In this document: positions 1-64,000 of the stretch, in pieces
Layout: each line of letters begins with the position of its first letter
Numbering within the stretch: the stretch's first letter is position 1
Source of the DNA: Candidatus Peregrinibacteria bacterium CG11_big_fil_rev_8_21_14_0_20_49_14
GTDB lineage: Bacteria; Patescibacteriota; Gracilibacteria; Peribacterales; Peribacteraceae
Reading direction: 5' to 3'
NCBI GenBank assembly: GCA_002787035.1
Contig: PCVP01000014.1
Location: 11,542-75,541 of the forward strand
Length of the DNA stretch: 64,000 nt
Position numbers and translations under genes: made by a program
The notes under the pieces: generated by a model
What the model was told of the DNA's origin: nothing
The model's input: only the letters and a program-made list of their open reading frames with translations
Database searches by the model: none

Positions 1-169
1 ACCTCCAGCCTCCGCACCGCATTGGTTATGCTTCGGCCGGCACGCAGGATGACAGTCGAGCCTCGAATCATGTCCGCTCATCGCTAACCGCTACCTGCTC
101 ATCGCTACCCACAGCTTGAGTTTTAAGCACAAATCTTGTATAATAGAATGATTTACAGACCAAAATCTC

Positions 170-547
170 ATGCCGAATCCTCAAAACGATACATCTCCCA
201 GAAGGCACATAGACCCCGCACTTCTTGCCGTAATGCCTACGGGAACAGATGTGCACGATGCGCTTATGGGACCGATAGAAGAAGATCTTCTTACGGGTAA
301 TTTACCGACTCTTTCTACCAAGTATATGTCGGAGACTGCGCAGGAGAGGGCACAGAGAATAGAAAGATACAAAGCGGCGCTTCGGAAATACGACAAAGCG
401 TACGCGGAGTGGGTGAGTGCGGTGAATGCGAAAGTGGATGGGTACAAAACAACGGTCCTTTCGTATGTGCAGGAAAAAAGTGCGAACGAAGATGAAGGTG
501 AAATAAGCAGATTGGAAACAGAGTTTTCCGATCCTCAAAATTCATAA
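170..547 (+). CDS. hypothetical protein (helical)
   Basis: 125-aa ATG ORF whose stop overlaps the next start (TAATG at 544-549). No recognisable motif. Confidence 0.75.
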   Translation: MPNPQNDTSPRRHIDPALLAVMPTGTDVHDALMGPIEEDLLTGNLPTLSTKYMSETAQERAQRIERYKAALRKYDKAYAEWVSAVNAKVDGYKTTVLSYVQEKSANEDEGEISRLETEFSDPQNS

Positions 548-927
548 TGGGATTTCAGCAAATAAACATGGGCCCGGGAGAGAATCCCAATGACGCACAA
601 GAGCGCGCAAAGCTGCGAGACAACGCAGCAGATATGCTGGAAGAACGCGTAACCGAAGCGTTGGACAGAGCGGGAAAAATAGAAGCGTTCACCGACGCGG
701 AAACTTCTGCGGATCTCGGAACAAAGGTGGCAGAAGTGGTGGAAATGGATGTTTCCAAGGCGCAGTCGAGGGTGCTGGAAATAGAGAACGATCTCACTTC
801 CGTCGGACTGGTGGCAAATGTGGAACTGCCGGACGGCGGTAAAATGAACGTGCAGTTTCAAGATACGCGGCAACTCATTGAATTCCTGAGACAGTACAAA
901 CTTTCAAAACCGGAACAGACTGGGTAA
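547..927 (+). CDS. hypothetical protein
   Basis: 126-aa acidic ORF translationally coupled to 170..547. Confidence 0.7.
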   Translation: MGFQQINMGPGENPNDAQERAKLRDNAADMLEERVTEALDRAGKIEAFTDAETSADLGTKVAEVVEMDVSKAQSRVLEIENDLTSVGLVANVELPDGGKMNVQFQDTRQLIEFLRQYKLSKPEQTG

Positions 928-987
928 GCGAATGTATACAATTGCTTAAAAAGTTGCAACATCGCTGATTTAGTATATAAGCGTTCT

Positions 988-1428
988 ATGCTTAGAGATG
1001 AATCCGATGAAATTGTTCGCTGTACACTGGAAGATTTGGCAGCAATGAAAGCCGAGAGAATAGACACTCTGCATCAGCGAATAAATGAAATGTGTCTGGA
1101 TATTCTTCGGGTACTACATGAAGAGTTTGAAGGGAGAGACCTTACGTATCCTCAGAAAAAAGAAATTGCCTATCGTGTTCACTTACTTCTAGACGAGCAG
1201 GGTCTGCGACCCGCATGTTTGGAGTGCAGTGAACCTGCAATTCTTCGTGCGAATAGCAGGTTGGATTGCGGGAGTTTTCTGTTTGATCACTACGTTCCGG
1301 ATTCCGACGACACCACGAAAAAAAGACGTACGAATCATGGGTGTTACATGGAGTTCCCGCTCATCACCGCTCTGGTGAATACACCGAGAAGAGGGCGTAA
1401 CAATTCGACTTATTCTCAGAGAGCTTAA
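988..1428 (+). CDS. hypothetical protein with possible Zn-binding C-x2-C...H...H motif
   Basis: 146 aa containing CLEC, FDH and NHG motifs. Confidence 0.65.
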   Translation: MLRDESDEIVRCTLEDLAAMKAERIDTLHQRINEMCLDILRVLHEEFEGRDLTYPQKKEIAYRVHLLLDEQGLRPACLECSEPAILRANSRLDCGSFLFDHYVPDSDDTTKKRRTNHGCYMEFPLITALVNTPRRGRNNSTYSQRA

Positions 1429-1530
1429 GACAACATAGTACTCTGAAATATGGCTACCAAAAGCCAATAAATGTGTTTTGGCCACTTCACGATATTTACT
1501 GAATGCGGTTCTATTGTATAAGAGTATTTT

Positions 1531-1836
1531 ATGGTCATGTGGCCGCATGTACCACTGCAAATGGCTCAAGAAACAATGCTCGTTGATACGCAACGTATAC
1601 AAGAAGCTGTAGCAAGAGAAGATTCGTTGAAAGATGTAGAAGTGTTAGTGCAGGTTGCTGCCAACGACCTTCGTCGCATTTTTGATATAGAAAGCATTCT
1701 CGAAATAGTGGACGACGGCACAGCCCCCGAAGAATTACTGGATCTCAAAGCAGCAGTATTGGAACTGGAAGATGTGGATCCGAGAATATCTTTGTTCATG
1801 GAAGGGGAGCCCGACACTGGGCAAGATCATCTGTAA
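1531..1836 (+). CDS. hypothetical acidic protein
   Basis: 101-aa D/E-rich ORF. True start may be a later ATG. Confidence 0.6.
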   Translation: MVMWPHVPLQMAQETMLVDTQRIQEAVAREDSLKDVEVLVQVAANDLRRIFDIESILEIVDDGTAPEELLDLKAAVLELEDVDPRISLFMEGEPDTGQDHL

Positions 1837-1916
1837 ATTCAAATACCGTTTGTTCCACATACCCCTTTCATGGTTCGCTTTTTGTAAAACAGTTATACTG
1901 AGTCGCACCTTCTCCC

Positions 1917-2516
1917 ATGCCTCCAATGAACTACCGCGCATACGTTGCCGAACTTATCGGCACCGCCACACTTACGCTTTCTGTCTTGGTGACTCTCAGT
2001 TCAGGATTGGCACTGGCCACACCCGTTGCCGCAGGTCTTACTCTTGCGCTGTTTGTGTACACCATCGGGCCTATCAGCGGATCCCATATAAACCCTGCAG
2101 TCACAGTAGGACTCTGGAGTATTGCAAAAATTAAAACCGACGAAGCAATCAAATATATTCTCTCGCAGGTCGTCGGAGCGTTTTTGGCATTGCAACTCGT
2201 GTCGCTACTCGGGCTGAACATCGCGAATGTATCCGCAGTCGATTCTCTTGCCGTCGGCGTGGCAGAAGCGTTGGGTGCGTTCTTTCTCGTGTTTGGAATT
2301 TGCAGCGTTGTGTACGGGAAAGTAAGTGATGTTGCCTCCGGCATAGTAATAGGAGGTTCGCTACTGCTCGGGATAACTGCAGCAGCCTCTTTTTCCAACG
2401 GCGTACTGAACCCGGCTGTTGCGATAGGAATAGGATCTGTATCGCTTACGTACCTTCTTGCTCCGCTTGTCGGAGGAGTGGCTGCGGCGAAACTCTACAC
2501 GTGGCTGATAAAATAA
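1917..2516 (+). CDS. aquaporin / MIP family channel
   Basis: Two NPA motifs (ISGSHINPAVT, VLNPAVA), AELIGT in the first helix, six hydrophobic segments. Confidence 0.95.
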   Translation: MPPMNYRAYVAELIGTATLTLSVLVTLSSGLALATPVAAGLTLALFVYTIGPISGSHINPAVTVGLWSIAKIKTDEAIKYILSQVVGAFLALQLVSLLGLNIANVSAVDSLAVGVAEALGAFFLVFGICSVVYGKVSDVASGIVIGGSLLLGITAAASFSNGVLNPAVAIGIGSVSLTYLLAPLVGGVAAAKLYTWLIK

Positions 2517-2569
2517 TACTGCAGTAGCACGTTTTTTAAAGGGAAAGAGAGTCCGTGGGAGGAAATAAG

Positions 2570-2596
2570 CCTGTCCTGAGCTCGCCGAAGGGCAGG
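2570..2596. repeat. REP-like short palindrome CCTGTCCTGAGCTCGCCGAAGGGCAGG
   Basis: Inverted CCTG...CAGG arms in the intergenic region, followed by related TTCGACTCGCTTCGCT sequence. Confidence 0.5.
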
Positions 2597-2687
2597 TTTC
2601 TTCGAACTCGAATTACGGAGGGCTCTTCGACTCGCTTCGCTTGTTCAGAGTCATTCGATACTCTCATTAGTACGAAAAATGAGTCCG

Positions 2688-2732
2688 TGGTTTACCATGA
2701 GCGAAGCGAACGAAGTGAGCGGAGTCGAATGG
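2688..2732 (-). repeat. tRNA-3'-attached repeat (CCATTCGACTC...CGCTCATGGTAAACCA)
   Basis: Shares both ends with the elements after tRNA-Ile and tRNA-Val. Confidence 0.8.
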
Positions 2733-2806
2733 TACCCCGGACAGGGATCGAACCTGTGACCTACAGCTTAGAAGGCTGCCGCTCTATCCAACTGAGCTAC
2801 CGGGGC
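2730..2806 (-). tRNA. tRNA-Arg(UCU)
   Basis: GCCCCGG-TAGCTCAGTTGGATAGAGC, anticodon arm GCAGC-CTTCTAA-GCTGT, GGTTCGATCC T-arm, encoded CCA. Confidence 0.97.
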
Positions 2807-2978
2807 ATACGGGACAAGATACTAGACGAGTGATACGAACGAGCGAACTTTTTTATAACGCCCCGCAAGCGGGACTGGGCCAACTGAGCTACCGGGGCAT
2901 ACGGGACAAGATACTAGACGAGTGATACGAACGAGCGAACTTTTTTATAACGCCCCGCAAGCGGGGCTAGGCCAACTG
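2788..2978. repeat. 92-bp tandem duplication including the tRNA-Arg 5' 19 nt and its upstream region
   Basis: CCAACTG units begin at 2788, 2880 and 2972. The first two units are near-identical. Confidence 0.9.
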
Positions 2979-3122
2979 CCTGCCCTGCACCGGAGCGGAG
3001 CGACTGGTGCGGGGAGCTACGAGGCTCTCACCTATTATATCAGGAAGGAATGGCTTATTCATGCAGAAATGAGAGCGAGTTGCTTGGCAGATGGCTCTGC
3101 GACCCCTATTATGCGAGCCGAT

Positions 3123-3830
3123 ATGAGCTACAGGCGAATAATGCTGAAACTCTCCGGCGAGGCACTCACCAAAGAAGGGGAGTCGGGCATAGATCATAAG
3201 ACAGTGGTAAACATCGCAAGTGAAATTCAAATACTTGCCCAGAAAAAGGTGCAAATAGTGATTGTGGTGGGCGGAGGAAACATTTGGCGATACCGCGATA
3301 CCACCGACAGCGGGATAGAGCGAACCGCCAGCGATGCAATAGGAATGCTTGCCACCATTATGAACAGCGTCGCACTGCAGTCCGCACTGGAGTCCGTGGG
3401 AGTGGACACGCGTGTCTGTTCCGCCATAGACGTTCCGCAACTTGCAGAGCCCTTCATTCGCAGGCGCGCAGTGAGGCACCTGGAGAAAGGCCGCGTGGTT
3501 ATATGTGCGGGAGGAACCGGTAATCCTTTCTTCACCACAGATTCCGCTGCTGCACTTCGTGCGTCCGAACTCTCATGTGAAATCTTACTGAAAGCAACGA
3601 ATGTAAACGGCGTATACGACAAAGATCCGAACAAGCACAAGGATGCCAAAATGTACGATGCTCTTACGTACGAACAGGCGATTGCCAAGAATCTGAAAGT
3701 GATGGATCAAGCTGCATTCAGCATTTGTATGGATCAAAAGCTCCCCATACGTGTCTTTAACTTCGGACAGAACGGTGCTCTCATGAAAGCCGCAATGGGC
3801 AAAAACATCGGAACACTTGTTTCTGCGTAA
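3123..3830 (+). CDS. pyrH: UMP kinase
   Basis: YRRIMLKLSGEAL, VVGGGNIWR, GTGNPFFTTDSAAALRA. Adjacent to frr. Start reassigned to the ATG at 3123. Confidence 0.97.
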   Translation: MSYRRIMLKLSGEALTKEGESGIDHKTVVNIASEIQILAQKKVQIVIVVGGGNIWRYRDTTDSGIERTASDAIGMLATIMNSVALQSALESVGVDTRVCSAIDVPQLAEPFIRRRAVRHLEKGRVVICAGGTGNPFFTTDSAAALRASELSCEILLKATNVNGVYDKDPNKHKDAKMYDALTYEQAIAKNLKVMDQAAFSICMDQKLPIRVFNFGQNGALMKAAMGKNIGTLVSA

Positions 3831-3848
3831 TTATTTCCCATTATTCCC

Positions 3849-4397
3849 ATGTCCTCTGACTCCCTCATAGCAACATTTGAACAGGAAGTAGAAAAAGTTT
3901 TGAATCACCTGCATTTGGAATATTCCAAATTGCAAACAGGCAGAGCGAGTGCGGCTCTGGTGGAGCATGCAATGGTGGATGCGTACGGCCAAAAGCAACC
4001 ACTGCGTGAAGTCGCAGGTATTTCCATTTCGGATGCCCGCACAATCGTTATTCAGCCGTGGGATAAATCCATCATGGGTAACGTGGAGAAGGCTATTACC
4101 GTGTTGGATATCGGAACTTCTCCGGTAAATGACGGTATGGTCATCCGCATAAATCTGCCACCTATGACAGAAGATCGCCGCAAAGATATGGTGAAAATTG
4201 TTCACCAAATTGCCGAGGAAAGCCGCATTTCCATTCGGCAGCAACGACAAACTGCTCATGACGGCATAAAAGACGAAGAGAAGGACGAAGATCTCCGTTA
4301 CTCACTCCTGGAGAAGTTGGATAAAGCAGTGAAGGCGGCAAACGACAAAGTGGAAGAGAGTATGAACAAGAAGGAAGAAGAGGTAATGACCGTATAA
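3849..4397 (+). CDS. frr: ribosome recycling factor
   Basis: TGRAS, IQPWD, PVNDG, LPPMTEDRRK. Canonical pyrH-frr synteny. Confidence 0.97.
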   Translation: MSSDSLIATFEQEVEKVLNHLHLEYSKLQTGRASAALVEHAMVDAYGQKQPLREVAGISISDARTIVIQPWDKSIMGNVEKAITVLDIGTSPVNDGMVIRINLPPMTEDRRKDMVKIVHQIAEESRISIRQQRQTAHDGIKDEEKDEDLRYSLLEKLDKAVKAANDKVEESMNKKEEEVMTV

Positions 4398-4414
4398 TGT
4401 GCTAGCATTGCATT

Positions 4415-5647
4415 GTGACTCCTCGCATAGCCGTCCTCTCATTTCCGGGCAATAACTGTGAAGTTGAATCCATTCGATCCGTTCGAAGAGCGGGCATGCA
4501 GCCCGTGTTCTTCCGTTGGAACGACGACAGAGCCAAACTCAAAGATATCGACGGGTATTTCATTCCCGGGGGATTCAGTTATGAAGACAGAGGACGAGCG
4601 GGCATGGTAGCGGCAAGAGACCCCCTGATGAACTTCATTCGCAGCGAAGCCGCCGCCGGAAAACCTGTCATAGGAAACTGCAACGGCGCTCAGATTCTTG
4701 TGGAGAGCGGTCTTATTCCCTTGGCAGACAAGCTCCATATGTGTCTTGCCAGAAATGTGGTGAACGGTGATGCGGTGGGATTTTTAAGCGAGTGGGTTCA
4801 CATTACTCCGACATGCGAAAGAGACCGTTGTGTCACTTCCGACTGGAGCGGTGTGATGGCCATGCCCATTGCTCACGGTGAAGGCCGTTTTACCACCAAA
4901 GATTCGGGACTTCTGGAGGAGCTTGGCAACAACGGTCAGATAGCATTTTCGTACTGCGATGAGAACGGAAACGTTTCGGAAGCCGAAGAAGTCACACCCA
5001 ACGGGTCCGCGCTTGGCATAGCGGGACTTTGTAATCCTGCGGGAAACGTTGTTGCACTTATGCCTCACCCCGAACGTACCCATGGCGGAGATGAGTATTT
5101 CGCGTCCATGAAACGATGGATTGAGCAAAAAGAGAAGAAATCTTTCCGAGATGTGCAGGTACCTGGAATTGAGTTTGATCTTGCGGATAAGAATCAGTCC
5201 GCCGTAGAAATTTTCATAGACACACTCATCGTAAACAACGAAGAACGTACCGTCGAGCAGGCAGCCAAACGCATCGTTCCTTCCATTCAATTAAAGCAAC
5301 TAAGTTACATTGCTCCTCCCGCAGGCAAAAAACCCGCAGACATACTTGGGAACATTTCGCTGTTTAACCCCAACAAAGAAGTGGCGTACATCCGTAAAAA
5401 CGGAACGATGTACAAGTGGAACAGCGATACGAAAAAAGAGGAGTCTGTGTCGGATTCTCCGCTTACGCATGGCACGGTGCTCCTGCGCAGAGAAGAACCG
5501 GATACCGGAGCAAATGCACTCGGGAAGGGTAGTGAGACAGGTATTTGTTATGTGTGCGGCAATATATCTCTCGAAGATCTCTCGAGGCGTTCGGTGTTGG
5601 AAGTATTTGCAAACCCGCACTCCGCAACTTTGCAGAGACTCTCATAA
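4415..5647 (+). CDS. purQ: phosphoribosylformylglycinamidine synthase glutaminase subunit with ~170-aa C-terminal extension
   Basis: FPGNNC, PGGFSYED, GNCNGAQIL (catalytic Cys), IAHGEG, MPHPER. Confidence 0.92.
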   Translation: MTPRIAVLSFPGNNCEVESIRSVRRAGMQPVFFRWNDDRAKLKDIDGYFIPGGFSYEDRGRAGMVAARDPLMNFIRSEAAAGKPVIGNCNGAQILVESGLIPLADKLHMCLARNVVNGDAVGFLSEWVHITPTCERDRCVTSDWSGVMAMPIAHGEGRFTTKDSGLLEELGNNGQIAFSYCDENGNVSEAEEVTPNGSALGIAGLCNPAGNVVALMPHPERTHGGDEYFASMKRWIEQKEKKSFRDVQVPGIEFDLADKNQSAVEIFIDTLIVNNEERTVEQAAKRIVPSIQLKQLSYIAPPAGKKPADILGNISLFNPNKEVAYIRKNGTMYKWNSDTKKEESVSDSPLTHGTVLLRREEPDTGANALGKGSETGICYVCGNISLEDLSRRSVLEVFANPHSATLQRLS

Positions 5648-6120
5648 TGGAACGTCGCATAGTCCTCCTGGCTCACAACATTCGTTCTCTTTGGAACGTC
5701 GGTTCCTTTTTTCGTACGGCAGATGCATTTTCTGTGGAGAAGATTTTTCTCACGGGTTACACAGGCACTCCTCCGAGACGGGAAATATCCAAAACGGCAT
5801 TGGGGGCGGATGAGTGGGTGCCGTGGGAGTTCCAAAAAGACCCTGTTTCCGTCATAAACTCCCTGAGAGAAGAAGGGTACTCGATTGTGGCGTTGGAACA
5901 GACGGAAAAAGCAACCGATGTCACTGTCTATCAAGGAAAAGAAAAGATCTGCCTGCTTGTAGGCCACGAAGTGACGGGAGTTCCAAAAGAGCTTCTTACC
6001 TTCAGTGACGATCACATTCACATTCCCATGTGTGGAAAAAAGGAGTCACTGAACGTCAGTGTCGCCGCAGGAATTGCTCTGCACTGCCTTACGAATCCTT
6101 ATCCTTCCCCTGCAAAATAG
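5647..6120 (+). CDS. TrmH/SpoU family RNA methyltransferase
   Basis: HNIRSLWNVGSFFRTAD, VGHEVTG, IPMCGKKESLNVSVA. TAATG overlap with the purQ stop. Confidence 0.93.
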   Translation: MERRIVLLAHNIRSLWNVGSFFRTADAFSVEKIFLTGYTGTPPRREISKTALGADEWVPWEFQKDPVSVINSLREEGYSIVALEQTEKATDVTVYQGKEKICLLVGHEVTGVPKELLTFSDDHIHIPMCGKKESLNVSVAAGIALHCLTNPYPSPAK

Positions 6121-6409
6121 CGTTCGCACTCGTAATAAATTCATCCAACAGACCTGCGATGGCGGGATCTTTTGCGGCATCTGCGTATCGCTCCAGTCCC
6201 TGCTCCCATCTTTCACGCGCTCTGTCCATACCATCCAGTCGAGTACCTGATGGGTATAATAAATTTGCAGCTTGCACAAAAAATGCACGCAGCGTTTCGT
6301 TTGAAGCTAACACTTCTCCCATAACAGATGCTCTTTGCTGCATCCTTTCTTTCAATGACTGTGGCTGGGGTGTTTCGTCAGGAACAGTACTCACACTAAC
6401 AACGTACAT
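6089..6409 (-). CDS. hypothetical protein
   Basis: 106-aa ORF filling the gap downstream of clpB. Confidence 0.55.
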   Translation of the reverse strand: MYVVSVSTVPDETPQPQSLKERMQQRASVMGEVLASNETLRAFFVQAANLLYPSGTRLDGMDRARERWEQGLERYADAAKDPAIAGLLDEFITSANAILQGKDKDS

Positions 6410-6444
6410 TATATAGAAAGACTGTCAATATTCTTCAACAAGAA

Positions 6445-9042
6445 TTATGCCTTCGTTACAATGGTCTTGCCGTCTATATAATCCACATTCACGGAAGAAC
6501 CTTCCGGAATCTTTCCTTCGATGATTTGTAACGACAGATCATCGAGCAGTTCGTTTTGCAGTAGCCTTTTAAGAGGTCTCGCACCGAATGCGGGGTCGAA
6601 TCCTTCGGCCGCAAAGTGATCTTTCGCCGCATCCGTAACTGTTATGCGAATATCTTTATTTTGCAGTCTCTGCTCTATGTGCTTCAGTTGCAATTCCACG
6701 ATGGTTCGAATGTCATCTTTTGTCAGAGCATCGAACAGAACGATGTCGTCTATTCTGTTTAAAAACTCAGGACGGAAATAACTCTTGAGTATTTTCTGCA
6801 CTTCACCTTCCGGCGAAAATACCGATGAAAGTATGGCACTTTCATCTTTCTTTTTCTCTTCGGCAAATTGAAGCAGTACGTCGCTTCCAAGATTACTTGT
6901 CATAATGATGACCGTATTTGCGAAGTTCACGGTTCTACCCTTGGCATCGGTAAGTCTGCCGTCATCCAATACTTGGAGAAGAATATTAAATACTTCGGGG
7001 TGGGCTTTCTCTATTTCATCCAGCAGTATGACCGTATACGGATGTCTTCGTACCGCCTCGGTAAGCTGCCCTCCTTCCTCGTAACCTACGTAACCCGGAG
7101 GAGAACCCACCAGCCTTGCGACGGAATGTTTCTCCGAGTACTCGGACATATCTATCCGCGTTATCATTTTCTCGTCATTGAATAGGAACTGCGCGAGCGA
7201 CTTTGCCAGTTCCGTTTTACCCACTCCTGTGGGCCCAAGAAAGAGGAAAGACCCTATGGGCTTTCCCTCCTCCTGTATGCCGGCTCTCGAGCGGCGCACA
7301 GCCTTGGAAACGGCTCCAATTGCTCGTTTTTGGCCAACCACTCGTTTTCCAAGCTCTTCTTCCATATGTGAGAGGCGCATTGTTTCTTCTGTCATGAGTC
7401 GTGACACAGGAATACCTGTCCAACGTGCGACAACCTGAGCAATGTGCTCTTCCGTTACCTCCTCATGCAATAGCGGGTTTCCTTTTTGAATCTTCGTAAG
7501 TTCTTTTTGCGCTTCCCCTATCTTTTTTTCCAAATCCGGAACGGATCCGTATCGTATTTCTGCAACTTTTTGCAGATCTCCGTTTCGCTCCGCCTGTTCC
7601 GCCTCCGCCTTCAGAGCATCTATTTCTTTTCCCGATTCTTTTATGACATCGATGACTTTCTTTTCGTTTCTCCAACGAATGTCTATCTCTTTCTGCTTTT
7701 CACTTAATTCTGCAAGTTCTTTCTCTATTTCTTTCAAACGTTTTTTTGAGGCATCGTCTTTCTCTTTTTTCAGGGCAGCTTTTTCCACTTCCAACTGACG
7801 AATGTGCCTGTCGAGTCTGTCGAGCTCAGTCGGTTTACTGTGTAATTCGATTCGCAATACGGATGCCGCTTCATCCATAAGGTCAATGGCTTTGTCAGGC
7901 AAAAAACGATCTGAAATGTAGCGATCCGACAGATGCACCGCAGCTACGACGGCGTTATCTTGAATGCGTACTCCATGGTGAACTTCATACTTCTCTTTGA
8001 TTCCTCGCAGAATGGAAACAGCATCCTTGAGAGACGGAGGTTCCACCATCACAGGCTGAAATCGCCTCTCTAAAGCGGCGTCTTTTTCAATATATTTTCT
8101 GTATTCGGAAAGAGTCGTTGCTCCGACAGTGCGTATCGCACCTCTTGCCAATGCTGGCTTAAGCAAATTACCGGCGTCCATGGAGCCTTCCGCCGCTCCC
8201 GCACCCACAATGGTGTGCAATTCATCTATGAATAAAATCACGTCACCCTTGGATTCTTCCACCTCTTTCAACAGTGCTTTGAGTCGGTCTTCGAATTCTC
8301 CTCTGTATTTCGTTCCTGCCACCAGTGCACCGAGATCCAATGCCAAAACTTTTTTCTGCAGCAACGGGTCGGGGACGTCTTTGTCCACAATTTTCTTCGC
8401 CAATCCTTCTACGATTGCCGTTTTACCCGTGCCGGGCTCACCGACCAGGACGGGATTGTTTTTCGTTCGCCTCGAAAGAATTTGCATCACCCTGCGAATT
8501 TCTTCATCTCTGCCTATGACGGGATCTATTTTTCCGTCGCGTGCGAGCTGTGTGAAATCTTGTGTGTATTTTTCCAATACTTGATATTTGGATTCCGGGT
8601 CTTTGTCCGTCACGCGGGCACTGCCTCGCAATTCTTTCAGAACATTCAGAATATCTTTCTTTTGCAGCGAAACAATTCGTTCCAATTCTTTCGAGTCTAC
8701 GAGAGCAAGAAAAAGATGCTCGGTGGAGATATACTCGTCTTTCAATTTTCCCGCCTCTGTCTCGGCTGCGTCCATGACCTTTTTGAGCTCCGGAGATATG
8801 TACGGTTGTGTTCCTCCCGAAACGGTCGGAAAAGCTGCCACTTCTTTCTTCAGTTTTTCTGTAAGCACCTCCACGTCCACTTCAATTTTTCGCAGCAAAG
8901 TGGGAATAAGACCCTCACTTTGTTGGAGGAGTACAAGCAGCAAATGCTGAGGCATGAGCGCCTGTTGCTTCATTTTTCCTGCAAGTTCAATTGTCCCTTG
9001 CACTGCTTCTGTGGCCTTTGTTGTGTAATTTTCCAAATTCAT
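6445..9042 (-). CDS. clpB: chaperone ClpB
   Basis: Two AAA+ modules ([16 protein letters not shown]), coiled-coil middle domain, 865 aa. Confidence 0.98.
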
Positions 9043-9052
9043 AGTATAAAAA

Positions 9053-9079
9053 TTAGCACTCCATATTATAGAGTGCTAA
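9053..9079 (-). promoter_or_regulatory. CIRCE operator (HrcA site) overlapping the clpB promoter
   Basis: Perfect TTAGCACTC-N9-GAGTGCTAA. Minus-strand TTGACT (9092-9087) N16 TATAAT (9070-9065). Confidence 0.95.
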
Positions 9080-9114
9080 TTGGTTCAGTCAATACTTCCG
9101 AAGGAGAAAATATC

Positions 9115-10314
9115 TTACCGGACCTTCTTAAATTTCTGATATTCGGTGTATCCGACAGATCCGAACATCATCAGAGTTACTATTAGAGAAAGAAGATGAC
9201 CGATGAAAGGAATAAGATCTACGATACGTATAAGAAGGTACATACCTACGCTCAGTACGTAGAAAATTCCCGTGTTCCATTTCTTGTCGTAATGAATTTG
9301 TAGCCACTTGGTAAGAAGTATTGCAGTAAAAGCTCTTGCAAACACCATGCTAAATACGTACAGCACTCCAATAAACAGTGCGATAGGAATTCCAATGACA
9401 CTCAACAGGAAAAAGAACGCTATGAAAGGTGTGACTATAATGTAGAGCAGTCCGTACCAAAAACTCACTCCCGGTGCCCGCTGCAGTCTTTTTGCCGCAT
9501 CGGTGAAGTACGTTTTTGTCAGGAGAATAAGTAGCAGTATAACCAGTGATGCGGAGAGCAATGCGTAACCGGCAATTGCCATGACACCTGCTGCAAAAAC
9601 TTGTGCGGCTCCTTTCTTCAGGTCATCCATTGCCTGAAAAGAAAGAGATTCGTCGTACTCAGCTTTGCCTTGGACGGAAGCTCCTGCGAAGTAGTACTGA
9701 CCTTGGGGCTGCCAGTAGTGCACATCTTGCTGGAATTGTGCGGTATTGCTGATATGGAGATCTTTTGACGAGAGAATGGAATTTCCGCCCACCTCTGCGG
9801 AGAAGCGCAGAGAGTCAGCCCGAATATCCACATTCCCGCCTATTGTGCCACTGACTTTTACGGATCCTGCGCGAACGTAGAGGTCTCCTTCTATAGTTCC
9901 ATCCAATACGATGTCTCCTCCGAGTACGTACACGTCTCCTCCTATTGTCGAAGACTCAGACACAGTCACTTCTCCTCCGAGTACAATAAGGTCGTCTCCC
10001 ACATCGGAAGTGATAATGATCTTTCCACCCGCAATACGTGCATCATCTCCCACTGTTTCACCGACGGTGATATCTCCTCCTACGAGTGTGAGATCTTCAT
10101 CCACATTTGCTTTCATCGCCACTTCTCCTCCTGCCAAGTACAAATCTCCGTCTACGGTTTCTTGCATACTTACCATTCCTCCTGCGGCATAGGTATCGTC
10201 ATTCAGAGGAATAACGACTGTCAGCTCATCCTCAGTCATAAAAAATGCGGCGTGTGCCGGCATCGTTACGGAAAATAGAAGAAGCGATAATGAGAGGAGA
10301 GAGTACTTTTTCAT
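9115..10314 (-). CDS. secreted/membrane protein with bactofilin-like (polymer-forming cytoskeletal) beta-helix repeats and C-terminal TM domain
   Basis: Signal peptide MKKYSLLSL, repeated GD-x-x-x-x-GG units, multiple C-terminal TM helices. Start reassigned to 10314. Confidence 0.8.
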   Translation of the reverse strand: MKKYSLLSLSLLLFSVTMPAHAAFFMTEDELTVVIPLNDDTYAAGGMVSMQETVDGDLYLAGGEVAMKANVDEDLTLVGGDITVGETVGDDARIAGGKIIITSDVGDDLIVLGGEVTVSESSTIGGDVYVLGGDIVLDGTIEGDLYVRAGSVKVSGTIGGNVDIRADSLRFSAEVGGNSILSSKDLHISNTAQFQQDVHYWQPQGQYYFAGASVQGKAEYDESLSFQAMDDLKKGAAQVFAAGVMAIAGYALLSASLVILLLILLTKTYFTDAAKRLQRAPGVSFWYGLLYIIVTPFIAFFFLLSVIGIPIALFIGVLYVFSMVFARAFTAILLTKWLQIHYDKKWNTGIFYVLSVGMYLLIRIVDLIPFIGHLLSLIVTLMMFGSVGYTEYQKFKKVR

Positions 10315-10370
10315 GGAAAATTTGGAATGAGTAGTAAGTACTCTACGAGCAGCGTGTCTTGTGTGCAAAT

Positions 10371-12494
10371 TCAGATGCACTCCATCGGGTCTATATCTAT
10401 GACCGCATAGGTTACATCCAGCTTGTCGAGTACACTCTGCGGGTTTGCTCCTCGTAAAAGAACGTGCCAAATTCTGCCTCCACCAAACAACGTGGGAGCA
10501 CAGCTTACAGAAACGTTTGCTTTCATAGATTCACTGATTTTTTTTGCAGACTCCGCAATATCTCTCGCATGACTGATTGCATTCATATCTCTACAGATGA
10601 GCCTGATCATATGCGTACTTGGTGGGTAGCCGGCGTACTGTCGCAATTTTAATTCGTTATCCAAATATTCTTCGGTACGGTGCTCTGCTGCCAGCAGCAC
10701 TTCGGGTGCTTGCGGGCGAAATGTCTGAATAATCACTTCTCCGTCTTTTGCCCTGCCACTTCTGCCCGTGAGCTGAACAAGAAGTTGGAATATCCTTTCA
10801 CCCGCGCGAAAATGAGGAAGAGAGAGACCCACGTCTGCCAGAAGAACAGCCGCCAACGTGACATTCGGCAAGTCCAGACCTTTCGCAACCGATTGCGTTC
10901 CAAGGAGTATGTCCGCCTGATTCTCTCTCATTTTTTTGAGCAGTAATCGCATTTCTTCGGGATGCATGAGTGTGTCTTTATCTGCTCGCAAAACTCTGGC
11001 CGAAGGAAAACGAGCTGCCAGAATATCTTCTATCCGTTGCGTGCCTGCACCCACTTCTCGCAGATTTGCGGAGCCGCACTGCGGACAGGTTTCTGGTGCA
11101 TCTACCACAAGGTTTGTCGTATGGTCTACAAGGCGAGTCTTGCCTCCCGAAGTTCTGTGCACGGTAAAAGGGAGTTTCGAGTCGGGCGAGACAACTCGTC
11201 TCCTGCAATCCATACACAGAAGTGCACTTGCCACTCCTCTTCTGTTTAAAAAAAGTACGGATTGTTCACCGCGATTGAGCCGTTCTTCTATTGCCATTAT
11301 GAGCGGCAGGGAAAAAGGATATGAGTTGCCGAATTCTACGGTTGCAAGGTCTATGACTTTTACATCCGGGAGTTTTTGTTCCAAATACCGCTCGGGCAGT
11401 CTGGCGAGGTGATATGCGCCTGTCTTCGCTTTGGACCATGCTTCCAAAGACGGTGTTGCCGTTCCCATCACAAGTTTTGCGGACGCAAAACCTGCGAGTA
11501 CTTCCGCCGTTTCTCTCGCATGGTACCTCGGAGTTTGCTCGTTTTTGTACGTCCATTCGTGTTCTTCATCTATGATAATAAGTCCTAAATTCGGCAGCGG
11601 AGAGAACAACGCAGAACGAGATCCTATGACCAAATCTATTACTCCTTCACTTATGGCACGCCTTGCTTCTCTTCGTTGGGAAGGAGTCAGTCTGCTGTGC
11701 AGGACCGCAATTCGCTCCGTATTCAACAGATCCTGAAATCTGTGAATGGAGTGTTCCGTCAATAAAATTTCAGGAACGAGAAGTATCGCCGATTGTTGCT
11801 TCTCTACAACATCTGCAATGAGTGACGCATAAATTTCCGTTTTTCCGCTTCCGGTTACTCCGAACAGAAGAGAGGGTCTTTTCTCATGTTGAATGTCATC
11901 GCATACTTCCTGCTGAACCCCCGTGAGCGTCGGTCTGTGTACTGTTGCAGCCGGGAACACTGTCTCATTTGCTTCGGGCGTAAACTCTTCCACAATGCCT
12001 TTCGCTTTGAGAGAAAGAAGTGTCGCATTGGTGCACTGAGATGTTTTCTTCAGTTCTTCGGCTTCCACCCAATCTTTTCCTGCCAAGCACTCCAACACAG
12101 CTAGTTGCCTGGCTCCTCGTACGGATGCGGTTTTGCTCGCAATCGCTCTGTATGCACGTATTTCTTTCGGCAGGAATTCTTTCCAGCTTGTCCCGGGCAA
12201 AAATACCCGCATAGCCTGCCGCATACTGCAGCGATAGTACCGGGACATCCATCGCAAGGTATGCACCTGATACGCAGGAAGCAGCGGTTTTTCGCTAAGT
12301 GTTTTTACGATACTTTTTACATCAAAATCTTTCTCCGTGTCTTCGATTTTACCCAGGACTATTCCTTCCGTTATGGAATTTCGCAGTGGTACCAAAACGG
12401 GAGAGCCAATGGGGATATCGCGATCCGTAGAGCCGTACGTCAGTCCACCGCCTATTCCTGCGGATTTCGACGCTGTGAGGACCGTATACTCCAT
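10371..12494 (-). CDS. priA: primosomal protein N'
   Basis: GVTGSGKTE, DEEHE, RYHARE, FLNRRG, Zn-finger region with fewer Cys than usual, GTQSVAKGLD. Confidence 0.96.
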   Translation of the reverse strand: MEYTVLTASKSAGIGGGLTYGSTDRDIPIGSPVLVPLRNSITEGIVLGKIEDTEKDFDVKSIVKTLSEKPLLPAYQVHTLRWMSRYYRCSMRQAMRVFLPGTSWKEFLPKEIRAYRAIASKTASVRGARQLAVLECLAGKDWVEAEELKKTSQCTNATLLSLKAKGIVEEFTPEANETVFPAATVHRPTLTGVQQEVCDDIQHEKRPSLLFGVTGSGKTEIYASLIADVVEKQQSAILLVPEILLTEHSIHRFQDLLNTERIAVLHSRLTPSQRREARRAISEGVIDLVIGSRSALFSPLPNLGLIIIDEEHEWTYKNEQTPRYHARETAEVLAGFASAKLVMGTATPSLEAWSKAKTGAYHLARLPERYLEQKLPDVKVIDLATVEFGNSYPFSLPLIMAIEERLNRGEQSVLFLNRRGVASALLCMDCRRRVVSPDSKLPFTVHRTSGGKTRLVDHTTNLVVDAPETCPQCGSANLREVGAGTQRIEDILAARFPSARVLRADKDTLMHPEEMRLLLKKMRENQADILLGTQSVAKGLDLPNVTLAAVLLADVGLSLPHFRAGERIFQLLVQLTGRSGRAKDGEVIIQTFRPQAPEVLLAAEHRTEEYLDNELKLRQYAGYPPSTHMIRLICRDMNAISHARDIAESAKKISESMKANVSVSCAPTLFGGGRIWHVLLRGANPQSVLDKLDVTYAVIDIDPMECI

Positions 12495-12573
12495 AGAACT
12501 CCATCATGCGGTATTCCAAGAAGAAGAGCCAGATACACTAGCCAGAAATTCAGACTCGTGTATTATCGGGTGC

Positions 12574-12594
12574 GTCGGGGTGTAGCTCAGTTGG
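12574..12594 (+). repeat. duplicate of the tRNA-Pro 5' end (GTCGGGGTGTAGCTCAGTTGG)
   Basis: Identical to 12672..12692, offset 98 bp. Confidence 0.9.
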
Positions 12595-12673
12595 GTCGAG
12601 CGAGAGCGAGCAATATTAAAAAAGTGCGTTGCACTCTAGCCAACGGCGTTTTTTTTACATACTATCTCGCAGT

Positions 12674-12750
12674 CGGGGTGTAGCTCAGTTGGCTAGAGTG
12701 CGCGGTTTGGGACCGTGAGGTCGGAGGTTCGAGTCCTCTCACCCCGACCA
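12674..12750 (+). tRNA. tRNA-Pro(UGG)
   Basis: CGGGGTG acceptor stem, anticodon arm CGCGG-TTTGGGA-CCGTG, GGTTCGAGTCC, encoded CCA. Confidence 0.97.
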
Positions 12751-12786
12751 TACAAGAAAAGAGCTGTTGTCTGCTATAATAGGGGC

Positions 12787-12996
12787 ATGATTCTTCGTTT
12801 TGCCGCAAAGCTGTTTGGAGGAGTATTGCTGTTTTTACTCGGCCTCACTCTTGTTTTTTTGGCCTGCAGCACAGACGGATGCAACGGTGTTTCTTCCATC
12901 TATAAGTATCTCCTGCATTCTATGATTGCAACAGAGGAGCAGGGGAGTGGCACGACGATTCCCCTGGAAACTGAGAAGGACGGTACTGTAAAGTGA
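12787..12996 (+). CDS. small membrane/lipoprotein-like hypothetical protein
   Basis: Hydrophobic N-terminus ending LACS. TATAAT lies 6 nt before the ATG. Confidence 0.6.
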   Translation: MILRFAAKLFGGVLLFLLGLTLVFLACSTDGCNGVSSIYKYLLHSMIATEEQGSGTTIPLETEKDGTVK

Positions 12997-13003
12997 GCGA
13001 TCT

Positions 13004-13264
13004 ATGAACGAGTACTGGTTTAAGCCAAAGCGGTACGGATACGGGTTTTACCCGACTTCATGGCAGGGGTGGGTAGCAACGTTTATTTTGCTCATCTTAG
13101 TATTGTTGGCCGGTGCGGTGGATGGCGTGTTTGAGGAAGGGGCGACTCTCAAGCAGGTGGCAAGGTTCATGCTCGATACGTTTTTCATCACATCCATTGC
13201 AACCATTATTTTTGAGCGAAAATTAAAAGAGCGCCTCGGCTGGCGTTGGGGGTATAAGCAATAG
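13004..13264 (+). CDS. small two-TM membrane protein (WFKPKRYGYGFYP...WQGW)
   Basis: Aromatic N-terminal motif, two TM helices, WRWG tail. Confidence 0.75.
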   Translation: MNEYWFKPKRYGYGFYPTSWQGWVATFILLILVLLAGAVDGVFEEGATLKQVARFMLDTFFITSIATIIFERKLKERLGWRWGYKQ

Positions 13265-13269
13265 CTGCG

Positions 13270-15258
13270 TTACTCTTTCGGAAGTACTTTCTGTTCCACC
13301 CATAGCAGCTCGCCATCATTCTTTGTAAGGTAACGTACTTTTGTTTCGTTTTCATTGAACTGTATTTCTCCGATTATTTCGTCATACAACGGGCCTTCGT
13401 GTCCGTTCACCACTGCCAACGCTTTTTTACTGCCAGATTCGGCGTCTAATTTTATAGCCGTATACGCAACGGACACCCCGCTTGGAGCAAACACGGGAGA
13501 AGATACTGTGCTATAAGCAGCTTGACGTGTTCCATCCACTACCATCGTTTGCATGGAACTTTCTCCATCGATTATCAGCAACGGGTAGGCACTGTGCTTC
13601 GCGTCTTCGCTGAATATCAGATTTGTTTTCCCCGTTAAAGATATGAGTGACTGTACGATATTTTCATACGGGTTGTGGAGAGTTTCTTTTCCGGTTTCCG
13701 TGTCGTATAGGACAACTCTCGCTCTGGATCCTCCGGCCTGTCGCAGTAGCGCAACGGTTGTGTTATCCGGACCTACCTGTAAAAAGAATCCCGGAATAGG
13801 CTTGGAAATACCCTGCGTATTTCCGATAGTAAATCTTCCGGATGGATCTGCGTATCCGTACGTATTGCTTTGGAAGCGAAACAGTAGAACAGAACCAACA
13901 GCACTTGGAATAGGTGTGATTTCTGATTGTAAGCCCCCTCTCACCAACTGCCAATTTGAGCCTTTTCTTGCCGCGTACACATACTCTGTTCCGTCCTCGC
14001 TAAATTGCAGTGCTTTGCTTTCTTCGTATGCGCTTCCCTCGACGCCGTTGATGACAGCAAACCACTGGCTTGCTCTCCGTCCCAAAAATCCGATGTTCTT
14101 TCCGTTGCCGCTGAATGTCAGCTCGCGTACTTCATCGTATGGCGTACTTTGTGAACCGTCTGTAATTACATAGTACGTATATTTTCTGTTTCCCGGAGTT
14201 CTGCCGGCCATGTTTCTGAAAATTTCTATGCACTCGGCAGTATTGCACCCTCCGGGTGTCGTAACTTCTATGGTGGTATCGGAAGCTTGTCCCACAACGT
14301 ATGAAACCCTTTCTCCGTCCGGAGAAATGACAGGTTTTTGAATGACGTCATATTGTTTTCCTTCTTCACCATCGATGACTACGAGTGGTTTTTTACTCTT
14401 CCAAGCCGTAAATACCAATTTGCCGGACTTCGTAAACTGCAAAGCATCTTCCGTGACATTACGTAAGTAGTTTTGAGGGATCTTTTCTTCGAGCGTTCTT
14501 GTTCCCTCCAGAGGTGAACCCCTGAGTAATACTGACGGTCCGAAGTCCTTGTATTCCGCCATCTCCACTCCGTTTAAAACTACTTTCATAATTGCCCCGT
14601 CTTTTGCCAAATATGCCATATCTCCTTGTTGGCTTAAGACAGGTACTCCCACTTGGTCATAGAGTTTTCCCGCGATTTCATTTGCCACAATAAATTCTCC
14701 GTACCGCTTCGCAGTTTGCTTCGCAGCAATAATGACGGAAGAACCCTGTATTTTTGTGGAAACGGATTCTATCACTTTGTCCTTGTTTGAGAGCCCCTGT
14801 ATTACTCTTGTTATGGTCATGAGAGTGCTTTCTTCCTGTGGCATTGCCGCACTTTTCATCTTGATTCCGGAAAGATCTTCGGCTCCGTCTTGCACTTCCT
14901 GAATAATATCTCCGATAGACATGGACGTATCTGTTTTCGGAGATTCCGTATCGCTGTTCAGTGCTATTTCAGAAAACTGTTGTGACTGCGGTTCGTCAGG
15001 AAGTATGAGGTGCTCTCTTTGCACTTTTTGCAGCAGTGTCCTCACGGGAGTGAGAAATGTGGAAATCTTCCCGCTGTCGCCACCCACTGCAAACTGCGTC
15101 TCGGTGTTTATCCAACTGGCCAATACCAGATTCAGTCCTGCCAATCCCGCAACACAACCAAGTACAATGCCCCATTTGGACCAATTCTTTTTCGGAGCTT
15201 CCATCAGTTCACTTGGAAGTTCTTGCCTTGAATCTTCTTTTTGTTGTGCGAGTAACAT
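13270..15258 (-). CDS. membrane-anchored beta-propeller (TolB/PD40-like repeat) protein
   Basis: N-terminal TM. Repeated F/I-S-P-D-G...Y and V-x-D/N-G-x-E-G-x-x-Y units. Confidence 0.75.
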   Translation of the reverse strand: MLLAQQKEDSRQELPSELMEAPKKNWSKWGIVLGCVAGLAGLNLVLASWINTETQFAVGGDSGKISTFLTPVRTLLQKVQREHLILPDEPQSQQFSEIALNSDTESPKTDTSMSIGDIIQEVQDGAEDLSGIKMKSAAMPQEESTLMTITRVIQGLSNKDKVIESVSTKIQGSSVIIAAKQTAKRYGEFIVANEIAGKLYDQVGVPVLSQQGDMAYLAKDGAIMKVVLNGVEMAEYKDFGPSVLLRGSPLEGTRTLEEKIPQNYLRNVTEDALQFTKSGKLVFTAWKSKKPLVVIDGEEGKQYDVIQKPVISPDGERVSYVVGQASDTTIEVTTPGGCNTAECIEIFRNMAGRTPGNRKYTYYVITDGSQSTPYDEVRELTFSGNGKNIGFLGRRASQWFAVINGVEGSAYEESKALQFSEDGTEYVYAARKGSNWQLVRGGLQSEITPIPSAVGSVLLFRFQSNTYGYADPSGRFTIGNTQGISKPIPGFFLQVGPDNTTVALLRQAGGSRARVVLYDTETGKETLHNPYENIVQSLISLTGKTNLIFSEDAKHSAYPLLIIDGESSMQTMVVDGTRQAAYSTVSSPVFAPSGVSVAYTAIKLDAESGSKKALAVVNGHEGPLYDEIIGEIQFNENETKVRYLTKNDGELLWVEQKVLPKE

Positions 15259-15331
15259 TTATTTAATTATAACATATTATCGATATATAGGCAATATTTT
15301 GATTTATCAGACATTTCTGTACTATTTTCGC

Positions 15332-15886
15332 ATGAATACCGTACGGAAGTTTGTGAGTTTCTGCGGATATACTCTGTTGTTATCCGCATGTCAAAATACA
15401 AGGCAAAATGGAGATCTGTGGACACTTGAACGCTGTATTCAGGAAAATGGTTTGTACATAGAATCTCCTGAGCCGAAATGTAAAATTCAAGAACTCGAAT
15501 ATCCGATACAAATAGAACCTCAGCCGAAAAACCAACATGAGGAATCTGCCGATGTCGGCAAAAAGACCGATGGTATCATTGCCGCTTTGCACGATCAGCA
15601 CATTTCTTTTGAACCTTTGGTGGAAATAGAAGATCCTCTGCTGGGAGATGCCGGAATATCTGTTGGCATACAGAACGAAATCGTACTCGTGTTTTCCTAC
15701 CCGTCCGATGCGCTTGCCCTGGAAGAGGTGCAAAGACTGAGGTCGGATGGTACGACTCTGAGCGGACTTCGTATCACATGGGGTGAAAACGTACATTACG
15801 CGCAGCGAGGCAATGAAATAGCTGTCTATGCGGGTCTCAATGACCGTATGTATTCCGTATTGGAAATGGCAGAACAAGAGAGGTAA
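15332..15886 (+). CDS. putative lipoprotein
   Basis: Lipobox LLSAC. TACTAT lies 6 nt before the ATG at 15332. TAATG overlap with recG. Confidence 0.7.
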   Translation: MNTVRKFVSFCGYTLLLSACQNTRQNGDLWTLERCIQENGLYIESPEPKCKIQELEYPIQIEPQPKNQHEESADVGKKTDGIIAALHDQHISFEPLVEIEDPLLGDAGISVGIQNEIVLVFSYPSDALALEEVQRLRSDGTTLSGLRITWGENVHYAQRGNEIAVYAGLNDRMYSVLEMAEQER

Positions 15887-17937
15887 TGCAGTATACTGCG
15901 CAGGTGCAATTATTCACGCCACTTGCAGGGGTACTGAAAACAAAAACGGAGTATATAGATGCTCTGGCCAAGATGAACATTACGACAGTCGAGGACATGC
16001 TTCTGTATGTGCCAAGAACTCATGAAGACCTGAGTGAAATGAACTCACTTCGCACCGCTCCGCTTGAAACGAAAGTCTCTGTTCGTGGAACCGTGGAATC
16101 TCTGAAATTGGTGAGAACGCGTACAGGCAAAAAATTGGTGACGGCACAATTTACCGATTCGGAAGGTTCTGTTGCCGAAGTGATCTGGTTTAACCAAACG
16201 CACATTAAACGGATGCTCAGCGACGGTGAAGAAGTGGTTCTTACCGGTAAAATTGTATTGAAAGGGTCGAAGATTCAGTTGCTCAGTCCGCAAATTGAAA
16301 CTGTTCGAGGTACGGCAAATGATGCGCTGGTGCACGCGGGCAGACTTGTGGCTGTGTATCCGCAGCACGAAATAATTACGAGCAAGTGGCTCAGGGAAAA
16401 AATGGTTCTTCTAAAGCCTGCAATTTCTCTGCTGCCAGAAACACTTCCCGAAGACGTTTTACAAGAAGAAGAGCTCATCTCAAAGTCAGATGCGGTTCGT
16501 GCGTTGCACTTCCCGGAAGATACTTCTCAAGTGGCGGCGGCACGTAAGCGCATACAATTCGAAGAAATGTTCCATGTACAGCGCGTCGCTTTGGAGCAGA
16601 AAAAAGAGTGGCAAGGTGCCAGGCAAGAACGACTGAAAGTTCCCATGGATACGAAGCTCATTCGCGCGTTGTTTCAGTCTTTGCAGTTCACGCCAACAAA
16701 CAGTCAGAAGATAGCCATCTACGAAATTTTGAAAGATATGGAGCAGGACAAGCCGATGTCCCGTTTGCTGGAAGGAGATGTGGGCTCCGGTAAAACACTT
16801 GTGGCAACGGCAGTGATGGCAAATACCATACGCCACGGTGGCCAGTGCGCTCTTATGGTTCCTACAGAAGTGTTGGCAAGGCAGCATGTGCAGAGCATAG
16901 GAAAAACATTGATTTCCTTTTATACGTACTTGAAGTCGCAAGATGTTCCGGTTCCCATGCGTCATCCTACGGTGGCTCTCTTAAGCGGTTCGGTACCCAA
17001 AAAAGAAGCGGACGAAATTCGCATGCGGTTGGCTGCAGGAACGGTGGATCTGGTAATCGGTACACATGCTCTTATTCAGGATTCGGTACAGTTTAAAGAT
17101 TTGAAACTTGTTATCGTGGACGAGCAGCATCGTTTTGGTGTGGTACAAAGGCAGCGTCTTACGGAAAAAGGGAGTCCTCACTTTCTTGCGATGACTGCAA
17201 CTCCCATACCAAGAACGCTGGCACTCACTGCACACGGACATCATGACCTTTCGGTTCTTCTGGAAAAACCCGGAAACAGAAAACCCATTCAAACAAAGGT
17301 TGTTTCACCTTCGGGAAGAAAAACAGTGGAGCTGTTTATAGACCAGCAGATTCAGGAAGGAAGACAGGTGTTTGTTATTTGTCCTCTCATTTCGGAATCT
17401 GCCAATGAAGAATTTGCGGACATGAAAAGTGTTAAACAGGAAACAGAGAGGCTGAAAGAAAGTTTTGCACACCGAAACATTGCCATGTTGCACGGCAAAA
17501 TGTCTGCCGAAGAAAAAGAGAAAACCATGAAAGATTTCAAAGACAAGAAGTCCGATATTCTTGTGTCCACTTCGGTGATTGAAGTGGGAATAGATGTACC
17601 GAATGCTTCTATTATTATCATAGAAGGATCCGAGAGGTTCGGACTGGCACAGTTGCACCAATTCCGCGGGCGTGTGGGAAGAGGAGAGCATAAAAGTCAC
17701 TGCTTTCTGTTCACCACTACGCCCGAACAAGCACACTCTCAAAGACTGAAAGCTATGGAGACGTATCATGACGGATTCCAACTGGCGGAAATAGATCTGC
17801 AAATACGCGGTCCCGGCGAACTGTACGGAACGCGGCAGAGCGGCATACCCGAATTTTCGCTCTCCAGCTTGTTAAATCCCGAATTGGTTGTTCGTGCGCG
17901 CAGAGCAGCAGAGAAGTATCTCAGTACTGTTTCCTAG
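15886..17937 (+). CDS. recG: ATP-dependent DNA helicase RecG
   Basis: GDVGSGKT, DEQHRFG, MTATPIPRTL, QFRGRVGRG, DLQIRGPGE. Confidence 0.98.
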   Translation: MQYTAQVQLFTPLAGVLKTKTEYIDALAKMNITTVEDMLLYVPRTHEDLSEMNSLRTAPLETKVSVRGTVESLKLVRTRTGKKLVTAQFTDSEGSVAEVIWFNQTHIKRMLSDGEEVVLTGKIVLKGSKIQLLSPQIETVRGTANDALVHAGRLVAVYPQHEIITSKWLREKMVLLKPAISLLPETLPEDVLQEEELISKSDAVRALHFPEDTSQVAAARKRIQFEEMFHVQRVALEQKKEWQGARQERLKVPMDTKLIRALFQSLQFTPTNSQKIAIYEILKDMEQDKPMSRLLEGDVGSGKTLVATAVMANTIRHGGQCALMVPTEVLARQHVQSIGKTLISFYTYLKSQDVPVPMRHPTVALLSGSVPKKEADEIRMRLAAGTVDLVIGTHALIQDSVQFKDLKLVIVDEQHRFGVVQRQRLTEKGSPHFLAMTATPIPRTLALTAHGHHDLSVLLEKPGNRKPIQTKVVSPSGRKTVELFIDQQIQEGRQVFVICPLISESANEEFADMKSVKQETERLKESFAHRNIAMLHGKMSAEEKEKTMKDFKDKKSDILVSTSVIEVGIDVPNASIIIIEGSERFGLAQLHQFRGRVGRGEHKSHCFLFTTTPEQAHSQRLKAMETYHDGFQLAEIDLQIRGPGELYGTRQSGIPEFSLSSLLNPELVVRARRAAEKYLSTVS

Positions 17938-17940
17938 TAC

Positions 17941-17969
17941 TTGACAAGCACTCCAAGACCCCTCAAGAT
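17941..17969 (+). promoter_or_regulatory. sigma70-type promoter of the leader peptide / DUF62-like gene
   Basis: Perfect TTGACA (17941-46), N17, weak -10 CAAGAT (17964-69). Predicted start site falls at or next to the leader ATG. Confidence 0.6.
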
Positions 17970-17976
17970 ACGCGCA

Positions 17977-18054
17977 ATGCAAAAGTATCCCTCGTTCGTA
18001 GGCACAATGATGATGCTTATGATGATGCTCTCTGAGCCGGGGTCTGTTGCATAA
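17977..18054 (+). CDS. methionine-rich leader peptide MQKYPSFVGTMMMLMMMLSEPGSVA
   Basis: 25 codons plus TAA, with ATG at codons 11-13 and 15-17. Its 3' end forms the antiterminator arm. Below the ORF-track cutoff. Confidence 0.85.
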   Translation: MQKYPSFVGTMMMLMMMLSEPGSVA

Positions 18055-18103
18055 GCAATTGCGAAATTCCAAGACCCTCGCTCAGAAAGCGGGGATTTTT
18101 TTT
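18031..18103 (+). terminator. attenuator with mutually exclusive antiterminator and intrinsic terminator
   Basis: TCTGAGCCGGGGTCT (18031-45) pairs with AGACCCTCGCTCAGA (18072-86). Alternatively CCTCGCT (18076-82)/AGCGGGG (18088-94) form a stem followed by A and T8 (18096-103). Confidence 0.85.
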
Positions 18104-18125
18104 ATAACTTTCACTTCTCGTTATC

Positions 18126-19115
18126 ATGAAAAGGCCGACATTGAATTATTTTGTATCAGAAACGTATGGTGGTAACTCACCTGATCCTACCAGAGCTACG
18201 GTAGATGCAGATGTTCATCTGGAAACAGATCTTTCTGTTATGGAGGAAGCACTTCGTCACGGAGATTCTCAGGAGATTTCTTTGTTGGGAGGAGGGTTTC
18301 CTACAAAAATTAATTCACGAGGCAGAGAAATAGCTCTTCCTCATCACTTGGCAGGCTTAATGGAGAGCTGGCATGACGAGTATTCAGAAGAATTAAAAAG
18401 GCACGGTATATTTAACGGTCTCTTTATCAATTATGCACCAAGGGACAAACGTTTTGACAACGGCCCTCCTTTTTATGAAGTGGAAACAGACAGCGGACTG
18501 AGAATTGTCACAACTTTTCCTGCAGATATGCTCGCAGGAATAAGGGATCATATTCGTACAATTGCAGAAATTCCAAATAAAAATAACCCTTTGTATGGAG
18601 ATCAGGCTCAGTTTCGCTCTCGAGATGCGCACAGATATCTGCGTAAAGAACATGGATATCCTGTACATGAATTGAAGGATGAACAGGCACAAGACGTACT
18701 CACTAAGCGATACTATGGCAATGGAGTAGACGGATTACGGATTAAATTCGTCGATATCTACGGAAATATCATTGGGGAAGGAGATGATGCCGTAGCCGAA
18801 AAATTGGCCGAAACAGCTAGGAGTGAGAACAAAAGTGTACAACTTTCAATAAATGAGCACACGACGGATGCGGAAGCCGCTCTTTCGTTGAATCAAGGAT
18901 CCGACGGGGCAGTTCTCGTGTATCCGAACGGACGAAACATAGATGTTGCAAGAAAGTGGAGGGAAGGTGAGGATTCGACATTTACTACCGATAATTCAGC
19001 GTATCGAAGATTTGAAAAACCGATCGAATTGGAATCTGGTATTGTTATTACTTTTCCCGATGGTACAAGTTCTGAGGACATACGTTGCAAATTAAAGGTT
19101 GCAGCTGTCATTTGA
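18126..19115 (+). CDS. divergent DUF62 / SAM hydroxide adenosyltransferase (fluorinase/chlorinase superfamily)-like protein
   Basis: Motif order FINYAPR...G-x-x-FY...SG...QFRSRD...FVDIYGNI parallels DUF62 motifs VDP...TFHGRD...IDxFGN. C-terminal region looks beta-rich. Recognised by eye only. Confidence 0.7.
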   Translation: MKRPTLNYFVSETYGGNSPDPTRATVDADVHLETDLSVMEEALRHGDSQEISLLGGGFPTKINSRGREIALPHHLAGLMESWHDEYSEELKRHGIFNGLFINYAPRDKRFDNGPPFYEVETDSGLRIVTTFPADMLAGIRDHIRTIAEIPNKNNPLYGDQAQFRSRDAHRYLRKEHGYPVHELKDEQAQDVLTKRYYGNGVDGLRIKFVDIYGNIIGEGDDAVAEKLAETARSENKSVQLSINEHTTDAEAALSLNQGSDGAVLVYPNGRNIDVARKWREGEDSTFTTDNSAYRRFEKPIELESGIVITFPDGTSSEDIRCKLKVAAVI

Positions 19116-19181
19116 TAAAGAATTTGGCTTTATTTGGATCTATTCACTGATACAATACGTTAGAATTTTCTCCCCAAGAGT

Positions 19182-19901
19182 ATGACAGACGGACAACAGC
19201 CTCCTGCAGGAGGTACGCCACCACCGCCACCACCCGGCGGCGGAACACCTCCACCACCTCCACCTCCTCCGCCGCCACCCCCACCTCCGTCACCGGAAGT
19301 GAAACCCGTGCGCCCCGGAGACTCTGTTCCCGACGGAGGACTGGACCCCACACAAGTATTTTCTTCTCCTCCTCCACCACCACCACCGCAATCAGGTGGT
19401 GCACAAGGAGGTGCGCAGCCACCGCAAGATCAAGGTCCGCCACCACCGCCCCCCGGGCAAGCAGCGACGAAAGAAATGGGATATGACGATGAAGATATTC
19501 GTGTTCTCGGAGAAGTGGGAAACTACAGATTCGGTTCGGTTAGTTCACAACTCACCAACGATAACATTGCGGTGCCTGTTCATCCTGAAACACAGTTCGA
19601 TGAGCAGTTGTTTCTCACTCTGCTGCGTGGAAGTATTTCTCTCACACGTGATGAAAAGTGGAGAATAATTCAGGCAATTCCAAAGCTCAGTCAGTTCCAA
19701 ATAGATGAGCTCCAAAAAATTCTGGAAGAAGAACGGAAAAAGTTCTCAGAATTATCTCCGAAGCATTTATTGCAGCTTATGAAGCTGGAACAGAAGCACT
19801 CGGATGACTGGAGAGACTTGCAAACCGTCACGGTTCAGCAAAGTGCACAGGCGCAGGAACAACAGGAAGCTGACGAAATACGGAAGCAGTTGGGACTCTA
19901 G
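19182..19901 (+). CDS. hypothetical protein with polyproline N-terminus and helical C-terminal domain
   Basis: Several long poly-Pro runs, then FDEQLFLTLLRGSISLTRDEK...QIDELQKILEEERKKF. Confidence 0.85.
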   Translation: MTDGQQPPAGGTPPPPPPGGGTPPPPPPPPPPPPPPSPEVKPVRPGDSVPDGGLDPTQVFSSPPPPPPPQSGGAQGGAQPPQDQGPPPPPPGQAATKEMGYDDEDIRVLGEVGNYRFGSVSSQLTNDNIAVPVHPETQFDEQLFLTLLRGSISLTRDEKWRIIQAIPKLSQFQIDELQKILEEERKKFSELSPKHLLQLMKLEQKHSDDWRDLQTVTVQQSAQAQEQQEADEIRKQLGL

Positions 19902-19907
19902 TACCGC

Positions 19908-20555
19908 CTATACATTCAGCCGATACAGCGAAAATGCCGCTATCCCGACGAGGGATAGCACGAACGCTTTCGGCTTTCCGCCTCCGATAGCTCTGTGTAC
20001 TGCACAAAGCATAAGAAAAAGGAATGCAGCCAGAGTGAATGTAAGTACCACAGGAGAAAATGGCGGGAGCAATGCTTCCACAAAAGGAATGTGAAAGGAT
20101 ACGTCTCTTATGTATTGGTACGCGCCAAGCGCGTACACAATGCAATACCATGCAAGCAACCAACCGGCGTACAACTGCAGTGTTTCTGTAAACGGGTAGT
20201 ACACTTTCTTTTTCGTACGTTGCTTTTTTTCTTTCTTTTTTATAGGAGGAGATTTCATTTCTTCAATGGCATTTTCTTCGTTTGTGTCTGGTGGGAAATG
20301 CAAAAGGGATTCATCGCTATCACTTGATTCAGGAACTTCTTCTTCCAGCACGATATTCGGAGTCTGATATGAACTTTGTACATTCTCCTCTCCTTCTGCA
20401 ATTAACTTCTTCTCTTGCAGCGTAGCTTCATGAAGCTCTTCTGCCACCAAATCCAGACTGGCAAGGGCTTGTCTGGCAGCCTGTGCACTTATGGACTCAA
20501 CAGTGCCCCGTATTAACTGCCCTTGGTTATTGCGAGCTGTGTAAAAGAAAAGCAT
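19908..20555 (-). CDS. membrane protein with PilC/GspF-like N-terminal segment
   Basis: F-x-Y-x-A-R-x-x-x-G-x-x-x-x-G-x-V-E start typical of PilC/GspF, acidic linker, three TM helices. Confidence 0.65.
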   Translation of the reverse strand: MLFFYTARNNQGQLIRGTVESISAQAARQALASLDLVAEELHEATLQEKKLIAEGEENVQSSYQTPNIVLEEEVPESSDSDESLLHFPPDTNEENAIEEMKSPPIKKKEKKQRTKKKVYYPFTETLQLYAGWLLAWYCIVYALGAYQYIRDVSFHIPFVEALLPPFSPVVLTFTLAAFLFLMLCAVHRAIGGGKPKAFVLSLVGIAAFSLYRLNV

Positions 20556-20579
20556 AAGGGCATTGTACCAGACAGAGAA

Positions 20580-21545
20580 CTATTCTTGCGCTTGCAGATT
20601 TACAGTGATGTACTCGACGGCAGAACGGAGAGAAGAATCAGCTCTTACTTCAAAATGTCTGCCATTTGTCCAACTTCTGTACCCGACAACCGAAGAGCCC
20701 TCCGTGTGTATTGATCCGTCTTGTATTTGGAGAGCCTGCAGACTTTCGCCGTTCAGTACAACAATTATGGGCCCGTCTCCAAGGTTCTCTATACTTTCGG
20801 AGTTCATTTCTACATGCCAGTAACTTGTGGAAGTCGCACCGAAGGATTTATACCACCAATTCTTATGAACAGGGATACAGAAACCTATGTGAGCCGTACA
20901 GTATTGCTGGGACCAATTCGACGATCCGAAATCTTCGGAAGCCATTTTCTTTGCGCGACCAAGGAAAGCGGGAGAGGCCTCTGCGACTTCGGGAGTGGAT
21001 GGCAAAACAGGCGGAGTATTTTCTGAAACCTCTTCATTTGCGTCTGTGGTTTCAGGAGTAGTTTCGGCTTCGGGTTCTTCCGTAGATGTTTCCCGTTCTG
21101 CAATGTCCGTGCTCTGCTGCATAGTGTTATCGGTCTGAGTTTCTTCGACTGTCTCTTCCTCTTTCGGCTGCAGTAACTCTATGCCCTCAACCCTCATGAT
21201 CATGGCATCTGTTTCGGTTGTGGGGCGAATGGCTCCGAGTACTTTTACTTCTTCGTTAACGTATCCGTTCAAGTCCTTCGTATTACTTTCGAGTAATATG
21301 AATTTGCCGTCCTCCATAACCAGTCTGTGAGTTCCTTCCGAATATATACTCACGCCGGCAGGCTTTACAATACCCGTATATGTTACATTCTTTGTCTCTC
21401 GAATTACTTCTTCCTGCGTTACTTCTTGCCTGTCATTCAAATCATCCGTGTTTCCATCATCCGATTGCGAATCACCGGGAGATGAGCACGCCGAGAGTGT
21501 AACAAGCAGTGTGGAACTAAGAATAAGATTGAATGATTTCTTCAT
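20580..21545 (-). CDS. putative lipoprotein (paralog of 60503..61321)
   Basis: Lipobox TLSAC, G-T-H-x-L domain, T/E-rich linker. Start reassigned to 21545. Confidence 0.8.
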   Translation of the reverse strand: MKKSFNLILSSTLLVTLSACSSPGDSQSDDGNTDDLNDRQEVTQEEVIRETKNVTYTGIVKPAGVSIYSEGTHRLVMEDGKFILLESNTKDLNGYVNEEVKVLGAIRPTTETDAMIMRVEGIELLQPKEEETVEETQTDNTMQQSTDIAERETSTEEPEAETTPETTDANEEVSENTPPVLPSTPEVAEASPAFLGRAKKMASEDFGSSNWSQQYCTAHIGFCIPVHKNWWYKSFGATSTSYWHVEMNSESIENLGDGPIIVVLNGESLQALQIQDGSIHTEGSSVVGYRSWTNGRHFEVRADSSLRSAVEYITVNLQAQE

Positions 21546-21624
21546 AAAATTATATGGCAAAGATGCCCAATTATAGCTTTTCCTCCCTACATTCATAGAG
21601 AATTCAGACATTTTGTGCACCCGT

Positions 21625-21649
21625 AAAAAAAGGGCAGCTTTCGCTGCCC
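21625..21649 (-). terminator. intrinsic terminator of dsbA
   Basis: GGGCAGC-GAAA-GCTGCCC followed by T7 on the minus strand. Confidence 0.9.
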
Positions 21650-21664
21650 ATTTACCAGACTTAT

Positions 21665-22390
21665 TTACAGTATTTCGTCGATGGCTGCTTTGATGTTTGC
21701 GTATGGCTGCGCACCGGAGATGTAGCGAGATTCCTTTGTTTTGTTGTTGTACACAATTGTTCCGGGAGTTCCACGTACGCCTGAGTTTGAACCTTCTGCC
21801 AACTGTGCATTCACTTTGTCTTCGTACTTACCGCTGGTCAGACAACTTTGGAATGCAGTCGCATCCAAACCGATTTCTGAGATGTATGCAGGGTAATTGG
21901 AAGGGTCTGATCCTTTGGTAAAGACAAGATCTGAAAAAGACCAGAAAGAATCGTTCCCGCCAATTTCAGCAGCACATTCAGATGCCAGGGCCGCTGGCAT
22001 CGCGTTCGGATGGAAGTTCAACGGGTAATGTCTGTATACCCAGTTTACCGTTCCGTCGTATTCATCCAATGCTTGTTGCATTGTCGGGTGGTGACGCTGG
22101 CAGAACGGACACTCGAAGTCCGAGTACTCAATAAGTGAAATCTCTGCTTTCAGACTGCCCTTAATGTGGTCGTTTTTAGAGTCCGGAGCTACGACACTTT
22201 GAGCTGTCGGAGCTTCAGGAGTTGGCTGAGCAGCTTGTGGCGCAGCCTGTGGAGTGGGGGCGGCAGCAGGAAGAGGTTTTGCGGATGATCCGCCTGCCGT
22301 TGCGACTCCGTAGCCAACGATTATTCCGACGAGTGCCATAGACACTCCAAACCATGGATTATTGGTCGATAGTGAATTTGTTACGGTCAT
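21665..22390 (-). CDS. dsbA: membrane-anchored DsbA/BdbD-family thiol-disulfide oxidoreductase
   Basis: EYSDFECPFC, YRHYPL, GVRGTP, SGAQP, N-terminal TM. Confidence 0.92.
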   Translation of the reverse strand: MTVTNSLSTNNPWFGVSMALVGIIVGYGVATAGGSSAKPLPAAAPTPQAAPQAAQPTPEAPTAQSVVAPDSKNDHIKGSLKAEISLIEYSDFECPFCQRHHPTMQQALDEYDGTVNWVYRHYPLNFHPNAMPAALASECAAEIGGNDSFWSFSDLVFTKGSDPSNYPAYISEIGLDATAFQSCLTSGKYEDKVNAQLAEGSNSGVRGTPGTIVYNNKTKESRYISGAQPYANIKAAIDEIL

Positions 22391-22465
22391 GATAAAGAGA
22401 ATGTAAAGAATGAAAAGTGCATGTTACAAATCAATGCTAACACGAAAAGAGAGTTTGAACAGTTC

Positions 22466-22897
22466 TCACTCTCTTTTCAGAAGTGTCATGGCAAGCATTC
22501 TTGGCATTTCGTGCAAAGGGCCTGCTCTGGCAAGCTCATAATGCCTAATCGTTGTTACAGAAAACGGCAATTGCACCGAAAAGTCAGCAATAGTTTGAGG
22601 AACAGTTTCAGTTGCAGTGAAGAAATTGTGCAGGACTTGCCTGTCTGCATGTGCGAGACTCTGCAAGCAAGACTCTGTGTCCTGGCAGCCTGAAGTATGA
22701 GTTTGAGTACTTCGAATGTCTTCAGCCACAGACATCATTATACAGCTGGGCTCTGAGGGGGCAGGTGACATATTTGGTGCCGTTGCCGATGCAGATACGG
22801 GCGACATGAGAGCAGCTGCCAGAATCATTCCGCTGCATGCAGACATGTTAATGGATGTAGAAACTACTCCTACCAACAGTGACCGAAACGTAATCAT
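22466..22897 (-). CDS. Cys-containing exported ORF with C-terminal RAGP motif (candidate arrest/leader peptide)
   Basis: Hydrophobic N-terminus, four Cys, ARAGP 14 residues from the end, immediately upstream of dsbA. Confidence 0.6.
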   Translation of the reverse strand: MITFRSLLVGVVSTSINMSACSGMILAAALMSPVSASATAPNMSPAPSEPSCIMMSVAEDIRSTQTHTSGCQDTESCLQSLAHADRQVLHNFFTATETVPQTIADFSVQLPFSVTTIRHYELARAGPLHEMPRMLAMTLLKRE

Positions 22898-22940
22898 TCG
22901 GCTCCAATGATACTTCTATTCTTTGCTTTTGCGAATAGCA

Positions 22941-24302
22941 CTACTCTGCCAGTGCAAATTCTGTTCGTACGTACGACGGAAGTTCATGGTACCGAGATAC
23001 AATGATGCTTTCTTCGGTTCTGCCATTCGGATATTGCACTGTTTGCGTCCAAGCCACCTCGTTTCTGGCCACCCTCCTGCCATCTATGAATAACGAATCC
23101 GGGTAATTGGAGCTGAAATAGGGCCCCTGCAGATCCACTGTGCGTCCATCGGAAGTGCCATAAACGTTCACGTACGCTTCATTGCCGTCGTTGTATGCCT
23201 GGATGATAACCGGATAACCGGTATCGTTTACAAACGTTAAATCTTGTACTCCAGGGAAAATTGTTGCATCTATACCCACGCCATATTTCTTGTAGTACGA
23301 AACGTACAAACTGTGACTTCTGCGTTCCAAAACGGGAAATCCTGCGAGAACGGCAGCTCTGTAGACTGTTGTAGAAGCTTGGCATATGCCACCGCCGGGT
23401 GCAGGACGCAACTCTGTTCCTCCAAAAATAACCTTTGCCATTTTCCATCCTCTCCTTTCGGATACCGGACCCCCCAATGTGCTATTGAAAGAAAAAGTTT
23501 CGCCCGGTGCGACGTACATGTTGTTCACATGTTCATTCAGCGCTTTTCTCACGTTGTAAGCGCGTGCATATGTGGATCCTGTGAAATCTGATTTTCCGGA
23601 AGCAAGGAGTTCCAGTTTACCCAAGTCTATTTCCGATACGTTTCGCAGTTGTCCGTTTTTTTCCAGTAACTGAATTTCTATTCCGGACACATCTTCAACC
23701 AATGCTTTTTTCAAATCGGATGAGGCGGAAGCAATGTCTATGGCTTGTCCTTTCTTTGCCACACCGGACGTAGAAACTCTCGTAATATTTTTTTGTAGAG
23801 TAATTCCCGTCACCTCCACATCTACAGGCGCCTGAATGCTCGGTTCAATTTCCGCTTCAATTGTTTTTGCTATTTCAGAAGTATCCACTGTGTACACGGC
23901 ATCCGTCAGAGAAAACTCTGGGTGAATCCACAGAGGATATGCATGGAGCGATACGTCCCAAACTTTATGTTGATCGCCGTTACTGGAACGAATATCAGCT
24001 CGCACTTTGTGACTCAGTAACGACTGCCGCTGTGTAATTGCCTGTGCAAGCTTATCCAGAGGAGGGGATTGCTTCCCCTGGCTGTAGAGCCTTTTCTGCA
24101 ATCGGCCCGCCACTCTCTCCTGCAATGTATCTGAATGATAGTCGAGCATAGTAGCCAGTACCGAAGGAACACCAATGCTCGACCGCAAAGACAGCAGTTG
24201 CACATTGGATCCGTCATGAGCGGATGGTGCAAAAATCACGAGCGTCAGAACGCTTAAGAGTGAAAAGTACGTTGCAAGTATGTGTCTACACGAGTATTTC
24301 AT
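22941..24302 (-). CDS. VanW family protein
   Basis: PGETFSFN, GGGICQASTTVYRAA, RSHS-x-Y-V-x-YY, DATIF, DLTFVND. Confidence 0.92.
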   Translation of the reverse strand: MKYSCRHILATYFSLLSVLTLVIFAPSAHDGSNVQLLSLRSSIGVPSVLATMLDYHSDTLQERVAGRLQKRLYSQGKQSPPLDKLAQAITQRQSLLSHKVRADIRSSNGDQHKVWDVSLHAYPLWIHPEFSLTDAVYTVDTSEIAKTIEAEIEPSIQAPVDVEVTGITLQKNITRVSTSGVAKKGQAIDIASASSDLKKALVEDVSGIEIQLLEKNGQLRNVSEIDLGKLELLASGKSDFTGSTYARAYNVRKALNEHVNNMYVAPGETFSFNSTLGGPVSERRGWKMAKVIFGGTELRPAPGGGICQASTTVYRAAVLAGFPVLERRSHSLYVSYYKKYGVGIDATIFPGVQDLTFVNDTGYPVIIQAYNDGNEAYVNVYGTSDGRTVDLQGPYFSSNYPDSLFIDGRRVARNEVAWTQTVQYPNGRTEESIIVSRYHELPSYVRTEFALAE

Positions 24303-24421
24303 GAAATTTGTATTTTTTTATGACCTAATTAACAATGTTATTATACAATGAATTACAACTCTTAGCAAATATTAGAGTGTGCACTTGGTAAGATGTGCTT
24401 GAAGCACGTACACTTACGAGC

Positions 24422-25501
24422 ATGCAAAAAGATGTCATTACATACCTCTCTACATTTGTTTCGTTTCAATCGGTTCACGGAAACGAGGCAGAGAAAAAAA
24501 GGTGTTTGGACTGGATTGTAGAGACATTTCTTTCGGATAGTGAGCATGTCATACATACGGGAAACTGCGAGAACTCTCCCTACGTGTATCTCCATCATCC
24601 TGAGGCTGAACTTTGCTGGTTTGCTCATACGGATGTTGTTCCGGGAACAGAAGATCAGTTCACCGTACAGATTGAGGGAGAGAAGGCATTTGGCAGAGGC
24701 GTGAAAGATATGAAAGGTGCTGCCCTTTCATTTTTACTGGCGTACAAACACACATTGGAGAAAGGCGAAAAACCAAAGGTGAGCGTACTGCTAACGAGTG
24801 ACGAAGAGACAGCCGGCAGAAGTATTCCGCAGCTTATCTCCGAGGGACTCCTGCATGCTCCTGTAGCATTTACTCCGGATACGAGCAGTCATCCCGGAAT
24901 TGTCGTGGAACACAAAGGAGTCGTATGGGCCGACTTAACTGTGGGTGGAAAAGGAGGACACGGAGCTATGCCATGGGAATGTGAAAATCCGCTGTGGAAA
25001 CTGGGAGAAGTATTGCAATTGCTGCGGGAGAAATTTCCGCCTGGTACGTACGATGATTGGCAGATAACAGTGACTCCCACAACCCTGAACGGAAGCAGTG
25101 CAAAAAATCAGGTTCCGGACACGGCGCGATGCGGTCTGGATATACGGTATCCTGCCTCTCTCTGTTCCAATGCTTCCGAAGCTATTGCAATCGTATCTTC
25201 CGTGCTTCCGGAAGGTTGCGAACTGAAAGAGATTATCAGCGCCAGTCCGTTACAAACGGACTCCGATCATGAGATGGTGCGAAGAGTGCAATCCATTGCG
25301 CAACAGGTGGAAGGGAGGAATGTGGAGCTTATTCGTGAACATGGAGGAACAGATGCGCGCTACTTCAGTGAAGTTGGAATTCCCGCATTTCTGTACGGAC
25401 CTGTGGGAGGAGATTTACACGGAAAGAATGAATGGGTTTCCATCCCATCTCTTCTGCAACAGTACGAGATAAATATGAAACTCTTACAATCCCTTCTTTA
25501 A
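24422..25501 (+). CDS. M20 family metallo-hydrolase (ArgE/DapE-like)
   Basis: AHTDVVP, GRGVKDMKG, DEE, GHGAMP, GGTDAR, H-x-x-NE. Confidence 0.92.
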   Translation: MQKDVITYLSTFVSFQSVHGNEAEKKRCLDWIVETFLSDSEHVIHTGNCENSPYVYLHHPEAELCWFAHTDVVPGTEDQFTVQIEGEKAFGRGVKDMKGAALSFLLAYKHTLEKGEKPKVSVLLTSDEETAGRSIPQLISEGLLHAPVAFTPDTSSHPGIVVEHKGVVWADLTVGGKGGHGAMPWECENPLWKLGEVLQLLREKFPPGTYDDWQITVTPTTLNGSSAKNQVPDTARCGLDIRYPASLCSNASEAIAIVSSVLPEGCELKEIISASPLQTDSDHEMVRRVQSIAQQVEGRNVELIREHGGTDARYFSEVGIPAFLYGPVGGDLHGKNEWVSIPSLLQQYEINMKLLQSLL

Positions 25502-25503
25502 AT

Positions 25504-26157
25504 CTACCTAAGAAAAGGAATATTGGCTTCAAGCTCCACTTCGTTATCCACTCCGCCGGGCACTCCTATATTAAAGTCACTGCGCAGCAACGTATGTTTC
25601 ATGGTGAGACCTGCATCCGAAATATCGGCAGTGATGGTAAGAGGTTTGGATACGCCATGCATAGTCAAGTTACCTGTAATGTCATAGCGAGTTCCTCCTT
25701 TGCTTTCGATGTTTGTGGAGAGAAACGTTGCTTGCGGGTATGTCTCTGCATCGAAGAAATCTTCGGACAGTAAATGATCTGTCAGCATCTGTTTTCCTGT
25801 TTTCAGACTGTTTATGGGTATGGAGAGAGCAATTTGAGATGCTTCCAGTCTTATAGGATCTTCCGCATTCGGAACCATTTGGAAGTTGATGTCGTAGAAC
25901 GCTCCTTCCTCTTTTACCAAGTTTCCTTTTGTTCCGATAAACGTAAGAATGCTGTCATTTCTGTTCCCGTTGATTCCTGTTTTTGAAAGATTGGCCATGG
26001 AATCGGACTGCAGAGGAGAAGTAACGCGCACATTCGCAGTGGCTTCATTTCCTTCCGCATCCATTCTTTCGTATGAACGGATGGCTTCGGTTTTAAAACC
26101 GGAACCAAAACTGCAGCCGACTAGTGTAAGCGTAAGCAACAGAACAGATTTTCTCAT
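25504..26157 (-). CDS. YceI-family lipoprotein
   Basis: Lipobox LVGC, DHLLSEDFFDAETYP, GNLTMHGVSK, RSDFNIG. Start reassigned because the longer ORF overlaps tRNA-Phe. Confidence 0.9.
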   Translation of the reverse strand: MRKSVLLLTLTLVGCSFGSGFKTEAIRSYERMDAEGNEATANVRVTSPLQSDSMANLSKTGINGNRNDSILTFIGTKGNLVKEEGAFYDINFQMVPNAEDPIRLEASQIALSIPINSLKTGKQMLTDHLLSEDFFDAETYPQATFLSTNIESKGGTRYDITGNLTMHGVSKPLTITADISDAGLTMKHTLLRSDFNIGVPGGVDNEVELEANIPFLR

Positions 26158-26174
26158 AAGCAATGGAATGACAG

Positions 26175-26250
26175 TGGTGGCCCAGATCAGATTTGAACTG
26201 ATGACACCTCGCTCTTCAGGCGAGTGCTCTACCAACTGAGCTACCGGGCC
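26175..26250 (-). tRNA. tRNA-Phe(GAA)
   Basis: GGCCCGG acceptor stem, anticodon arm CTCGC-CTGAAGA-GCGAG, GTTCAAATC, encoded CCA. Confidence 0.96.
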
Positions 26251-26488
26251 AAAATGATTCTTAACAAAGTCGTTGATCTAAGGGATCGAGCAGAATAAAT
26301 CTGCGATATGCTTCTATCGTACGTGAATCAAAGCTGGGTGAGTGTAGCAACTCCTCGTTCGTTCGAGAAGGCAAAGATAGAAGTTTCCTTCTGAGCGATA
26401 ATTGACTAGCATATACTAGTGTTGTATAGTTATACACCCGTTCTTTTACTAAAAAGGCTCAAATACTTCAACCAGAATCGAGGTTCTC

Positions 26489-26932
26489 ATGAATTGGACT
26501 GCAATTTTTCTTGCACTTGCATCTATGGCACTCGGCGCAGTTCTTATGCGCCAGTACCTGCAAAACCGCAAGATTTCACTGCAAAGCGTATGGGCCGGCC
26601 TTCAACGTGAAGGGTCACCTGTTCCGTGTGCAGATTCTCTAAGCTTCAGTGCAAGAACGTTGCCGAAGAAGGGTCTTTTAACTCCGGCACACTCGCCGTC
26701 GCTATCGTTTCTGTACGTCAACATTCCTCGTGAAGGAGAAACCCCGGAAGAAGAATTTCTCCTCGTCAGCCAAAGCGGTTTTGTCGGTCAGTTGAAACTG
26801 ACATATCGAAACGGTGAGCTGCTTGAGGCCAAAGTTGTTGTGGGTACTGAGAAACCACAAAAACTGAAAATTGCACTCTACGCATCCATCGCGGTGCGAG
26901 TTCTAAGCAGTGTTCGAGGTCGACAACATTAA
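26489..26932 (+). CDS. hypothetical protein with N-terminal membrane anchor
   Basis: 147 aa with a hydrophobic first 20 residues. Confidence 0.65.
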   Translation: MNWTAIFLALASMALGAVLMRQYLQNRKISLQSVWAGLQREGSPVPCADSLSFSARTLPKKGLLTPAHSPSLSFLYVNIPREGETPEEEFLLVSQSGFVGQLKLTYRNGELLEAKVVVGTEKPQKLKIALYASIAVRVLSSVRGRQH

Positions 26933-26982
26933 CCATTGCAGAGCGGGATAAACTGCGATCTCCTTGAGCCGGGATCGCAGTT

Positions 26983-30549
<3,567 letters not shown>

Positions 30550-30565
30550 CACTGTGATATGATTG

Positions 30566-30593
30566 GCGAGCCTCCTGGGAGGCTCGCTTCTTC
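30566..30593 (+). terminator. putative terminator after dnaK
   Basis: GCGAGCCTC-CTGG-GAGGCTCGC followed by TTCTTC. Confidence 0.7.
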
Positions 30594-30634
30594 AACTAAT
30601 TGCCAATATGACCATATTAAGGTATAATGATCAT

Positions 30635-31093
30635 GTGAAAAACGAACAACAAGAACCTGCCAATGGTGCAGAGGCTCCTGAAAACCTTTCTGTTACGGAG
30701 CAAATACTGAGCCTTCAGGTCGATTTGAAAGGTCGTATGAAAGGATTGGCTGACCCCGGTACAGTATGGCAAATGGCACAAATTGAAATGTCGAATGAAG
30801 CAAATAATCAGAAACAACGAACATTCGTTCGAGCTATTTTGGCAGGATTGGCGCTAGGAAAGCCGCATACAGAGTTGATTTCTGTAGTGGAAAAATGGCA
30901 ACGTGCGGGAGTGGGAGACCAGAAACTTGCTGTGAGTGTTTCTCGCATACTGGAAGACGCCACTCATGAAAATGGTGAGTATCATTCCAAGAGTATTGCT
31001 GCAGCCGTAGAAAAAGAGGTGAACAGAGGTCATGTTCCGGGTATACAACCTCCCGGAGCCGGGAGTCAACCTGTACGAAGAAGAGCAGCGTAG
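30635..31093 (+). CDS. hypothetical protein (probably leaderless, GTG start)
   Basis: TTGCCA (30600-05) N17 TATAAT (30623-28), 6 nt, then an in-frame GTG. Confidence 0.65.
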   Translation: MKNEQQEPANGAEAPENLSVTEQILSLQVDLKGRMKGLADPGTVWQMAQIEMSNEANNQKQRTFVRAILAGLALGKPHTELISVVEKWQRAGVGDQKLAVSVSRILEDATHENGEYHSKSIAAAVEKEVNRGHVPGIQPPGAGSQPVRRRAA

Positions 31094-31094
31094 T

Positions 31095-32111
31095 TTAGAG
31101 CTGCTTTCCAACCAACTCTGCCAGTTCCACAAGGCGGTTGCTGTAGCCCCATTCATTGTCGTACCAAGAGAGTGTTTTTACGACAGTAACACCGTCTTGA
31201 GTATGCACTTTCGTACTCTGTGCATCGATGATGGAACTTCTGGAATCGCCCACATAGTCTTGCAGAACAAGAGGACGCTCTTCGTACCCGAGTATTCCTT
31301 TCATCGAGCCTTTTGCTGCAGCCTTAAATGCCGCATTTACTTCTTCTGCAGTGACTTGTTTGGACACGACGGTTGTAAGGTCGGTTAGACTTCCCGTAGG
31401 CGTGGGAACACGAATGGACATACCATCCAGCTTTCCCGCAAGCTCCGGCAGCACAAGACCTACTGCAATGGCGGCCCCTGTGGTGGTAGGAATCATATTT
31501 ATGGCTGCGGCACGAGCTCTTCGCATGTCTTTATGTGGCAAATCCAGCAGTCGCTGGTCGTTTGTGTAGCTGTGAATGGTTGTCATAAATCCTTGCTGAA
31601 TGCCGAAGTTTTCATGAATAACCTTTGCCATGGGAGCGAGGCAGTTAGTGGTACACGATGCGTTCGAAATAACATCCATTGTCTTGGGATCATAGGTTTC
31701 CTCGTTTACACCGAGACAAAATGTTCCGTCCGCCTTGTCTTTACATGGTGCGGAAAGAATCACCTTCTTGGCACCCGCTTGAAGGTGAGCGGCAGCGGCA
31801 TCTCGGTGGTTAAACACTCCCGTACACTCAAGTACGACGTCCACTTTCAGCTCTTTGTGAGCGAGAGTCGAAGGATCTTTACAGGCTGAAATTCGAATTT
31901 TACCGTGCTTGTTACACAGCATCCCGTCTTTGTAGCATGTATCTCCACAATCGTAATGACCATACGTGGAATCAAATTCAAAGAGATGTGCGAGAGTAGC
32001 GGCATCCGTAAGATCGTTGATGAGCACAACGTTGATACTTGGGTGCTTCTCCTGAATAATACGCAGTGCCTGACGGCCGATGCGTCCGAATCCGTTTATG
32101 GCTATGTTCAT
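31095..32111 (-). CDS. gap: type I glyceraldehyde-3-phosphate dehydrogenase, NAD-type (GapA-like)
   Basis: INGFGRIGR, INDL, ASCTTNC, LLDLPH, WYDNEWGY. Start at 32111. Confidence 0.97.
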   Translation of the reverse strand: MNIAINGFGRIGRQALRIIQEKHPSINVVLINDLTDAATLAHLFEFDSTYGHYDCGDTCYKDGMLCNKHGKIRISACKDPSTLAHKELKVDVVLECTGVFNHRDAAAAHLQAGAKKVILSAPCKDKADGTFCLGVNEETYDPKTMDVISNASCTTNCLAPMAKVIHENFGIQQGFMTTIHSYTNDQRLLDLPHKDMRRARAAAINMIPTTTGAAIAVGLVLPELAGKLDGMSIRVPTPTGSLTDLTTVVSKQVTAEEVNAAFKAAAKGSMKGILGYEERPLVLQDYVGDSRSSIIDAQSTKVHTQDGVTVVKTLSWYDNEWGYSNRLVELAELVGKQL

Positions 32112-32173
32112 ACTGAAAGAGGGAAAGTACGAGAAGTGTACCAATTCATTTTGTAGTGGTCGAGATGTTGTCT

Positions 32174-33322
32174 CTACGAGAGTACAGCTCGTATCTTTTT
32201 GGCGTTAGGAAGAATGTCTATTCCGGAAGCATCATACAGAGTATTCATGAGTGCGTCTCCCTTTACCATGTCTTGTGTAATTTCGCCGTATGAATCTATG
32301 TCGCCATAGGTTTTCCCCTGTGCAATGCCGGGCCCTGCCAGCACCGCATAGCCCACATTGTGATGGTCTCTGCCTCCCGAAGCATTAATACGTGGAGTAC
32401 GACCGTGTTCGCTTGTGACCAGAAGAAGAAATCCGTGATGATGTGCATCATCTATAAGCGCTGCAATCGCCTGATCTGTCGGAGGAATGAGCTCGTCACT
32501 TCTGTCTTTGATACTAGTATGCATGTCCCATCCTTTTCCCTGTTCGTTATACACAAAACTGATTCCTGCCCCTTGTTGTGCGAAACTGGAAGCGAGCGCT
32601 GCGGATCTTCCTATTTGATTATCTCCGAACCTATTCAGTTGTTTTTCGGCGTCCGAGAAGGGGCGAGTGAGTTTATCTCCACCAAGGAGCAGTGAAAAGG
32701 CAAGTTCTCTGTTCTCCTGCATAAGGGTGATAGCGGGAGAAGAGAGTTGTTGCCCTCTTGTTTCAAGAACATGAAGTAACTCCAACCTTTTTCTCAGTCC
32801 GGGGTCCGCCTGAATAGGCGGCGGTGCAAAACGATTTTCTTCTTTATTCCATTGCACATGAAATCCGATATTTGGGTCCAATTGTGCTCTGTCTGTAAAT
32901 ATACTGGGAAGTTCTATGAAAGGATGCGGTATACCTCCATGCGAGAATTTCCCGGAGCCTTTTTGCATGGAATCACCCACAACATACTTTGCATTATGGG
33001 AGGTATTGCCGCAGTCGAGAGACTTTACGACGGATGCTTTATGCAAAACTTCGCAAGTTTTCTGCCATCTTGAATCTATGAGTGATCCGTTTTTTGCACG
33101 CGTACTCGTTACATCTCCCCGGTATTCATTGGGTCCTGCAATTGGACTTACAAACTCATACGGAGATTGTGCACCACCCTGAAAGAATATGACAATCGGC
33201 ATGATTTTGTTTTTGGTACTAGCTTGCACGCTCTGCACCCCGGCAAGACCCGCGGCAGATATGGCAAGAAAAGACCTTCTACTCATTCTTTCCAGTTGCC
33301 TGGTTTCGTTAGAAGCTCTCAT
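32174..33322 (-). CDS. DUF1501-like protein with twin-arginine N-terminus
   Basis: SRRSFL, F-x-x-GG-x-x-S, GWDMH, SEHGRTPRIN...GRDH, LAGPGI. Confidence 0.8.
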   Translation of the reverse strand: MRASNETRQLERMSRRSFLAISAAGLAGVQSVQASTKNKIMPIVIFFQGGAQSPYEFVSPIAGPNEYRGDVTSTRAKNGSLIDSRWQKTCEVLHKASVVKSLDCGNTSHNAKYVVGDSMQKGSGKFSHGGIPHPFIELPSIFTDRAQLDPNIGFHVQWNKEENRFAPPPIQADPGLRKRLELLHVLETRGQQLSSPAITLMQENRELAFSLLLGGDKLTRPFSDAEKQLNRFGDNQIGRSAALASSFAQQGAGISFVYNEQGKGWDMHTSIKDRSDELIPPTDQAIAALIDDAHHHGFLLLVTSEHGRTPRINASGGRDHHNVGYAVLAGPGIAQGKTYGDIDSYGEITQDMVKGDALMNTLYDASGIDILPNAKKIRAVLS

Positions 33323-33725
33323 GCTTTATATATGTACTCCTCGTACTTAAATTGTCCAATTACGAGGACTTGCGAAGTCACTTCTGCACCTGAAAATGGC
33401 TTAGTATAGCCATATATTATCTTGAAACTAACTGCTTGAATGCGTATCCCATGCCCATAGCTGTAGCATTAGATATGACTCTAGACAAAAAATGGGTTTG
33501 TTTGGTAATTTTTACATTCAAAAAAACTCCATGTCTGCTACAGTAATTTCGATACCATCGTTTTAGGTGTTTGCACTTGCAATTCTTTAAACCCGTAATT
33601 CAGAGCAAAAAGGGGCATCCGGCCTCTGGTCATCGCTCTGATAAGCGGGATACCGCTTACAACATGGGATCATCATGCAGGTTGTCCCTTCTAGGGCAAT
33701 CTGCAAAGACTACTCATCTTCTGCG

Positions 33726-35138
33726 ATGATTTCATTGAATCGAGCCAAAGAGTACATAACTCTTCATTGGAAAATGATTGGACTACTACAGAGAATTCAA
33801 ATAATTCTTTCGCTTGTTCTATTTCTAATATTATTACCTTTCGTATATTCGAATTTTTCAGCCTCCAATATTGAAAAGATATTTTCAACATTTGTCTTCG
33901 CAATCGCCTTCACATTCATTTGCACATGGTACTATCCCTACTTTAAAAGTAGAAAACATGGAGCAATGTTTAACATTATAGTTATTTTGTTATTGCCTCT
34001 TTGGTTTGTGTTTATAACTTCTACATTACCTAATGTACTACGCATCTATTTACTCAAGAAAATAATTGGATTTTTGTTATCAGTTTCCGCTGTCACCTTC
34101 ATTCTTACGTATTTGTTGAAACCAAATACAGATACAAAGCCAAAATATAAGGCTCTATTATTAATGCCCGTTCTAATTTTGATTACTGAGATAGTGGGTA
34201 ACACTAGCTATCATCTAGCCGTTGGAAAGTTCCTATGGGAACCGCTTGGTGAATTTTACAATATTCGTCCCTACACAGAAAGGGTTGGCGATGCCAGAAT
34301 ATTTACTTCCAAAAAAAACTACTCAGATGAATCATATTCTTTTGATGAAAATGGCTTTAGAGAAGGTAAAAATCACTATTCTTCTGAAGGGAAAAACATA
34401 GTTATTATTGGTGATTCTGTTCCATTCGGCATGGGTGTAAAAAATGATGAAACAATATCCTCATATCTTTCTGTAAAACTTCCATCATTCGGAATTATTA
34501 ATGCGGCATTACCTTCATATTCATTACATCAAGCAATAGCAAGATTTAAGACTGAAATATTAGGAAAGTTTAGTACAGATATACTTGTTCTTCAAATTTA
34601 TGATCCCGCCTCTCAGTTTGCTATTTGGGGTAGGGAATGGAGTCCAGAAATTAGTTGGGCTTCAGGCGATAGGAAGTATAATGAAAAACATGATTGGATT
34701 AGGAATAACCAAATATTGAAATATTCATTTATTTTTTATTTTCTTTTTCCTAGAGATGATCAACGTGTACATGATAATTTAAAATTAGACAAAAACGACG
34801 CAATAGCATTTGCAAGATTCGAAGATATTAATCTGACAGAACTCGAGAATCTTCGAAAGATTACAGACGCAAAAATCATTATTTTACCAATCAATAATTC
34901 ACCATCTGCGCGTAACAATTATCCCACAGAGCATCTTTTAGCAGTTGAAACACTAAATAACATTCTCAAAAAATTCTCCGACAAGCATGACGATCAGTAT
35001 TTTTTGGATATACGCGAATACTTTAATTCATTAAAAAAAGATAATTTATTTTTAGATTCCTGTTGTCATTTGACCCCAGAAGGTAATAAAGCTCAGGCAG
35101 ATGCGTTATATGAAGAAATTGTTATGCTGCAAAATTAG
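33726..35138 (+). CDS. membrane protein with C-terminal SGNH/GDSL hydrolase domain (AT-rich)
   Basis: About five N-terminal TM helices, IGDSVPFG, NAALPSY, D-x-C-H-LTPEGN. Visibly more AT-rich than its neighbours. Confidence 0.82.
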   Translation: MISLNRAKEYITLHWKMIGLLQRIQIILSLVLFLILLPFVYSNFSASNIEKIFSTFVFAIAFTFICTWYYPYFKSRKHGAMFNIIVILLLPLWFVFITSTLPNVLRIYLLKKIIGFLLSVSAVTFILTYLLKPNTDTKPKYKALLLMPVLILITEIVGNTSYHLAVGKFLWEPLGEFYNIRPYTERVGDARIFTSKKNYSDESYSFDENGFREGKNHYSSEGKNIVIIGDSVPFGMGVKNDETISSYLSVKLPSFGIINAALPSYSLHQAIARFKTEILGKFSTDILVLQIYDPASQFAIWGREWSPEISWASGDRKYNEKHDWIRNNQILKYSFIFYFLFPRDDQRVHDNLKLDKNDAIAFARFEDINLTELENLRKITDAKIIILPINNSPSARNNYPTEHLLAVETLNNILKKFSDKHDDQYFLDIREYFNSLKKDNLFLDSCCHLTPEGNKAQADALYEEIVMLQN

Positions 35139-35152
35139 CGTTCCGCACCTTT

Positions 35153-35977
35153 TTAAAACTTGGAATACTCGCGTTGCATTCGCAACGTATCTTCTTCCAA
35201 AAGAGGGGATTCACAGACAACAGTACCTTCCACTCCTCTTTCATGAAGGACAGTAAGAAAGTCCTTCCACTTCGCATCGCTCTGCAAAAGAGGCAGATGC
35301 TTCTTCTCTCCTTTCTCAGTGTATTCGATACCCGAATAGTGCATATGAACAGAGGAAAGTGCTTTCTTACCCAGGTATTTTACGTACAAATCAAACATGT
35401 CATTCCATTCTTGTTTGGTGTTCCACGCCCCGTTGGAGCGCGCGTGCATGTGCGCGGGGTCTACTGTCGGGTATATGTGAAATTCCTTACTGAGTTTTAA
35501 GACCTCTTCCAGCGTGCCAAACTGTGTGGGTTTGCCCATTGTTTCGAATCCCAGATTCACATGCGAGAACAGCGTGTCTTTCTGTTTCATAATATCGGCT
35601 GTTGCCTGTCGGACATTCTCGTAAGCATCCGAAGGGTCCATACCCAAATAAAATGCAGGATGAACGCAGACAGAATGCGCACCGCACCTCTCTGCCATAC
35701 TCAGAGCATCCAATATCCGTTTTTTACTGGCAGCGAGCTTTTCTTTCTCCTTCGCATTGAGATTGATGAAGTAAGGAGCATGTACCGTGAGGTACATGTT
35801 GCACTGTTGCGCCGCCTCTCGTATTTCATCCATTCGCTCAGGATTTTTGGGCACTTGCTGCACCCACTCCATTTCCATGGCAGTAATGCCGAGCGAATGG
35901 GCATGTTCAATTCCTTTTACGGTTCCTCCGGAACCGGGAGTGGAAAGCGGAACGCCGGCTACAGCAAAGTGCAACAT
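35153..35977 (-). CDS. TIM-barrel endonuclease IV-like protein
   Basis: TVHAPYFINL, VHPAFY, ETMGK-x-x-QFG, DPAHMHAR, HMHYSGIEY, CESP. Start at 35977. Confidence 0.88.
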   Translation of the reverse strand: MLHFAVAGVPLSTPGSGGTVKGIEHAHSLGITAMEMEWVQQVPKNPERMDEIREAAQQCNMYLTVHAPYFINLNAKEKEKLAASKKRILDALSMAERCGAHSVCVHPAFYLGMDPSDAYENVRQATADIMKQKDTLFSHVNLGFETMGKPTQFGTLEEVLKLSKEFHIYPTVDPAHMHARSNGAWNTKQEWNDMFDLYVKYLGKKALSSVHMHYSGIEYTEKGEKKHLPLLQSDAKWKDFLTVLHERGVEGTVVCESPLLEEDTLRMQREYSKF

Positions 35978-35994
35978 AGTGGTAGTGTACAGGT

Positions 35995-37347
35995 GTGCCA
36001 CTTACGCAGGAAATTATCGACCGCACTTTGCACACCTCACTCGGTGATGGCGGATACAGGGTGGTGGAGATATTGCTCGACGCAGGATACGAAGCATGGT
36101 GGGTCGGTGGGTGTATTCGCGACATGTTACTGGGCGACGTACCCGACGATATAGACATAGCAACAGACGCGACTCCGCAGGACATCGTTCAGTTATTTCG
36201 AAAGTGTGACGACACTGCGGCTAAATTCGGAGCGGTGCTGGTTTCCCATGCGGGACATACATATGAATTCACCACATTCCGAGAAGAGCACGAAATAAGT
36301 GACGGACGATTTCCGGAATCAGTACGATTTACCACACGTGAGAACGATGCTTCTCGCAGAGACATCACCATAAATGCCATGTACTGGCATCCGATATCCG
36401 GTGAATTGTACGACCCATTCGGAGGAGAATCAGATCTGCATGCACTGCTGATTCGATTCATCGGGGACCCCAAAACACGCATTGAGCATGACGCACTCAG
36501 GCTGCTTCGCGTCATTCGATTTCGCGCACTCATAGGAGGGCAATACCACCCGGATACATTTGCAGCGTTACACAGTCTCTCGAAAAATATTTCTGTTCTC
36601 TCGGGTGAAAGAAGGCTCAAAGAAATGGAGAAAATGCTGCTCGGCCCGAACCCGGAAAGAGCATTCGAAGACCTGTGGGAAACAGACGTGTTGGAGCATC
36701 TGATTCCCGAACTGCACAAGTGCAAAGGCGTAGCCCAGCCCGCAGATTTTCACGAAGAGGGAGATGTGTGGGACCACACGATGCTCTGCATTGCTTCCTG
36801 TACGGAAGACCACGGAGCGGATGTTCGATGGTCCGCACTGTTTCATGACATCGGAAAAGCAGAGACATTCTCTGTGAAAGAACGCATAAGATTTGATGGT
36901 CACGCAACGGTTTCTGCCGATATTTCAGATACCGTTCTTCAGCGATTGCAGTGCCCTAAACGAAGGATAGAGAAGATTCACTGGCTCATAGAGCACCACA
37001 TGATGATGGGAAACTTTGCAGATATGAATACCGAAAGAAAGTCTCACTGGTACTACCACCCGTGGTTCATAGAACTTTTACAGCTCTTTTGGTTGGATAT
37101 TGCTGGTACAAAACCACAAAATTACGATTTGTATGATTCCATCATTTCAGATTACAACGAGTTTTTGAATGCAAATCCTCTTCCTCCAAAACCACTGCTC
37201 AGCGGAGAGAACGTTATGAAAATTCTTGGCATACAACCCGGAGCGAAAGTCGGTGAAATTATGAAGAAGCTCTACAAAGCGCAGGTGCAGAAAAAGATTT
37301 CTTCCAAGTCTGAAGCAATAGATTTCATAACATCACATTTTTCGTAG
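35995..37347 (+). CDS. CCA tRNA nucleotidyltransferase / poly(A) polymerase family with HD domain
   Basis: VGGCIRD, DIDIAT, RRDITINA, DALRLLR, H-x-EGDVWDHT, HDIGK. Confidence 0.93.
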   Translation: MPLTQEIIDRTLHTSLGDGGYRVVEILLDAGYEAWWVGGCIRDMLLGDVPDDIDIATDATPQDIVQLFRKCDDTAAKFGAVLVSHAGHTYEFTTFREEHEISDGRFPESVRFTTRENDASRRDITINAMYWHPISGELYDPFGGESDLHALLIRFIGDPKTRIEHDALRLLRVIRFRALIGGQYHPDTFAALHSLSKNISVLSGERRLKEMEKMLLGPNPERAFEDLWETDVLEHLIPELHKCKGVAQPADFHEEGDVWDHTMLCIASCTEDHGADVRWSALFHDIGKAETFSVKERIRFDGHATVSADISDTVLQRLQCPKRRIEKIHWLIEHHMMMGNFADMNTERKSHWYYHPWFIELLQLFWLDIAGTKPQNYDLYDSIISDYNEFLNANPLPPKPLLSGENVMKILGIQPGAKVGEIMKKLYKAQVQKKISSKSEAIDFITSHFS

Positions 37348-37378
37348 TATGTAGCTGTTTCCCATTCATACGGACTTC

Positions 37379-38221
37379 ATGACTTCTGTTCGTTGCGGTC
37401 CGCATAGAAAGGCGTACCCTTATGAAATGGAAAATGAAACGCAATGGAGCAGAGGATACGGAGAAACTGAAAGTGTTGGAGTGGTTCTTCACGGCTTAAA
37501 TATGAAACCGGAAAGCATGAACGACATGGTTGAATTACTTCAAAATACGAACGCAGAAGTGCTAAGATTAGCCATTACGGGTCACAGCGACTCTCAGTCT
37601 TCTTGGAACTTCGTTCAGAGAAAACATTGGATAAGCGATGTTTCACGTGGTATTGAAGAGGCAGCCAAAAGAGCAACAACGTTAGGCGTGCCGCTTCACG
37701 GAGTCGGGTATTCCATGGGAGGACAATTACTGGTAGATGCTCTGCAAGAAACGGGGATTCGCACAGATAAAAACATTCTTCTGGCTCCAAGTATCGCGTT
37801 ACGGCCCGTAGCACAGAGCCAACTACACTGGGCGAAATGGCTGGGACCTCTCCCGACTCCCAGCACTCTGAGCGAAGAATACAGATCTAATTCCACTATT
37901 CCCGGTTCTGCATACGGTGCCATGTCCAACTCTCAGAAAGCCATATATGAAACAAAGAATCCGCAAAATTTAAATGTTCCCACAATGATTATTTTAGATC
38001 CCGATGACGAATGGATTAGTGAGGACGGATTGCGGCTATTTATGCAAAAATTCAAATTAACGAACTGGGCATTTCGTTTGTTGAAAAGGAGCAAAGAAAA
38101 AATAGCGGGTCGTTGGCATCACTTGATTCACGACAAAAAGTCACTTGCGGAACACTGGGACAATATTTCATTGCATATCAAAGAATTCCTCTCCGTACGT
38201 GGCACTATGCGAAGTGGCTAA
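37379..38221 (+). CDS. alpha/beta hydrolase
   Basis: LHGLN, nucleophile motif GYSMGG, DPDDE, C-terminal HH. Confidence 0.85.
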   Translation: MTSVRCGPHRKAYPYEMENETQWSRGYGETESVGVVLHGLNMKPESMNDMVELLQNTNAEVLRLAITGHSDSQSSWNFVQRKHWISDVSRGIEEAAKRATTLGVPLHGVGYSMGGQLLVDALQETGIRTDKNILLAPSIALRPVAQSQLHWAKWLGPLPTPSTLSEEYRSNSTIPGSAYGAMSNSQKAIYETKNPQNLNVPTMIILDPDDEWISEDGLRLFMQKFKLTNWAFRLLKRSKEKIAGRWHHLIHDKKSLAEHWDNISLHIKEFLSVRGTMRSG

Positions 38222-38236
38222 TTTGCTGTATAATAT

Positions 38237-38734
38237 ATGGAAACATACAAATTTATGGAACAGTTTCTCTTGTCACAAGACGTCATAGGCAGAATTCTTC
38301 TAGCAGCATTTTTAGGATCTATAGCAGGCATAGAAAGGGATATTCACAACAGACCTGCCGGTTTGCGTACAAATATGGTTATCTCTGTAAGTTCGTGCCT
38401 TATGACCATATTATCCATAGATGTGTTTCTTCCTATGAGCCCCGAAGTGGACTTTACGCGCATGACTGCAGCGATTGTTTCGGGAGTCGGCTTTCTGGGT
38501 GCCGGAGTAATTATGCACCAAGGCAATGGCATTCAAGGAATGACAACCGCGGCACAAATTTGGCTTGTGTCCGGCATTGGTATGGCCGTAGGAGTGGGAG
38601 CCTACTCATTGGCTATCTTCACATGCATATTTACAGTCACAGCGCTTATTATTCTGGCTCCGCTCAGTCATAAGTTTTCTGAAATTGGGAACAATAACAA
38701 TCAAGAATGGAGTATGAAGAACGGCAAGCACTAA
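38237..38734 (+). CDS. MgtC/SapB family membrane protein
   Basis: GIER...PAGLRT, IVSGVGFLGAG, GMTTAAQIW, GIGMAVG. Confidence 0.93.
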   Translation: METYKFMEQFLLSQDVIGRILLAAFLGSIAGIERDIHNRPAGLRTNMVISVSSCLMTILSIDVFLPMSPEVDFTRMTAAIVSGVGFLGAGVIMHQGNGIQGMTTAAQIWLVSGIGMAVGVGAYSLAIFTCIFTVTALIILAPLSHKFSEIGNNNNQEWSMKNGKH

Positions 38735-38775
38735 AATTGTTGTAATTCAGTGACACAGTAGTAGAATGCAAAGTT

Positions 38776-39339
38776 GTGGTCACTCAAGAAGGAAACATAC
38801 GGGAGCAAAAGAAAACTTCTCAGTTTTGGTACGATATTGCCGAGTGGGAAGAAGGAGGGACAGTAGTAGATATATTGGAGACAAGATGGCGCCACCTCTG
38901 GGAGAGTGTTCCGGATCACATACTTGAAATAGATACGCAAGGAACTATTTTGCTTATCAATAAAGTTCTTCCACAGTACGAAATAAAGAATGTAATAGGT
39001 TCCAGTGTGTTTAGTTATGTGCCGGATCACCATCATGAAGCACTACGAAAAGCAATAACAGACGCATTGGAGACACGTGAAATGCATCAGTATGAAATTC
39101 CGACGTTTGCAGGCGGGGCTACCACATGGTGGACGAATCGCATTGTTCCTCTCATTCATAACAACGCGATAGTGACACTTCTTATTATTGCTACAAATGT
39201 GACTTCCATAAAAGAGAAAGAGCAGGAGCTTTCGAAACAAAATTTACAACTGAAGGCGTTGAATAAAGAGCTGAAGACACAGGCGAAAAAGCTGCGGTTT
39301 CTGGAGGAAGAGAACACGAGACTGAAGGCTAAATTTTAG
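38776..39339 (+). CDS. stand-alone PAS domain protein with C-terminal coiled coil
   Basis: PDHILEIDTQGTILLIN...VIG...NVTSIKE PAS/PAC pattern, then a heptad-like tail. No output domain. Confidence 0.75.
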   Translation: MVTQEGNIREQKKTSQFWYDIAEWEEGGTVVDILETRWRHLWESVPDHILEIDTQGTILLINKVLPQYEIKNVIGSSVFSYVPDHHHEALRKAITDALETREMHQYEIPTFAGGATTWWTNRIVPLIHNNAIVTLLIIATNVTSIKEKEQELSKQNLQLKALNKELKTQAKKLRFLEEENTRLKAKF

Positions 39340-39433
39340 TGGTTTATCATGAGCGAGGGTAAGGAGGGGCAGTTCGACTCACTTTGCTACGCTTCGTTCG
39401 CTCACTGTCATTAGACTTTTTTGGAGATTTTAA

Positions 39434-39484
39434 TGGTTTACCATGAGCGAGGAGTTCGCTGAAAGCGAACGACGAGTCGAATGG
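39434..39484 (-). repeat. tRNA-3'-attached repeat
   Basis: CCATTCGACTCGTCGTTCGCTTTCAGCGAACTCCTCGCTCATGGTAAACCA. A further partial copy begins near 39340. Confidence 0.85.
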
Positions 39485-39558
39485 TGGGCCAGGGTGGACT
39501 TGAACCACCGACCTCCGGTTTATAAGTCCGGGGCTCTAACCAGCTGAGCTACTGGCCC
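39482..39558 (-). tRNA. tRNA-Ile(UAU)
   Basis: GGGCCAG-TAGCTCAGCTGGTTAGAGC, anticodon arm CCGGA-CTTATAA-ACCGG (A31-A39 mismatch), GGTTCAAGTCC, discriminator A, encoded CCA. Confidence 0.9.
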
Positions 39559-39703
39559 TTACTGAATAATACAAAGATCTGAAGGAAAAGTAACGGCAGT
39601 TAAGAACGCGCAGTAAGTGGCTGCCGAGCTTTACCACAAGGCAGTCTACAGAAAATGCACGCCGTGAAAAGCGTGTTATTCGTAAGAATAATGATCAGGG
39701 GAA

Positions 39704-40150
39704 TTACTTCTCCTGAATCACTTCTATGGTCATAGGAACATCTGTTCCTACGAGGTTCACTGTAATTTCGTGAACACCGAGTGACTTAATAGGCTCTGAA
39801 ACCTTGATTGCTTCATCTTTCACATCAAGCTTCAGCTGTGACTTGATTTCTTCTGCAATAACCTTTTCTGCAATGGCTGCGTACAATTTGCCTGTCTTGG
39901 TAGCCTTTCGTGCAAACTTGATGGTCTTACCTTTCAGCTCGGAAGCACCGGCCTGCTGAGCAGACATTTCAGCAACCTTTTCCTCTGCCCTACGGCGAAT
40001 CTGCTCGGCGTAGCGACGTCGAACGGTTGGGGTGGCAACAAGAGCTTTGCGATGTGGCAACAGATTGTTCATTGCGTATCCGTCTCCCACTATAAGCAGG
40101 TCGTTCTTTTTGCCGATGCCGGGTAGGTCTTCGAGGAGTAAAACTTCCAT
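39704..40150 (-). CDS. rplI: 50S ribosomal protein L9
   Basis: MEVLLLED...GKK...DGYAMNNLLP, GKLY, PIKSLGVH. Confidence 0.95.
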   Translation of the reverse strand: MEVLLLEDLPGIGKKNDLLIVGDGYAMNNLLPHRKALVATPTVRRRYAEQIRRRAEEKVAEMSAQQAGASELKGKTIKFARKATKTGKLYAAIAEKVIAEEIKSQLKLDVKDEAIKVSEPIKSLGVHEITVNLVGTDVPMTIEVIQEK

Positions 40151-40224
40151 AGAATTGTTTCTAAAGCCGACCCACTCTACTCGGGTCAAGAAGCCTTGTC
40201 AACGGTTTTATATGAAATGCGAAT

Positions 40225-42450
40225 TTACTCCAAAGCATTTGGCGAAAAAAGCCAAGAAAAGAGCGAGAGCCAACTTTTTCCCCTTTGGAACACTCTTTCT
40301 TCCTGCAGGTACCAACGGTGCAATGTAAGGAATCTATCTGAGTGGAGGGACGGTTTTCCGAGTCGGACTCCATTCAGACGGGTGTTGTATGCAAAAGTAT
40401 ACATAGGGGAGTAGAGGAAGACTGCGGGAACATCTTGCCGTAAGACTTCTTTCAAATCTTGTAATGCTTCGGCTTGCTCTCCTGCATCACCGGTTTCTCG
40501 AATAGTTTCCAAAAGAGAATCTGCATCGAACGAAGAGTACTGAGACAAATTATAGGCATCTATGCGCAAATCTGACCTCTTGCCCGTAAACTGCTGAATG
40601 CCACTGCTGTGCCAGTAGGGGTAGCTATCCAGGTTATCCAATAGTGACTGGCCGAAAAGAAGAACATCGTAATCTCTGTTTATCAGCTTTTCTTCAAATT
40701 GACTTCTGGTTTCGGGAATTTCTATGCCCACATGCACACCCAGTTCTGCCCATTGCTTTTTCACTTCTTCTGCAATTGTTTTGTACTGAGGAGGAGTATT
40801 ACTGGTGAGAAGGCGCAGAGAGAGTTTTTCTCCCTGAGTATTTATACGTATGTCTGTGGGATCTGTGGAAAGACGCCTCCTGAGAAAGTTCTTTTCCAAA
40901 TACATATCTGCCACGGTGATTCTCTCATTTTCAGGTAACTTTTCATCTCGTGAGTCTATAAACTGATGCAGAATTTTCTGCTCCAAAGAAGCGGCTTTGT
41001 ATTCCTGAGCCTTCACTGTTCGCCAAAGATAGAAAGAATCGAGAATATTTCCGCGTTTATCCTGCAACTGAAGAAGATTATTTCCCAGTGCAATGCTACC
41101 GGTTCCGCCATGAGTCGGCAGTGCTATGTGCCACGATCCTGTTTGAGTGGATTGCTCCAGAGGAATGTTGTTGAGCATGTATGCACTTTGAGACTCCAAA
41201 AATGAACCCGTTATGAGCAGAGAGGCACCTGTATCCAAATACACTATGGATTCCGTGTGCAGCGGACCTCTTTTGTTTGCTTCCCAGCGTTCAAGTAAGC
41301 GTTGTAATCTGACTTTTTCAGGTAAATGCCAATCGGAAGAGAAAAAAGCACCTTGTGCAAGATTGGGGTCGAACTGATACCTCCAATCAGAATCATTGAT
41401 TTCCATGAGGGGAGTATCGATGATTATCAGTTCGTTCATCTTCTTCACTATCGCTTGTTTGTTCGTACCCAATTGTAATCCCAGACGTAGTTTCTGATCC
41501 GCCAAAATATCTTTATCCAAATTAAAGAAGAGTGCCACATACTGTGGAAGAGAATAGTTGGAAGCTCTGAAACTGCTTGGAATAATCGGGTCTCCAACGT
41601 CATTTCTTGGTACCAATCTCACTCCGTCAAGATTTCTGATATCCGAAAGCAAGGTGTTGTAATCCGGGAACATGCGAAAGACAATTCTCTCAAGATGATA
41701 AAATGGCTCCAATGGTCTGGAGAAACGCTCCAGCGTGATTTCCACGCTGAGATCTGTTTGTACAAGACGTTTAAAGGCGTATGGCCCTGCTCCGACGGGT
41801 TCGAAACCGAAGTCCAATACCTGGTCAAACTTACTCACAGGAACACCCTCGAACGACCGTTCAGGAATAAGTCCCAACGTTAAGTTGCTCGCAAAGAATC
41901 TGTAGGGCTTTGCCAAAGTAAATTTTACAGTCCTTTGATCCACTTTCTCTATTTCCACACCCAAAAAGTTTTGTCGCAACAGTGTGTTTGGAAACTCATC
42001 GCTTTGAACGGAGCGGAATGTAAAAATCACATCATCTGCGGTAACCGGGTGCGGAATCTCTTGAGTGGAATCGTGCCAGAACAGGTTCTCGCGTAGTCGT
42101 ACGGTATACACTTTGTTATCGGGAGTGACAGTAAGAACCCCTAAGTCATCTTCTATCTTCTGCGTTTCGGGATTGTATTTTTGGAGTCCCGCAAAGACGA
42201 GAGAAACGATATCTCTGTTCACATCATTGGTAATAATAAACCACGGAAGTAAGGGTTGCAGTTCACCGACAGACCCTTCTATATAGGTACCGCCCTGGTC
42301 CGGTACCAAGACAGTGCTGTCTATGTAAAACCTTCGCAGTAAAATGGTGGCACTTATAAGAAAGAGGAGCACCAGAGCGACGAGAACGGTGCGCTCAAAT
42401 TTTGCGAAAATGCGAAGAGCTCGAATCATGTGCACCGGAGTATACCGCAA
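40225..42450 (-). CDS. family 5 (OppA-like) ABC substrate-binding protein, membrane-anchored, with internal insertion
   Basis: GGTYIEG, WHD...TADDV-x-FT, PVGAGPY, LFFN, RLGL...NK, YPYWHSS, PAVFLY. Confidence 0.88.
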   Translation of the reverse strand: MRYTPVHMIRALRIFAKFERTVLVALVLLFLISATILLRRFYIDSTVLVPDQGGTYIEGSVGELQPLLPWFIITNDVNRDIVSLVFAGLQKYNPETQKIEDDLGVLTVTPDNKVYTVRLRENLFWHDSTQEIPHPVTADDVIFTFRSVQSDEFPNTLLRQNFLGVEIEKVDQRTVKFTLAKPYRFFASNLTLGLIPERSFEGVPVSKFDQVLDFGFEPVGAGPYAFKRLVQTDLSVEITLERFSRPLEPFYHLERIVFRMFPDYNTLLSDIRNLDGVRLVPRNDVGDPIIPSSFRASNYSLPQYVALFFNLDKDILADQKLRLGLQLGTNKQAIVKKMNELIIIDTPLMEINDSDWRYQFDPNLAQGAFFSSDWHLPEKVRLQRLLERWEANKRGPLHTESIVYLDTGASLLITGSFLESQSAYMLNNIPLEQSTQTGSWHIALPTHGGTGSIALGNNLLQLQDKRGNILDSFYLWRTVKAQEYKAASLEQKILHQFIDSRDEKLPENERITVADMYLEKNFLRRRLSTDPTDIRINTQGEKLSLRLLTSNTPPQYKTIAEEVKKQWAELGVHVGIEIPETRSQFEEKLINRDYDVLLFGQSLLDNLDSYPYWHSSGIQQFTGKRSDLRIDAYNLSQYSSFDADSLLETIRETGDAGEQAEALQDLKEVLRQDVPAVFLYSPMYTFAYNTRLNGVRLGKPSLHSDRFLTLHRWYLQEERVFQRGKSWLSLFSWLFSPNALE

Positions 42451-42473
42451 AATTTAGGACGTCGCAGTGCGCA

Positions 42474-42686
42474 CTAGTAGACGTACCATTGGAGTATGGC
42501 GAGTGCGAAGAATGCGACACTCAACCATATACTTGCTTTGTAGATCACTTTTTCAGCGCCACGACGTTGAACGAAGTTGGTGGCACCGCTTCCTCCGAAT
42601 GTTGCAGAAAGCCCTGAAGCTCTGTGCTGAAGAAGAATACTGAATACAAGCAGAACACTGACGATGATTTGTAGAACCATAAGCAT
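42474..42686 (-). CDS. secG: preprotein translocase subunit SecG
   Basis: ILLQHRASGLSATFGG...RRGAEK, two TM helices. ATG at 42686 lies 6 nt after TACACT. Confidence 0.93.
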   Translation of the reverse strand: MLMVLQIIVSVLLVFSILLQHRASGLSATFGGSGATNFVQRRGAEKVIYKASIWLSVAFFALAILQWYVY

Positions 42687-42751
42687 GAACAAAGTGTAGA
42701 GATGCTCTCGATTCTCGGCAATAGTATGCTACACTTTTGCGGCTTTAAATT

Positions 42752-42829
42752 GGGTGGTTAGCTCAGTTGGTCTAGAGCGTCTGGTTTACACCCAGAAGGT
42801 CACTGGTTCGACTCCAGTACCACCCACCA
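42752..42829 (+). tRNA. tRNA-Val(UAC)
   Basis: GGGTGGT acceptor stem, anticodon arm TCTGG-TTTACAC-CCAGA, GGTTCGACTCC, encoded CCA. Confidence 0.96.
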
Positions 42830-42977
42830 TTCTACTCGTCGTTCCTTTCAGCGAACTCCTCGCTCATGGTAAACCATTCAATTCGTTCCTCACTTCGCTC
42901 TTCGCTCACATGGTAAACCACGATTCTCTTTTTGATCGAATCGAATGAGTCTGTTTACCATGAACGAAGTTGAATGG
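42827..42977 (+). repeat. tandem and inverted tRNA-3'-attached repeats
   Basis: Unit 1 at 42827-42876 and unit 2 at 42874-42920 both end ATGGTAAACCA. Inverted partial unit at 42953-42977. Confidence 0.85.
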
Positions 42978-43067
42978 AGCGAACGGAGCGTATCGGAGTG
43001 ATTCGAAGACCCTACAAAACACATATCCGATAATTGACAAGAGTAATTTATAGGTTACTTTGTCTTT

Positions 43068-43955
43068 ATGAAAGCTGTTGAAATCCAAGGAGTGACCAAA
43101 AGACCCATTCAGCCTTTTGGGGAAGAGTGGATACCCGATGAAGCAGTAGATATACAAACATTTGTCACACGACATTTGAATGCGGTGCAGGAAACAGCGA
43201 GAGAGAAGCTGATCATAGTCGTGCAAAATACGACGTCTTTGCCGGATCAAGAATGGTTACCGATTCCTCCCGCATCTGACAAAAAAAGTACGTACGCCTT
43301 ACATGCGGAATTCCTGGGTAAGGTGGACATGCTCATTTGGAAGCTGCAAGGCAAAGAAAGAGCCCCCACAAGGTTTATATCGAGTTCCGTTGCTTCAGAG
43401 GTCATGCACAGAAACGCAGAAATGCTACGCACCGATGCCGATGACATCTCTATCGAAACAGGGAAGTTTGCGATTCTACTCAATGCGATTGCTACGGATC
43501 TTGCATCGGAGAACCCGTTTCGAGACGTCAATGGTCCCCACACACTGCTGTGGGAAATCGTGAAGGACTGCAACTTGGAAAGCGCATCGAAATTCATAAG
43601 CAGCGGAGTATCACTGACAGATCGGATAATTCACTATTGTTTCGGCGATAAGAAAGGAGACATGATGAAAGAATTTTCCAGAGTTCGAGAACTCTGCAGA
43701 CAGAAAATATCCAATTTCAATGATACGTGCGTAGAAGAGCTTATTCCCGATACCTACGCACACGACTGGTGCTCTCAACCCGACTCCAGTGTCATAGCGT
43801 GGAACAGGCTTCCTGAGTCCGATTCGGAAATTCAGGGACCTTGTGCCATGCACTTTGCGCTTCCGGATAGCGAGATGAATCAGCAAGATGATCTGCTGCG
43901 AGCAGAAGTCCTGGCAGGAAAGATAACGGCAAGAAGGCCAAAAAGAGCGCCGTGA
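43068..43955 (+). CDS. hypothetical protein
   Basis: 295-aa ORF. TTGACA (43034-39) N16 TACTTT, 6 nt before the ATG. Confidence 0.7.
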   Translation: MKAVEIQGVTKRPIQPFGEEWIPDEAVDIQTFVTRHLNAVQETAREKLIIVVQNTTSLPDQEWLPIPPASDKKSTYALHAEFLGKVDMLIWKLQGKERAPTRFISSSVASEVMHRNAEMLRTDADDISIETGKFAILLNAIATDLASENPFRDVNGPHTLLWEIVKDCNLESASKFISSGVSLTDRIIHYCFGDKKGDMMKEFSRVRELCRQKISNFNDTCVEELIPDTYAHDWCSQPDSSVIAWNRLPESDSEIQGPCAMHFALPDSEMNQQDDLLRAEVLAGKITARRPKRAP

Positions 43956-44041
43956 TCTTTGGCGAAATATACCAGACAAGACTCTTGACAATAAATCTAT
44001 ATTTATTCATACTCACAACCTTTTGATTACCCCTACTTCGC

Positions 44042-45859
44042 ATGTTTTGCACATGTCGCCGCATTCAGACCGTTGCAGTCCTCTCAGGAACTGCACTACT
44101 TCTCACCCTCTTTCACACAGTTCTTGTGTCACCGATTGGCACAGAGGCGATTGCAGCTTCCACAGAATGTGCGGACGGAATAGATAACGATTTCGACGGA
44201 AAAATAGACTACCCACAAGATCCACAGTGTCTCTCTCTTCACGACCAGTCCGAAGGTCCTACGGGAAGAGGCCTGTTTTTGGATATTACGGACGGACTGA
44301 AGACTGTGGCTGCCAACGGACACATGACCTATACTATCAGTCTCAACAGCGACAGAGACGCTATTCAAAACGTGGACGTACAATTCTTCATTCCGCATCA
44401 GACAAATCTTCTTTCTTCCACGAACGGTGGGAGAACAGCAGGGGACTATGTCGTATGGAGAAACGTATCGGTTAACCCGGGAACAACGAAGAAACTCTAC
44501 GTAGACGTCGGTATAAAGCCTCGTGCGCAGCAAGATCTCCTCGTTGTGGGTAAAGTCTATGCCGCAGGAGAAGAAGCAACGGACATTACGCGCATAGAAG
44601 GAAAAGAAGGAGACCCAAATTTCCAAAATGTTCCTGCATTGCGACTTTCAGTGAGTGATGGAAAAGCCTACGCACAGCCAAATGAGAAACTTACATACCG
44701 CATAGTGGTAGACAATACGCACGGTCCGAGCAGAACGTACAGACTTCGTACGGATCTCTCCACATTCCTTTCGTACGTTAATGCCAGCGGAGACCCGCGT
44801 GTGGATAAAAGCATCGTAGAATGGACAAGTCAGCAAATTGAAGCCGGAGAAGTACAAGAATTTTATCTCACTGCTCTAGTGGAACGTGAAACACCAGATA
44901 ATATGGCAGTACAATTTAAAGTCGCATCGGGACCTTCGGTTGCGAAAGATACGACAGGAATTTACAAAGGAACGATGAACTCATCTATCAGCACGTCTAT
45001 TTCAGACGGTTTGGACAGTGCGACAATCGGAGAGAATGTGACGTATACTCTCGTTATTCGAAATGATACGAACAAACTGGCAACGGAAGTAGATGCGAAT
45101 GTTGCACTTCCTCGATACATGGAATTCGTATCTGCGGAAGAAGGAGGACAATGGACAGGAAAGAACGTTCACTGGACAGGTCTTACCGTCAGTCCTCATG
45201 GCTCAAGATCCATTCGTGTCACAGGTAGAATTCGCAGCGATGCGCCCATAGGCACAAAGTTGCGTGCCAGCGGAGAGGTAAAAGGACACGTTGCCGTAGA
45301 TCTTACGAATGTCGATACCGTTCGACGCGGAGGAGGAGGTGGAATTGCACTCGGGTTCGGCCCGGTGGCAACATCTTCACGTGCTCCAATCATACTGCGA
45401 AAGAACGCAGACAGAGGAGAAGTACGCCCCGGCGATACGGTGCGCTACACCCTCTACATGAAGAACAACACGAACCAAGCCTTCGGAAACCTTGTTGTAC
45501 AAGACCGCATGGATACGAATTACATGCAAATTCTTGGCGGACAAGGTGGTCAGCAAAGTGACGGCCGTCTATCATGGCGTGTACCGCAGCTTGCTGCGGG
45601 CCAGGAATGGACAACTTCGTACAGTGTGAGGATCGCCCCGTACGTCCCACATGGAGCAACACTGAATAACGTTGTATCCGTGAGCGGAGACGGAATAGAA
45701 ACATTCTCACTCACTGAGCGTGTCATGACTTCCAATACGAACGTTATTACGGATCTTCCACCTACCGGCGTTAGCTTCGGAGGAATATTTGCGACACTCT
45801 CAGGACTCCTTGGAATGCTTCCTACATTCCTGCAGAGGAAGAGAAAATTCGTTCTCTAG
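44042..45859 (+). CDS. cell-surface protein with DUF11-like Ig repeats, Ca-binding C-x-DGIDNDxDG motif and C-terminal LPPTG-TM-basic tail
   Basis: Signal peptide, ECADGIDNDFDGKIDYPQDPQC, four G/N-x-x-(L/V/M)-x-Y-x-(I/L) repeats, LPPTG. Confidence 0.85.
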   Translation: MFCTCRRIQTVAVLSGTALLLTLFHTVLVSPIGTEAIAASTECADGIDNDFDGKIDYPQDPQCLSLHDQSEGPTGRGLFLDITDGLKTVAANGHMTYTISLNSDRDAIQNVDVQFFIPHQTNLLSSTNGGRTAGDYVVWRNVSVNPGTTKKLYVDVGIKPRAQQDLLVVGKVYAAGEEATDITRIEGKEGDPNFQNVPALRLSVSDGKAYAQPNEKLTYRIVVDNTHGPSRTYRLRTDLSTFLSYVNASGDPRVDKSIVEWTSQQIEAGEVQEFYLTALVERETPDNMAVQFKVASGPSVAKDTTGIYKGTMNSSISTSISDGLDSATIGENVTYTLVIRNDTNKLATEVDANVALPRYMEFVSAEEGGQWTGKNVHWTGLTVSPHGSRSIRVTGRIRSDAPIGTKLRASGEVKGHVAVDLTNVDTVRRGGGGGIALGFGPVATSSRAPIILRKNADRGEVRPGDTVRYTLYMKNNTNQAFGNLVVQDRMDTNYMQILGGQGGQQSDGRLSWRVPQLAAGQEWTTSYSVRIAPYVPHGATLNNVVSVSGDGIETFSLTERVMTSNTNVITDLPPTGVSFGGIFATLSGLLGMLPTFLQRKRKFVL

Positions 45860-45871
45860 ACAACTATGCAT

Positions 45872-45898
45872 AAAAAGCCCGGTGTAATCCGGGCTTTT
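45872..45898. terminator. bidirectional intrinsic terminator
   Basis: AAAAAGCCCGG-TGTAAT-CCGGGCTTTT between convergent genes. Confidence 0.9.
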
Positions 45899-45920
45899 AT
45901 AATAACGAGCGGAAGAGACT

Positions 45921-46238
45921 TTATTGCAGAGAAGTAAATATCTCCTGCATAAGATCTACAATACTGGAGAACGTGAGCTCGAAAGGGATATCGAGCAGGT
46001 TGGCTATAAAACGGACTATAAAAAAAGCGATGAACGACACAAACAGTCCGATGATGGAAAAACGTATAGTATGAACTGCACGCTTAATTTTCTCTTCATT
46101 TCCCGCAGAGAGAATGAATGAGATGCCTCCGAAGATGATGTACACAAGGCAGAGGATGGTAGCAATGATGAGTCCGAGAGCTACGAAGGTAGCAATGATC
46201 TCTATAACGCTAGCGTTCTCAAGCAAATCTCTGAGCAT
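45921..46238 (-). CDS. CPR-type pilin (TrbC/VirB2-like)
   Basis: YIIFGGISFILSAGNEEKIKRA...SIIGL, two TM helices. Confidence 0.82.
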   Translation of the reverse strand: MLRDLLENASVIEIIATFVALGLIIATILCLVYIIFGGISFILSAGNEEKIKRAVHTIRFSIIGLFVSFIAFFIVRFIANLLDIPFELTFSSIVDLMQEIFTSLQ

Positions 46239-46256
46239 ACGCTGAGGGGGGAGAAA

Positions 46257-46529
46257 TTAGGAAGTTGTACCTGAACCGGGCTCAAGTACCTTAAGGTTAA
46301 TACGCTTGGATGTATTGCCTCCCACGATTCGCAGGAGAGTACGGAGTGCCTTAATGGTTTGGCCTCCTTTTCCTATCAGTTTTCCCATATCGCGCTCGCT
46401 TACCTGGATGGTATGCAAAATTCCAAGATCGTCTTCATGAGACTCTATGCGAAGTTCTTCCTTATCTTCCACCAATGATTCTAAGACGTACTGAAGGAAG
46501 CCTGCGCCTGGAAATTCAGTTGTGCTCAT
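46257..46529 (-). CDS. khpA: KH-domain RNA-binding protein
   Basis: DMGKLIGKGGQTIKALRTLL. Canonical position after rpsP. Confidence 0.92.
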   Translation of the reverse strand: MSTTEFPGAGFLQYVLESLVEDKEELRIESHEDDLGILHTIQVSERDMGKLIGKGGQTIKALRTLLRIVGGNTSKRINLKVLEPGSGTTS

Positions 46530-46543
46530 ACGATGGAAGTGTA

Positions 46544-47059
46544 TTACTCTTTGGTCTCGCTGTCACCTTCTTCCGGTGGCTTATCGGAAGTTTCTTCCAC
46601 GTCGGGTGCAGCAGGCTCGCTTGGTGCTTCTTCTGTTGCTGCAGGCTCTTTAGCCTCTGCAGGAGAAGTTTGCGCTTCCGGAGGCTCTTCCTGCACGGGT
46701 TCAGCGGGAGTCTCTGGTGTGGCAGGTGCTTCTGCGGGAGGCGGTGGCGGAGGTGGGGGTGCTTCTTCCACGGCATTTTTGGACTTCTTCTTCGTGTATT
46801 TCTCCGCAAACTTCTCCATGTCCGCCATGCCATGACGAACCAGAAGACGAGCTACCGTATCACTTGGAATTGCTCCCATGGATACCCAGTGTCGAATTCT
46901 GTCTTCTTTTACGTCGAGTTCAAACGGATCTCGAGTCGGCAAATAGTGACCAAATACCTCAATGAACTTGCCTTTTACAGGCGCAGAATGCTCTGCAAGC
47001 ACCATACGGAATGTCGGTGAGTTCTTTCGGCCGGTGCGTTGCAATCGAATGACGAGCAT
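46544..47059 (-). CDS. rpsP: 30S ribosomal protein S16 with Pro/Glu-rich C-terminal extension
   Basis: MLVIRLQRTGRKNSPTFR...GKFIE...W...GAIPSDTV. Confidence 0.96.
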   Translation of the reverse strand: MLVIRLQRTGRKNSPTFRMVLAEHSAPVKGKFIEVFGHYLPTRDPFELDVKEDRIRHWVSMGAIPSDTVARLLVRHGMADMEKFAEKYTKKKSKNAVEEAPPPPPPPPAEAPATPETPAEPVQEEPPEAQTSPAEAKEPAATEEAPSEPAAPDVEETSDKPPEEGDSETKE

Positions 47060-47135
47060 ACAATGGTAGCGGACTCTCATTGAGTCAGCCCGCAGAGTGT
47101 AGGTAAGCAAAAAGCGCTATGCAACCTAAAAATGC

Positions 47136-47453
47136 TTAATTTGCGCTCTGAACATCCGACTGACCCTCTCTGCTGAGACGAATATCGGTAACCATTTCTG
47201 TTTCTGTCATCGTTCGAAGGTATGTGAGTAGGTCTTGCGCCTTCTGTTGGCATTCTTGTGAGGCTATGGAATGCGTACAGAGAATCGTTAAAACACCGTT
47301 AGTAAATGTGGTGGGACGCAAGTCGGCCTGGAACAGCTGTAAATGTTCGCTTATCCAATTCTCCGCATGGTGAATAACGAGCGATGCCTCACAATGGGAG
47401 GTTAAACCTCGCTTTTTTAGCACCCGAGACAGCAAAGAACCCACGTGATCCAT
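47136..47453 (-). CDS. DciA (DUF721) family protein
   Basis: MDHVGSLL start, F-x-NGVLTI-x-C-x-HS-x-x-SQE pattern, about 105 aa. Confidence 0.7.
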   Translation of the reverse strand: MDHVGSLLSRVLKKRGLTSHCEASLVIHHAENWISEHLQLFQADLRPTTFTNGVLTILCTHSIASQECQQKAQDLLTYLRTMTETEMVTDIRLSREGQSDVQSAN

Positions 47454-47459
47454 AGGGAA

Positions 47460-48512
47460 TCATGATACCCGCAAGGCACTGAGAAAAACAGTCAGTGTTT
47501 CCGCCGCCGCCTGCTCCCATGTTGGAAGCCCCAGGGAAATATCCGGAGCGGAAGGCGGATTTCGAAAGGCGGCTATGTACGCTTCTTCGTCCGGTTTCAA
47601 AAGTAACGAACCTGGGAGAGCCACTTCCGAAATTGCGGAGCAGTCGGTTGCAATAACAGGGCAGCCGCAAGCGGCGGCCTCGAGAACGGGAAAGCAGTAG
47701 CCTTCGTAGAGTGACGCCGTCACGAACGCAGTCGCACCCGAATACAACGCGGGGAGATCTTCCTCCGACACATCGGAGATGACAGAAACACCGGAGGGAA
47801 GAGACAGTTTTAGAACTTCCGGACCCGAGGAAACCAAAATGAGCTTCGTATTTTTTTCATTCGATTTTTCGTATGCGTTCAGAAGGAACTGTACGTTTTT
47901 ATGCTCTTTCGCATTGCCCACATACAGGAAGTACTCACCCGAAACGCCGCATCGCTGCAGCGTTTCAGATACTGATTGATGCGAAACAGGTGAGAAGTTC
48001 AGACCGATACCTTCGTGAACCGTATGAATCTTTTTTTCGATAAGACTGCCGTACGTGTCACACAACTCGTGCTTCGTGTTATGACTGACTGCAATAATGC
48101 TTTTCGCTTTTCGTACCGCACGCTGCATGATTATTTTGTATGCGCATCTCTTGGTGAAAGCGGCGGTATTTGGAAACCGATGTAAAATAAGATCGTGAAT
48201 GGTAACCACAAAAGGGACAGGACAATTAAACGGGACATTGAAATGCGGAGAGAAGAGCAGGTCTATGTTCGACCGACGAAGGATGGCGGGAAAACGTAGT
48301 TGCTCGGAAACAGAATAATGGGGAATATCTGCCTGAATAATTCGTATGCTCTTATCGAAATTTTTAAGCCAAGGCTCCGAATCTGAACGGACAAACAACA
48401 CCCATTTTATATCAGCCGAGGAGCGGACAAGGTGAGAGGCAATCTCTCTTGCATACCTTCCGATACCGAAGTTCCCGGAAGCAAAACGACAATCGATTCC
48501 AATAGTTGGCAT
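47460..48512 (-). CDS. glycosyltransferase family 4
   Basis: IGIDCR, TIHDL, YVGNAKEHKN, SLYEGYCFPVLEAAACG. Confidence 0.93.
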   Translation of the reverse strand: MPTIGIDCRFASGNFGIGRYAREIASHLVRSSADIKWVLFVRSDSEPWLKNFDKSIRIIQADIPHYSVSEQLRFPAILRRSNIDLLFSPHFNVPFNCPVPFVVTIHDLILHRFPNTAAFTKRCAYKIIMQRAVRKAKSIIAVSHNTKHELCDTYGSLIEKKIHTVHEGIGLNFSPVSHQSVSETLQRCGVSGEYFLYVGNAKEHKNVQFLLNAYEKSNEKNTKLILVSSGPEVLKLSLPSGVSVISDVSEEDLPALYSGATAFVTASLYEGYCFPVLEAAACGCPVIATDCSAISEVALPGSLLLKPDEEAYIAAFRNPPSAPDISLGLPTWEQAAAETLTVFLSALRVS

Positions 48513-48535
48513 ATTTTCAGTACCATAGTACTCGT

Positions 48536-49333
48536 ATGAATATCAGAAATGCACTGAAAGAGTCAGGTTTGCCATCTCTCGAAGCGGAAGTACTTCTTTC
48601 TAAGGTACTGGGGACAGATAGAACGATGCTGCTAACTCATGGCGATACGATGTTACGGAACGAGGATGAAGCCCTGTTCACATTTTTTACGGATCGCAGA
48701 AAGAAGAATGAGCCGATATCGTACATTGTGGGATACAAAGAATTTTACGGCAGACAATTTGACGTCAATAGCGACGTACTCATCCCAAGGCCTGCGACAG
48801 AAGGTCTGGTGGACACTGTGCTTCAATTTTTCCAAGAAGGAGAGGGAGGGTGCACGGAAATTGATACGGATATCTCCGCTCTCGTTCTCCCTTTTGAAGG
48901 GAGGGGGGAACCGAAGCTGCTCGCAGACATCGGAACCGGTAGCGGGTGCATAGCAACAACCCTTGCTCTCCATACTCCGTATGAAATTCTTGCGACAGAC
49001 ATATCCGACGGAGCCCTATTTGTAGCCAAAAAGAACGCAATAAACCACGGAGTTTCACACAAGATTTCTTTTACGAAAGGATCAATGCTGGGTCCGCTTG
49101 TGAATATGAGTACATACTTCTTCGTGGTCACCAATCCTCCGTATATTCCGACCACAGAATCTCTCATGCCAGATGTTGCGGACTATGAACCACATGGAGC
49201 TCTCTTTGCGGGACAAGACGGTATGAGCGTACTGCTCCCGCTCTTCTTGGAAGCAAAGTCGCATCCTTTCTGTTCTGGCATTGCATTGGAGTGCCGTAAT
49301 TTTCAGGCGGAAGAGCTTCTCAAGATTCTCTAG
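48536..49333 (+). CDS. prmC: release factor glutamine methyltransferase
   Basis: EPISYIVG, VLIPRPATE, DIGTGSGCI, NPPY, YEP-x-x-ALFAG-x-DG. Confidence 0.94.
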   Translation: MNIRNALKESGLPSLEAEVLLSKVLGTDRTMLLTHGDTMLRNEDEALFTFFTDRRKKNEPISYIVGYKEFYGRQFDVNSDVLIPRPATEGLVDTVLQFFQEGEGGCTEIDTDISALVLPFEGRGEPKLLADIGTGSGCIATTLALHTPYEILATDISDGALFVAKKNAINHGVSHKISFTKGSMLGPLVNMSTYFFVVTNPPYIPTTESLMPDVADYEPHGALFAGQDGMSVLLPLFLEAKSHPFCSGIALECRNFQAEELLKIL

Positions 49334-49365
49334 AGAGCAAGAGAGATTCGTGCTACTTTGCAGTC

Positions 49366-50607
49366 GTGCAGAAGCTGCTTTCATCGCTCGGCCCCGTCGC
49401 CGCCGTCATAGGTGCGCAGTGGGGTGATGAAGGAAAAGGAAAAGTCACGGACATTCTGGCAGAGCATTACGATATTATTGCCAGAGCGTGCGGAGGAGCA
49501 AACGCAGGACACACCATAGTAATCAACGGTACGAAACACGTTTTCCATCTGCTTCCCTCCGGGTGTTTGCATGAAAAAAAAGATATCGTGCTGGGTGCGG
49601 GAATGGTGCTACATCTGCCGACACTTCTGGAAGAAATAGAAACGCTGAAAGAGAGTGGCATAGATATCGTGAACAGACTGTATATATCGCCTGAATCACA
49701 TATTCTTTTCGATTTTCACAAAGAGATCGACGGCGCCTTGGAAGAACTGAGAAGCAGAGAAAAGGGGCAGGGGATAGGGACGACAAAAAGAGGAATAGGA
49801 CCCGCATATATGGATAAAGCGGAACGTGTCGGCATACGAATGGAAATGCTCGGAAAGAATATAGAGGGCGAGCTGAAAGAAAGAGCAAAACGCGTACTGC
49901 AGTGCTACGGAGTGACCATAGATACCGACAAAGAAATGGCAAATATGTCTGCTGCTCATGCGGTACTGAAAGGCAGAGTGATTGATACCATAGAGCACAT
50001 GCATAGCGGACTTTCAAACGGGAAAACTATTCTCATAGAGGGCGCACAAGCCACACTGTTGGATATAGACCATGGAACCTACCCGTACGTGACAAGCAGT
50101 TCCACCACCATCGCAGGCGCATTGCAGGGACTCGGCCTGCCGCCCAACGCTCTGACATCGTGCATAGGAGTAGCCAAGGCGTACTGTACAAGAGTGGGGT
50201 CAGGACCATTCCTGACCGAAATGGATGAAGAGCATGCCGATAGAATTCGTACGAAAGGAGGAGAATTTGGGGCGACAACAGGTCGACCGAGAAGGTGCGG
50301 CTGGCTTCATATTCCGGATTTGAAACGAACAGCGCAGATCAACGGATTCACACACTGGAATATTACAAAGCTGGATGTGCTGGATACCGAGTCCGAAGTG
50401 AGCGTCGGCATAGACTCCAAAAGCGATGCGGAAGCCATATACGATGCGATTCCGGGATGGATGGAACCTACGGTAGGTATGACTTCGTTTGCAGATCTTC
50501 CGGAGAATGCACAAAAGTACATCTACTTCTTAGAGCAGAAGACAGGTGTCCCCGCAGCGTTAATAGGAACGGGGCAGGGAAGGGAAGAGATGATTATAAA
50601 GAGCTGA
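49366..50607 (+). CDS. purA: adenylosuccinate synthetase
   Basis: QWGDEGKGK, GANAGHT, GTTKRGIGPAY, EGAQ, TTGRPRRCGW. Confidence 0.98.
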   Translation: MQKLLSSLGPVAAVIGAQWGDEGKGKVTDILAEHYDIIARACGGANAGHTIVINGTKHVFHLLPSGCLHEKKDIVLGAGMVLHLPTLLEEIETLKESGIDIVNRLYISPESHILFDFHKEIDGALEELRSREKGQGIGTTKRGIGPAYMDKAERVGIRMEMLGKNIEGELKERAKRVLQCYGVTIDTDKEMANMSAAHAVLKGRVIDTIEHMHSGLSNGKTILIEGAQATLLDIDHGTYPYVTSSSTTIAGALQGLGLPPNALTSCIGVAKAYCTRVGSGPFLTEMDEEHADRIRTKGGEFGATTGRPRRCGWLHIPDLKRTAQINGFTHWNITKLDVLDTESEVSVGIDSKSDAEAIYDAIPGWMEPTVGMTSFADLPENAQKYIYFLEQKTGVPAALIGTGQGREEMIIKS

Positions 50608-50648
50608 CATATTGCCAAAGAACAAAATTGGCTATAGTAAGTCACTTT

Positions 50649-51005
50649 ATGGATAGAAGCAGAGAAAGCAATTGGCTGCTTGAAAAATTGCGATGTGAAG
50701 TTTCGCAGGTCGATGCGGCCTTTATAGTGGAACCTGAAAGGGTGTTACCGTTACCCGACAGAACAATCGTATCTGCCTGGATACAAAAAAGATGCCAAAC
50801 AGTCATCAGGCTTGGTGATGAAATCCTTCATGAAAGTACACCGAAGGTAATACAGGTTTGCAAAATAACTCTGAATACCGGCAAAGGAGTTCCAAGACCC
50901 ATAGATGTATCGGATGTGCACGACGAAGCAGCGATCGTCGTTATGCAGCTTATGAATTCCTTACAAAACAGGCAGTGGGAACTGCTGCGAAAAGAAGAGG
51001 GCTAG
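50649..51005 (+). CDS. hypothetical protein
   Basis: 118-aa ORF from the ATG at 50649 filling the purA-nadK gap. Confidence 0.5.
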   Translation: MDRSRESNWLLEKLRCEVSQVDAAFIVEPERVLPLPDRTIVSAWIQKRCQTVIRLGDEILHESTPKVIQVCKITLNTGKGVPRPIDVSDVHDEAAIVVMQLMNSLQNRQWELLRKEEG

Positions 51006-51886
51006 TCCACTCGTTCGCCCCACTTCAATTTTTCTCGAAGAGTGTGAAAAAACGTATCTTGTTTTAAGCGCAGAAACTTTACGGTGTCACCGCAAGCACA
51101 TGCTGTTACTTTATCTCCGTTTTCAAGCGGTACGTACACTTGTCCGTCGACGGTAAGTACGACCTCCGTATCTTTAAACTTGTTCGATTTTGTCATCACT
51201 TCAACCGTCACTTTCTGGTTGCTGGGTATGACCACAGGTTTCTGGCTGAAGCTGTGCGGATTGATTGGCGTGAGGATGGTTGCAGCCAATGTAGGGTGGA
51301 CTATGGGACCTCCGGCAGCAAGAGAATAGGCGGTTGAGCCCGTGGGTGTGGCTATTATAAGCCCATCCGCATGGTACGACGTAAGATCTTCCCCGTTGAC
51401 CATCGTGCGCAAATCCACGAGTCTTGCGATAGTTCCCTGCGCGATAACAGCTTCATTGAGCGCGAATCCTTCAAAAACATTTTTTGTACCTCTCGTGGCA
51501 ACAACGGAAAGAATACTGCGATTTTCAAGTACGCCTTCACCGGTAAGAAGCCTAGGGATAATGGTGTCCGCATCGGCGATCTCCGTCTCAGCCAAGAATC
51601 CGACTGTCCCTCTGTTCACACTCAGAATTGGTGTTTTGAATGTTCTCAGCTCTCGTATTGCACGAAGGATTGTGCCGTCACCCCCTATGACAACCAATAA
51701 ATCTATGTCATCTTCGCTATGAAATTGAGCAAAATCTTTTGAACAGTCAACATCACTCAACCTGGTTGGGTCTGTATAAATTACCGCTCCCAGATCCGTA
51801 AGTATTGTAAGCACTTTCGAGACGGATTCATTTTTATACGTCAGGCCCGATTTCACCGTCACGCCGATGCGCTTGTATTGCAACAT
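51002..51886 (-). CDS. nadK: NAD(+) kinase
   Basis: GGDGT, GTVGFL, ALNE, DGLIIATPTGSTAYSLAAGG. Confidence 0.96.
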   Translation of the reverse strand: MLQYKRIGVTVKSGLTYKNESVSKVLTILTDLGAVIYTDPTRLSDVDCSKDFAQFHSEDDIDLLVVIGGDGTILRAIRELRTFKTPILSVNRGTVGFLAETEIADADTIIPRLLTGEGVLENRSILSVVATRGTKNVFEGFALNEAVIAQGTIARLVDLRTMVNGEDLTSYHADGLIIATPTGSTAYSLAAGGPIVHPTLAATILTPINPHSFSQKPVVIPSNQKVTVEVMTKSNKFKDTEVVLTVDGQVYVPLENGDKVTACACGDTVKFLRLKQDTFFHTLREKLKWGERVD

Positions 51887-51890
51887 GCCG

Positions 51891-52949
51891 CTATTGTAAC
51901 ACTTTCACAATATTGAGAAAGAGATCTGCCGTTCGTTTCCAGGAAAAAGTACCTGCCTGAACGGGTCCTTGCGTACGAAGACGGGAACGAACCGACTCAT
52001 TTGTGAGAATGGTACTCAAACCCGAAGCAATGCTGCGTACGTCTTCGGGGTCCACCAGTAGCGCCGAATCTCCTGCAACCTCCGACAAACTGCCACGGTC
52101 TGACGTGAGAACAGGTACCCCGCGTTGCAAGGCATCCAGAACCTGCATGCCGAACCCCTCGTAGAGAGAAGGCAATGCCAATACGGCACATGAATGAAGA
52201 AGATCCCTGTACTGTTGCTCATCTATGTATCCTATAAAATCGGCACCGTCTGTCTCTTGTGCCAAACGTACGATATTGTTGTCGTTCCATCCTCGACCTC
52301 CTGCAAGAACCAACTTATATTTTTTTCGCAGATTTTCAGGGAGTGAGGCGTATGCCTGAAGAAGTCGGTACTGATTTTTACGAGGTGACAATGTTGCGAC
52401 GCACAGAATCATGTTTTCATTCGACTCAGATACGGCAGCACTTTCACGCACAGGACCCGCAAAAATGGGAGTGATGGCAGTCTCCGAAAGTGAAGGAAAT
52501 TGCTTGAGCAGATCATTTTTCGTAGAGGTACTTACAGTGAGAATGTGGGCGGCTTTCCGCAGTGCCCCTTTCGCAAGCAGACGCTCTATGATTGTTGCTT
52601 TCTTATTGTGAATATCGGGTCTGAAAGCAATGAGGTCGTGTACGACAGGTATGCAGAGATATTTTTTGGGAAGGAAGAACGGTACGATAAAACTCGTGAG
52701 GCTAACGTACATAGACGGCTGTTTTAACCCGACAAAATAAAGGAAAGCGCGAACGTGCCACAGAACACCTGAACGGAATGTTTTTGTTTTCGGTGAGTAT
52801 TGCTCCCACTCAGAAGGTAACGGAGAGTCGCACAGGAGAATCAATTCTTGCTCCCTGCGAAGCAGCTCAGATACAAGTCCGTACGTCCACTGACCTTTGC
52901 CGGCTCTCTGAGAGCGGCACGCTTCCCGAACATCCACTGCCAAATTCAT
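51891..52949 (-). CDS. glycosyltransferase family 4
   Basis: VHDL, TLSPRKN, PSLYEGFG, SLSEV. Confidence 0.93.
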   Translation of the reverse strand: MNLAVDVREACRSQRAGKGQWTYGLVSELLRREQELILLCDSPLPSEWEQYSPKTKTFRSGVLWHVRAFLYFVGLKQPSMYVSLTSFIVPFFLPKKYLCIPVVHDLIAFRPDIHNKKATIIERLLAKGALRKAAHILTVSTSTKNDLLKQFPSLSETAITPIFAGPVRESAAVSESNENMILCVATLSPRKNQYRLLQAYASLPENLRKKYKLVLAGGRGWNDNNIVRLAQETDGADFIGYIDEQQYRDLLHSCAVLALPSLYEGFGMQVLDALQRGVPVLTSDRGSLSEVAGDSALLVDPEDVRSIASGLSTILTNESVRSRLRTQGPVQAGTFSWKRTADLFLNIVKVLQ

Positions 52950-52994
52950 AAACCTAGTCTAGTGGTGGATATCGCAGGATGCTATGCTGTAATC

Positions 52995-53600
52995 ATGGCT
53001 AATTCTCTCATCCGTAAAATCAGTGCAATGGAGCTGGAAGAGCAAATTCTTAATGCAGGAGCTCTTATGGCACTCATCGGGGTATTTTTCCCATGGGTTG
53101 GCGGGGAATGGCTTGGCGGTGAATCTGTGACGTACGCAGGATTCAGCTTTTATACGGGATTTATGGGAATTGCGGTACTGCTACTGGAACTTTTCATACT
53201 TCTCATCACTATCATACCTCTTACGGGAGGACCTGCTCTCGTACGCAAAGGGAGTAAGGATACCGTACGACTTCTTGTATCGGCACAAGCTGCAATTCTG
53301 ATTCTGGCATCTCTTTCTGTCCTCACAAAAACCACACTTGAATTTGCCCGAATGGAATTGCGATTCGGAATATACATTTCTCTTGTGGGAAGTCTGGTAG
53401 CTCTGCTGTATTCATTTCTGCGTTTTCAAGAAAAGAGGAGACGTGAAGTGCATAACCTCTTCCATCACCCGGAAGAAGAAACATTTTCCCAAAATCATAA
53501 TCCTTCCATACACTCGGTTCCACAAGAGCGCGCTGCCCCTCAGGCTCCGCCTCCACCCGAAGCTCCCGCTGCGGATGAACACCGTTTCCACTCTCCCTAA
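52995..53600 (+). CDS. four-TM membrane protein with Pro-rich tail
   Basis: FFPW, hydrophobic helices, RFGIY. ATG lies 6 nt after TATGCT. Confidence 0.75.
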   Translation: MANSLIRKISAMELEEQILNAGALMALIGVFFPWVGGEWLGGESVTYAGFSFYTGFMGIAVLLLELFILLITIIPLTGGPALVRKGSKDTVRLLVSAQAAILILASLSVLTKTTLEFARMELRFGIYISLVGSLVALLYSFLRFQEKRRREVHNLFHHPEEETFSQNHNPSIHSVPQERAAPQAPPPPEAPAADEHRFHSP

Positions 53601-53933
53601 ATGCCCTCTGACTACAAAGATGAAGATCTCGTATATGTCGACCCTCGTAAAAGAGCGGTTGTTGGTATCGTGGAATGGTCTGCGGACGGCAACCCGAAAA
53701 AATTGGAGATGGAATCTACGGAAAAGATTGATGATGACGATGATGACGGCAAAGAAAAAGGGAAAGGCAAAGGCGGCAGAATGCCCCGAAAACGGAAAAG
53801 ATATTACCCTTGGGGAACGTATAAAAGCATGAAAAAGCTTTTCCGCATTGAAGGTAAGGAAAAAGAAATTGAAAACTATAAGACATTGGACACAGCCATA
53901 GACTTAGCGGTAAACGAACCTTTCTGGGACTAA
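53601..53933 (+). CDS. hypothetical protein
   Basis: 110 aa with an acidic/basic low-complexity middle. Abuts the upstream stop codon. Confidence 0.7.
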   Translation: MPSDYKDEDLVYVDPRKRAVVGIVEWSADGNPKKLEMESTEKIDDDDDDGKEKGKGKGGRMPRKRKRYYPWGTYKSMKKLFRIEGKEKEIENYKTLDTAIDLAVNEPFWD

Positions 53934-54868
53934 GCTGCAAGAACTTTCGCCAAGCTGTTCACATCATTCTGAGAGCCGACTATGAGAGGCGTTCTCATGT
54001 CTATATCTGTGATTTTTTTATCGAGTATGGGCACGTGACCATCTGAGGCAGCACCTCCTGCCTGTTCTACGAGATAGGCGAAAGGCCCGCATTCAAAAAC
54101 AAGACGAAGTTTCCCTTCGGGATACGCACTTCCTCCCACATTCGTAAAGACACCCTGACCTTTGCTGAAGATATGATGAATGTCAGCAACCATGCATCCC
54201 GAATAGCGGAGAGTTTTTTCTTCTTCCATCCATGTTGCCATGACTTGTTTATACGCCTGGTTTTCGTTGACCGCTCTCAGGTTTCCCGGACTGTAATTTT
54301 TTGCATTATCTGCTATGCCAAGATACTCACGCAGTAAGACGTATTCACCGACATCGTTTAAAAGGAACTCGTGCACACCGTCTCCTGTCGAATACACCAG
54401 AATCGTTCGGGGACCGTAGAGAACATACATGGCAGCAACTTGTTCGCGGGGAGTTTTTCCAATCACATCTCCTTTGTATATTCCGACAATGGTACCAATG
54501 GAGAAGTTGGCATCCACCAAAGAAGAACCGTCCAGAGGGTCGAATACGACGCTGTAGGGAGCTTTAGAATCCAGTTCTATGACATCCTTTTGTTCCTCCG
54601 ATATATAGCAACACACCAAACCGCTCTCGCAGAGATGTTGTCGTAAAATATCATCACTGAGAACATCCAATTTGAGTTGTTCCTCTCCAAACTGATTTGT
54701 ATTGCCACTCAGCCCGGTTTCTGTGGTTTGTATGGCATAACTTATGTACTTTGCCGCTCTGGATATATCTATTATGAGGTGCCTGAGATCATCTTCTGCG
54801 GGAGATTTATGCAATAAGTGATAATTCAGAGAAAGGTTTTCTGGGACGGGACAAGATGCGGAAGTCAT
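53930..54868 (-). CDS. fbp: class 1 fructose-1,6-bisphosphatase
   Basis: NQFGEEQLKLD, SEEQ, FDPLDGSS, LRYSGCMVAD, GKLRLVFE. Start at 54868. Confidence 0.95.
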   Translation of the reverse strand: MTSASCPVPENLSLNYHLLHKSPAEDDLRHLIIDISRAAKYISYAIQTTETGLSGNTNQFGEEQLKLDVLSDDILRQHLCESGLVCCYISEEQKDVIELDSKAPYSVVFDPLDGSSLVDANFSIGTIVGIYKGDVIGKTPREQVAAMYVLYGPRTILVYSTGDGVHEFLLNDVGEYVLLREYLGIADNAKNYSPGNLRAVNENQAYKQVMATWMEEEKTLRYSGCMVADIHHIFSKGQGVFTNVGGSAYPEGKLRLVFECGPFAYLVEQAGGAASDGHVPILDKKITDIDMRTPLIVGSQNDVNSLAKVLAA

Positions 54869-54873
54869 CTGAA

Positions 54874-55893
54874 TTAGAGGAAGGAACCAACTTTTAAAAC
54901 CATTTCTGTTACGCGCATTGCGTATCCCCACTCATTGTCATACCAGCTTAAAAGCTGAACCACATTTCCATCTATGACTTTCGTAAATGTTTCATCCACT
55001 ATCGAAGAATGCGGATCTGTTTGAAAATCAATAGACACTCTTTCATCGTTGGAAACCGAGAGAATGTCTTTCAATGCGGGGGAAGCAGCAGCTTGTTCCA
55101 GTTTGGAAATTACTTCCGCCTCAGTCGTGTCTTTTTCCAGTGAGAAAGCCATGTAGGAACAACTGACCGTGGGAACAGGCACGCGAAAAGCCATACCGTC
55201 TATTTTACCTTTTAATTCCGGGAATATTGCCGCACAAGCTTTTACAGCTCCTGTTTGCGTAGGAATAACAGAAAGAGTGGCAGCTCGTGATCGTCGTAGA
55301 TCATTGCCTTCCTGAGACTTGTTATCCAGCAGGTTCTGAGAAGCTGTGAATGCATGCACGGAGCTGACAAGAAGACTCTGCACTCCAAATGCTTCATGCA
55401 TGACTTTTATGACAGGTGCGATACAGTTGGTGGTACAAGAAGCATTCGAAACAATGGGCATATCCGCCGTAAGCTCGTGATCGTTCACTCCTATGACAAA
55501 CGTAGGAGTGCCGTCTTTCATGGGAGCGGTAACCACAACCTTTTTGGCGCCTGCGGACAAATGATGCCCGGCACTTTCCGCACTCGTAAAATGTCCCGTG
55601 GATTCAACAACCACATCCACACCCAGTTCTTTCCAGGGGCAAAGAGCCGGATCTTTCTCTTTCACCACACGCACTTTGGTTCCGTTGACGGAAATGTGAT
55701 CGTCATCCAACACAGAAACCTCTCCCACGAATCGTCCGTGCAGTGAATCGTACTTCAAAAGGTATGCGCGCATAGCCGCGTCCGATGATGCGTTTACGGC
55801 AACAACCTGCACTCGATCACCGTATTTTTCCACAAATTGACGGTGAACATTTCGTCCTATTCGACCGTAACCGTTAATGGCTATCTTCAGCAT
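54874..55893 (-). CDS. second type I GAPDH, GapB-like (probably NADP-preferring)
   Basis: INGYGRIGR, VNASS, ASCTTNC, LLDN, WYDNEWGY. Directly upstream of fbp on the same strand. Confidence 0.9.
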   Translation of the reverse strand: MLKIAINGYGRIGRNVHRQFVEKYGDRVQVVAVNASSDAAMRAYLLKYDSLHGRFVGEVSVLDDDHISVNGTKVRVVKEKDPALCPWKELGVDVVVESTGHFTSAESAGHHLSAGAKKVVVTAPMKDGTPTFVIGVNDHELTADMPIVSNASCTTNCIAPVIKVMHEAFGVQSLLVSSVHAFTASQNLLDNKSQEGNDLRRSRAATLSVIPTQTGAVKACAAIFPELKGKIDGMAFRVPVPTVSCSYMAFSLEKDTTEAEVISKLEQAAASPALKDILSVSNDERVSIDFQTDPHSSIVDETFTKVIDGNVVQLLSWYDNEWGYAMRVTEMVLKVGSFL

Positions 55894-55972
55894 TGTGCCA
55901 TCATCATACGGATAGCATTGGAGTTCGCAAGTGCCATTGTGGCAACAAATCTCAAATGGCAGATTGTCCCTT

Positions 55973-57031
55973 TTAGCCGAAAACGCTGATGAGTATTCCC
56001 ATGAATGCAAAGAAGGATCCGATAATCCACAGCCTCATGGTCACCTTACTTTCTCCCCAATCCAATGCTTCAAAGTGGTGATGAATTGGTGCGGCTCGAA
56101 ATACCTTTTTACCGCCGCGAAGTTTTTTACTGGTTAGCTGAATGATGACAGAAAGCATTTCTATGACAAACACGAAGCCGATGAGGGGTAACACCAAAAT
56201 ATTGTCTGTCATCAGCGCAATTACCCCAAGCATGCCACCGAGAGCAAGCGAACCGGTATCTCCCATGAAAAAGAGTGCGGGAGGAACGTTATGCCACAGA
56301 AACGCAGCAATTGCCCCGACAGTTACCGCACAAAATCCCGCTAAAATAACTTTTCCGCCTATGAACGCAAGAATGGCAAACGAAAGGAAAGCGATGACCA
56401 GCAATCCGCCGGCAAGTCCGTCCAGACCATCGGTCACATTGACCGCATTCGCCGTTCCTACAAGAATAAATAGAAAGATCGGTGCATACCACCACCCCAC
56501 AACAATATCTCCGTAGAACGGAATATGAATTTGATCGTATCCCAGCTTTACGCCGAACCACCACGCTCCGATAAGACTGATGAGTATCAGAAATGAAATC
56601 TTCGGAAGCACATCCAAGCCTTTTTTCTTTCCGAGTCCGCAAATATTCCAGTAGTCATCCACCGCTCCCAAGATGCCCATGGAAACAAGTGTGAAGAGTG
56701 GAAGATACACTTCACCCCGTTGCAAGAGAGAGTGATCCACAAAGCCCGTATACGAGAGAATGCGAGAGAATGCGACGGTAAGAAGAATGGAACTCCAAAT
56801 GAGGATTCCTCCCATGGTCGGTGTGCCAAATTTGTCTTTGTGATACTTTCTGAAAATGGTTGCCTCTCTTCCATCCACAGCCTCCACTCTCAGCTGCTTT
56901 CCCAGCTTATTTCTTCGGAGGAACGATACGAAGCCCGGTGTGGCAAAGAGCCCTGCTATAAAAGCAAAAAAAGCATAGCCGACTATTGCCAGTATCGAAA
57001 TTTCGGGACGGGTTGGAATATCTATAACCAT
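55973..57031 (-). CDS. mraY: phospho-N-acetylmuramoyl-pentapeptide transferase
   Basis: GTPTMGG, GAVDD, NAVNVTDGLDGL, FMGDTGS, APIHHHFE. Confidence 0.97.
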   Translation of the reverse strand: MVIDIPTRPEISILAIVGYAFFAFIAGLFATPGFVSFLRRNKLGKQLRVEAVDGREATIFRKYHKDKFGTPTMGGILIWSSILLTVAFSRILSYTGFVDHSLLQRGEVYLPLFTLVSMGILGAVDDYWNICGLGKKKGLDVLPKISFLILISLIGAWWFGVKLGYDQIHIPFYGDIVVGWWYAPIFLFILVGTANAVNVTDGLDGLAGGLLVIAFLSFAILAFIGGKVILAGFCAVTVGAIAAFLWHNVPPALFFMGDTGSLALGGMLGVIALMTDNILVLPLIGFVFVIEMLSVIIQLTSKKLRGGKKVFRAAPIHHHFEALDWGESKVTMRLWIIGSFFAFMGILISVFG

Positions 57032-57062
57032 GAATAAGAGACTAGCGTAACGCAGTAATTTT

Positions 57063-58433
57063 TCAAGACTGTGTGTGCACCTTGTCCACGTCGTAAAAAC
57101 GCATCTGCTCTTTCTTAAAGAGCAGTTCCACACGGCCAGTAGGACCGTTTCGATGTTTGCGGATGTAAATATCTGTCATGCCGGGACGGTCGCTGTCTTC
57201 TTCGTAATAGTCTTCTCTGTACATCATAAGCACCACATCAGCATCTTGCTCTATGGATCCCGATTCGCGAAGATCCGAGAGCGCCGGAATGTTCCCGGGC
57301 CTGTTTTCCACCGCTCGTGACAACTGAGAGAGTGCAATGACAGGAACATGAAGTTCCCTTCCAATTTGTTTCAGAGAACGAGAGATTTCAGAAATTTCCT
57401 GCACCCTGTTTCCTGCATAGCTCTGATTTCCGGTACTCATGAGCTGCATATAGTCGATAACGAGGAGATCCAGTCCGTGTTCCATCTGCAACCTGCGAGC
57501 CTTTGCACGTAATTCCGGTATGGACGAGGCGACCGAATCATCTATGAATATTTTGGATTTGTTCAGTTCGTCCATTATCGGACCCATGTTTTGGAAGTCA
57601 CTGTCATCCAGTTTTCCTTTTTGCAGTTTCCACGAGTCGACTCCGAGCATGGATGCAAACAGACGATCTACCAATTGTTCTTTGCTCATTTCCAATGAGA
57701 AAATTCCGACGCTCTTGCCTGACTTAATGGCAGCATTTTGAGCAATATTCAATGCCAAGCTCGTTTTTCCCATGCTGGGACGAGCGGCGATAATAATAAG
57801 GTCACTGGGCTGGAAGCCTGACAGTTTTGCATCCAAAGCATGAAAACCGGAGGGAACACCTTTCACAGGATCGTCGTCGTCGGATTCGTGCATTTCGGCA
57901 AATTTTTCGTATCGCAATTCAAGAATATCTCGAATATGGACAAATTTGTCTTTCATAAACATATTCGATATTTCGAACACAGATTTTTCAACTTCATCCA
58001 GCAGTTCGGGAATGTTTCTGTTTTCCTCGTATCCCAATCCTTTTATTTTGTCTCCTGCTCGAATGATGCGCCTGTGCACAGACTTGGTTTTGACTATTTG
58101 ACCGTACTGGTAGACATGGGAAGACGTGGGGACATCCGAAGCCAGAGCCGCCAAAAATGAACTGCCTCCTACCTCATCTATTTTGGAATTACCTGCGAGT
58201 TTGTTACTGACAGTAACGAAATCGATAACTTCATGATTTTGATGCAATTGATAAATTGCTGAGAAAATTAGCTTATACGTAGGGTCGTAGAAATCTTCAG
58301 GCGTCAAGAAGTCACTGATCTTTATGATGGCATCGGGATCTAAGAGCAATGCACCGAGCACGGTTTTTTCCGCATCCGTGGAATGAGGCTGCGTGTCGAG
58401 TGCTGGCGGTGTTTTTTTTGCTGCTGCGTCCAT
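57063..58433 (-). CDS. dnaB: replicative DNA helicase
   Basis: AARPSMGKT, SLEM, DYMQL, LSQLSR, SDLRESGSIEQDAD, KHRNGP. Confidence 0.98.
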   Translation of the reverse strand: MDAAAKKTPPALDTQPHSTDAEKTVLGALLLDPDAIIKISDFLTPEDFYDPTYKLIFSAIYQLHQNHEVIDFVTVSNKLAGNSKIDEVGGSSFLAALASDVPTSSHVYQYGQIVKTKSVHRRIIRAGDKIKGLGYEENRNIPELLDEVEKSVFEISNMFMKDKFVHIRDILELRYEKFAEMHESDDDDPVKGVPSGFHALDAKLSGFQPSDLIIIAARPSMGKTSLALNIAQNAAIKSGKSVGIFSLEMSKEQLVDRLFASMLGVDSWKLQKGKLDDSDFQNMGPIMDELNKSKIFIDDSVASSIPELRAKARRLQMEHGLDLLVIDYMQLMSTGNQSYAGNRVQEISEISRSLKQIGRELHVPVIALSQLSRAVENRPGNIPALSDLRESGSIEQDADVVLMMYREDYYEEDSDRPGMTDIYIRKHRNGPTGRVELLFKKEQMRFYDVDKVHTQS

Positions 58434-58527
58434 AGGGGAGGGGATGAATTCTGATCGTAACCAGGCATCCGATCAATCCATTCCCCCTTGCCAAAGTGTC
58501 GAGGCATCATGCAATACGGGGAGCAAA

Positions 58528-58547
58528 TGTGGAAAAAGTGTGGATAC
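58528..58547 (-). promoter_or_regulatory. two tandem DnaA-box-like 9-mers upstream of dnaB
   Basis: TTTTCCACA (matches TTWTNCACA) and GTATCCACA (one mismatch), 2 bp apart. Confidence 0.45.
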
Positions 58548-58573
58548 CATCAAAGATTCTGTACAATACACAT

Positions 58574-59224
58574 ATGAATGAGCCCTCAGAGCTATTGGAA
58601 GTGTACGATATGGACGATGAACTCGTCGCAGTCATGCCACGCGACGAATTTTACGAACAAATTACAAAAGAATTTGCAAATACCGGCAACATTACGAAGA
58701 AAGTAAAATCTATCCGTGTCATACTTATGACTACCGACGGCAGAATTTATGTACAGAGACGCAGCAATAAGAAAGAGCAAAACAGAGGACTGTACGACAA
58801 AACGATCGGCGGCCACTATATGAGCGGACATACGTGGGAGATGACAGTCGTCCGTGAAATGGTGGAAGAACTGGGCATCCCCTCCGTCGTGTTGCCCCCG
58901 AAGGACTTTAAAAAAGCCATCAACACAACCAATACCGACATCATTGGCATTTTTAAAGAAATCGACTACGACAACAACTTTCTTTCTCTGCGAACAACCG
59001 ATTCATTACCGATAGTACAGCCCTACATGAACACGTTTTACATAGGGTATTACAACGGTCCCATAAAGTTTCATGACGGTGAAGCTTCCGGCATAGAAGT
59101 GCACAGTGTGGATGAACTGGAAAAAGATATTGCAAGTAATCCGGATAAATACACCGAAGATTTAAAAGTGATGATACAAAAATACCGGGATCATTTGATC
59201 CCGGCAGATGAAATAGCGAAATAG
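58574..59224 (+). CDS. NUDIX hydrolase (IDI-like)
   Basis: VQRRS-x-x-K, GGH...REMVEELGI. ATG lies 6 nt after TACAAT. Confidence 0.85.
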   Translation: MNEPSELLEVYDMDDELVAVMPRDEFYEQITKEFANTGNITKKVKSIRVILMTTDGRIYVQRRSNKKEQNRGLYDKTIGGHYMSGHTWEMTVVREMVEELGIPSVVLPPKDFKKAINTTNTDIIGIFKEIDYDNNFLSLRTTDSLPIVQPYMNTFYIGYYNGPIKFHDGEASGIEVHSVDELEKDIASNPDKYTEDLKVMIQKYRDHLIPADEIAK

Positions 59225-59228
59225 CAAT

Positions 59229-60356
59229 TTACATGTCCGCAGCTTTTCGAATCTCTTTGATGAGACCTGCAGCTATTTTGGGATTTTCCATGAGATAAAT
59301 TCTCGCCTGCTCTTTGCCCTGACCTATTGTTTCTTCACCGTGACGGAAATACGCTCCCGCCCTCTCCAAAATACCAAACTTCACACCAAGCTCTAATATA
59401 TCTCCCTCACAACTTATACCTTTATTGTAGAGAATATCGAATTCGGCTTGTCGAAAGGGTGGTGCGACCTTGTTTTTCACCACCTTTACACGAGTACGGT
59501 TTCCCACAATTTCTTGTGTGGCACCGTCCGGTCCCGTGGATTTTTCCAATATTTTATCGATACGGCGAACATCCAAGCGCAATGAAGAGTAGAACTTCAA
59601 TGCTTGCCCGCCAGCCGTGGTTTCCGGGTTACCGAACATGACCCCTATCTTCATGCGAATCTGGTTAATGAAGATAACACTGGTACCGCTCTTTCCGACT
59701 ACGGCAGTAAGTTTCCGCAGTGCCTGACTCATAAGACGTGCCTGTAAACCCATTTGAGGGTCTCCCATACTTCCTTCAATTTCCGCACGAGGAGTAAGGG
59801 CCGCGACAGAGTCTATGACAATAATGCTAATGGCTCCGCTGCGAACAAGTGTTTCGCAAATCTCCAATGCCTGTTCTCCGCAATCGGGCTGAGACACAAG
59901 CAGTGCGTCTATATCCACTCCGATTCTTTTTGCATACTGAATATCCAACGCATGCTCCGCATCTATGAATGCGGCTCTGCCGCCTCTTTTCTGTACCTCT
60001 GCGATCGCATGAAGTGACAATGTGGTTTTTCCACTGCTCTCCGGACCATAAATTTCAATAATTCGCCCCTCCGGAATACCACCGCCAAGAGCGAGATCCA
60101 GCGCGAGAGAGCCGGACGGATACCGCTTGATGTGCCTGTGCGCGTTTTCATCCATTTTCATAATGGCACCTTCGCCGTGCTGCTTTTCTATGTGCGCCAA
60201 GGCTGCAAGGATGGCTTCGTCTTTTGCCTGTTCTATGGGATCGACTTTTTTAGCCGGTTTTGATTTGGATTCCATCGCAGATGCGATGATGGAAGACTCG
60301 TTAACTTGAGGATCTTTCATTACTGCGGTTGAGGAAGAGGTGGATGCTTTGACCAT
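59229..60356 (-). CDS. recA: recombinase RecA
   Basis: [39 protein letters not shown]. About 35-aa N-terminal extension. Confidence 0.99.
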
Positions 60357-60502
60357 AATACTAGGGGGAAGTTGGGAAGTATGAAATAGGATTTACCAAG
60401 GTGAACGGTTATACACCACCTTACGCAAAAGAGCGTACAGATAAAAACAATTGCACTTGCAAGGCAATAGAATAATGGTGGTGTACTGTAGTACACCTAC
60501 TT

Positions 60503-61321
60503 TTACAGAGGCGTACACGTACCGATATCTTGCTCCGTATCGGTCACTTCACAGTATTGGCCGGACGGACAGAGTACACCCGCAGGACCGCCGCAAGGAC
60601 CACCCGTTACAGCTCCACCCGAGCCCAATGCGGGCTGTTGTGACGACGACGCATCTTCTGTGTGGAGTTCCAACGATGCCAACAGGGAAAGCCACTGTTC
60701 CCGCAGCTCAGCTGCATTCGGGCTCTGATCCGCAGAGAACAGCATGGTAAGCATGGTGTCACCATGATGAACGTACACAGCCTGAGTGCCTGTCTGCTCA
60801 TTGATAATACGCACGGCAGGGAAACCGTCTACGACGATGGAGACACCGAACGGAAACTCTTCCGGTGCGTCCTGTGCAGACAGCGAGAGCACGGGTTTCT
60901 CCTGTGAAGGCGCAAAGAAGAACGATGTGCCTCCTTCTTTCGTGTGCGTCCATTCTTTGGGAGCATCCAAGCTGAGCAAAAGATGTGTAAGATCCCAACG
61001 CTTGGTGGTTGTTTCACTTTCTACGACAGATTCCACAACAAGTACCGGCAGCAACTTATCGTCAATATTCGGCTCTAAGACTCCTCGCAATGTCACCATT
61101 TTTCGTTCGTAGGCACGTAAGGTAATGAGTGTGCTCTCAACGAAATACAGCTCCTTTCCGTTTTTTGTGAGTACATGAGTTCCGCGACGGGCCAAAGAAA
61201 GCTCTGCGGGCATAAGAATACCCGAGACAGTTTGCTCTCCCTTCGGCAGAGGTGGGAGTGGCTCTTTCGCACAAGAAGCAAGAAGAAGACTGGCCAGTAA
61301 AAAAAGCTTTACGGACTTCAT
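60503..61321 (-). CDS. lipoprotein with C-terminal Cys-rich CGG-x-AG-x-x-C...C...C domain
   Basis: Lipobox LASC. N-terminal domain similar to that of 20580..21545. Confidence 0.82.
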   Translation of the reverse strand: MKSVKLFLLASLLLASCAKEPLPPLPKGEQTVSGILMPAELSLARRGTHVLTKNGKELYFVESTLITLRAYERKMVTLRGVLEPNIDDKLLPVLVVESVVESETTTKRWDLTHLLLSLDAPKEWTHTKEGGTSFFFAPSQEKPVLSLSAQDAPEEFPFGVSIVVDGFPAVRIINEQTGTQAVYVHHGDTMLTMLFSADQSPNAAELREQWLSLLASLELHTEDASSSQQPALGSGGAVTGGPCGGPAGVLCPSGQYCEVTDTEQDIGTCTPL

Positions 61322-61338
61322 GGTTTCAAAGTGAAAGC

Positions 61339-62442
61339 TTACTTCTTCGCGGAGTCGAATGCATACACAGCACGACCAACACGTTTGAAGTATGGCATTT
61401 TCTGAAGGTTGAGTGAAATGGTACCCACCTTCACAGTGCGCTGCTTTGCAACCTCAGCGATAATTTCTTTTTTACTGAGAGAACCTTTATCGATAAGAAT
61501 TTTTTCTATCACATCAGCAACCGTTCCCGGCTCATACCCCCATTCACGCAGCGCGTAGAGTCCGCGTCCGACCAGGACAAATTGCGGATAACGAATCAGT
61601 TCGTTGTGCACGGCCTGAACAGTAACGTTCTTGTGGTCAAAACCTGCCTCGCGAATGCGGTTCGCAATTTCCATAAAGTGAAGAGGCTCGCCTGTTTTCT
61701 TCAAAATGATTTCCACCTTATCTCGAATACTTCGTGGTCGAACGAATCTCCAATCTGTCAGTCCCCATCCTTCTGAAATTTCTTTGAGTCTTTCATCCAC
61801 AGCGAGACAGCTGACAATCAGCTCTCTGCTCGGAATGCGTCCCTCGAAGAGGTTGAGAGACTGAATGGCAGAGACAATCTCATCTGTCTGCATACAAGAC
61901 TTTCTTTTCTTCAGGATTTTTACGATGTTATTCACGATCATCTGTACATCGTCCATTGCCAGAGAATCCAATCTCCAGAATGGTCGGAAATTGTTGCTCT
62001 TGCTACCTCGCTGAATTTCGTTGTCGATAGAGAAGGAGAGGCGAAGTACTGACCCATCGAGATCCTTGCTGTCCTGAATACGTTTCAGTACGGCACTGAC
62101 CAGGGCACTCTCTGCCATCACACCACCGTGTGCGTGCAAAATACTCTTCGCAAGATCGTTAACCTCATCCAAACGCGTCGTACGAACCGTACGGCGAAGT
62201 TTTCCAAGTGCGATACTCTCAATTTGACGAATGCGTTCTCGTGTGACATTAAAATGCTTTCCGATCTTCTCCAAAGTCTGCTTTTGACTACCCTGCAGTG
62301 CAAAACGTTTTTTAATTACAGCTGATTCCTTATCTGTAAGGACGAGGAAAAGGTTACTGAGCAACTCATCGAGATCAAGCACAAGTTGCTTGCTAGGAGC
62401 TTTCTGCTGGGAAATTGTGGTTTGGACTGCGAGGTCGGACAT
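61339..62442 (-). CDS. sigma70 region-4 HTH fused to HARE-HTH / RNA polymerase delta-like winged helices
   Basis: TLEKIGKHFNVTRERIRQIE, PLHF-x-EI, VHNELI...FVLVGRGLYAL-x-EWGY. Confidence 0.85.
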   Translation of the reverse strand: MSDLAVQTTISQQKAPSKQLVLDLDELLSNLFLVLTDKESAVIKKRFALQGSQKQTLEKIGKHFNVTRERIRQIESIALGKLRRTVRTTRLDEVNDLAKSILHAHGGVMAESALVSAVLKRIQDSKDLDGSVLRLSFSIDNEIQRGSKSNNFRPFWRLDSLAMDDVQMIVNNIVKILKKRKSCMQTDEIVSAIQSLNLFEGRIPSRELIVSCLAVDERLKEISEGWGLTDWRFVRPRSIRDKVEIILKKTGEPLHFMEIANRIREAGFDHKNVTVQAVHNELIRYPQFVLVGRGLYALREWGYEPGTVADVIEKILIDKGSLSKKEIIAEVAKQRTVKVGTISLNLQKMPYFKRVGRAVYAFDSAKK

Positions 62443-62617
62443 AGAGTGAAGGGGAGAACAACCCTCGTTTTACCAAAAAATTGACAGAAACAAAAGTTAT
62501 ATGAGCGGTTCGGGTAGACTTTTAAGTGTACTTGTTGCGTACGAACTTTTGGTAATCGGAGAATGTTCAAAGAGCAAAGGATAATACTTTAATGACATTT
62601 AAACATTTGTCAACATT

Positions 62618-62995
62618 TTAACTTCCTCTTTTCTGACGGTCACAGAAGGTCAAAAGAAGTTGACATGCCGCCGCAGCATCGGGGTCCACATCCGACAGGG
62701 TGGGGGTGGAATATCGCTCATCTAATAAGGATACATGTATCCCAAGATCTTCCAGTGCTTCTGCCACTGAATGCACATGAATACACTGTGACCCCTCTTC
62801 GCCTCCGGGTAACAAGGGGAGACCGCATACCACAGTGTGAATATCCCGATCTTTCACAAGAGAGAGAATTTGACTGATCAGCTCGTCTTCACTCACGTGA
62901 AATACCGTACTGAGAGCGATGGGAACGCCCGTATCGGCAGAGCAGAATGCCACTCCGGTTCGTCTTAGGCCGATATCGAGCGCGAGAATATTCAC
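62618..62995 (-). CDS. ruvX: YqgF/RuvX family nuclease
   Basis: LALDIG-x-RRTGVA, VCGLP, DERYST, D-x-x-AA. Confidence 0.92.
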   Translation of the reverse strand: MNILALDIGLRRTGVAFCSADTGVPIALSTVFHVSEDELISQILSLVKDRDIHTVVCGLPLLPGGEEGSQCIHVHSVAEALEDLGIHVSLLDERYSTPTLSDVDPDAAAACQLLLTFCDRQKRGS

Positions 62996-63037
62996 TGCAA
63001 AAAAGAGTACGCGATCTGCGAAGGTACGGCGAGAATG

Positions 63038-63301
63038 TTACTTACAGGCAGCAACCAACTTTGCCATGCGAGCCTTCCTTCTGGATGCCGCATTGCGGTG
63101 GATAATGTGTTTCTTAGCTGCGGTGTCTATGGACTTAAACACAGTAGGGAGCAATGCCTCCGCATCTGCTTTCTTTCCTTCTTTCGTCAGATCCGTAATT
63201 TTACGAATCATGGTTTTCATGTGCGTTTTGAAAGGAAGACGACGCTGGCGACGTACTTCGTTTTGCTTGGACCTTTTGATGGCGGACTTAATAAGTGGCA
63301 T
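63038..63301 (-). CDS. rpsT: 30S ribosomal protein S20
   Basis: MPLIKSAIKR...IDTAAKKHIIHRNAASRRKAR. Confidence 0.97.
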   Translation of the reverse strand: MPLIKSAIKRSKQNEVRRQRRLPFKTHMKTMIRKITDLTKEGKKADAEALLPTVFKSIDTAAKKHIIHRNAASRRKARMAKLVAACK

Positions 63302-63422
63302 AAAGCTGGGAAATCCTACGCAAGCGACTCTCTTCGGTCAAGGAAAGATAGGAAAAAGAAGAAAGAAAATCCCTGCATCCTCTCATTGACTGAATTTCAA
63401 TTATCCGCTTATATATGCGCAT

Positions 63423-64000
63423 ATGTGTGGGATTTTCGGGTACGTAGGTTCTCGTATCAATGCAGGCCAAATGGTGATAGACGGCATAAAGCACCTAGAG
63501 TACCGGGGCTATGATTCTTGGGGAGTGGCATGTAAAAAAGACAATGAAATTTCGGTAGCCAAAGAAATCGGAAAAATAAGCGGTGTGAATGGCGAAGACT
63601 TTGCATTTCACAGTTCACAGGCCATTGCCCATACCAGATGGGCCACACACGGCGGTGTGACCGAACTCAACGCGCATCCTCATTTAAACGAAGAGGGGAC
63701 CATTGCGGTTGTGCACAACGGTATTATAGAAAACTACACGGAGCTTCGAGATGAACTGAAGAAGAAAGGGCATATCTTCCTTTCCGAAACAGACTCGGAA
63801 ATTATTCCGCATCTCATAGAGGAGGAACTTACGAACACGCAGGACTTTGCATCTGCGGTTCGCAGAGCGTGCCAGAGATTTGAAGGTCGTTACGCATTAC
63901 TTGCCATGGACTCAACGTCGCAAACACTGGTGGCCGCACGAACAGGCTCTCCGCTCATTGTGGGAGTGTCTCCTCAGGACGGCTACTTCATAGCATCGGA
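63423..64000 (+). CDS. glmS: glutamine-fructose-6-phosphate aminotransferase (5' part, runs off the window)
   Basis: Translated by hand: MCGIFGY...LEYRGYDSWG...IAHTRWATHG...NAHPH...VHNGIIENY...SETDSE. Absent from the ORF track. Confidence 0.96.
   Translation, partial: MCGIFGYVGSRINAGQMVIDGIKHLEYRGYDSWGVACKKDNEISVAKEIGKISGVNGEDFAFHSSQAIAHTRWATHGGVTELNAHPHLNEEGTIAVVHNGIIENYTELRDELKKKGHIFLSETDSEIIPHLIEEELTNTQDFASAVRRACQRFEGRYALLAMDSTSQTLVAARTGSPLIVGVSPQDGYFIAS

Follow-up and report, generated by a model that had tools for sequence, protein, structure and literature searches.

A C/U-rich tract at the Shine-Dalgarno position of leadered genes in a Peribacteria-type bacterium

In a tiny, uncultivated CPR bacterium of the Peregrinibacteria/Peribacteria type (genome 98.55% complete), many gene starts are preceded by a weakly folded, C/U-rich tract in which C peaks at a fixed position and which has no consensus word. 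Our best explanation, which we hold as a whole with moderate confidence, is that the ribosomes of this bacterium do not initiate translation through Shine-Dalgarno (SD) pairing and that two start modes, on leaderless transcripts and on C/U-rich leaders, replace it, the tract acting as a landing site for the 30S subunit that would be read by a protein. The starting point was an initial annotation of a 64,000-nucleotide stretch of contig PCVP01000014.1 (the window), which had quoted ten leaders with C-rich tracts at the place of an SD sequence; all ten are verbatim, lie directly 5' of the start codons given for them and are on the correct strands. To our knowledge the positional C/U tract, the contrast between family and outgroups and the compensated anti-SD change are new, and we found no published description of the tract.

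We used 1195 genes called in the whole genome with our own ORF caller. In 363 of these (about 30%) the start cannot be placed elsewhere, there being no in-frame ATG, GTG or TTG upstream, a filter that slightly reduces G at -1, -4, -7 and so on. The non-leaderless set comprised 240 genes with no -10 box at leaderless distance. A set of 29 starts, of ribosomal-protein, EF, NusG, RpoA and SecY genes, was placed through homology with translation genes of E. coli (38 queries). As a positive control, 100 kb of E. coli K-12 was taken through the identical pipeline (33 genes).

An SD word preceded 20 of the 363 genes (6%), compared with a classic SD in 22 of the 33 E. coli genes (67%). Within -20..-1 of the 363 genes, GGAG was seen 16 times (31.9 expected), GGAAG once (11.6 expected) and GGAGG 6 times (6.7 expected). 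Inspection of the 16S rRNA 3' end, a check proposed at the outset, showed that the canonical CCUCC core is lost, the anti-SD core being CUUCC (tail ...GGAACACUUCCUUA). Duplexes with this tail at dG <= -5 kcal/mol were predicted for 7% of genes versus 26% of coding controls, and the mean duplex energy was about 0 kcal/mol at -19..-10 versus -1.5 kcal/mol in coding sequence. SD-like words and 16S-tail duplexes were both less frequent before starts than within genes, which, together with the mutated core, bears out the suggestion that initiation is non-canonical; neither a normal anti-SD nor ordinary SD use was found. Loss of the SD and of the anti-SD in Peribacter has been published previously (PMC10783764).

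The strong avoidance of G that had been suspected was also observed, leader G going down to 12-20%. In the 240 non-leaderless genes, CCC started at -13, -12 and -11 in 18, 22 and 15 cases, a sum of 55 versus 7.6 expected from a background mean of 2.55 per position over -60..-21 (Poisson, 1.7e-28). CCC is thus enriched positionally genome-wide, as had been predicted, and C accounts for 42%, 38%, 35% and 32% of the bases at -12..-9. Among the 363 genes, -20..-1 contained CCCC 45 times (12.3 expected), CCCCT 29 times (3.0 expected) and TCCCC 24 times (3.7 expected). The distance between the end of the C-run and the start codon was most often 8-10 nt, as in 31 of 81 genes, consistent with the earlier estimate of about 6-10 nt. 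A C-run at the peak position is restricted to a minority of genes (14-22%): CCC started at -15..-9 in 52 of 363 genes (14%), versus 19 in a control window, and in 13 of 61 genes in the 64-kb window. When leader columns were shuffled, the 31 genes with CCCC (14.8 +/- 3.6 expected) were reached by 0 of 1000 shuffles, and pyrimidine runs of at least 10 numbered 19 versus 3.2. An EM motif search recovered the -10 box and, for pyrimidines, a diffuse pattern with no discrete motif. The signal was stronger at the 29 homology-anchored starts than in the general set; there, G makes up 9% and pyrimidines 69% of -20..-1, versus 28% and 34% for the 38 E. coli queries.

In the window, the quoted leaders on the forward strand directly precede the ATG of frr (TTTCCCATTATTCCC, 3834..3848; gene 3849-4397, Pfam RRF), of gene 19182-19901 (TTTTCTCCCCAAGAGT, 19166..19181; no Pfam family found, and a TACAAT box farther upstream), of dnaK (ATTCCCTTTGTAACT, 28630..28644; gene 28645-30549) and of a DUF11 surface-protein gene (TACCCCTACTTCGC, 44028..44041; gene 44042-45859, Pfam). 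Those on the reverse strand belong to gap (TTTCCCTCTTTCAGT, 32112..32126; CDS 31095-32111, true start ATG 32111), a pilin-like small gene (TTTCTCCCCCCTCAGCGT, 46239..46256, before ATG; gene 45921-46238), dnaB (CCCCTCCCCT, 58434..58443, before ATG; gene 57063-58433, Pfam DnaB and DnaB_C), recA (CTTCCCCCTAGTATT, 60357..60371, before ATG; CDS 59229-60356, Pfam RecA), a Sigma70_r4/HARE-HTH gene (TTCTCCCCTTCACTCT, 62443..62458, before ATG; gene 61339-62442, Pfam) and rpsT (TTTCCCAGCTTT, 63302..63313, before ATG; gene 63038-63301, Pfam Ribosomal_S20p). A NUDIX gene on the forward strand, with a GTG start at 58496, is an additional example (ATTCCCCCTTGCCAAA, 58480..58495). Pfam confirmed the names given to frr, dnaK, gap, rpsT, dnaB and recA, while "pilin" corresponds to a weak T4SS_pilin match (28.2 bits).

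The tract is conserved at orthologous dnaK, recA and gap genes. The dnaK leader begins 3' of an inverted repeat on the forward strand (TTGGCACTC-N9-GAGTGCTAA, 28597..28623), which we take to be a CIRCE/HrcA operator; a similar repeat lies at most 60 nt from dnaK in 22 of 30 family genomes. In these 30 genomes the protein starts with MSK[IV][IL]GID, mostly MSKIIGID (Pfam HSP70, profile position 1 at residue 4), and the leaders contain 4% G, an SD word in none and CCC in 11. With ATG 32111 as the start of gap, position 1 of the Gp_dh_N profile falls on residue 1; orthologues from 15 genomes share the N-terminus MN[IL]AINGF, and their leaders, read by eye, have CCC in 9 cases and, instead, a -10 box positioned as for leaderless genes, or nearly so, in 3. 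The C-tract of recA is kept in four Peregrinibacteria/Peribacteria loci (L005-L008), and two Saccharibacteria loci (L009, L010) have AGGAG or AAGGGAG in its place.

Genome-wide, an extended -10 motif, GGTAtAAT, is most frequent where its hexamer ends 6-9 nt ahead of the start codon, and TANNNT was present at leaderless distance in 123 of 363 genes. As judged from the sequence, somewhere between a fifth and a third of the genes are probably leaderless. On the reverse strand of the window, a TATAAT box (15266..15271) ends 7 nt before ATG 15258 of gene 13270-15258, which is likely leaderless, and a TACAAT box (51893..51898) ends 6 nt before ATG 51886 of a NAD kinase gene of the leaderless type (51002-51886).

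Comparison with relatives showed that the C peak at -12..-9 recurs in five genomes with a GC content of 47 to 60%. The seen/expected values for CCCC in five family genomes were 45/12.3, 34/5.4, 27/6.1, 37/14.0 and 23/3.5. Two class-level outgroups had neither SD nor C-run, and CCCC was not enriched in them (3/3.9 and 1/0.8). An intact CCUCC is retained in family members G004, G045 and G055 and in outgroup G026; despite this, there was no SD use in G004, G055 and G026, the three in which gene starts were analysed.

The predicted folding energy of -30..+30 was -8.3 kcal/mol at starts versus -11.7 kcal/mol in coding sequence, and -6.3 kcal/mol for C-run genes. The tract was stronger before translation genes and before genes with high codon adaptation. 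With reference genes excluded, the CAI was 0.716 for 48 genes with CCC and 0.697 for 188 without (p = 3.9e-4), and it correlated with the pyrimidine fraction (rho 0.20) and the G fraction (rho -0.22). The CAI differences are small, and CAI is a proxy for expression only.

Leaders might merely be G-free and unstructured so as to allow SD-less loading, the C-run having no reader of its own, and we regard this as an unlikely but serious possibility. When leaders were shuffled individually, CCC was not over-represented (81 observed, 81.1 expected) and the 33 CCCC (26.9 expected) were equalled in 93 of 1000 shuffles; against a leader-fitted first-order background, pyrimidine 5-mers were all about 2-fold up and none was dominant. 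C-run leaders are also the least folded, and weak structure around the start has been proposed as a general feature of non-SD genes (PMC5397173). However, avoidance of G need not bring C, as the leaders of the two outgroups are equally G-poor (13% and 6%) and yet A/T-rich, with no C peak. The rise of C at -12..-9 is at the expense of A and T, with G flat at about 15% (genome G000), and the peak is sharp and recurrent. Hardly any credence is due to an artefact of wrong start codons or gene selection. The starts do come from our own ORF caller, and the filter lowers G slightly at some positions, but E. coli under the same filter gave a textbook SD and the homology-anchored starts a stronger signal; furthermore, the Pfam matches of the dnaK, gap and rpsT products start no later than residue 4, and N-terminal conservation extends over 30 genomes for the dnaK product and 15 for that of gap.

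A new base-pairing site, an SD of inverted polarity, would arise if the mature 16S rRNA retained part of its trailer (...CUUCCUUACCAGGGAA), so that GGG(A/G) could pair with C-rich mRNA. The sole nearby G-run is indeed in the trailer, beyond the canonical 3' end (CCAGGGAA); TTACCAGGGA comes right after this end and is invariant in 23 aligned family genomes, and mature 3' ends differ between species (PMC6288834). The metatranscriptome contigs examined did not extend over the 16S end of this organism. The G-rich 16S tail that the initial annotation had offered as a partner was not supported, the canonical tail being devoid of any G-run, and pairing with the trailer appears quite improbable. The duplex profile with CCAGGGAAUU is almost flat, the energy with the trailer GGG scarcely dipping (-2.85 versus -2.49 kcal/mol), and CCCC, CCCCT and TCCCC are favoured over the predicted UCCCU (12 seen, 3.7 expected). 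The UUCCC:CUCCC ratio was 23:24 in a genome with GGAA and 9:15, 10:5, 17:13 and 7:5 in genomes with GGAG, and there is therefore no covariation with the trailer variant. Moreover, two conserved hairpins within the rRNA take up the trailer GGG, one by pairing it with the anti-SD and the other with a downstream CYCUGG (the latter in 19 of 23 MFE folds), and the same kind of trailer complement occurs in 3 of 3 Saccharibacteria, two of which have an SD at recA. We consider it very improbable that the tract is linked to transcription, whether as a rut-like loading site for Rho, as an element close to the promoter or as the region where short leaders start. Rho prefers C-rich, G-poor RNA, which the tract resembles, and in several C-run genes a TATAAT-like box precedes the run by 11-13 nt, indicating short leaders. 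Yet C-run genes are operon-internal as often (16 of 50) as the non-leaderless set at large (79 of 240), and the run keeps a near-fixed distance to the start codon while the -10 box lies anywhere from 0 to 56 nt away from the run; pyrimidine spacers also precede internal genes of ribosomal-protein operons. A search of this nearly complete genome (98.55%) gave no RNA-binding domain of Rho. Since the operon-internal share is equal, the distance to the -10 box variable and the starts of translation genes pyrimidine-rich, the tract is tied to translation and not to the promoter.

In the two-mode reading that we favour, leaderless transcripts would come from promoters whose -10 box ends 6-9 nt ahead of the start codon. 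Leadered genes, including operon-internal ones, would use a G-poor, C/U-rich leader with its C peak 9-13 nt upstream, weakly folded because of this composition and offering the 30S subunit an open landing site; initiator tRNA, together with initiation factors, would then select the start codon. The tract would thereby raise initiation. The fixed distance of the C peak suggests a contact on the platform/exit-channel side, the usual place of the SD helix. The reader is most likely a protein, either bS1, the first candidate, or another one. The bS1 homologue (489 aa) can be aligned with domains 1-4 in S1 models of the E. coli type and scores under the NCBIfam equivalog cut-offs; since all 41 relatives out of 41 have it, outgroups lacking the C-run among them, it does not discriminate.

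The mutated anti-SD and the very few SD genes are as in Peribacter, the same or a closely related lineage; in the sections consulted, that report (PMC10783764) gives the absence of the SD and not its replacement, which here would be a C/U tract. Like leaderless initiation in Actinobacteria, Deinococcus and archaea, about a third of the genes have a -10 box at a suitable distance, and in 3 of the 15 gap orthologues such a box replaces the tract, but the leaderless mode leaves unexplained the leadered and operon-internal genes with a C/U tract. Bacteroidia are also SD-blind with weakly structured leaders, and some of the relatives studied here do not use the SD despite an intact CCUCC; leaders are A-rich in Bacteroidia, however, and C/U-rich here. 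In Bacteroidia, ribosomes ignore the SD as bS21, bS18 and bS6 sequester the anti-SD (PMC9976891, PMC13000453). By contrast, bS21 was not found in this genome, in agreement with its frequent absence from this group (PMC9297842), so that a sequestration pocket cannot equal that of Bacteroidia, and it is the anti-SD itself that decays. A weakly folded start region, the presence of a bS1 homologue and a single-stranded leader rich in pyrimidines recall the bS1-assisted, SD-independent initiation described on unstructured or U-rich leaders (PMC5397173), but the S1 sites described there are U-rich and upstream of the SD, whereas the present tract is C-rich and in the SD position itself, within a genome that does without the SD. 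The tract differs from a classical SD in consisting of pyrimidines rather than purines, without complementarity to the 16S tail and without a consensus word; like the SD, it ends 8-10 nt upstream of the start codon, occurs within operons and is strong before genes that are highly expressed according to the CAI proxy.

Judging from the nearest recA loci in public genomes, which belong to MAGs of Candidatus Peregrinibacteria, Peribacteria and Peribacteraceae (83, 71, and 69% identical) and to an unclassified MAG (79%), the window comes from a CPR bacterium of the Peribacteria type. The genome that carries it comprises 1.44 Mb in 46 contigs and is 98.55% complete. Genes were called with dicodon scores trained on long ORFs, followed by greedy selection, which yielded 1195 genes. 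For the study of leaders, we retained the 363 genes in which the first start codon lies at most 90 nt from an in-frame stop and has no alternative start for 20 codons. As a positive control, 100 kb of E. coli K-12 was run through the same pipeline; GAGG was found 11 times for 1.0 expected and an SD (Shine-Dalgarno) word was present in 22 of 33 genes.

The initial annotation, made by reading the sequence alone, had pointed to C-rich tracts before start codons, at the position of the SD sequence. All 10 leader strings that it quoted sit exactly before their start codons, and Pfam bore out the identities of frr, dnaK, gap, rpsT, dnaB, and recA, the profile beginning at most 4 residues from the N-terminus in dnaK, gap, and rpsT. 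The C-rich leaders are real and extend to the whole genome. Over positions -20 to -1 of the 363 genes, G fell to 12-20% and enriched words were CCCC (45 observed for 12.3 expected), CCCCT (29 for 3.0), and TCCCC (24 for 3.7). The enrichment is also positional: when genes with a -10 box at leaderless distance (i.e., a box ending 6-9 nt before the start codon) were set aside, CCC began at -13, -12, and -11 in 18, 22, and 15 of the 240 that remained, compared with 2.55 per position upstream (Poisson 1.7e-28). In 31 of 81 genes, 8-10 nt separated the end of the run from the start codon, in keeping with the spacing of about 6-10 nt first proposed. At positions -12 to -9, C amounted to 42, 38, 35, and 32%, a rise that occurred at the expense of A and T, not of G.

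The signal is a C/U-rich tract rather than a word. Shuffling performed separately within each leader reproduced the run counts (CCC, 81 observed versus 81.1; CCCC, 33 versus 26.9), and, relative to a first-order model fitted to the leaders, every pyrimidine 5-mer was enriched about 2-fold. A preference for CCUCC or CUUCC as a specific word was rejected, as CCTCC (19 for 10.3 expected) and CTTCC (22 for 12.0) were no more enriched than other pyrimidine 5-mers, and an EM motif search recovered an extended -10 box and no sharp C motif. Shuffling within columns gave 14.8 ± 3.6 CCCC versus 31 observed and 3.2 long pyrimidine runs versus 19 observed. Genes differ in their tract, and its position matters. 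C was furthermore enriched at -3 to -1 (28-47% in five genomes of the family; at -1, G was 8% and T 41%), and CCC directly abutting ATG was seen in frr, in the MIP gene at 1917, and in others. Since the outgroup genome G026 shares the C at -2 and -1, a context effect of broader occurrence, distinct from the tract, may be involved.

A similar composition was found with starts anchored by homology. E. coli ribosomal proteins and elongation factors served as the tblastn queries; 29 of 34 genes were kept, rpsE, rpsJ, rplL, rpoB, and rpoC being omitted for an offset anchor. Positions -20 to -1 contained 9% G and 69% pyrimidines in the 29 anchored genes, and 28% G and 34% pyrimidines in the 38 E. 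coli query genes. The ribosomal-protein clusters are spread over small contigs (C41, C19, C35, C46, C25, and C9). Relative to E. coli, uS10, uS5, and bL12 appear to start 44, 13, and 12 codons earlier, owing perhaps to N-terminal extensions or to wrong anchors.

SD-type words were depleted in the leaders of the 363 genes (GGAG, 16 observed for 31.9 expected; GAGG, 13 for 21.0; AGGA, 18 for 25.6; GGAGG, 6 for 6.7), and GGAAG, the complement of the genome's own 16S tail, was found once for 11.6 expected. GGAGG-like purine words showed no positional peak 5-12 nt before the starts of these genes. Hybridization-energy profiles, the check suggested with the initial annotation, were the reverse of an SD trough with the genome's own tail and with the canonical tail alike: the mean dG was weakest, about 0 kcal/mol, at -19 to -10 and reached -1.5 inside genes, and a duplex of -5 kcal/mol was attained in 7% of the genes versus 26% of the coding controls. 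The single 16S gene, located on contig C32 and cut at its 5' end, ends in ...GGAUGGAACACUUCCUUA; its tail is CACUUCCUUA, the Rfam match extending to the end of the model, and is followed by the trailer CCAGGGAAUUUUUU. The anti-SD core of this genome is thus CUUCC and not CCUCC. Among 23 aligned tails of the family, the anti-SD core was CUUCC in 9, UUUCC in 4, UCUCC in 7, and CCUCC in 3. In PMC10783764, Candidatus Peribacter riflensis is given as an SD-scarce organism without CCUCC, with 7% SD genes, and the present genome fits the class iv of SD-scarce organisms described there, with few SD genes and a non-canonical anti-SD. The loss of SD and anti-SD in the Peribacter lineage is already published. 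In the literature searched, no account was found of start signals rich in C or pyrimidines, nor of the C/U tract and its positional peak, for Peregrinibacteria or CPR, though supplements may list the lineage; a text search of the Peribacter genome paper gave no mention of Shine-Dalgarno, ribosome binding, or start codon, and Amin et al. 2018 do not mention Peregrinibacteria in their main text.

To place these features in the family, we compared 400-617 kb from each of four further genomes. CCCC was up and GGAG down in all of them, with observed and expected counts of 34 and 5.4 (CCCC) and 5 and 8.8 (GGAG) in G004, 27 and 6.1 and 7 and 12.9 in G007, 37 and 14.0 and 4 and 16.3 in G043, and 23 and 3.5 and 2 and 6.8 in G055, regardless of the anti-SD variant. 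The C peak at -12 to -9 was present in all five family genomes. The two class-level outgroups (G026, 107 genes; G040, 37 genes from 100 kb) were also devoid of SD and had A/T-rich leaders with no C-run. Since the outgroups lack both SD and C-run while five family genomes have the C peak, the loss of SD seems to be wider than the family, and the C peak appears to be a family trait among the sampled genomes. In the 16S tree, 5 of 29 inner branches were well supported and the base of the family was unresolved, a resolution too low for independent anti-SD changes to be counted; one genome (G072) sat on an aberrantly long branch and another (G042) was dropped for an N.

Individual genes behaved likewise. 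In 30 family genomes, dnaK keeps the start MSK[IV][IL]GID, mostly MSKIIGID; its leaders contain 4% G, with no G in the last 20 nt in 16 genomes and CCC in 11, and none of the 30 has an SD word. The C-tract of recA is kept in four related MAG loci, and two Saccharibacteria loci have AGGAG or AAGGGAG. Among the gap orthologues of 15 genomes, the leader contains CCC in 9, while in 3 its place is taken by a -10 box at or close to leaderless distance. This suggests that the tract and leaderless modes interchange. The leaderless class itself was apparent from the extended -10 motif GGTAtAAT recovered by the EM search, the hexamer of which ends 6-9 nt before the start codon. TANNNT occurred at this distance in 123 of the 363 genes, which we read as leaderless, with a predicted transcript 5' end at the start codon.

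Several observations tied the C/U tract to the start codon rather than to transcription. A same-strand neighbor ending at most 30 nt upstream was found for 16 of 50 C-run genes and for 79 of 240 non-leaderless genes, i.e., the same share. Where a good -10 box was present, its distance to the C-run varied from 0 to 56 nt, and G-free pyrimidine spacers precede genes inside ribosomal-protein operons. The possibility that the tract is a rut site read by Rho was rejected because a Rho RNA-binding domain was not found in this 98.55% complete genome. With the reference genes removed, the median codon adaptation (CAI) to the translation-gene set was 0.716 in C-run genes (n = 48) versus 0.697 (n = 188; p = 3.9e-4), and CAI correlated with the pyrimidine fraction (rho 0.20) and inversely with the G fraction (rho -0.22). 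Folding of the start region was reduced (-8.29 versus -11.70 kcal/mol, Wilcoxon 1e-22) and weakest in C-run genes (-6.29). Reduced mRNA folding around the start is shared with bS1-dependent, structure-poor, SD-independent initiation.

What reads the tract is a testable question, as the C peak has a fixed position. The interpretation first offered, non-canonical initiation, held insofar as the anti-SD is altered and initiation is SD-independent, but pairing with a G-rich 16S tail was not borne out. Such pairing would be conceivable if mature 16S ran past ...CUUCCUUA to ...CCAGGGA(A), thereby retaining part of the trailer. However, the GGG of the trailer gave a nearly flat duplex profile, the preferred words have four C and are not the predicted UCCCU, and the ratio of UUCCC to CUCCC did not covary with the trailer, being 23:24 in the GGAA genome and 9:15, 10:5, 17:13, and 7:5 in GGAG genomes. 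Four RNA runs (Logan contigs) contained short conserved 16S pieces, mostly 95-99% alike, with almost no depth beyond about position 1160 of the 16S locus (L001); none was organism-specific across the tail, at the near-zero depth found there. We also looked for G-runs elsewhere in 16S, using a full-length alignment of 12 family sequences, 6 outgroups, and E. coli. Family-specific G-runs were found at E. coli positions ~783-786, 952, and 1219-1222. The first forms, with a compensating CCCC, a GGGG/CCCC stem of helix 24 (~783-786 with 797-800), which replaces ACAG/CUGG-type pairs of E. coli, and the two others presumably also lie in helices. No free family-specific G-run was seen in this alignment.

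Because a G-rich tail is unsupported and no free G-run was seen, we favor, by inference, protein-assisted loading of the ribosome on an open pyrimidine leader, with some contact that would account for the C peak. The genome encodes, at G000 C18:59505-60971, a bS1 homologue of 489 aa, which aligns to positions 21-378 of the 580-position S1 model and to domains 1-4 of E. coli-type models; its score is below all equivalog cut-offs, and two S1 stretches exceed the Pfam threshold. Presence of bS1 does not discriminate, as all 41 relatives searched, including the outgroups, have it. bS18 is present, and bS21 (Ribosomal_S21) was not found in this genome (98.55% complete); its frequent absence in this group has been reported (PMC9297842). 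Sequestration of the anti-SD as in Bacteroidia uses a bS21 pocket with bS18 and bS6, and the present genome differs in that bS21 was not found. A bolder reading takes the C-run 9-13 nt upstream of the start codon for a genuine, sequence-specific ribosome-binding site of one CPR family and thus for a second type of such site, which some part of the bS21-less ribosome would recognize where the SD helix used to form and which would have arisen after class-wide abandonment of SD. We regard this as rather unlikely; a platform protein, bS1, or an unrecognized rRNA segment would then be the candidate readers. Start-codon finding without SD pairing is poorly understood beyond Bacteroidia, cyanobacteria, and leaderless systems. 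The lineage offers a clean natural case, with SD absent in the family and two outgroups, the anti-SD decaying in the family, and the C-peak tract found only there. Knowledge of such start signals is also needed for expressing CPR genes in standard hosts and for designing CPR expression signals.

The anti-SD and the first bases of the trailer form a conserved hairpin, (C/U)UCCUU-ACC-AGGGA(G/A), at L001 1160-1175 and in 22 other family tails. The second C of CCUCC covaried perfectly with a trailer base (U:A in 13, C:G in 9, and unpaired in 0 of 22 distinct rows, from 23 tails). The hairpin is thus kept, since every C-to-U change in the anti-SD goes with a G-to-A change in the trailer. Genome G006 fits this covariation and genome G079 has a variant, while the class outgroups compensate elsewhere (CCUCU/AGAGG, CUCU/AGAG, and GCC/GGC). 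These tails show an anti-SD that, freed from SD pairing, evolves as one strand of a stem, and the compensated mutation reveals the constraint to which the 16S tail is still subject. A complement of this kind was also present in all 3 Saccharibacteria 16S tails that a search of five genomes recovered. Two of these 3 genomes carry an SD before recA, so that the hairpin does not suffice to explain SD blindness; it is a general pre-rRNA feature and did not cause the loss of SD. The trailer can alternatively form another hairpin (L001 ~1167-1190), incompatible with the first, in which CCAGGG(A) pairs with (Y)CUCUGG or CCUGG downstream of it. This second hairpin appeared in 19 of 23 minimum-energy folds, has loop lengths that differ among family genomes, and may act as a pre-16S processing switch.

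Gene finders that expect SD will misplace starts in such genomes, as exemplified by gap. Its longest ORF (window 31095-32144, minus strand) starts with TTG at 32144, which is 33 nt too early; Pfam and 15 orthologues place the start at ATG 32111, as initially annotated. A further GAPDH paralogue that shares 45% identity with gap lies at window 54883-55887 (G000:C27:66424-67428, minus strand), and two GAPDH copies are present in most family genomes. The recA gene (window 59229-60356, minus strand) encodes about 46 additional residues N-terminal to the Pfam RecA domain, with residue 48 matching position 2 of the profile. In the related recA locus L006, two in-frame ATGs 33 nt apart each have their own C-tract and TA-rich spacer, and the true start is therefore uncertain. 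The label "pilin" corresponds to a weak T4SS_pilin match, and the gene at 19182 matched no Pfam family. CIRCE-type inverted repeats precede dnaK (window 28597-28623, plus strand) and clpB (window 9053-9079, minus strand), and 22 of 30 family genomes have a CIRCE-like repeat no more than 60 nt from dnaK. In both genes of the window, a -10-like hexamer sits inside the 9-nt CIRCE spacer, so that the heat-shock operator would overlap the promoter.
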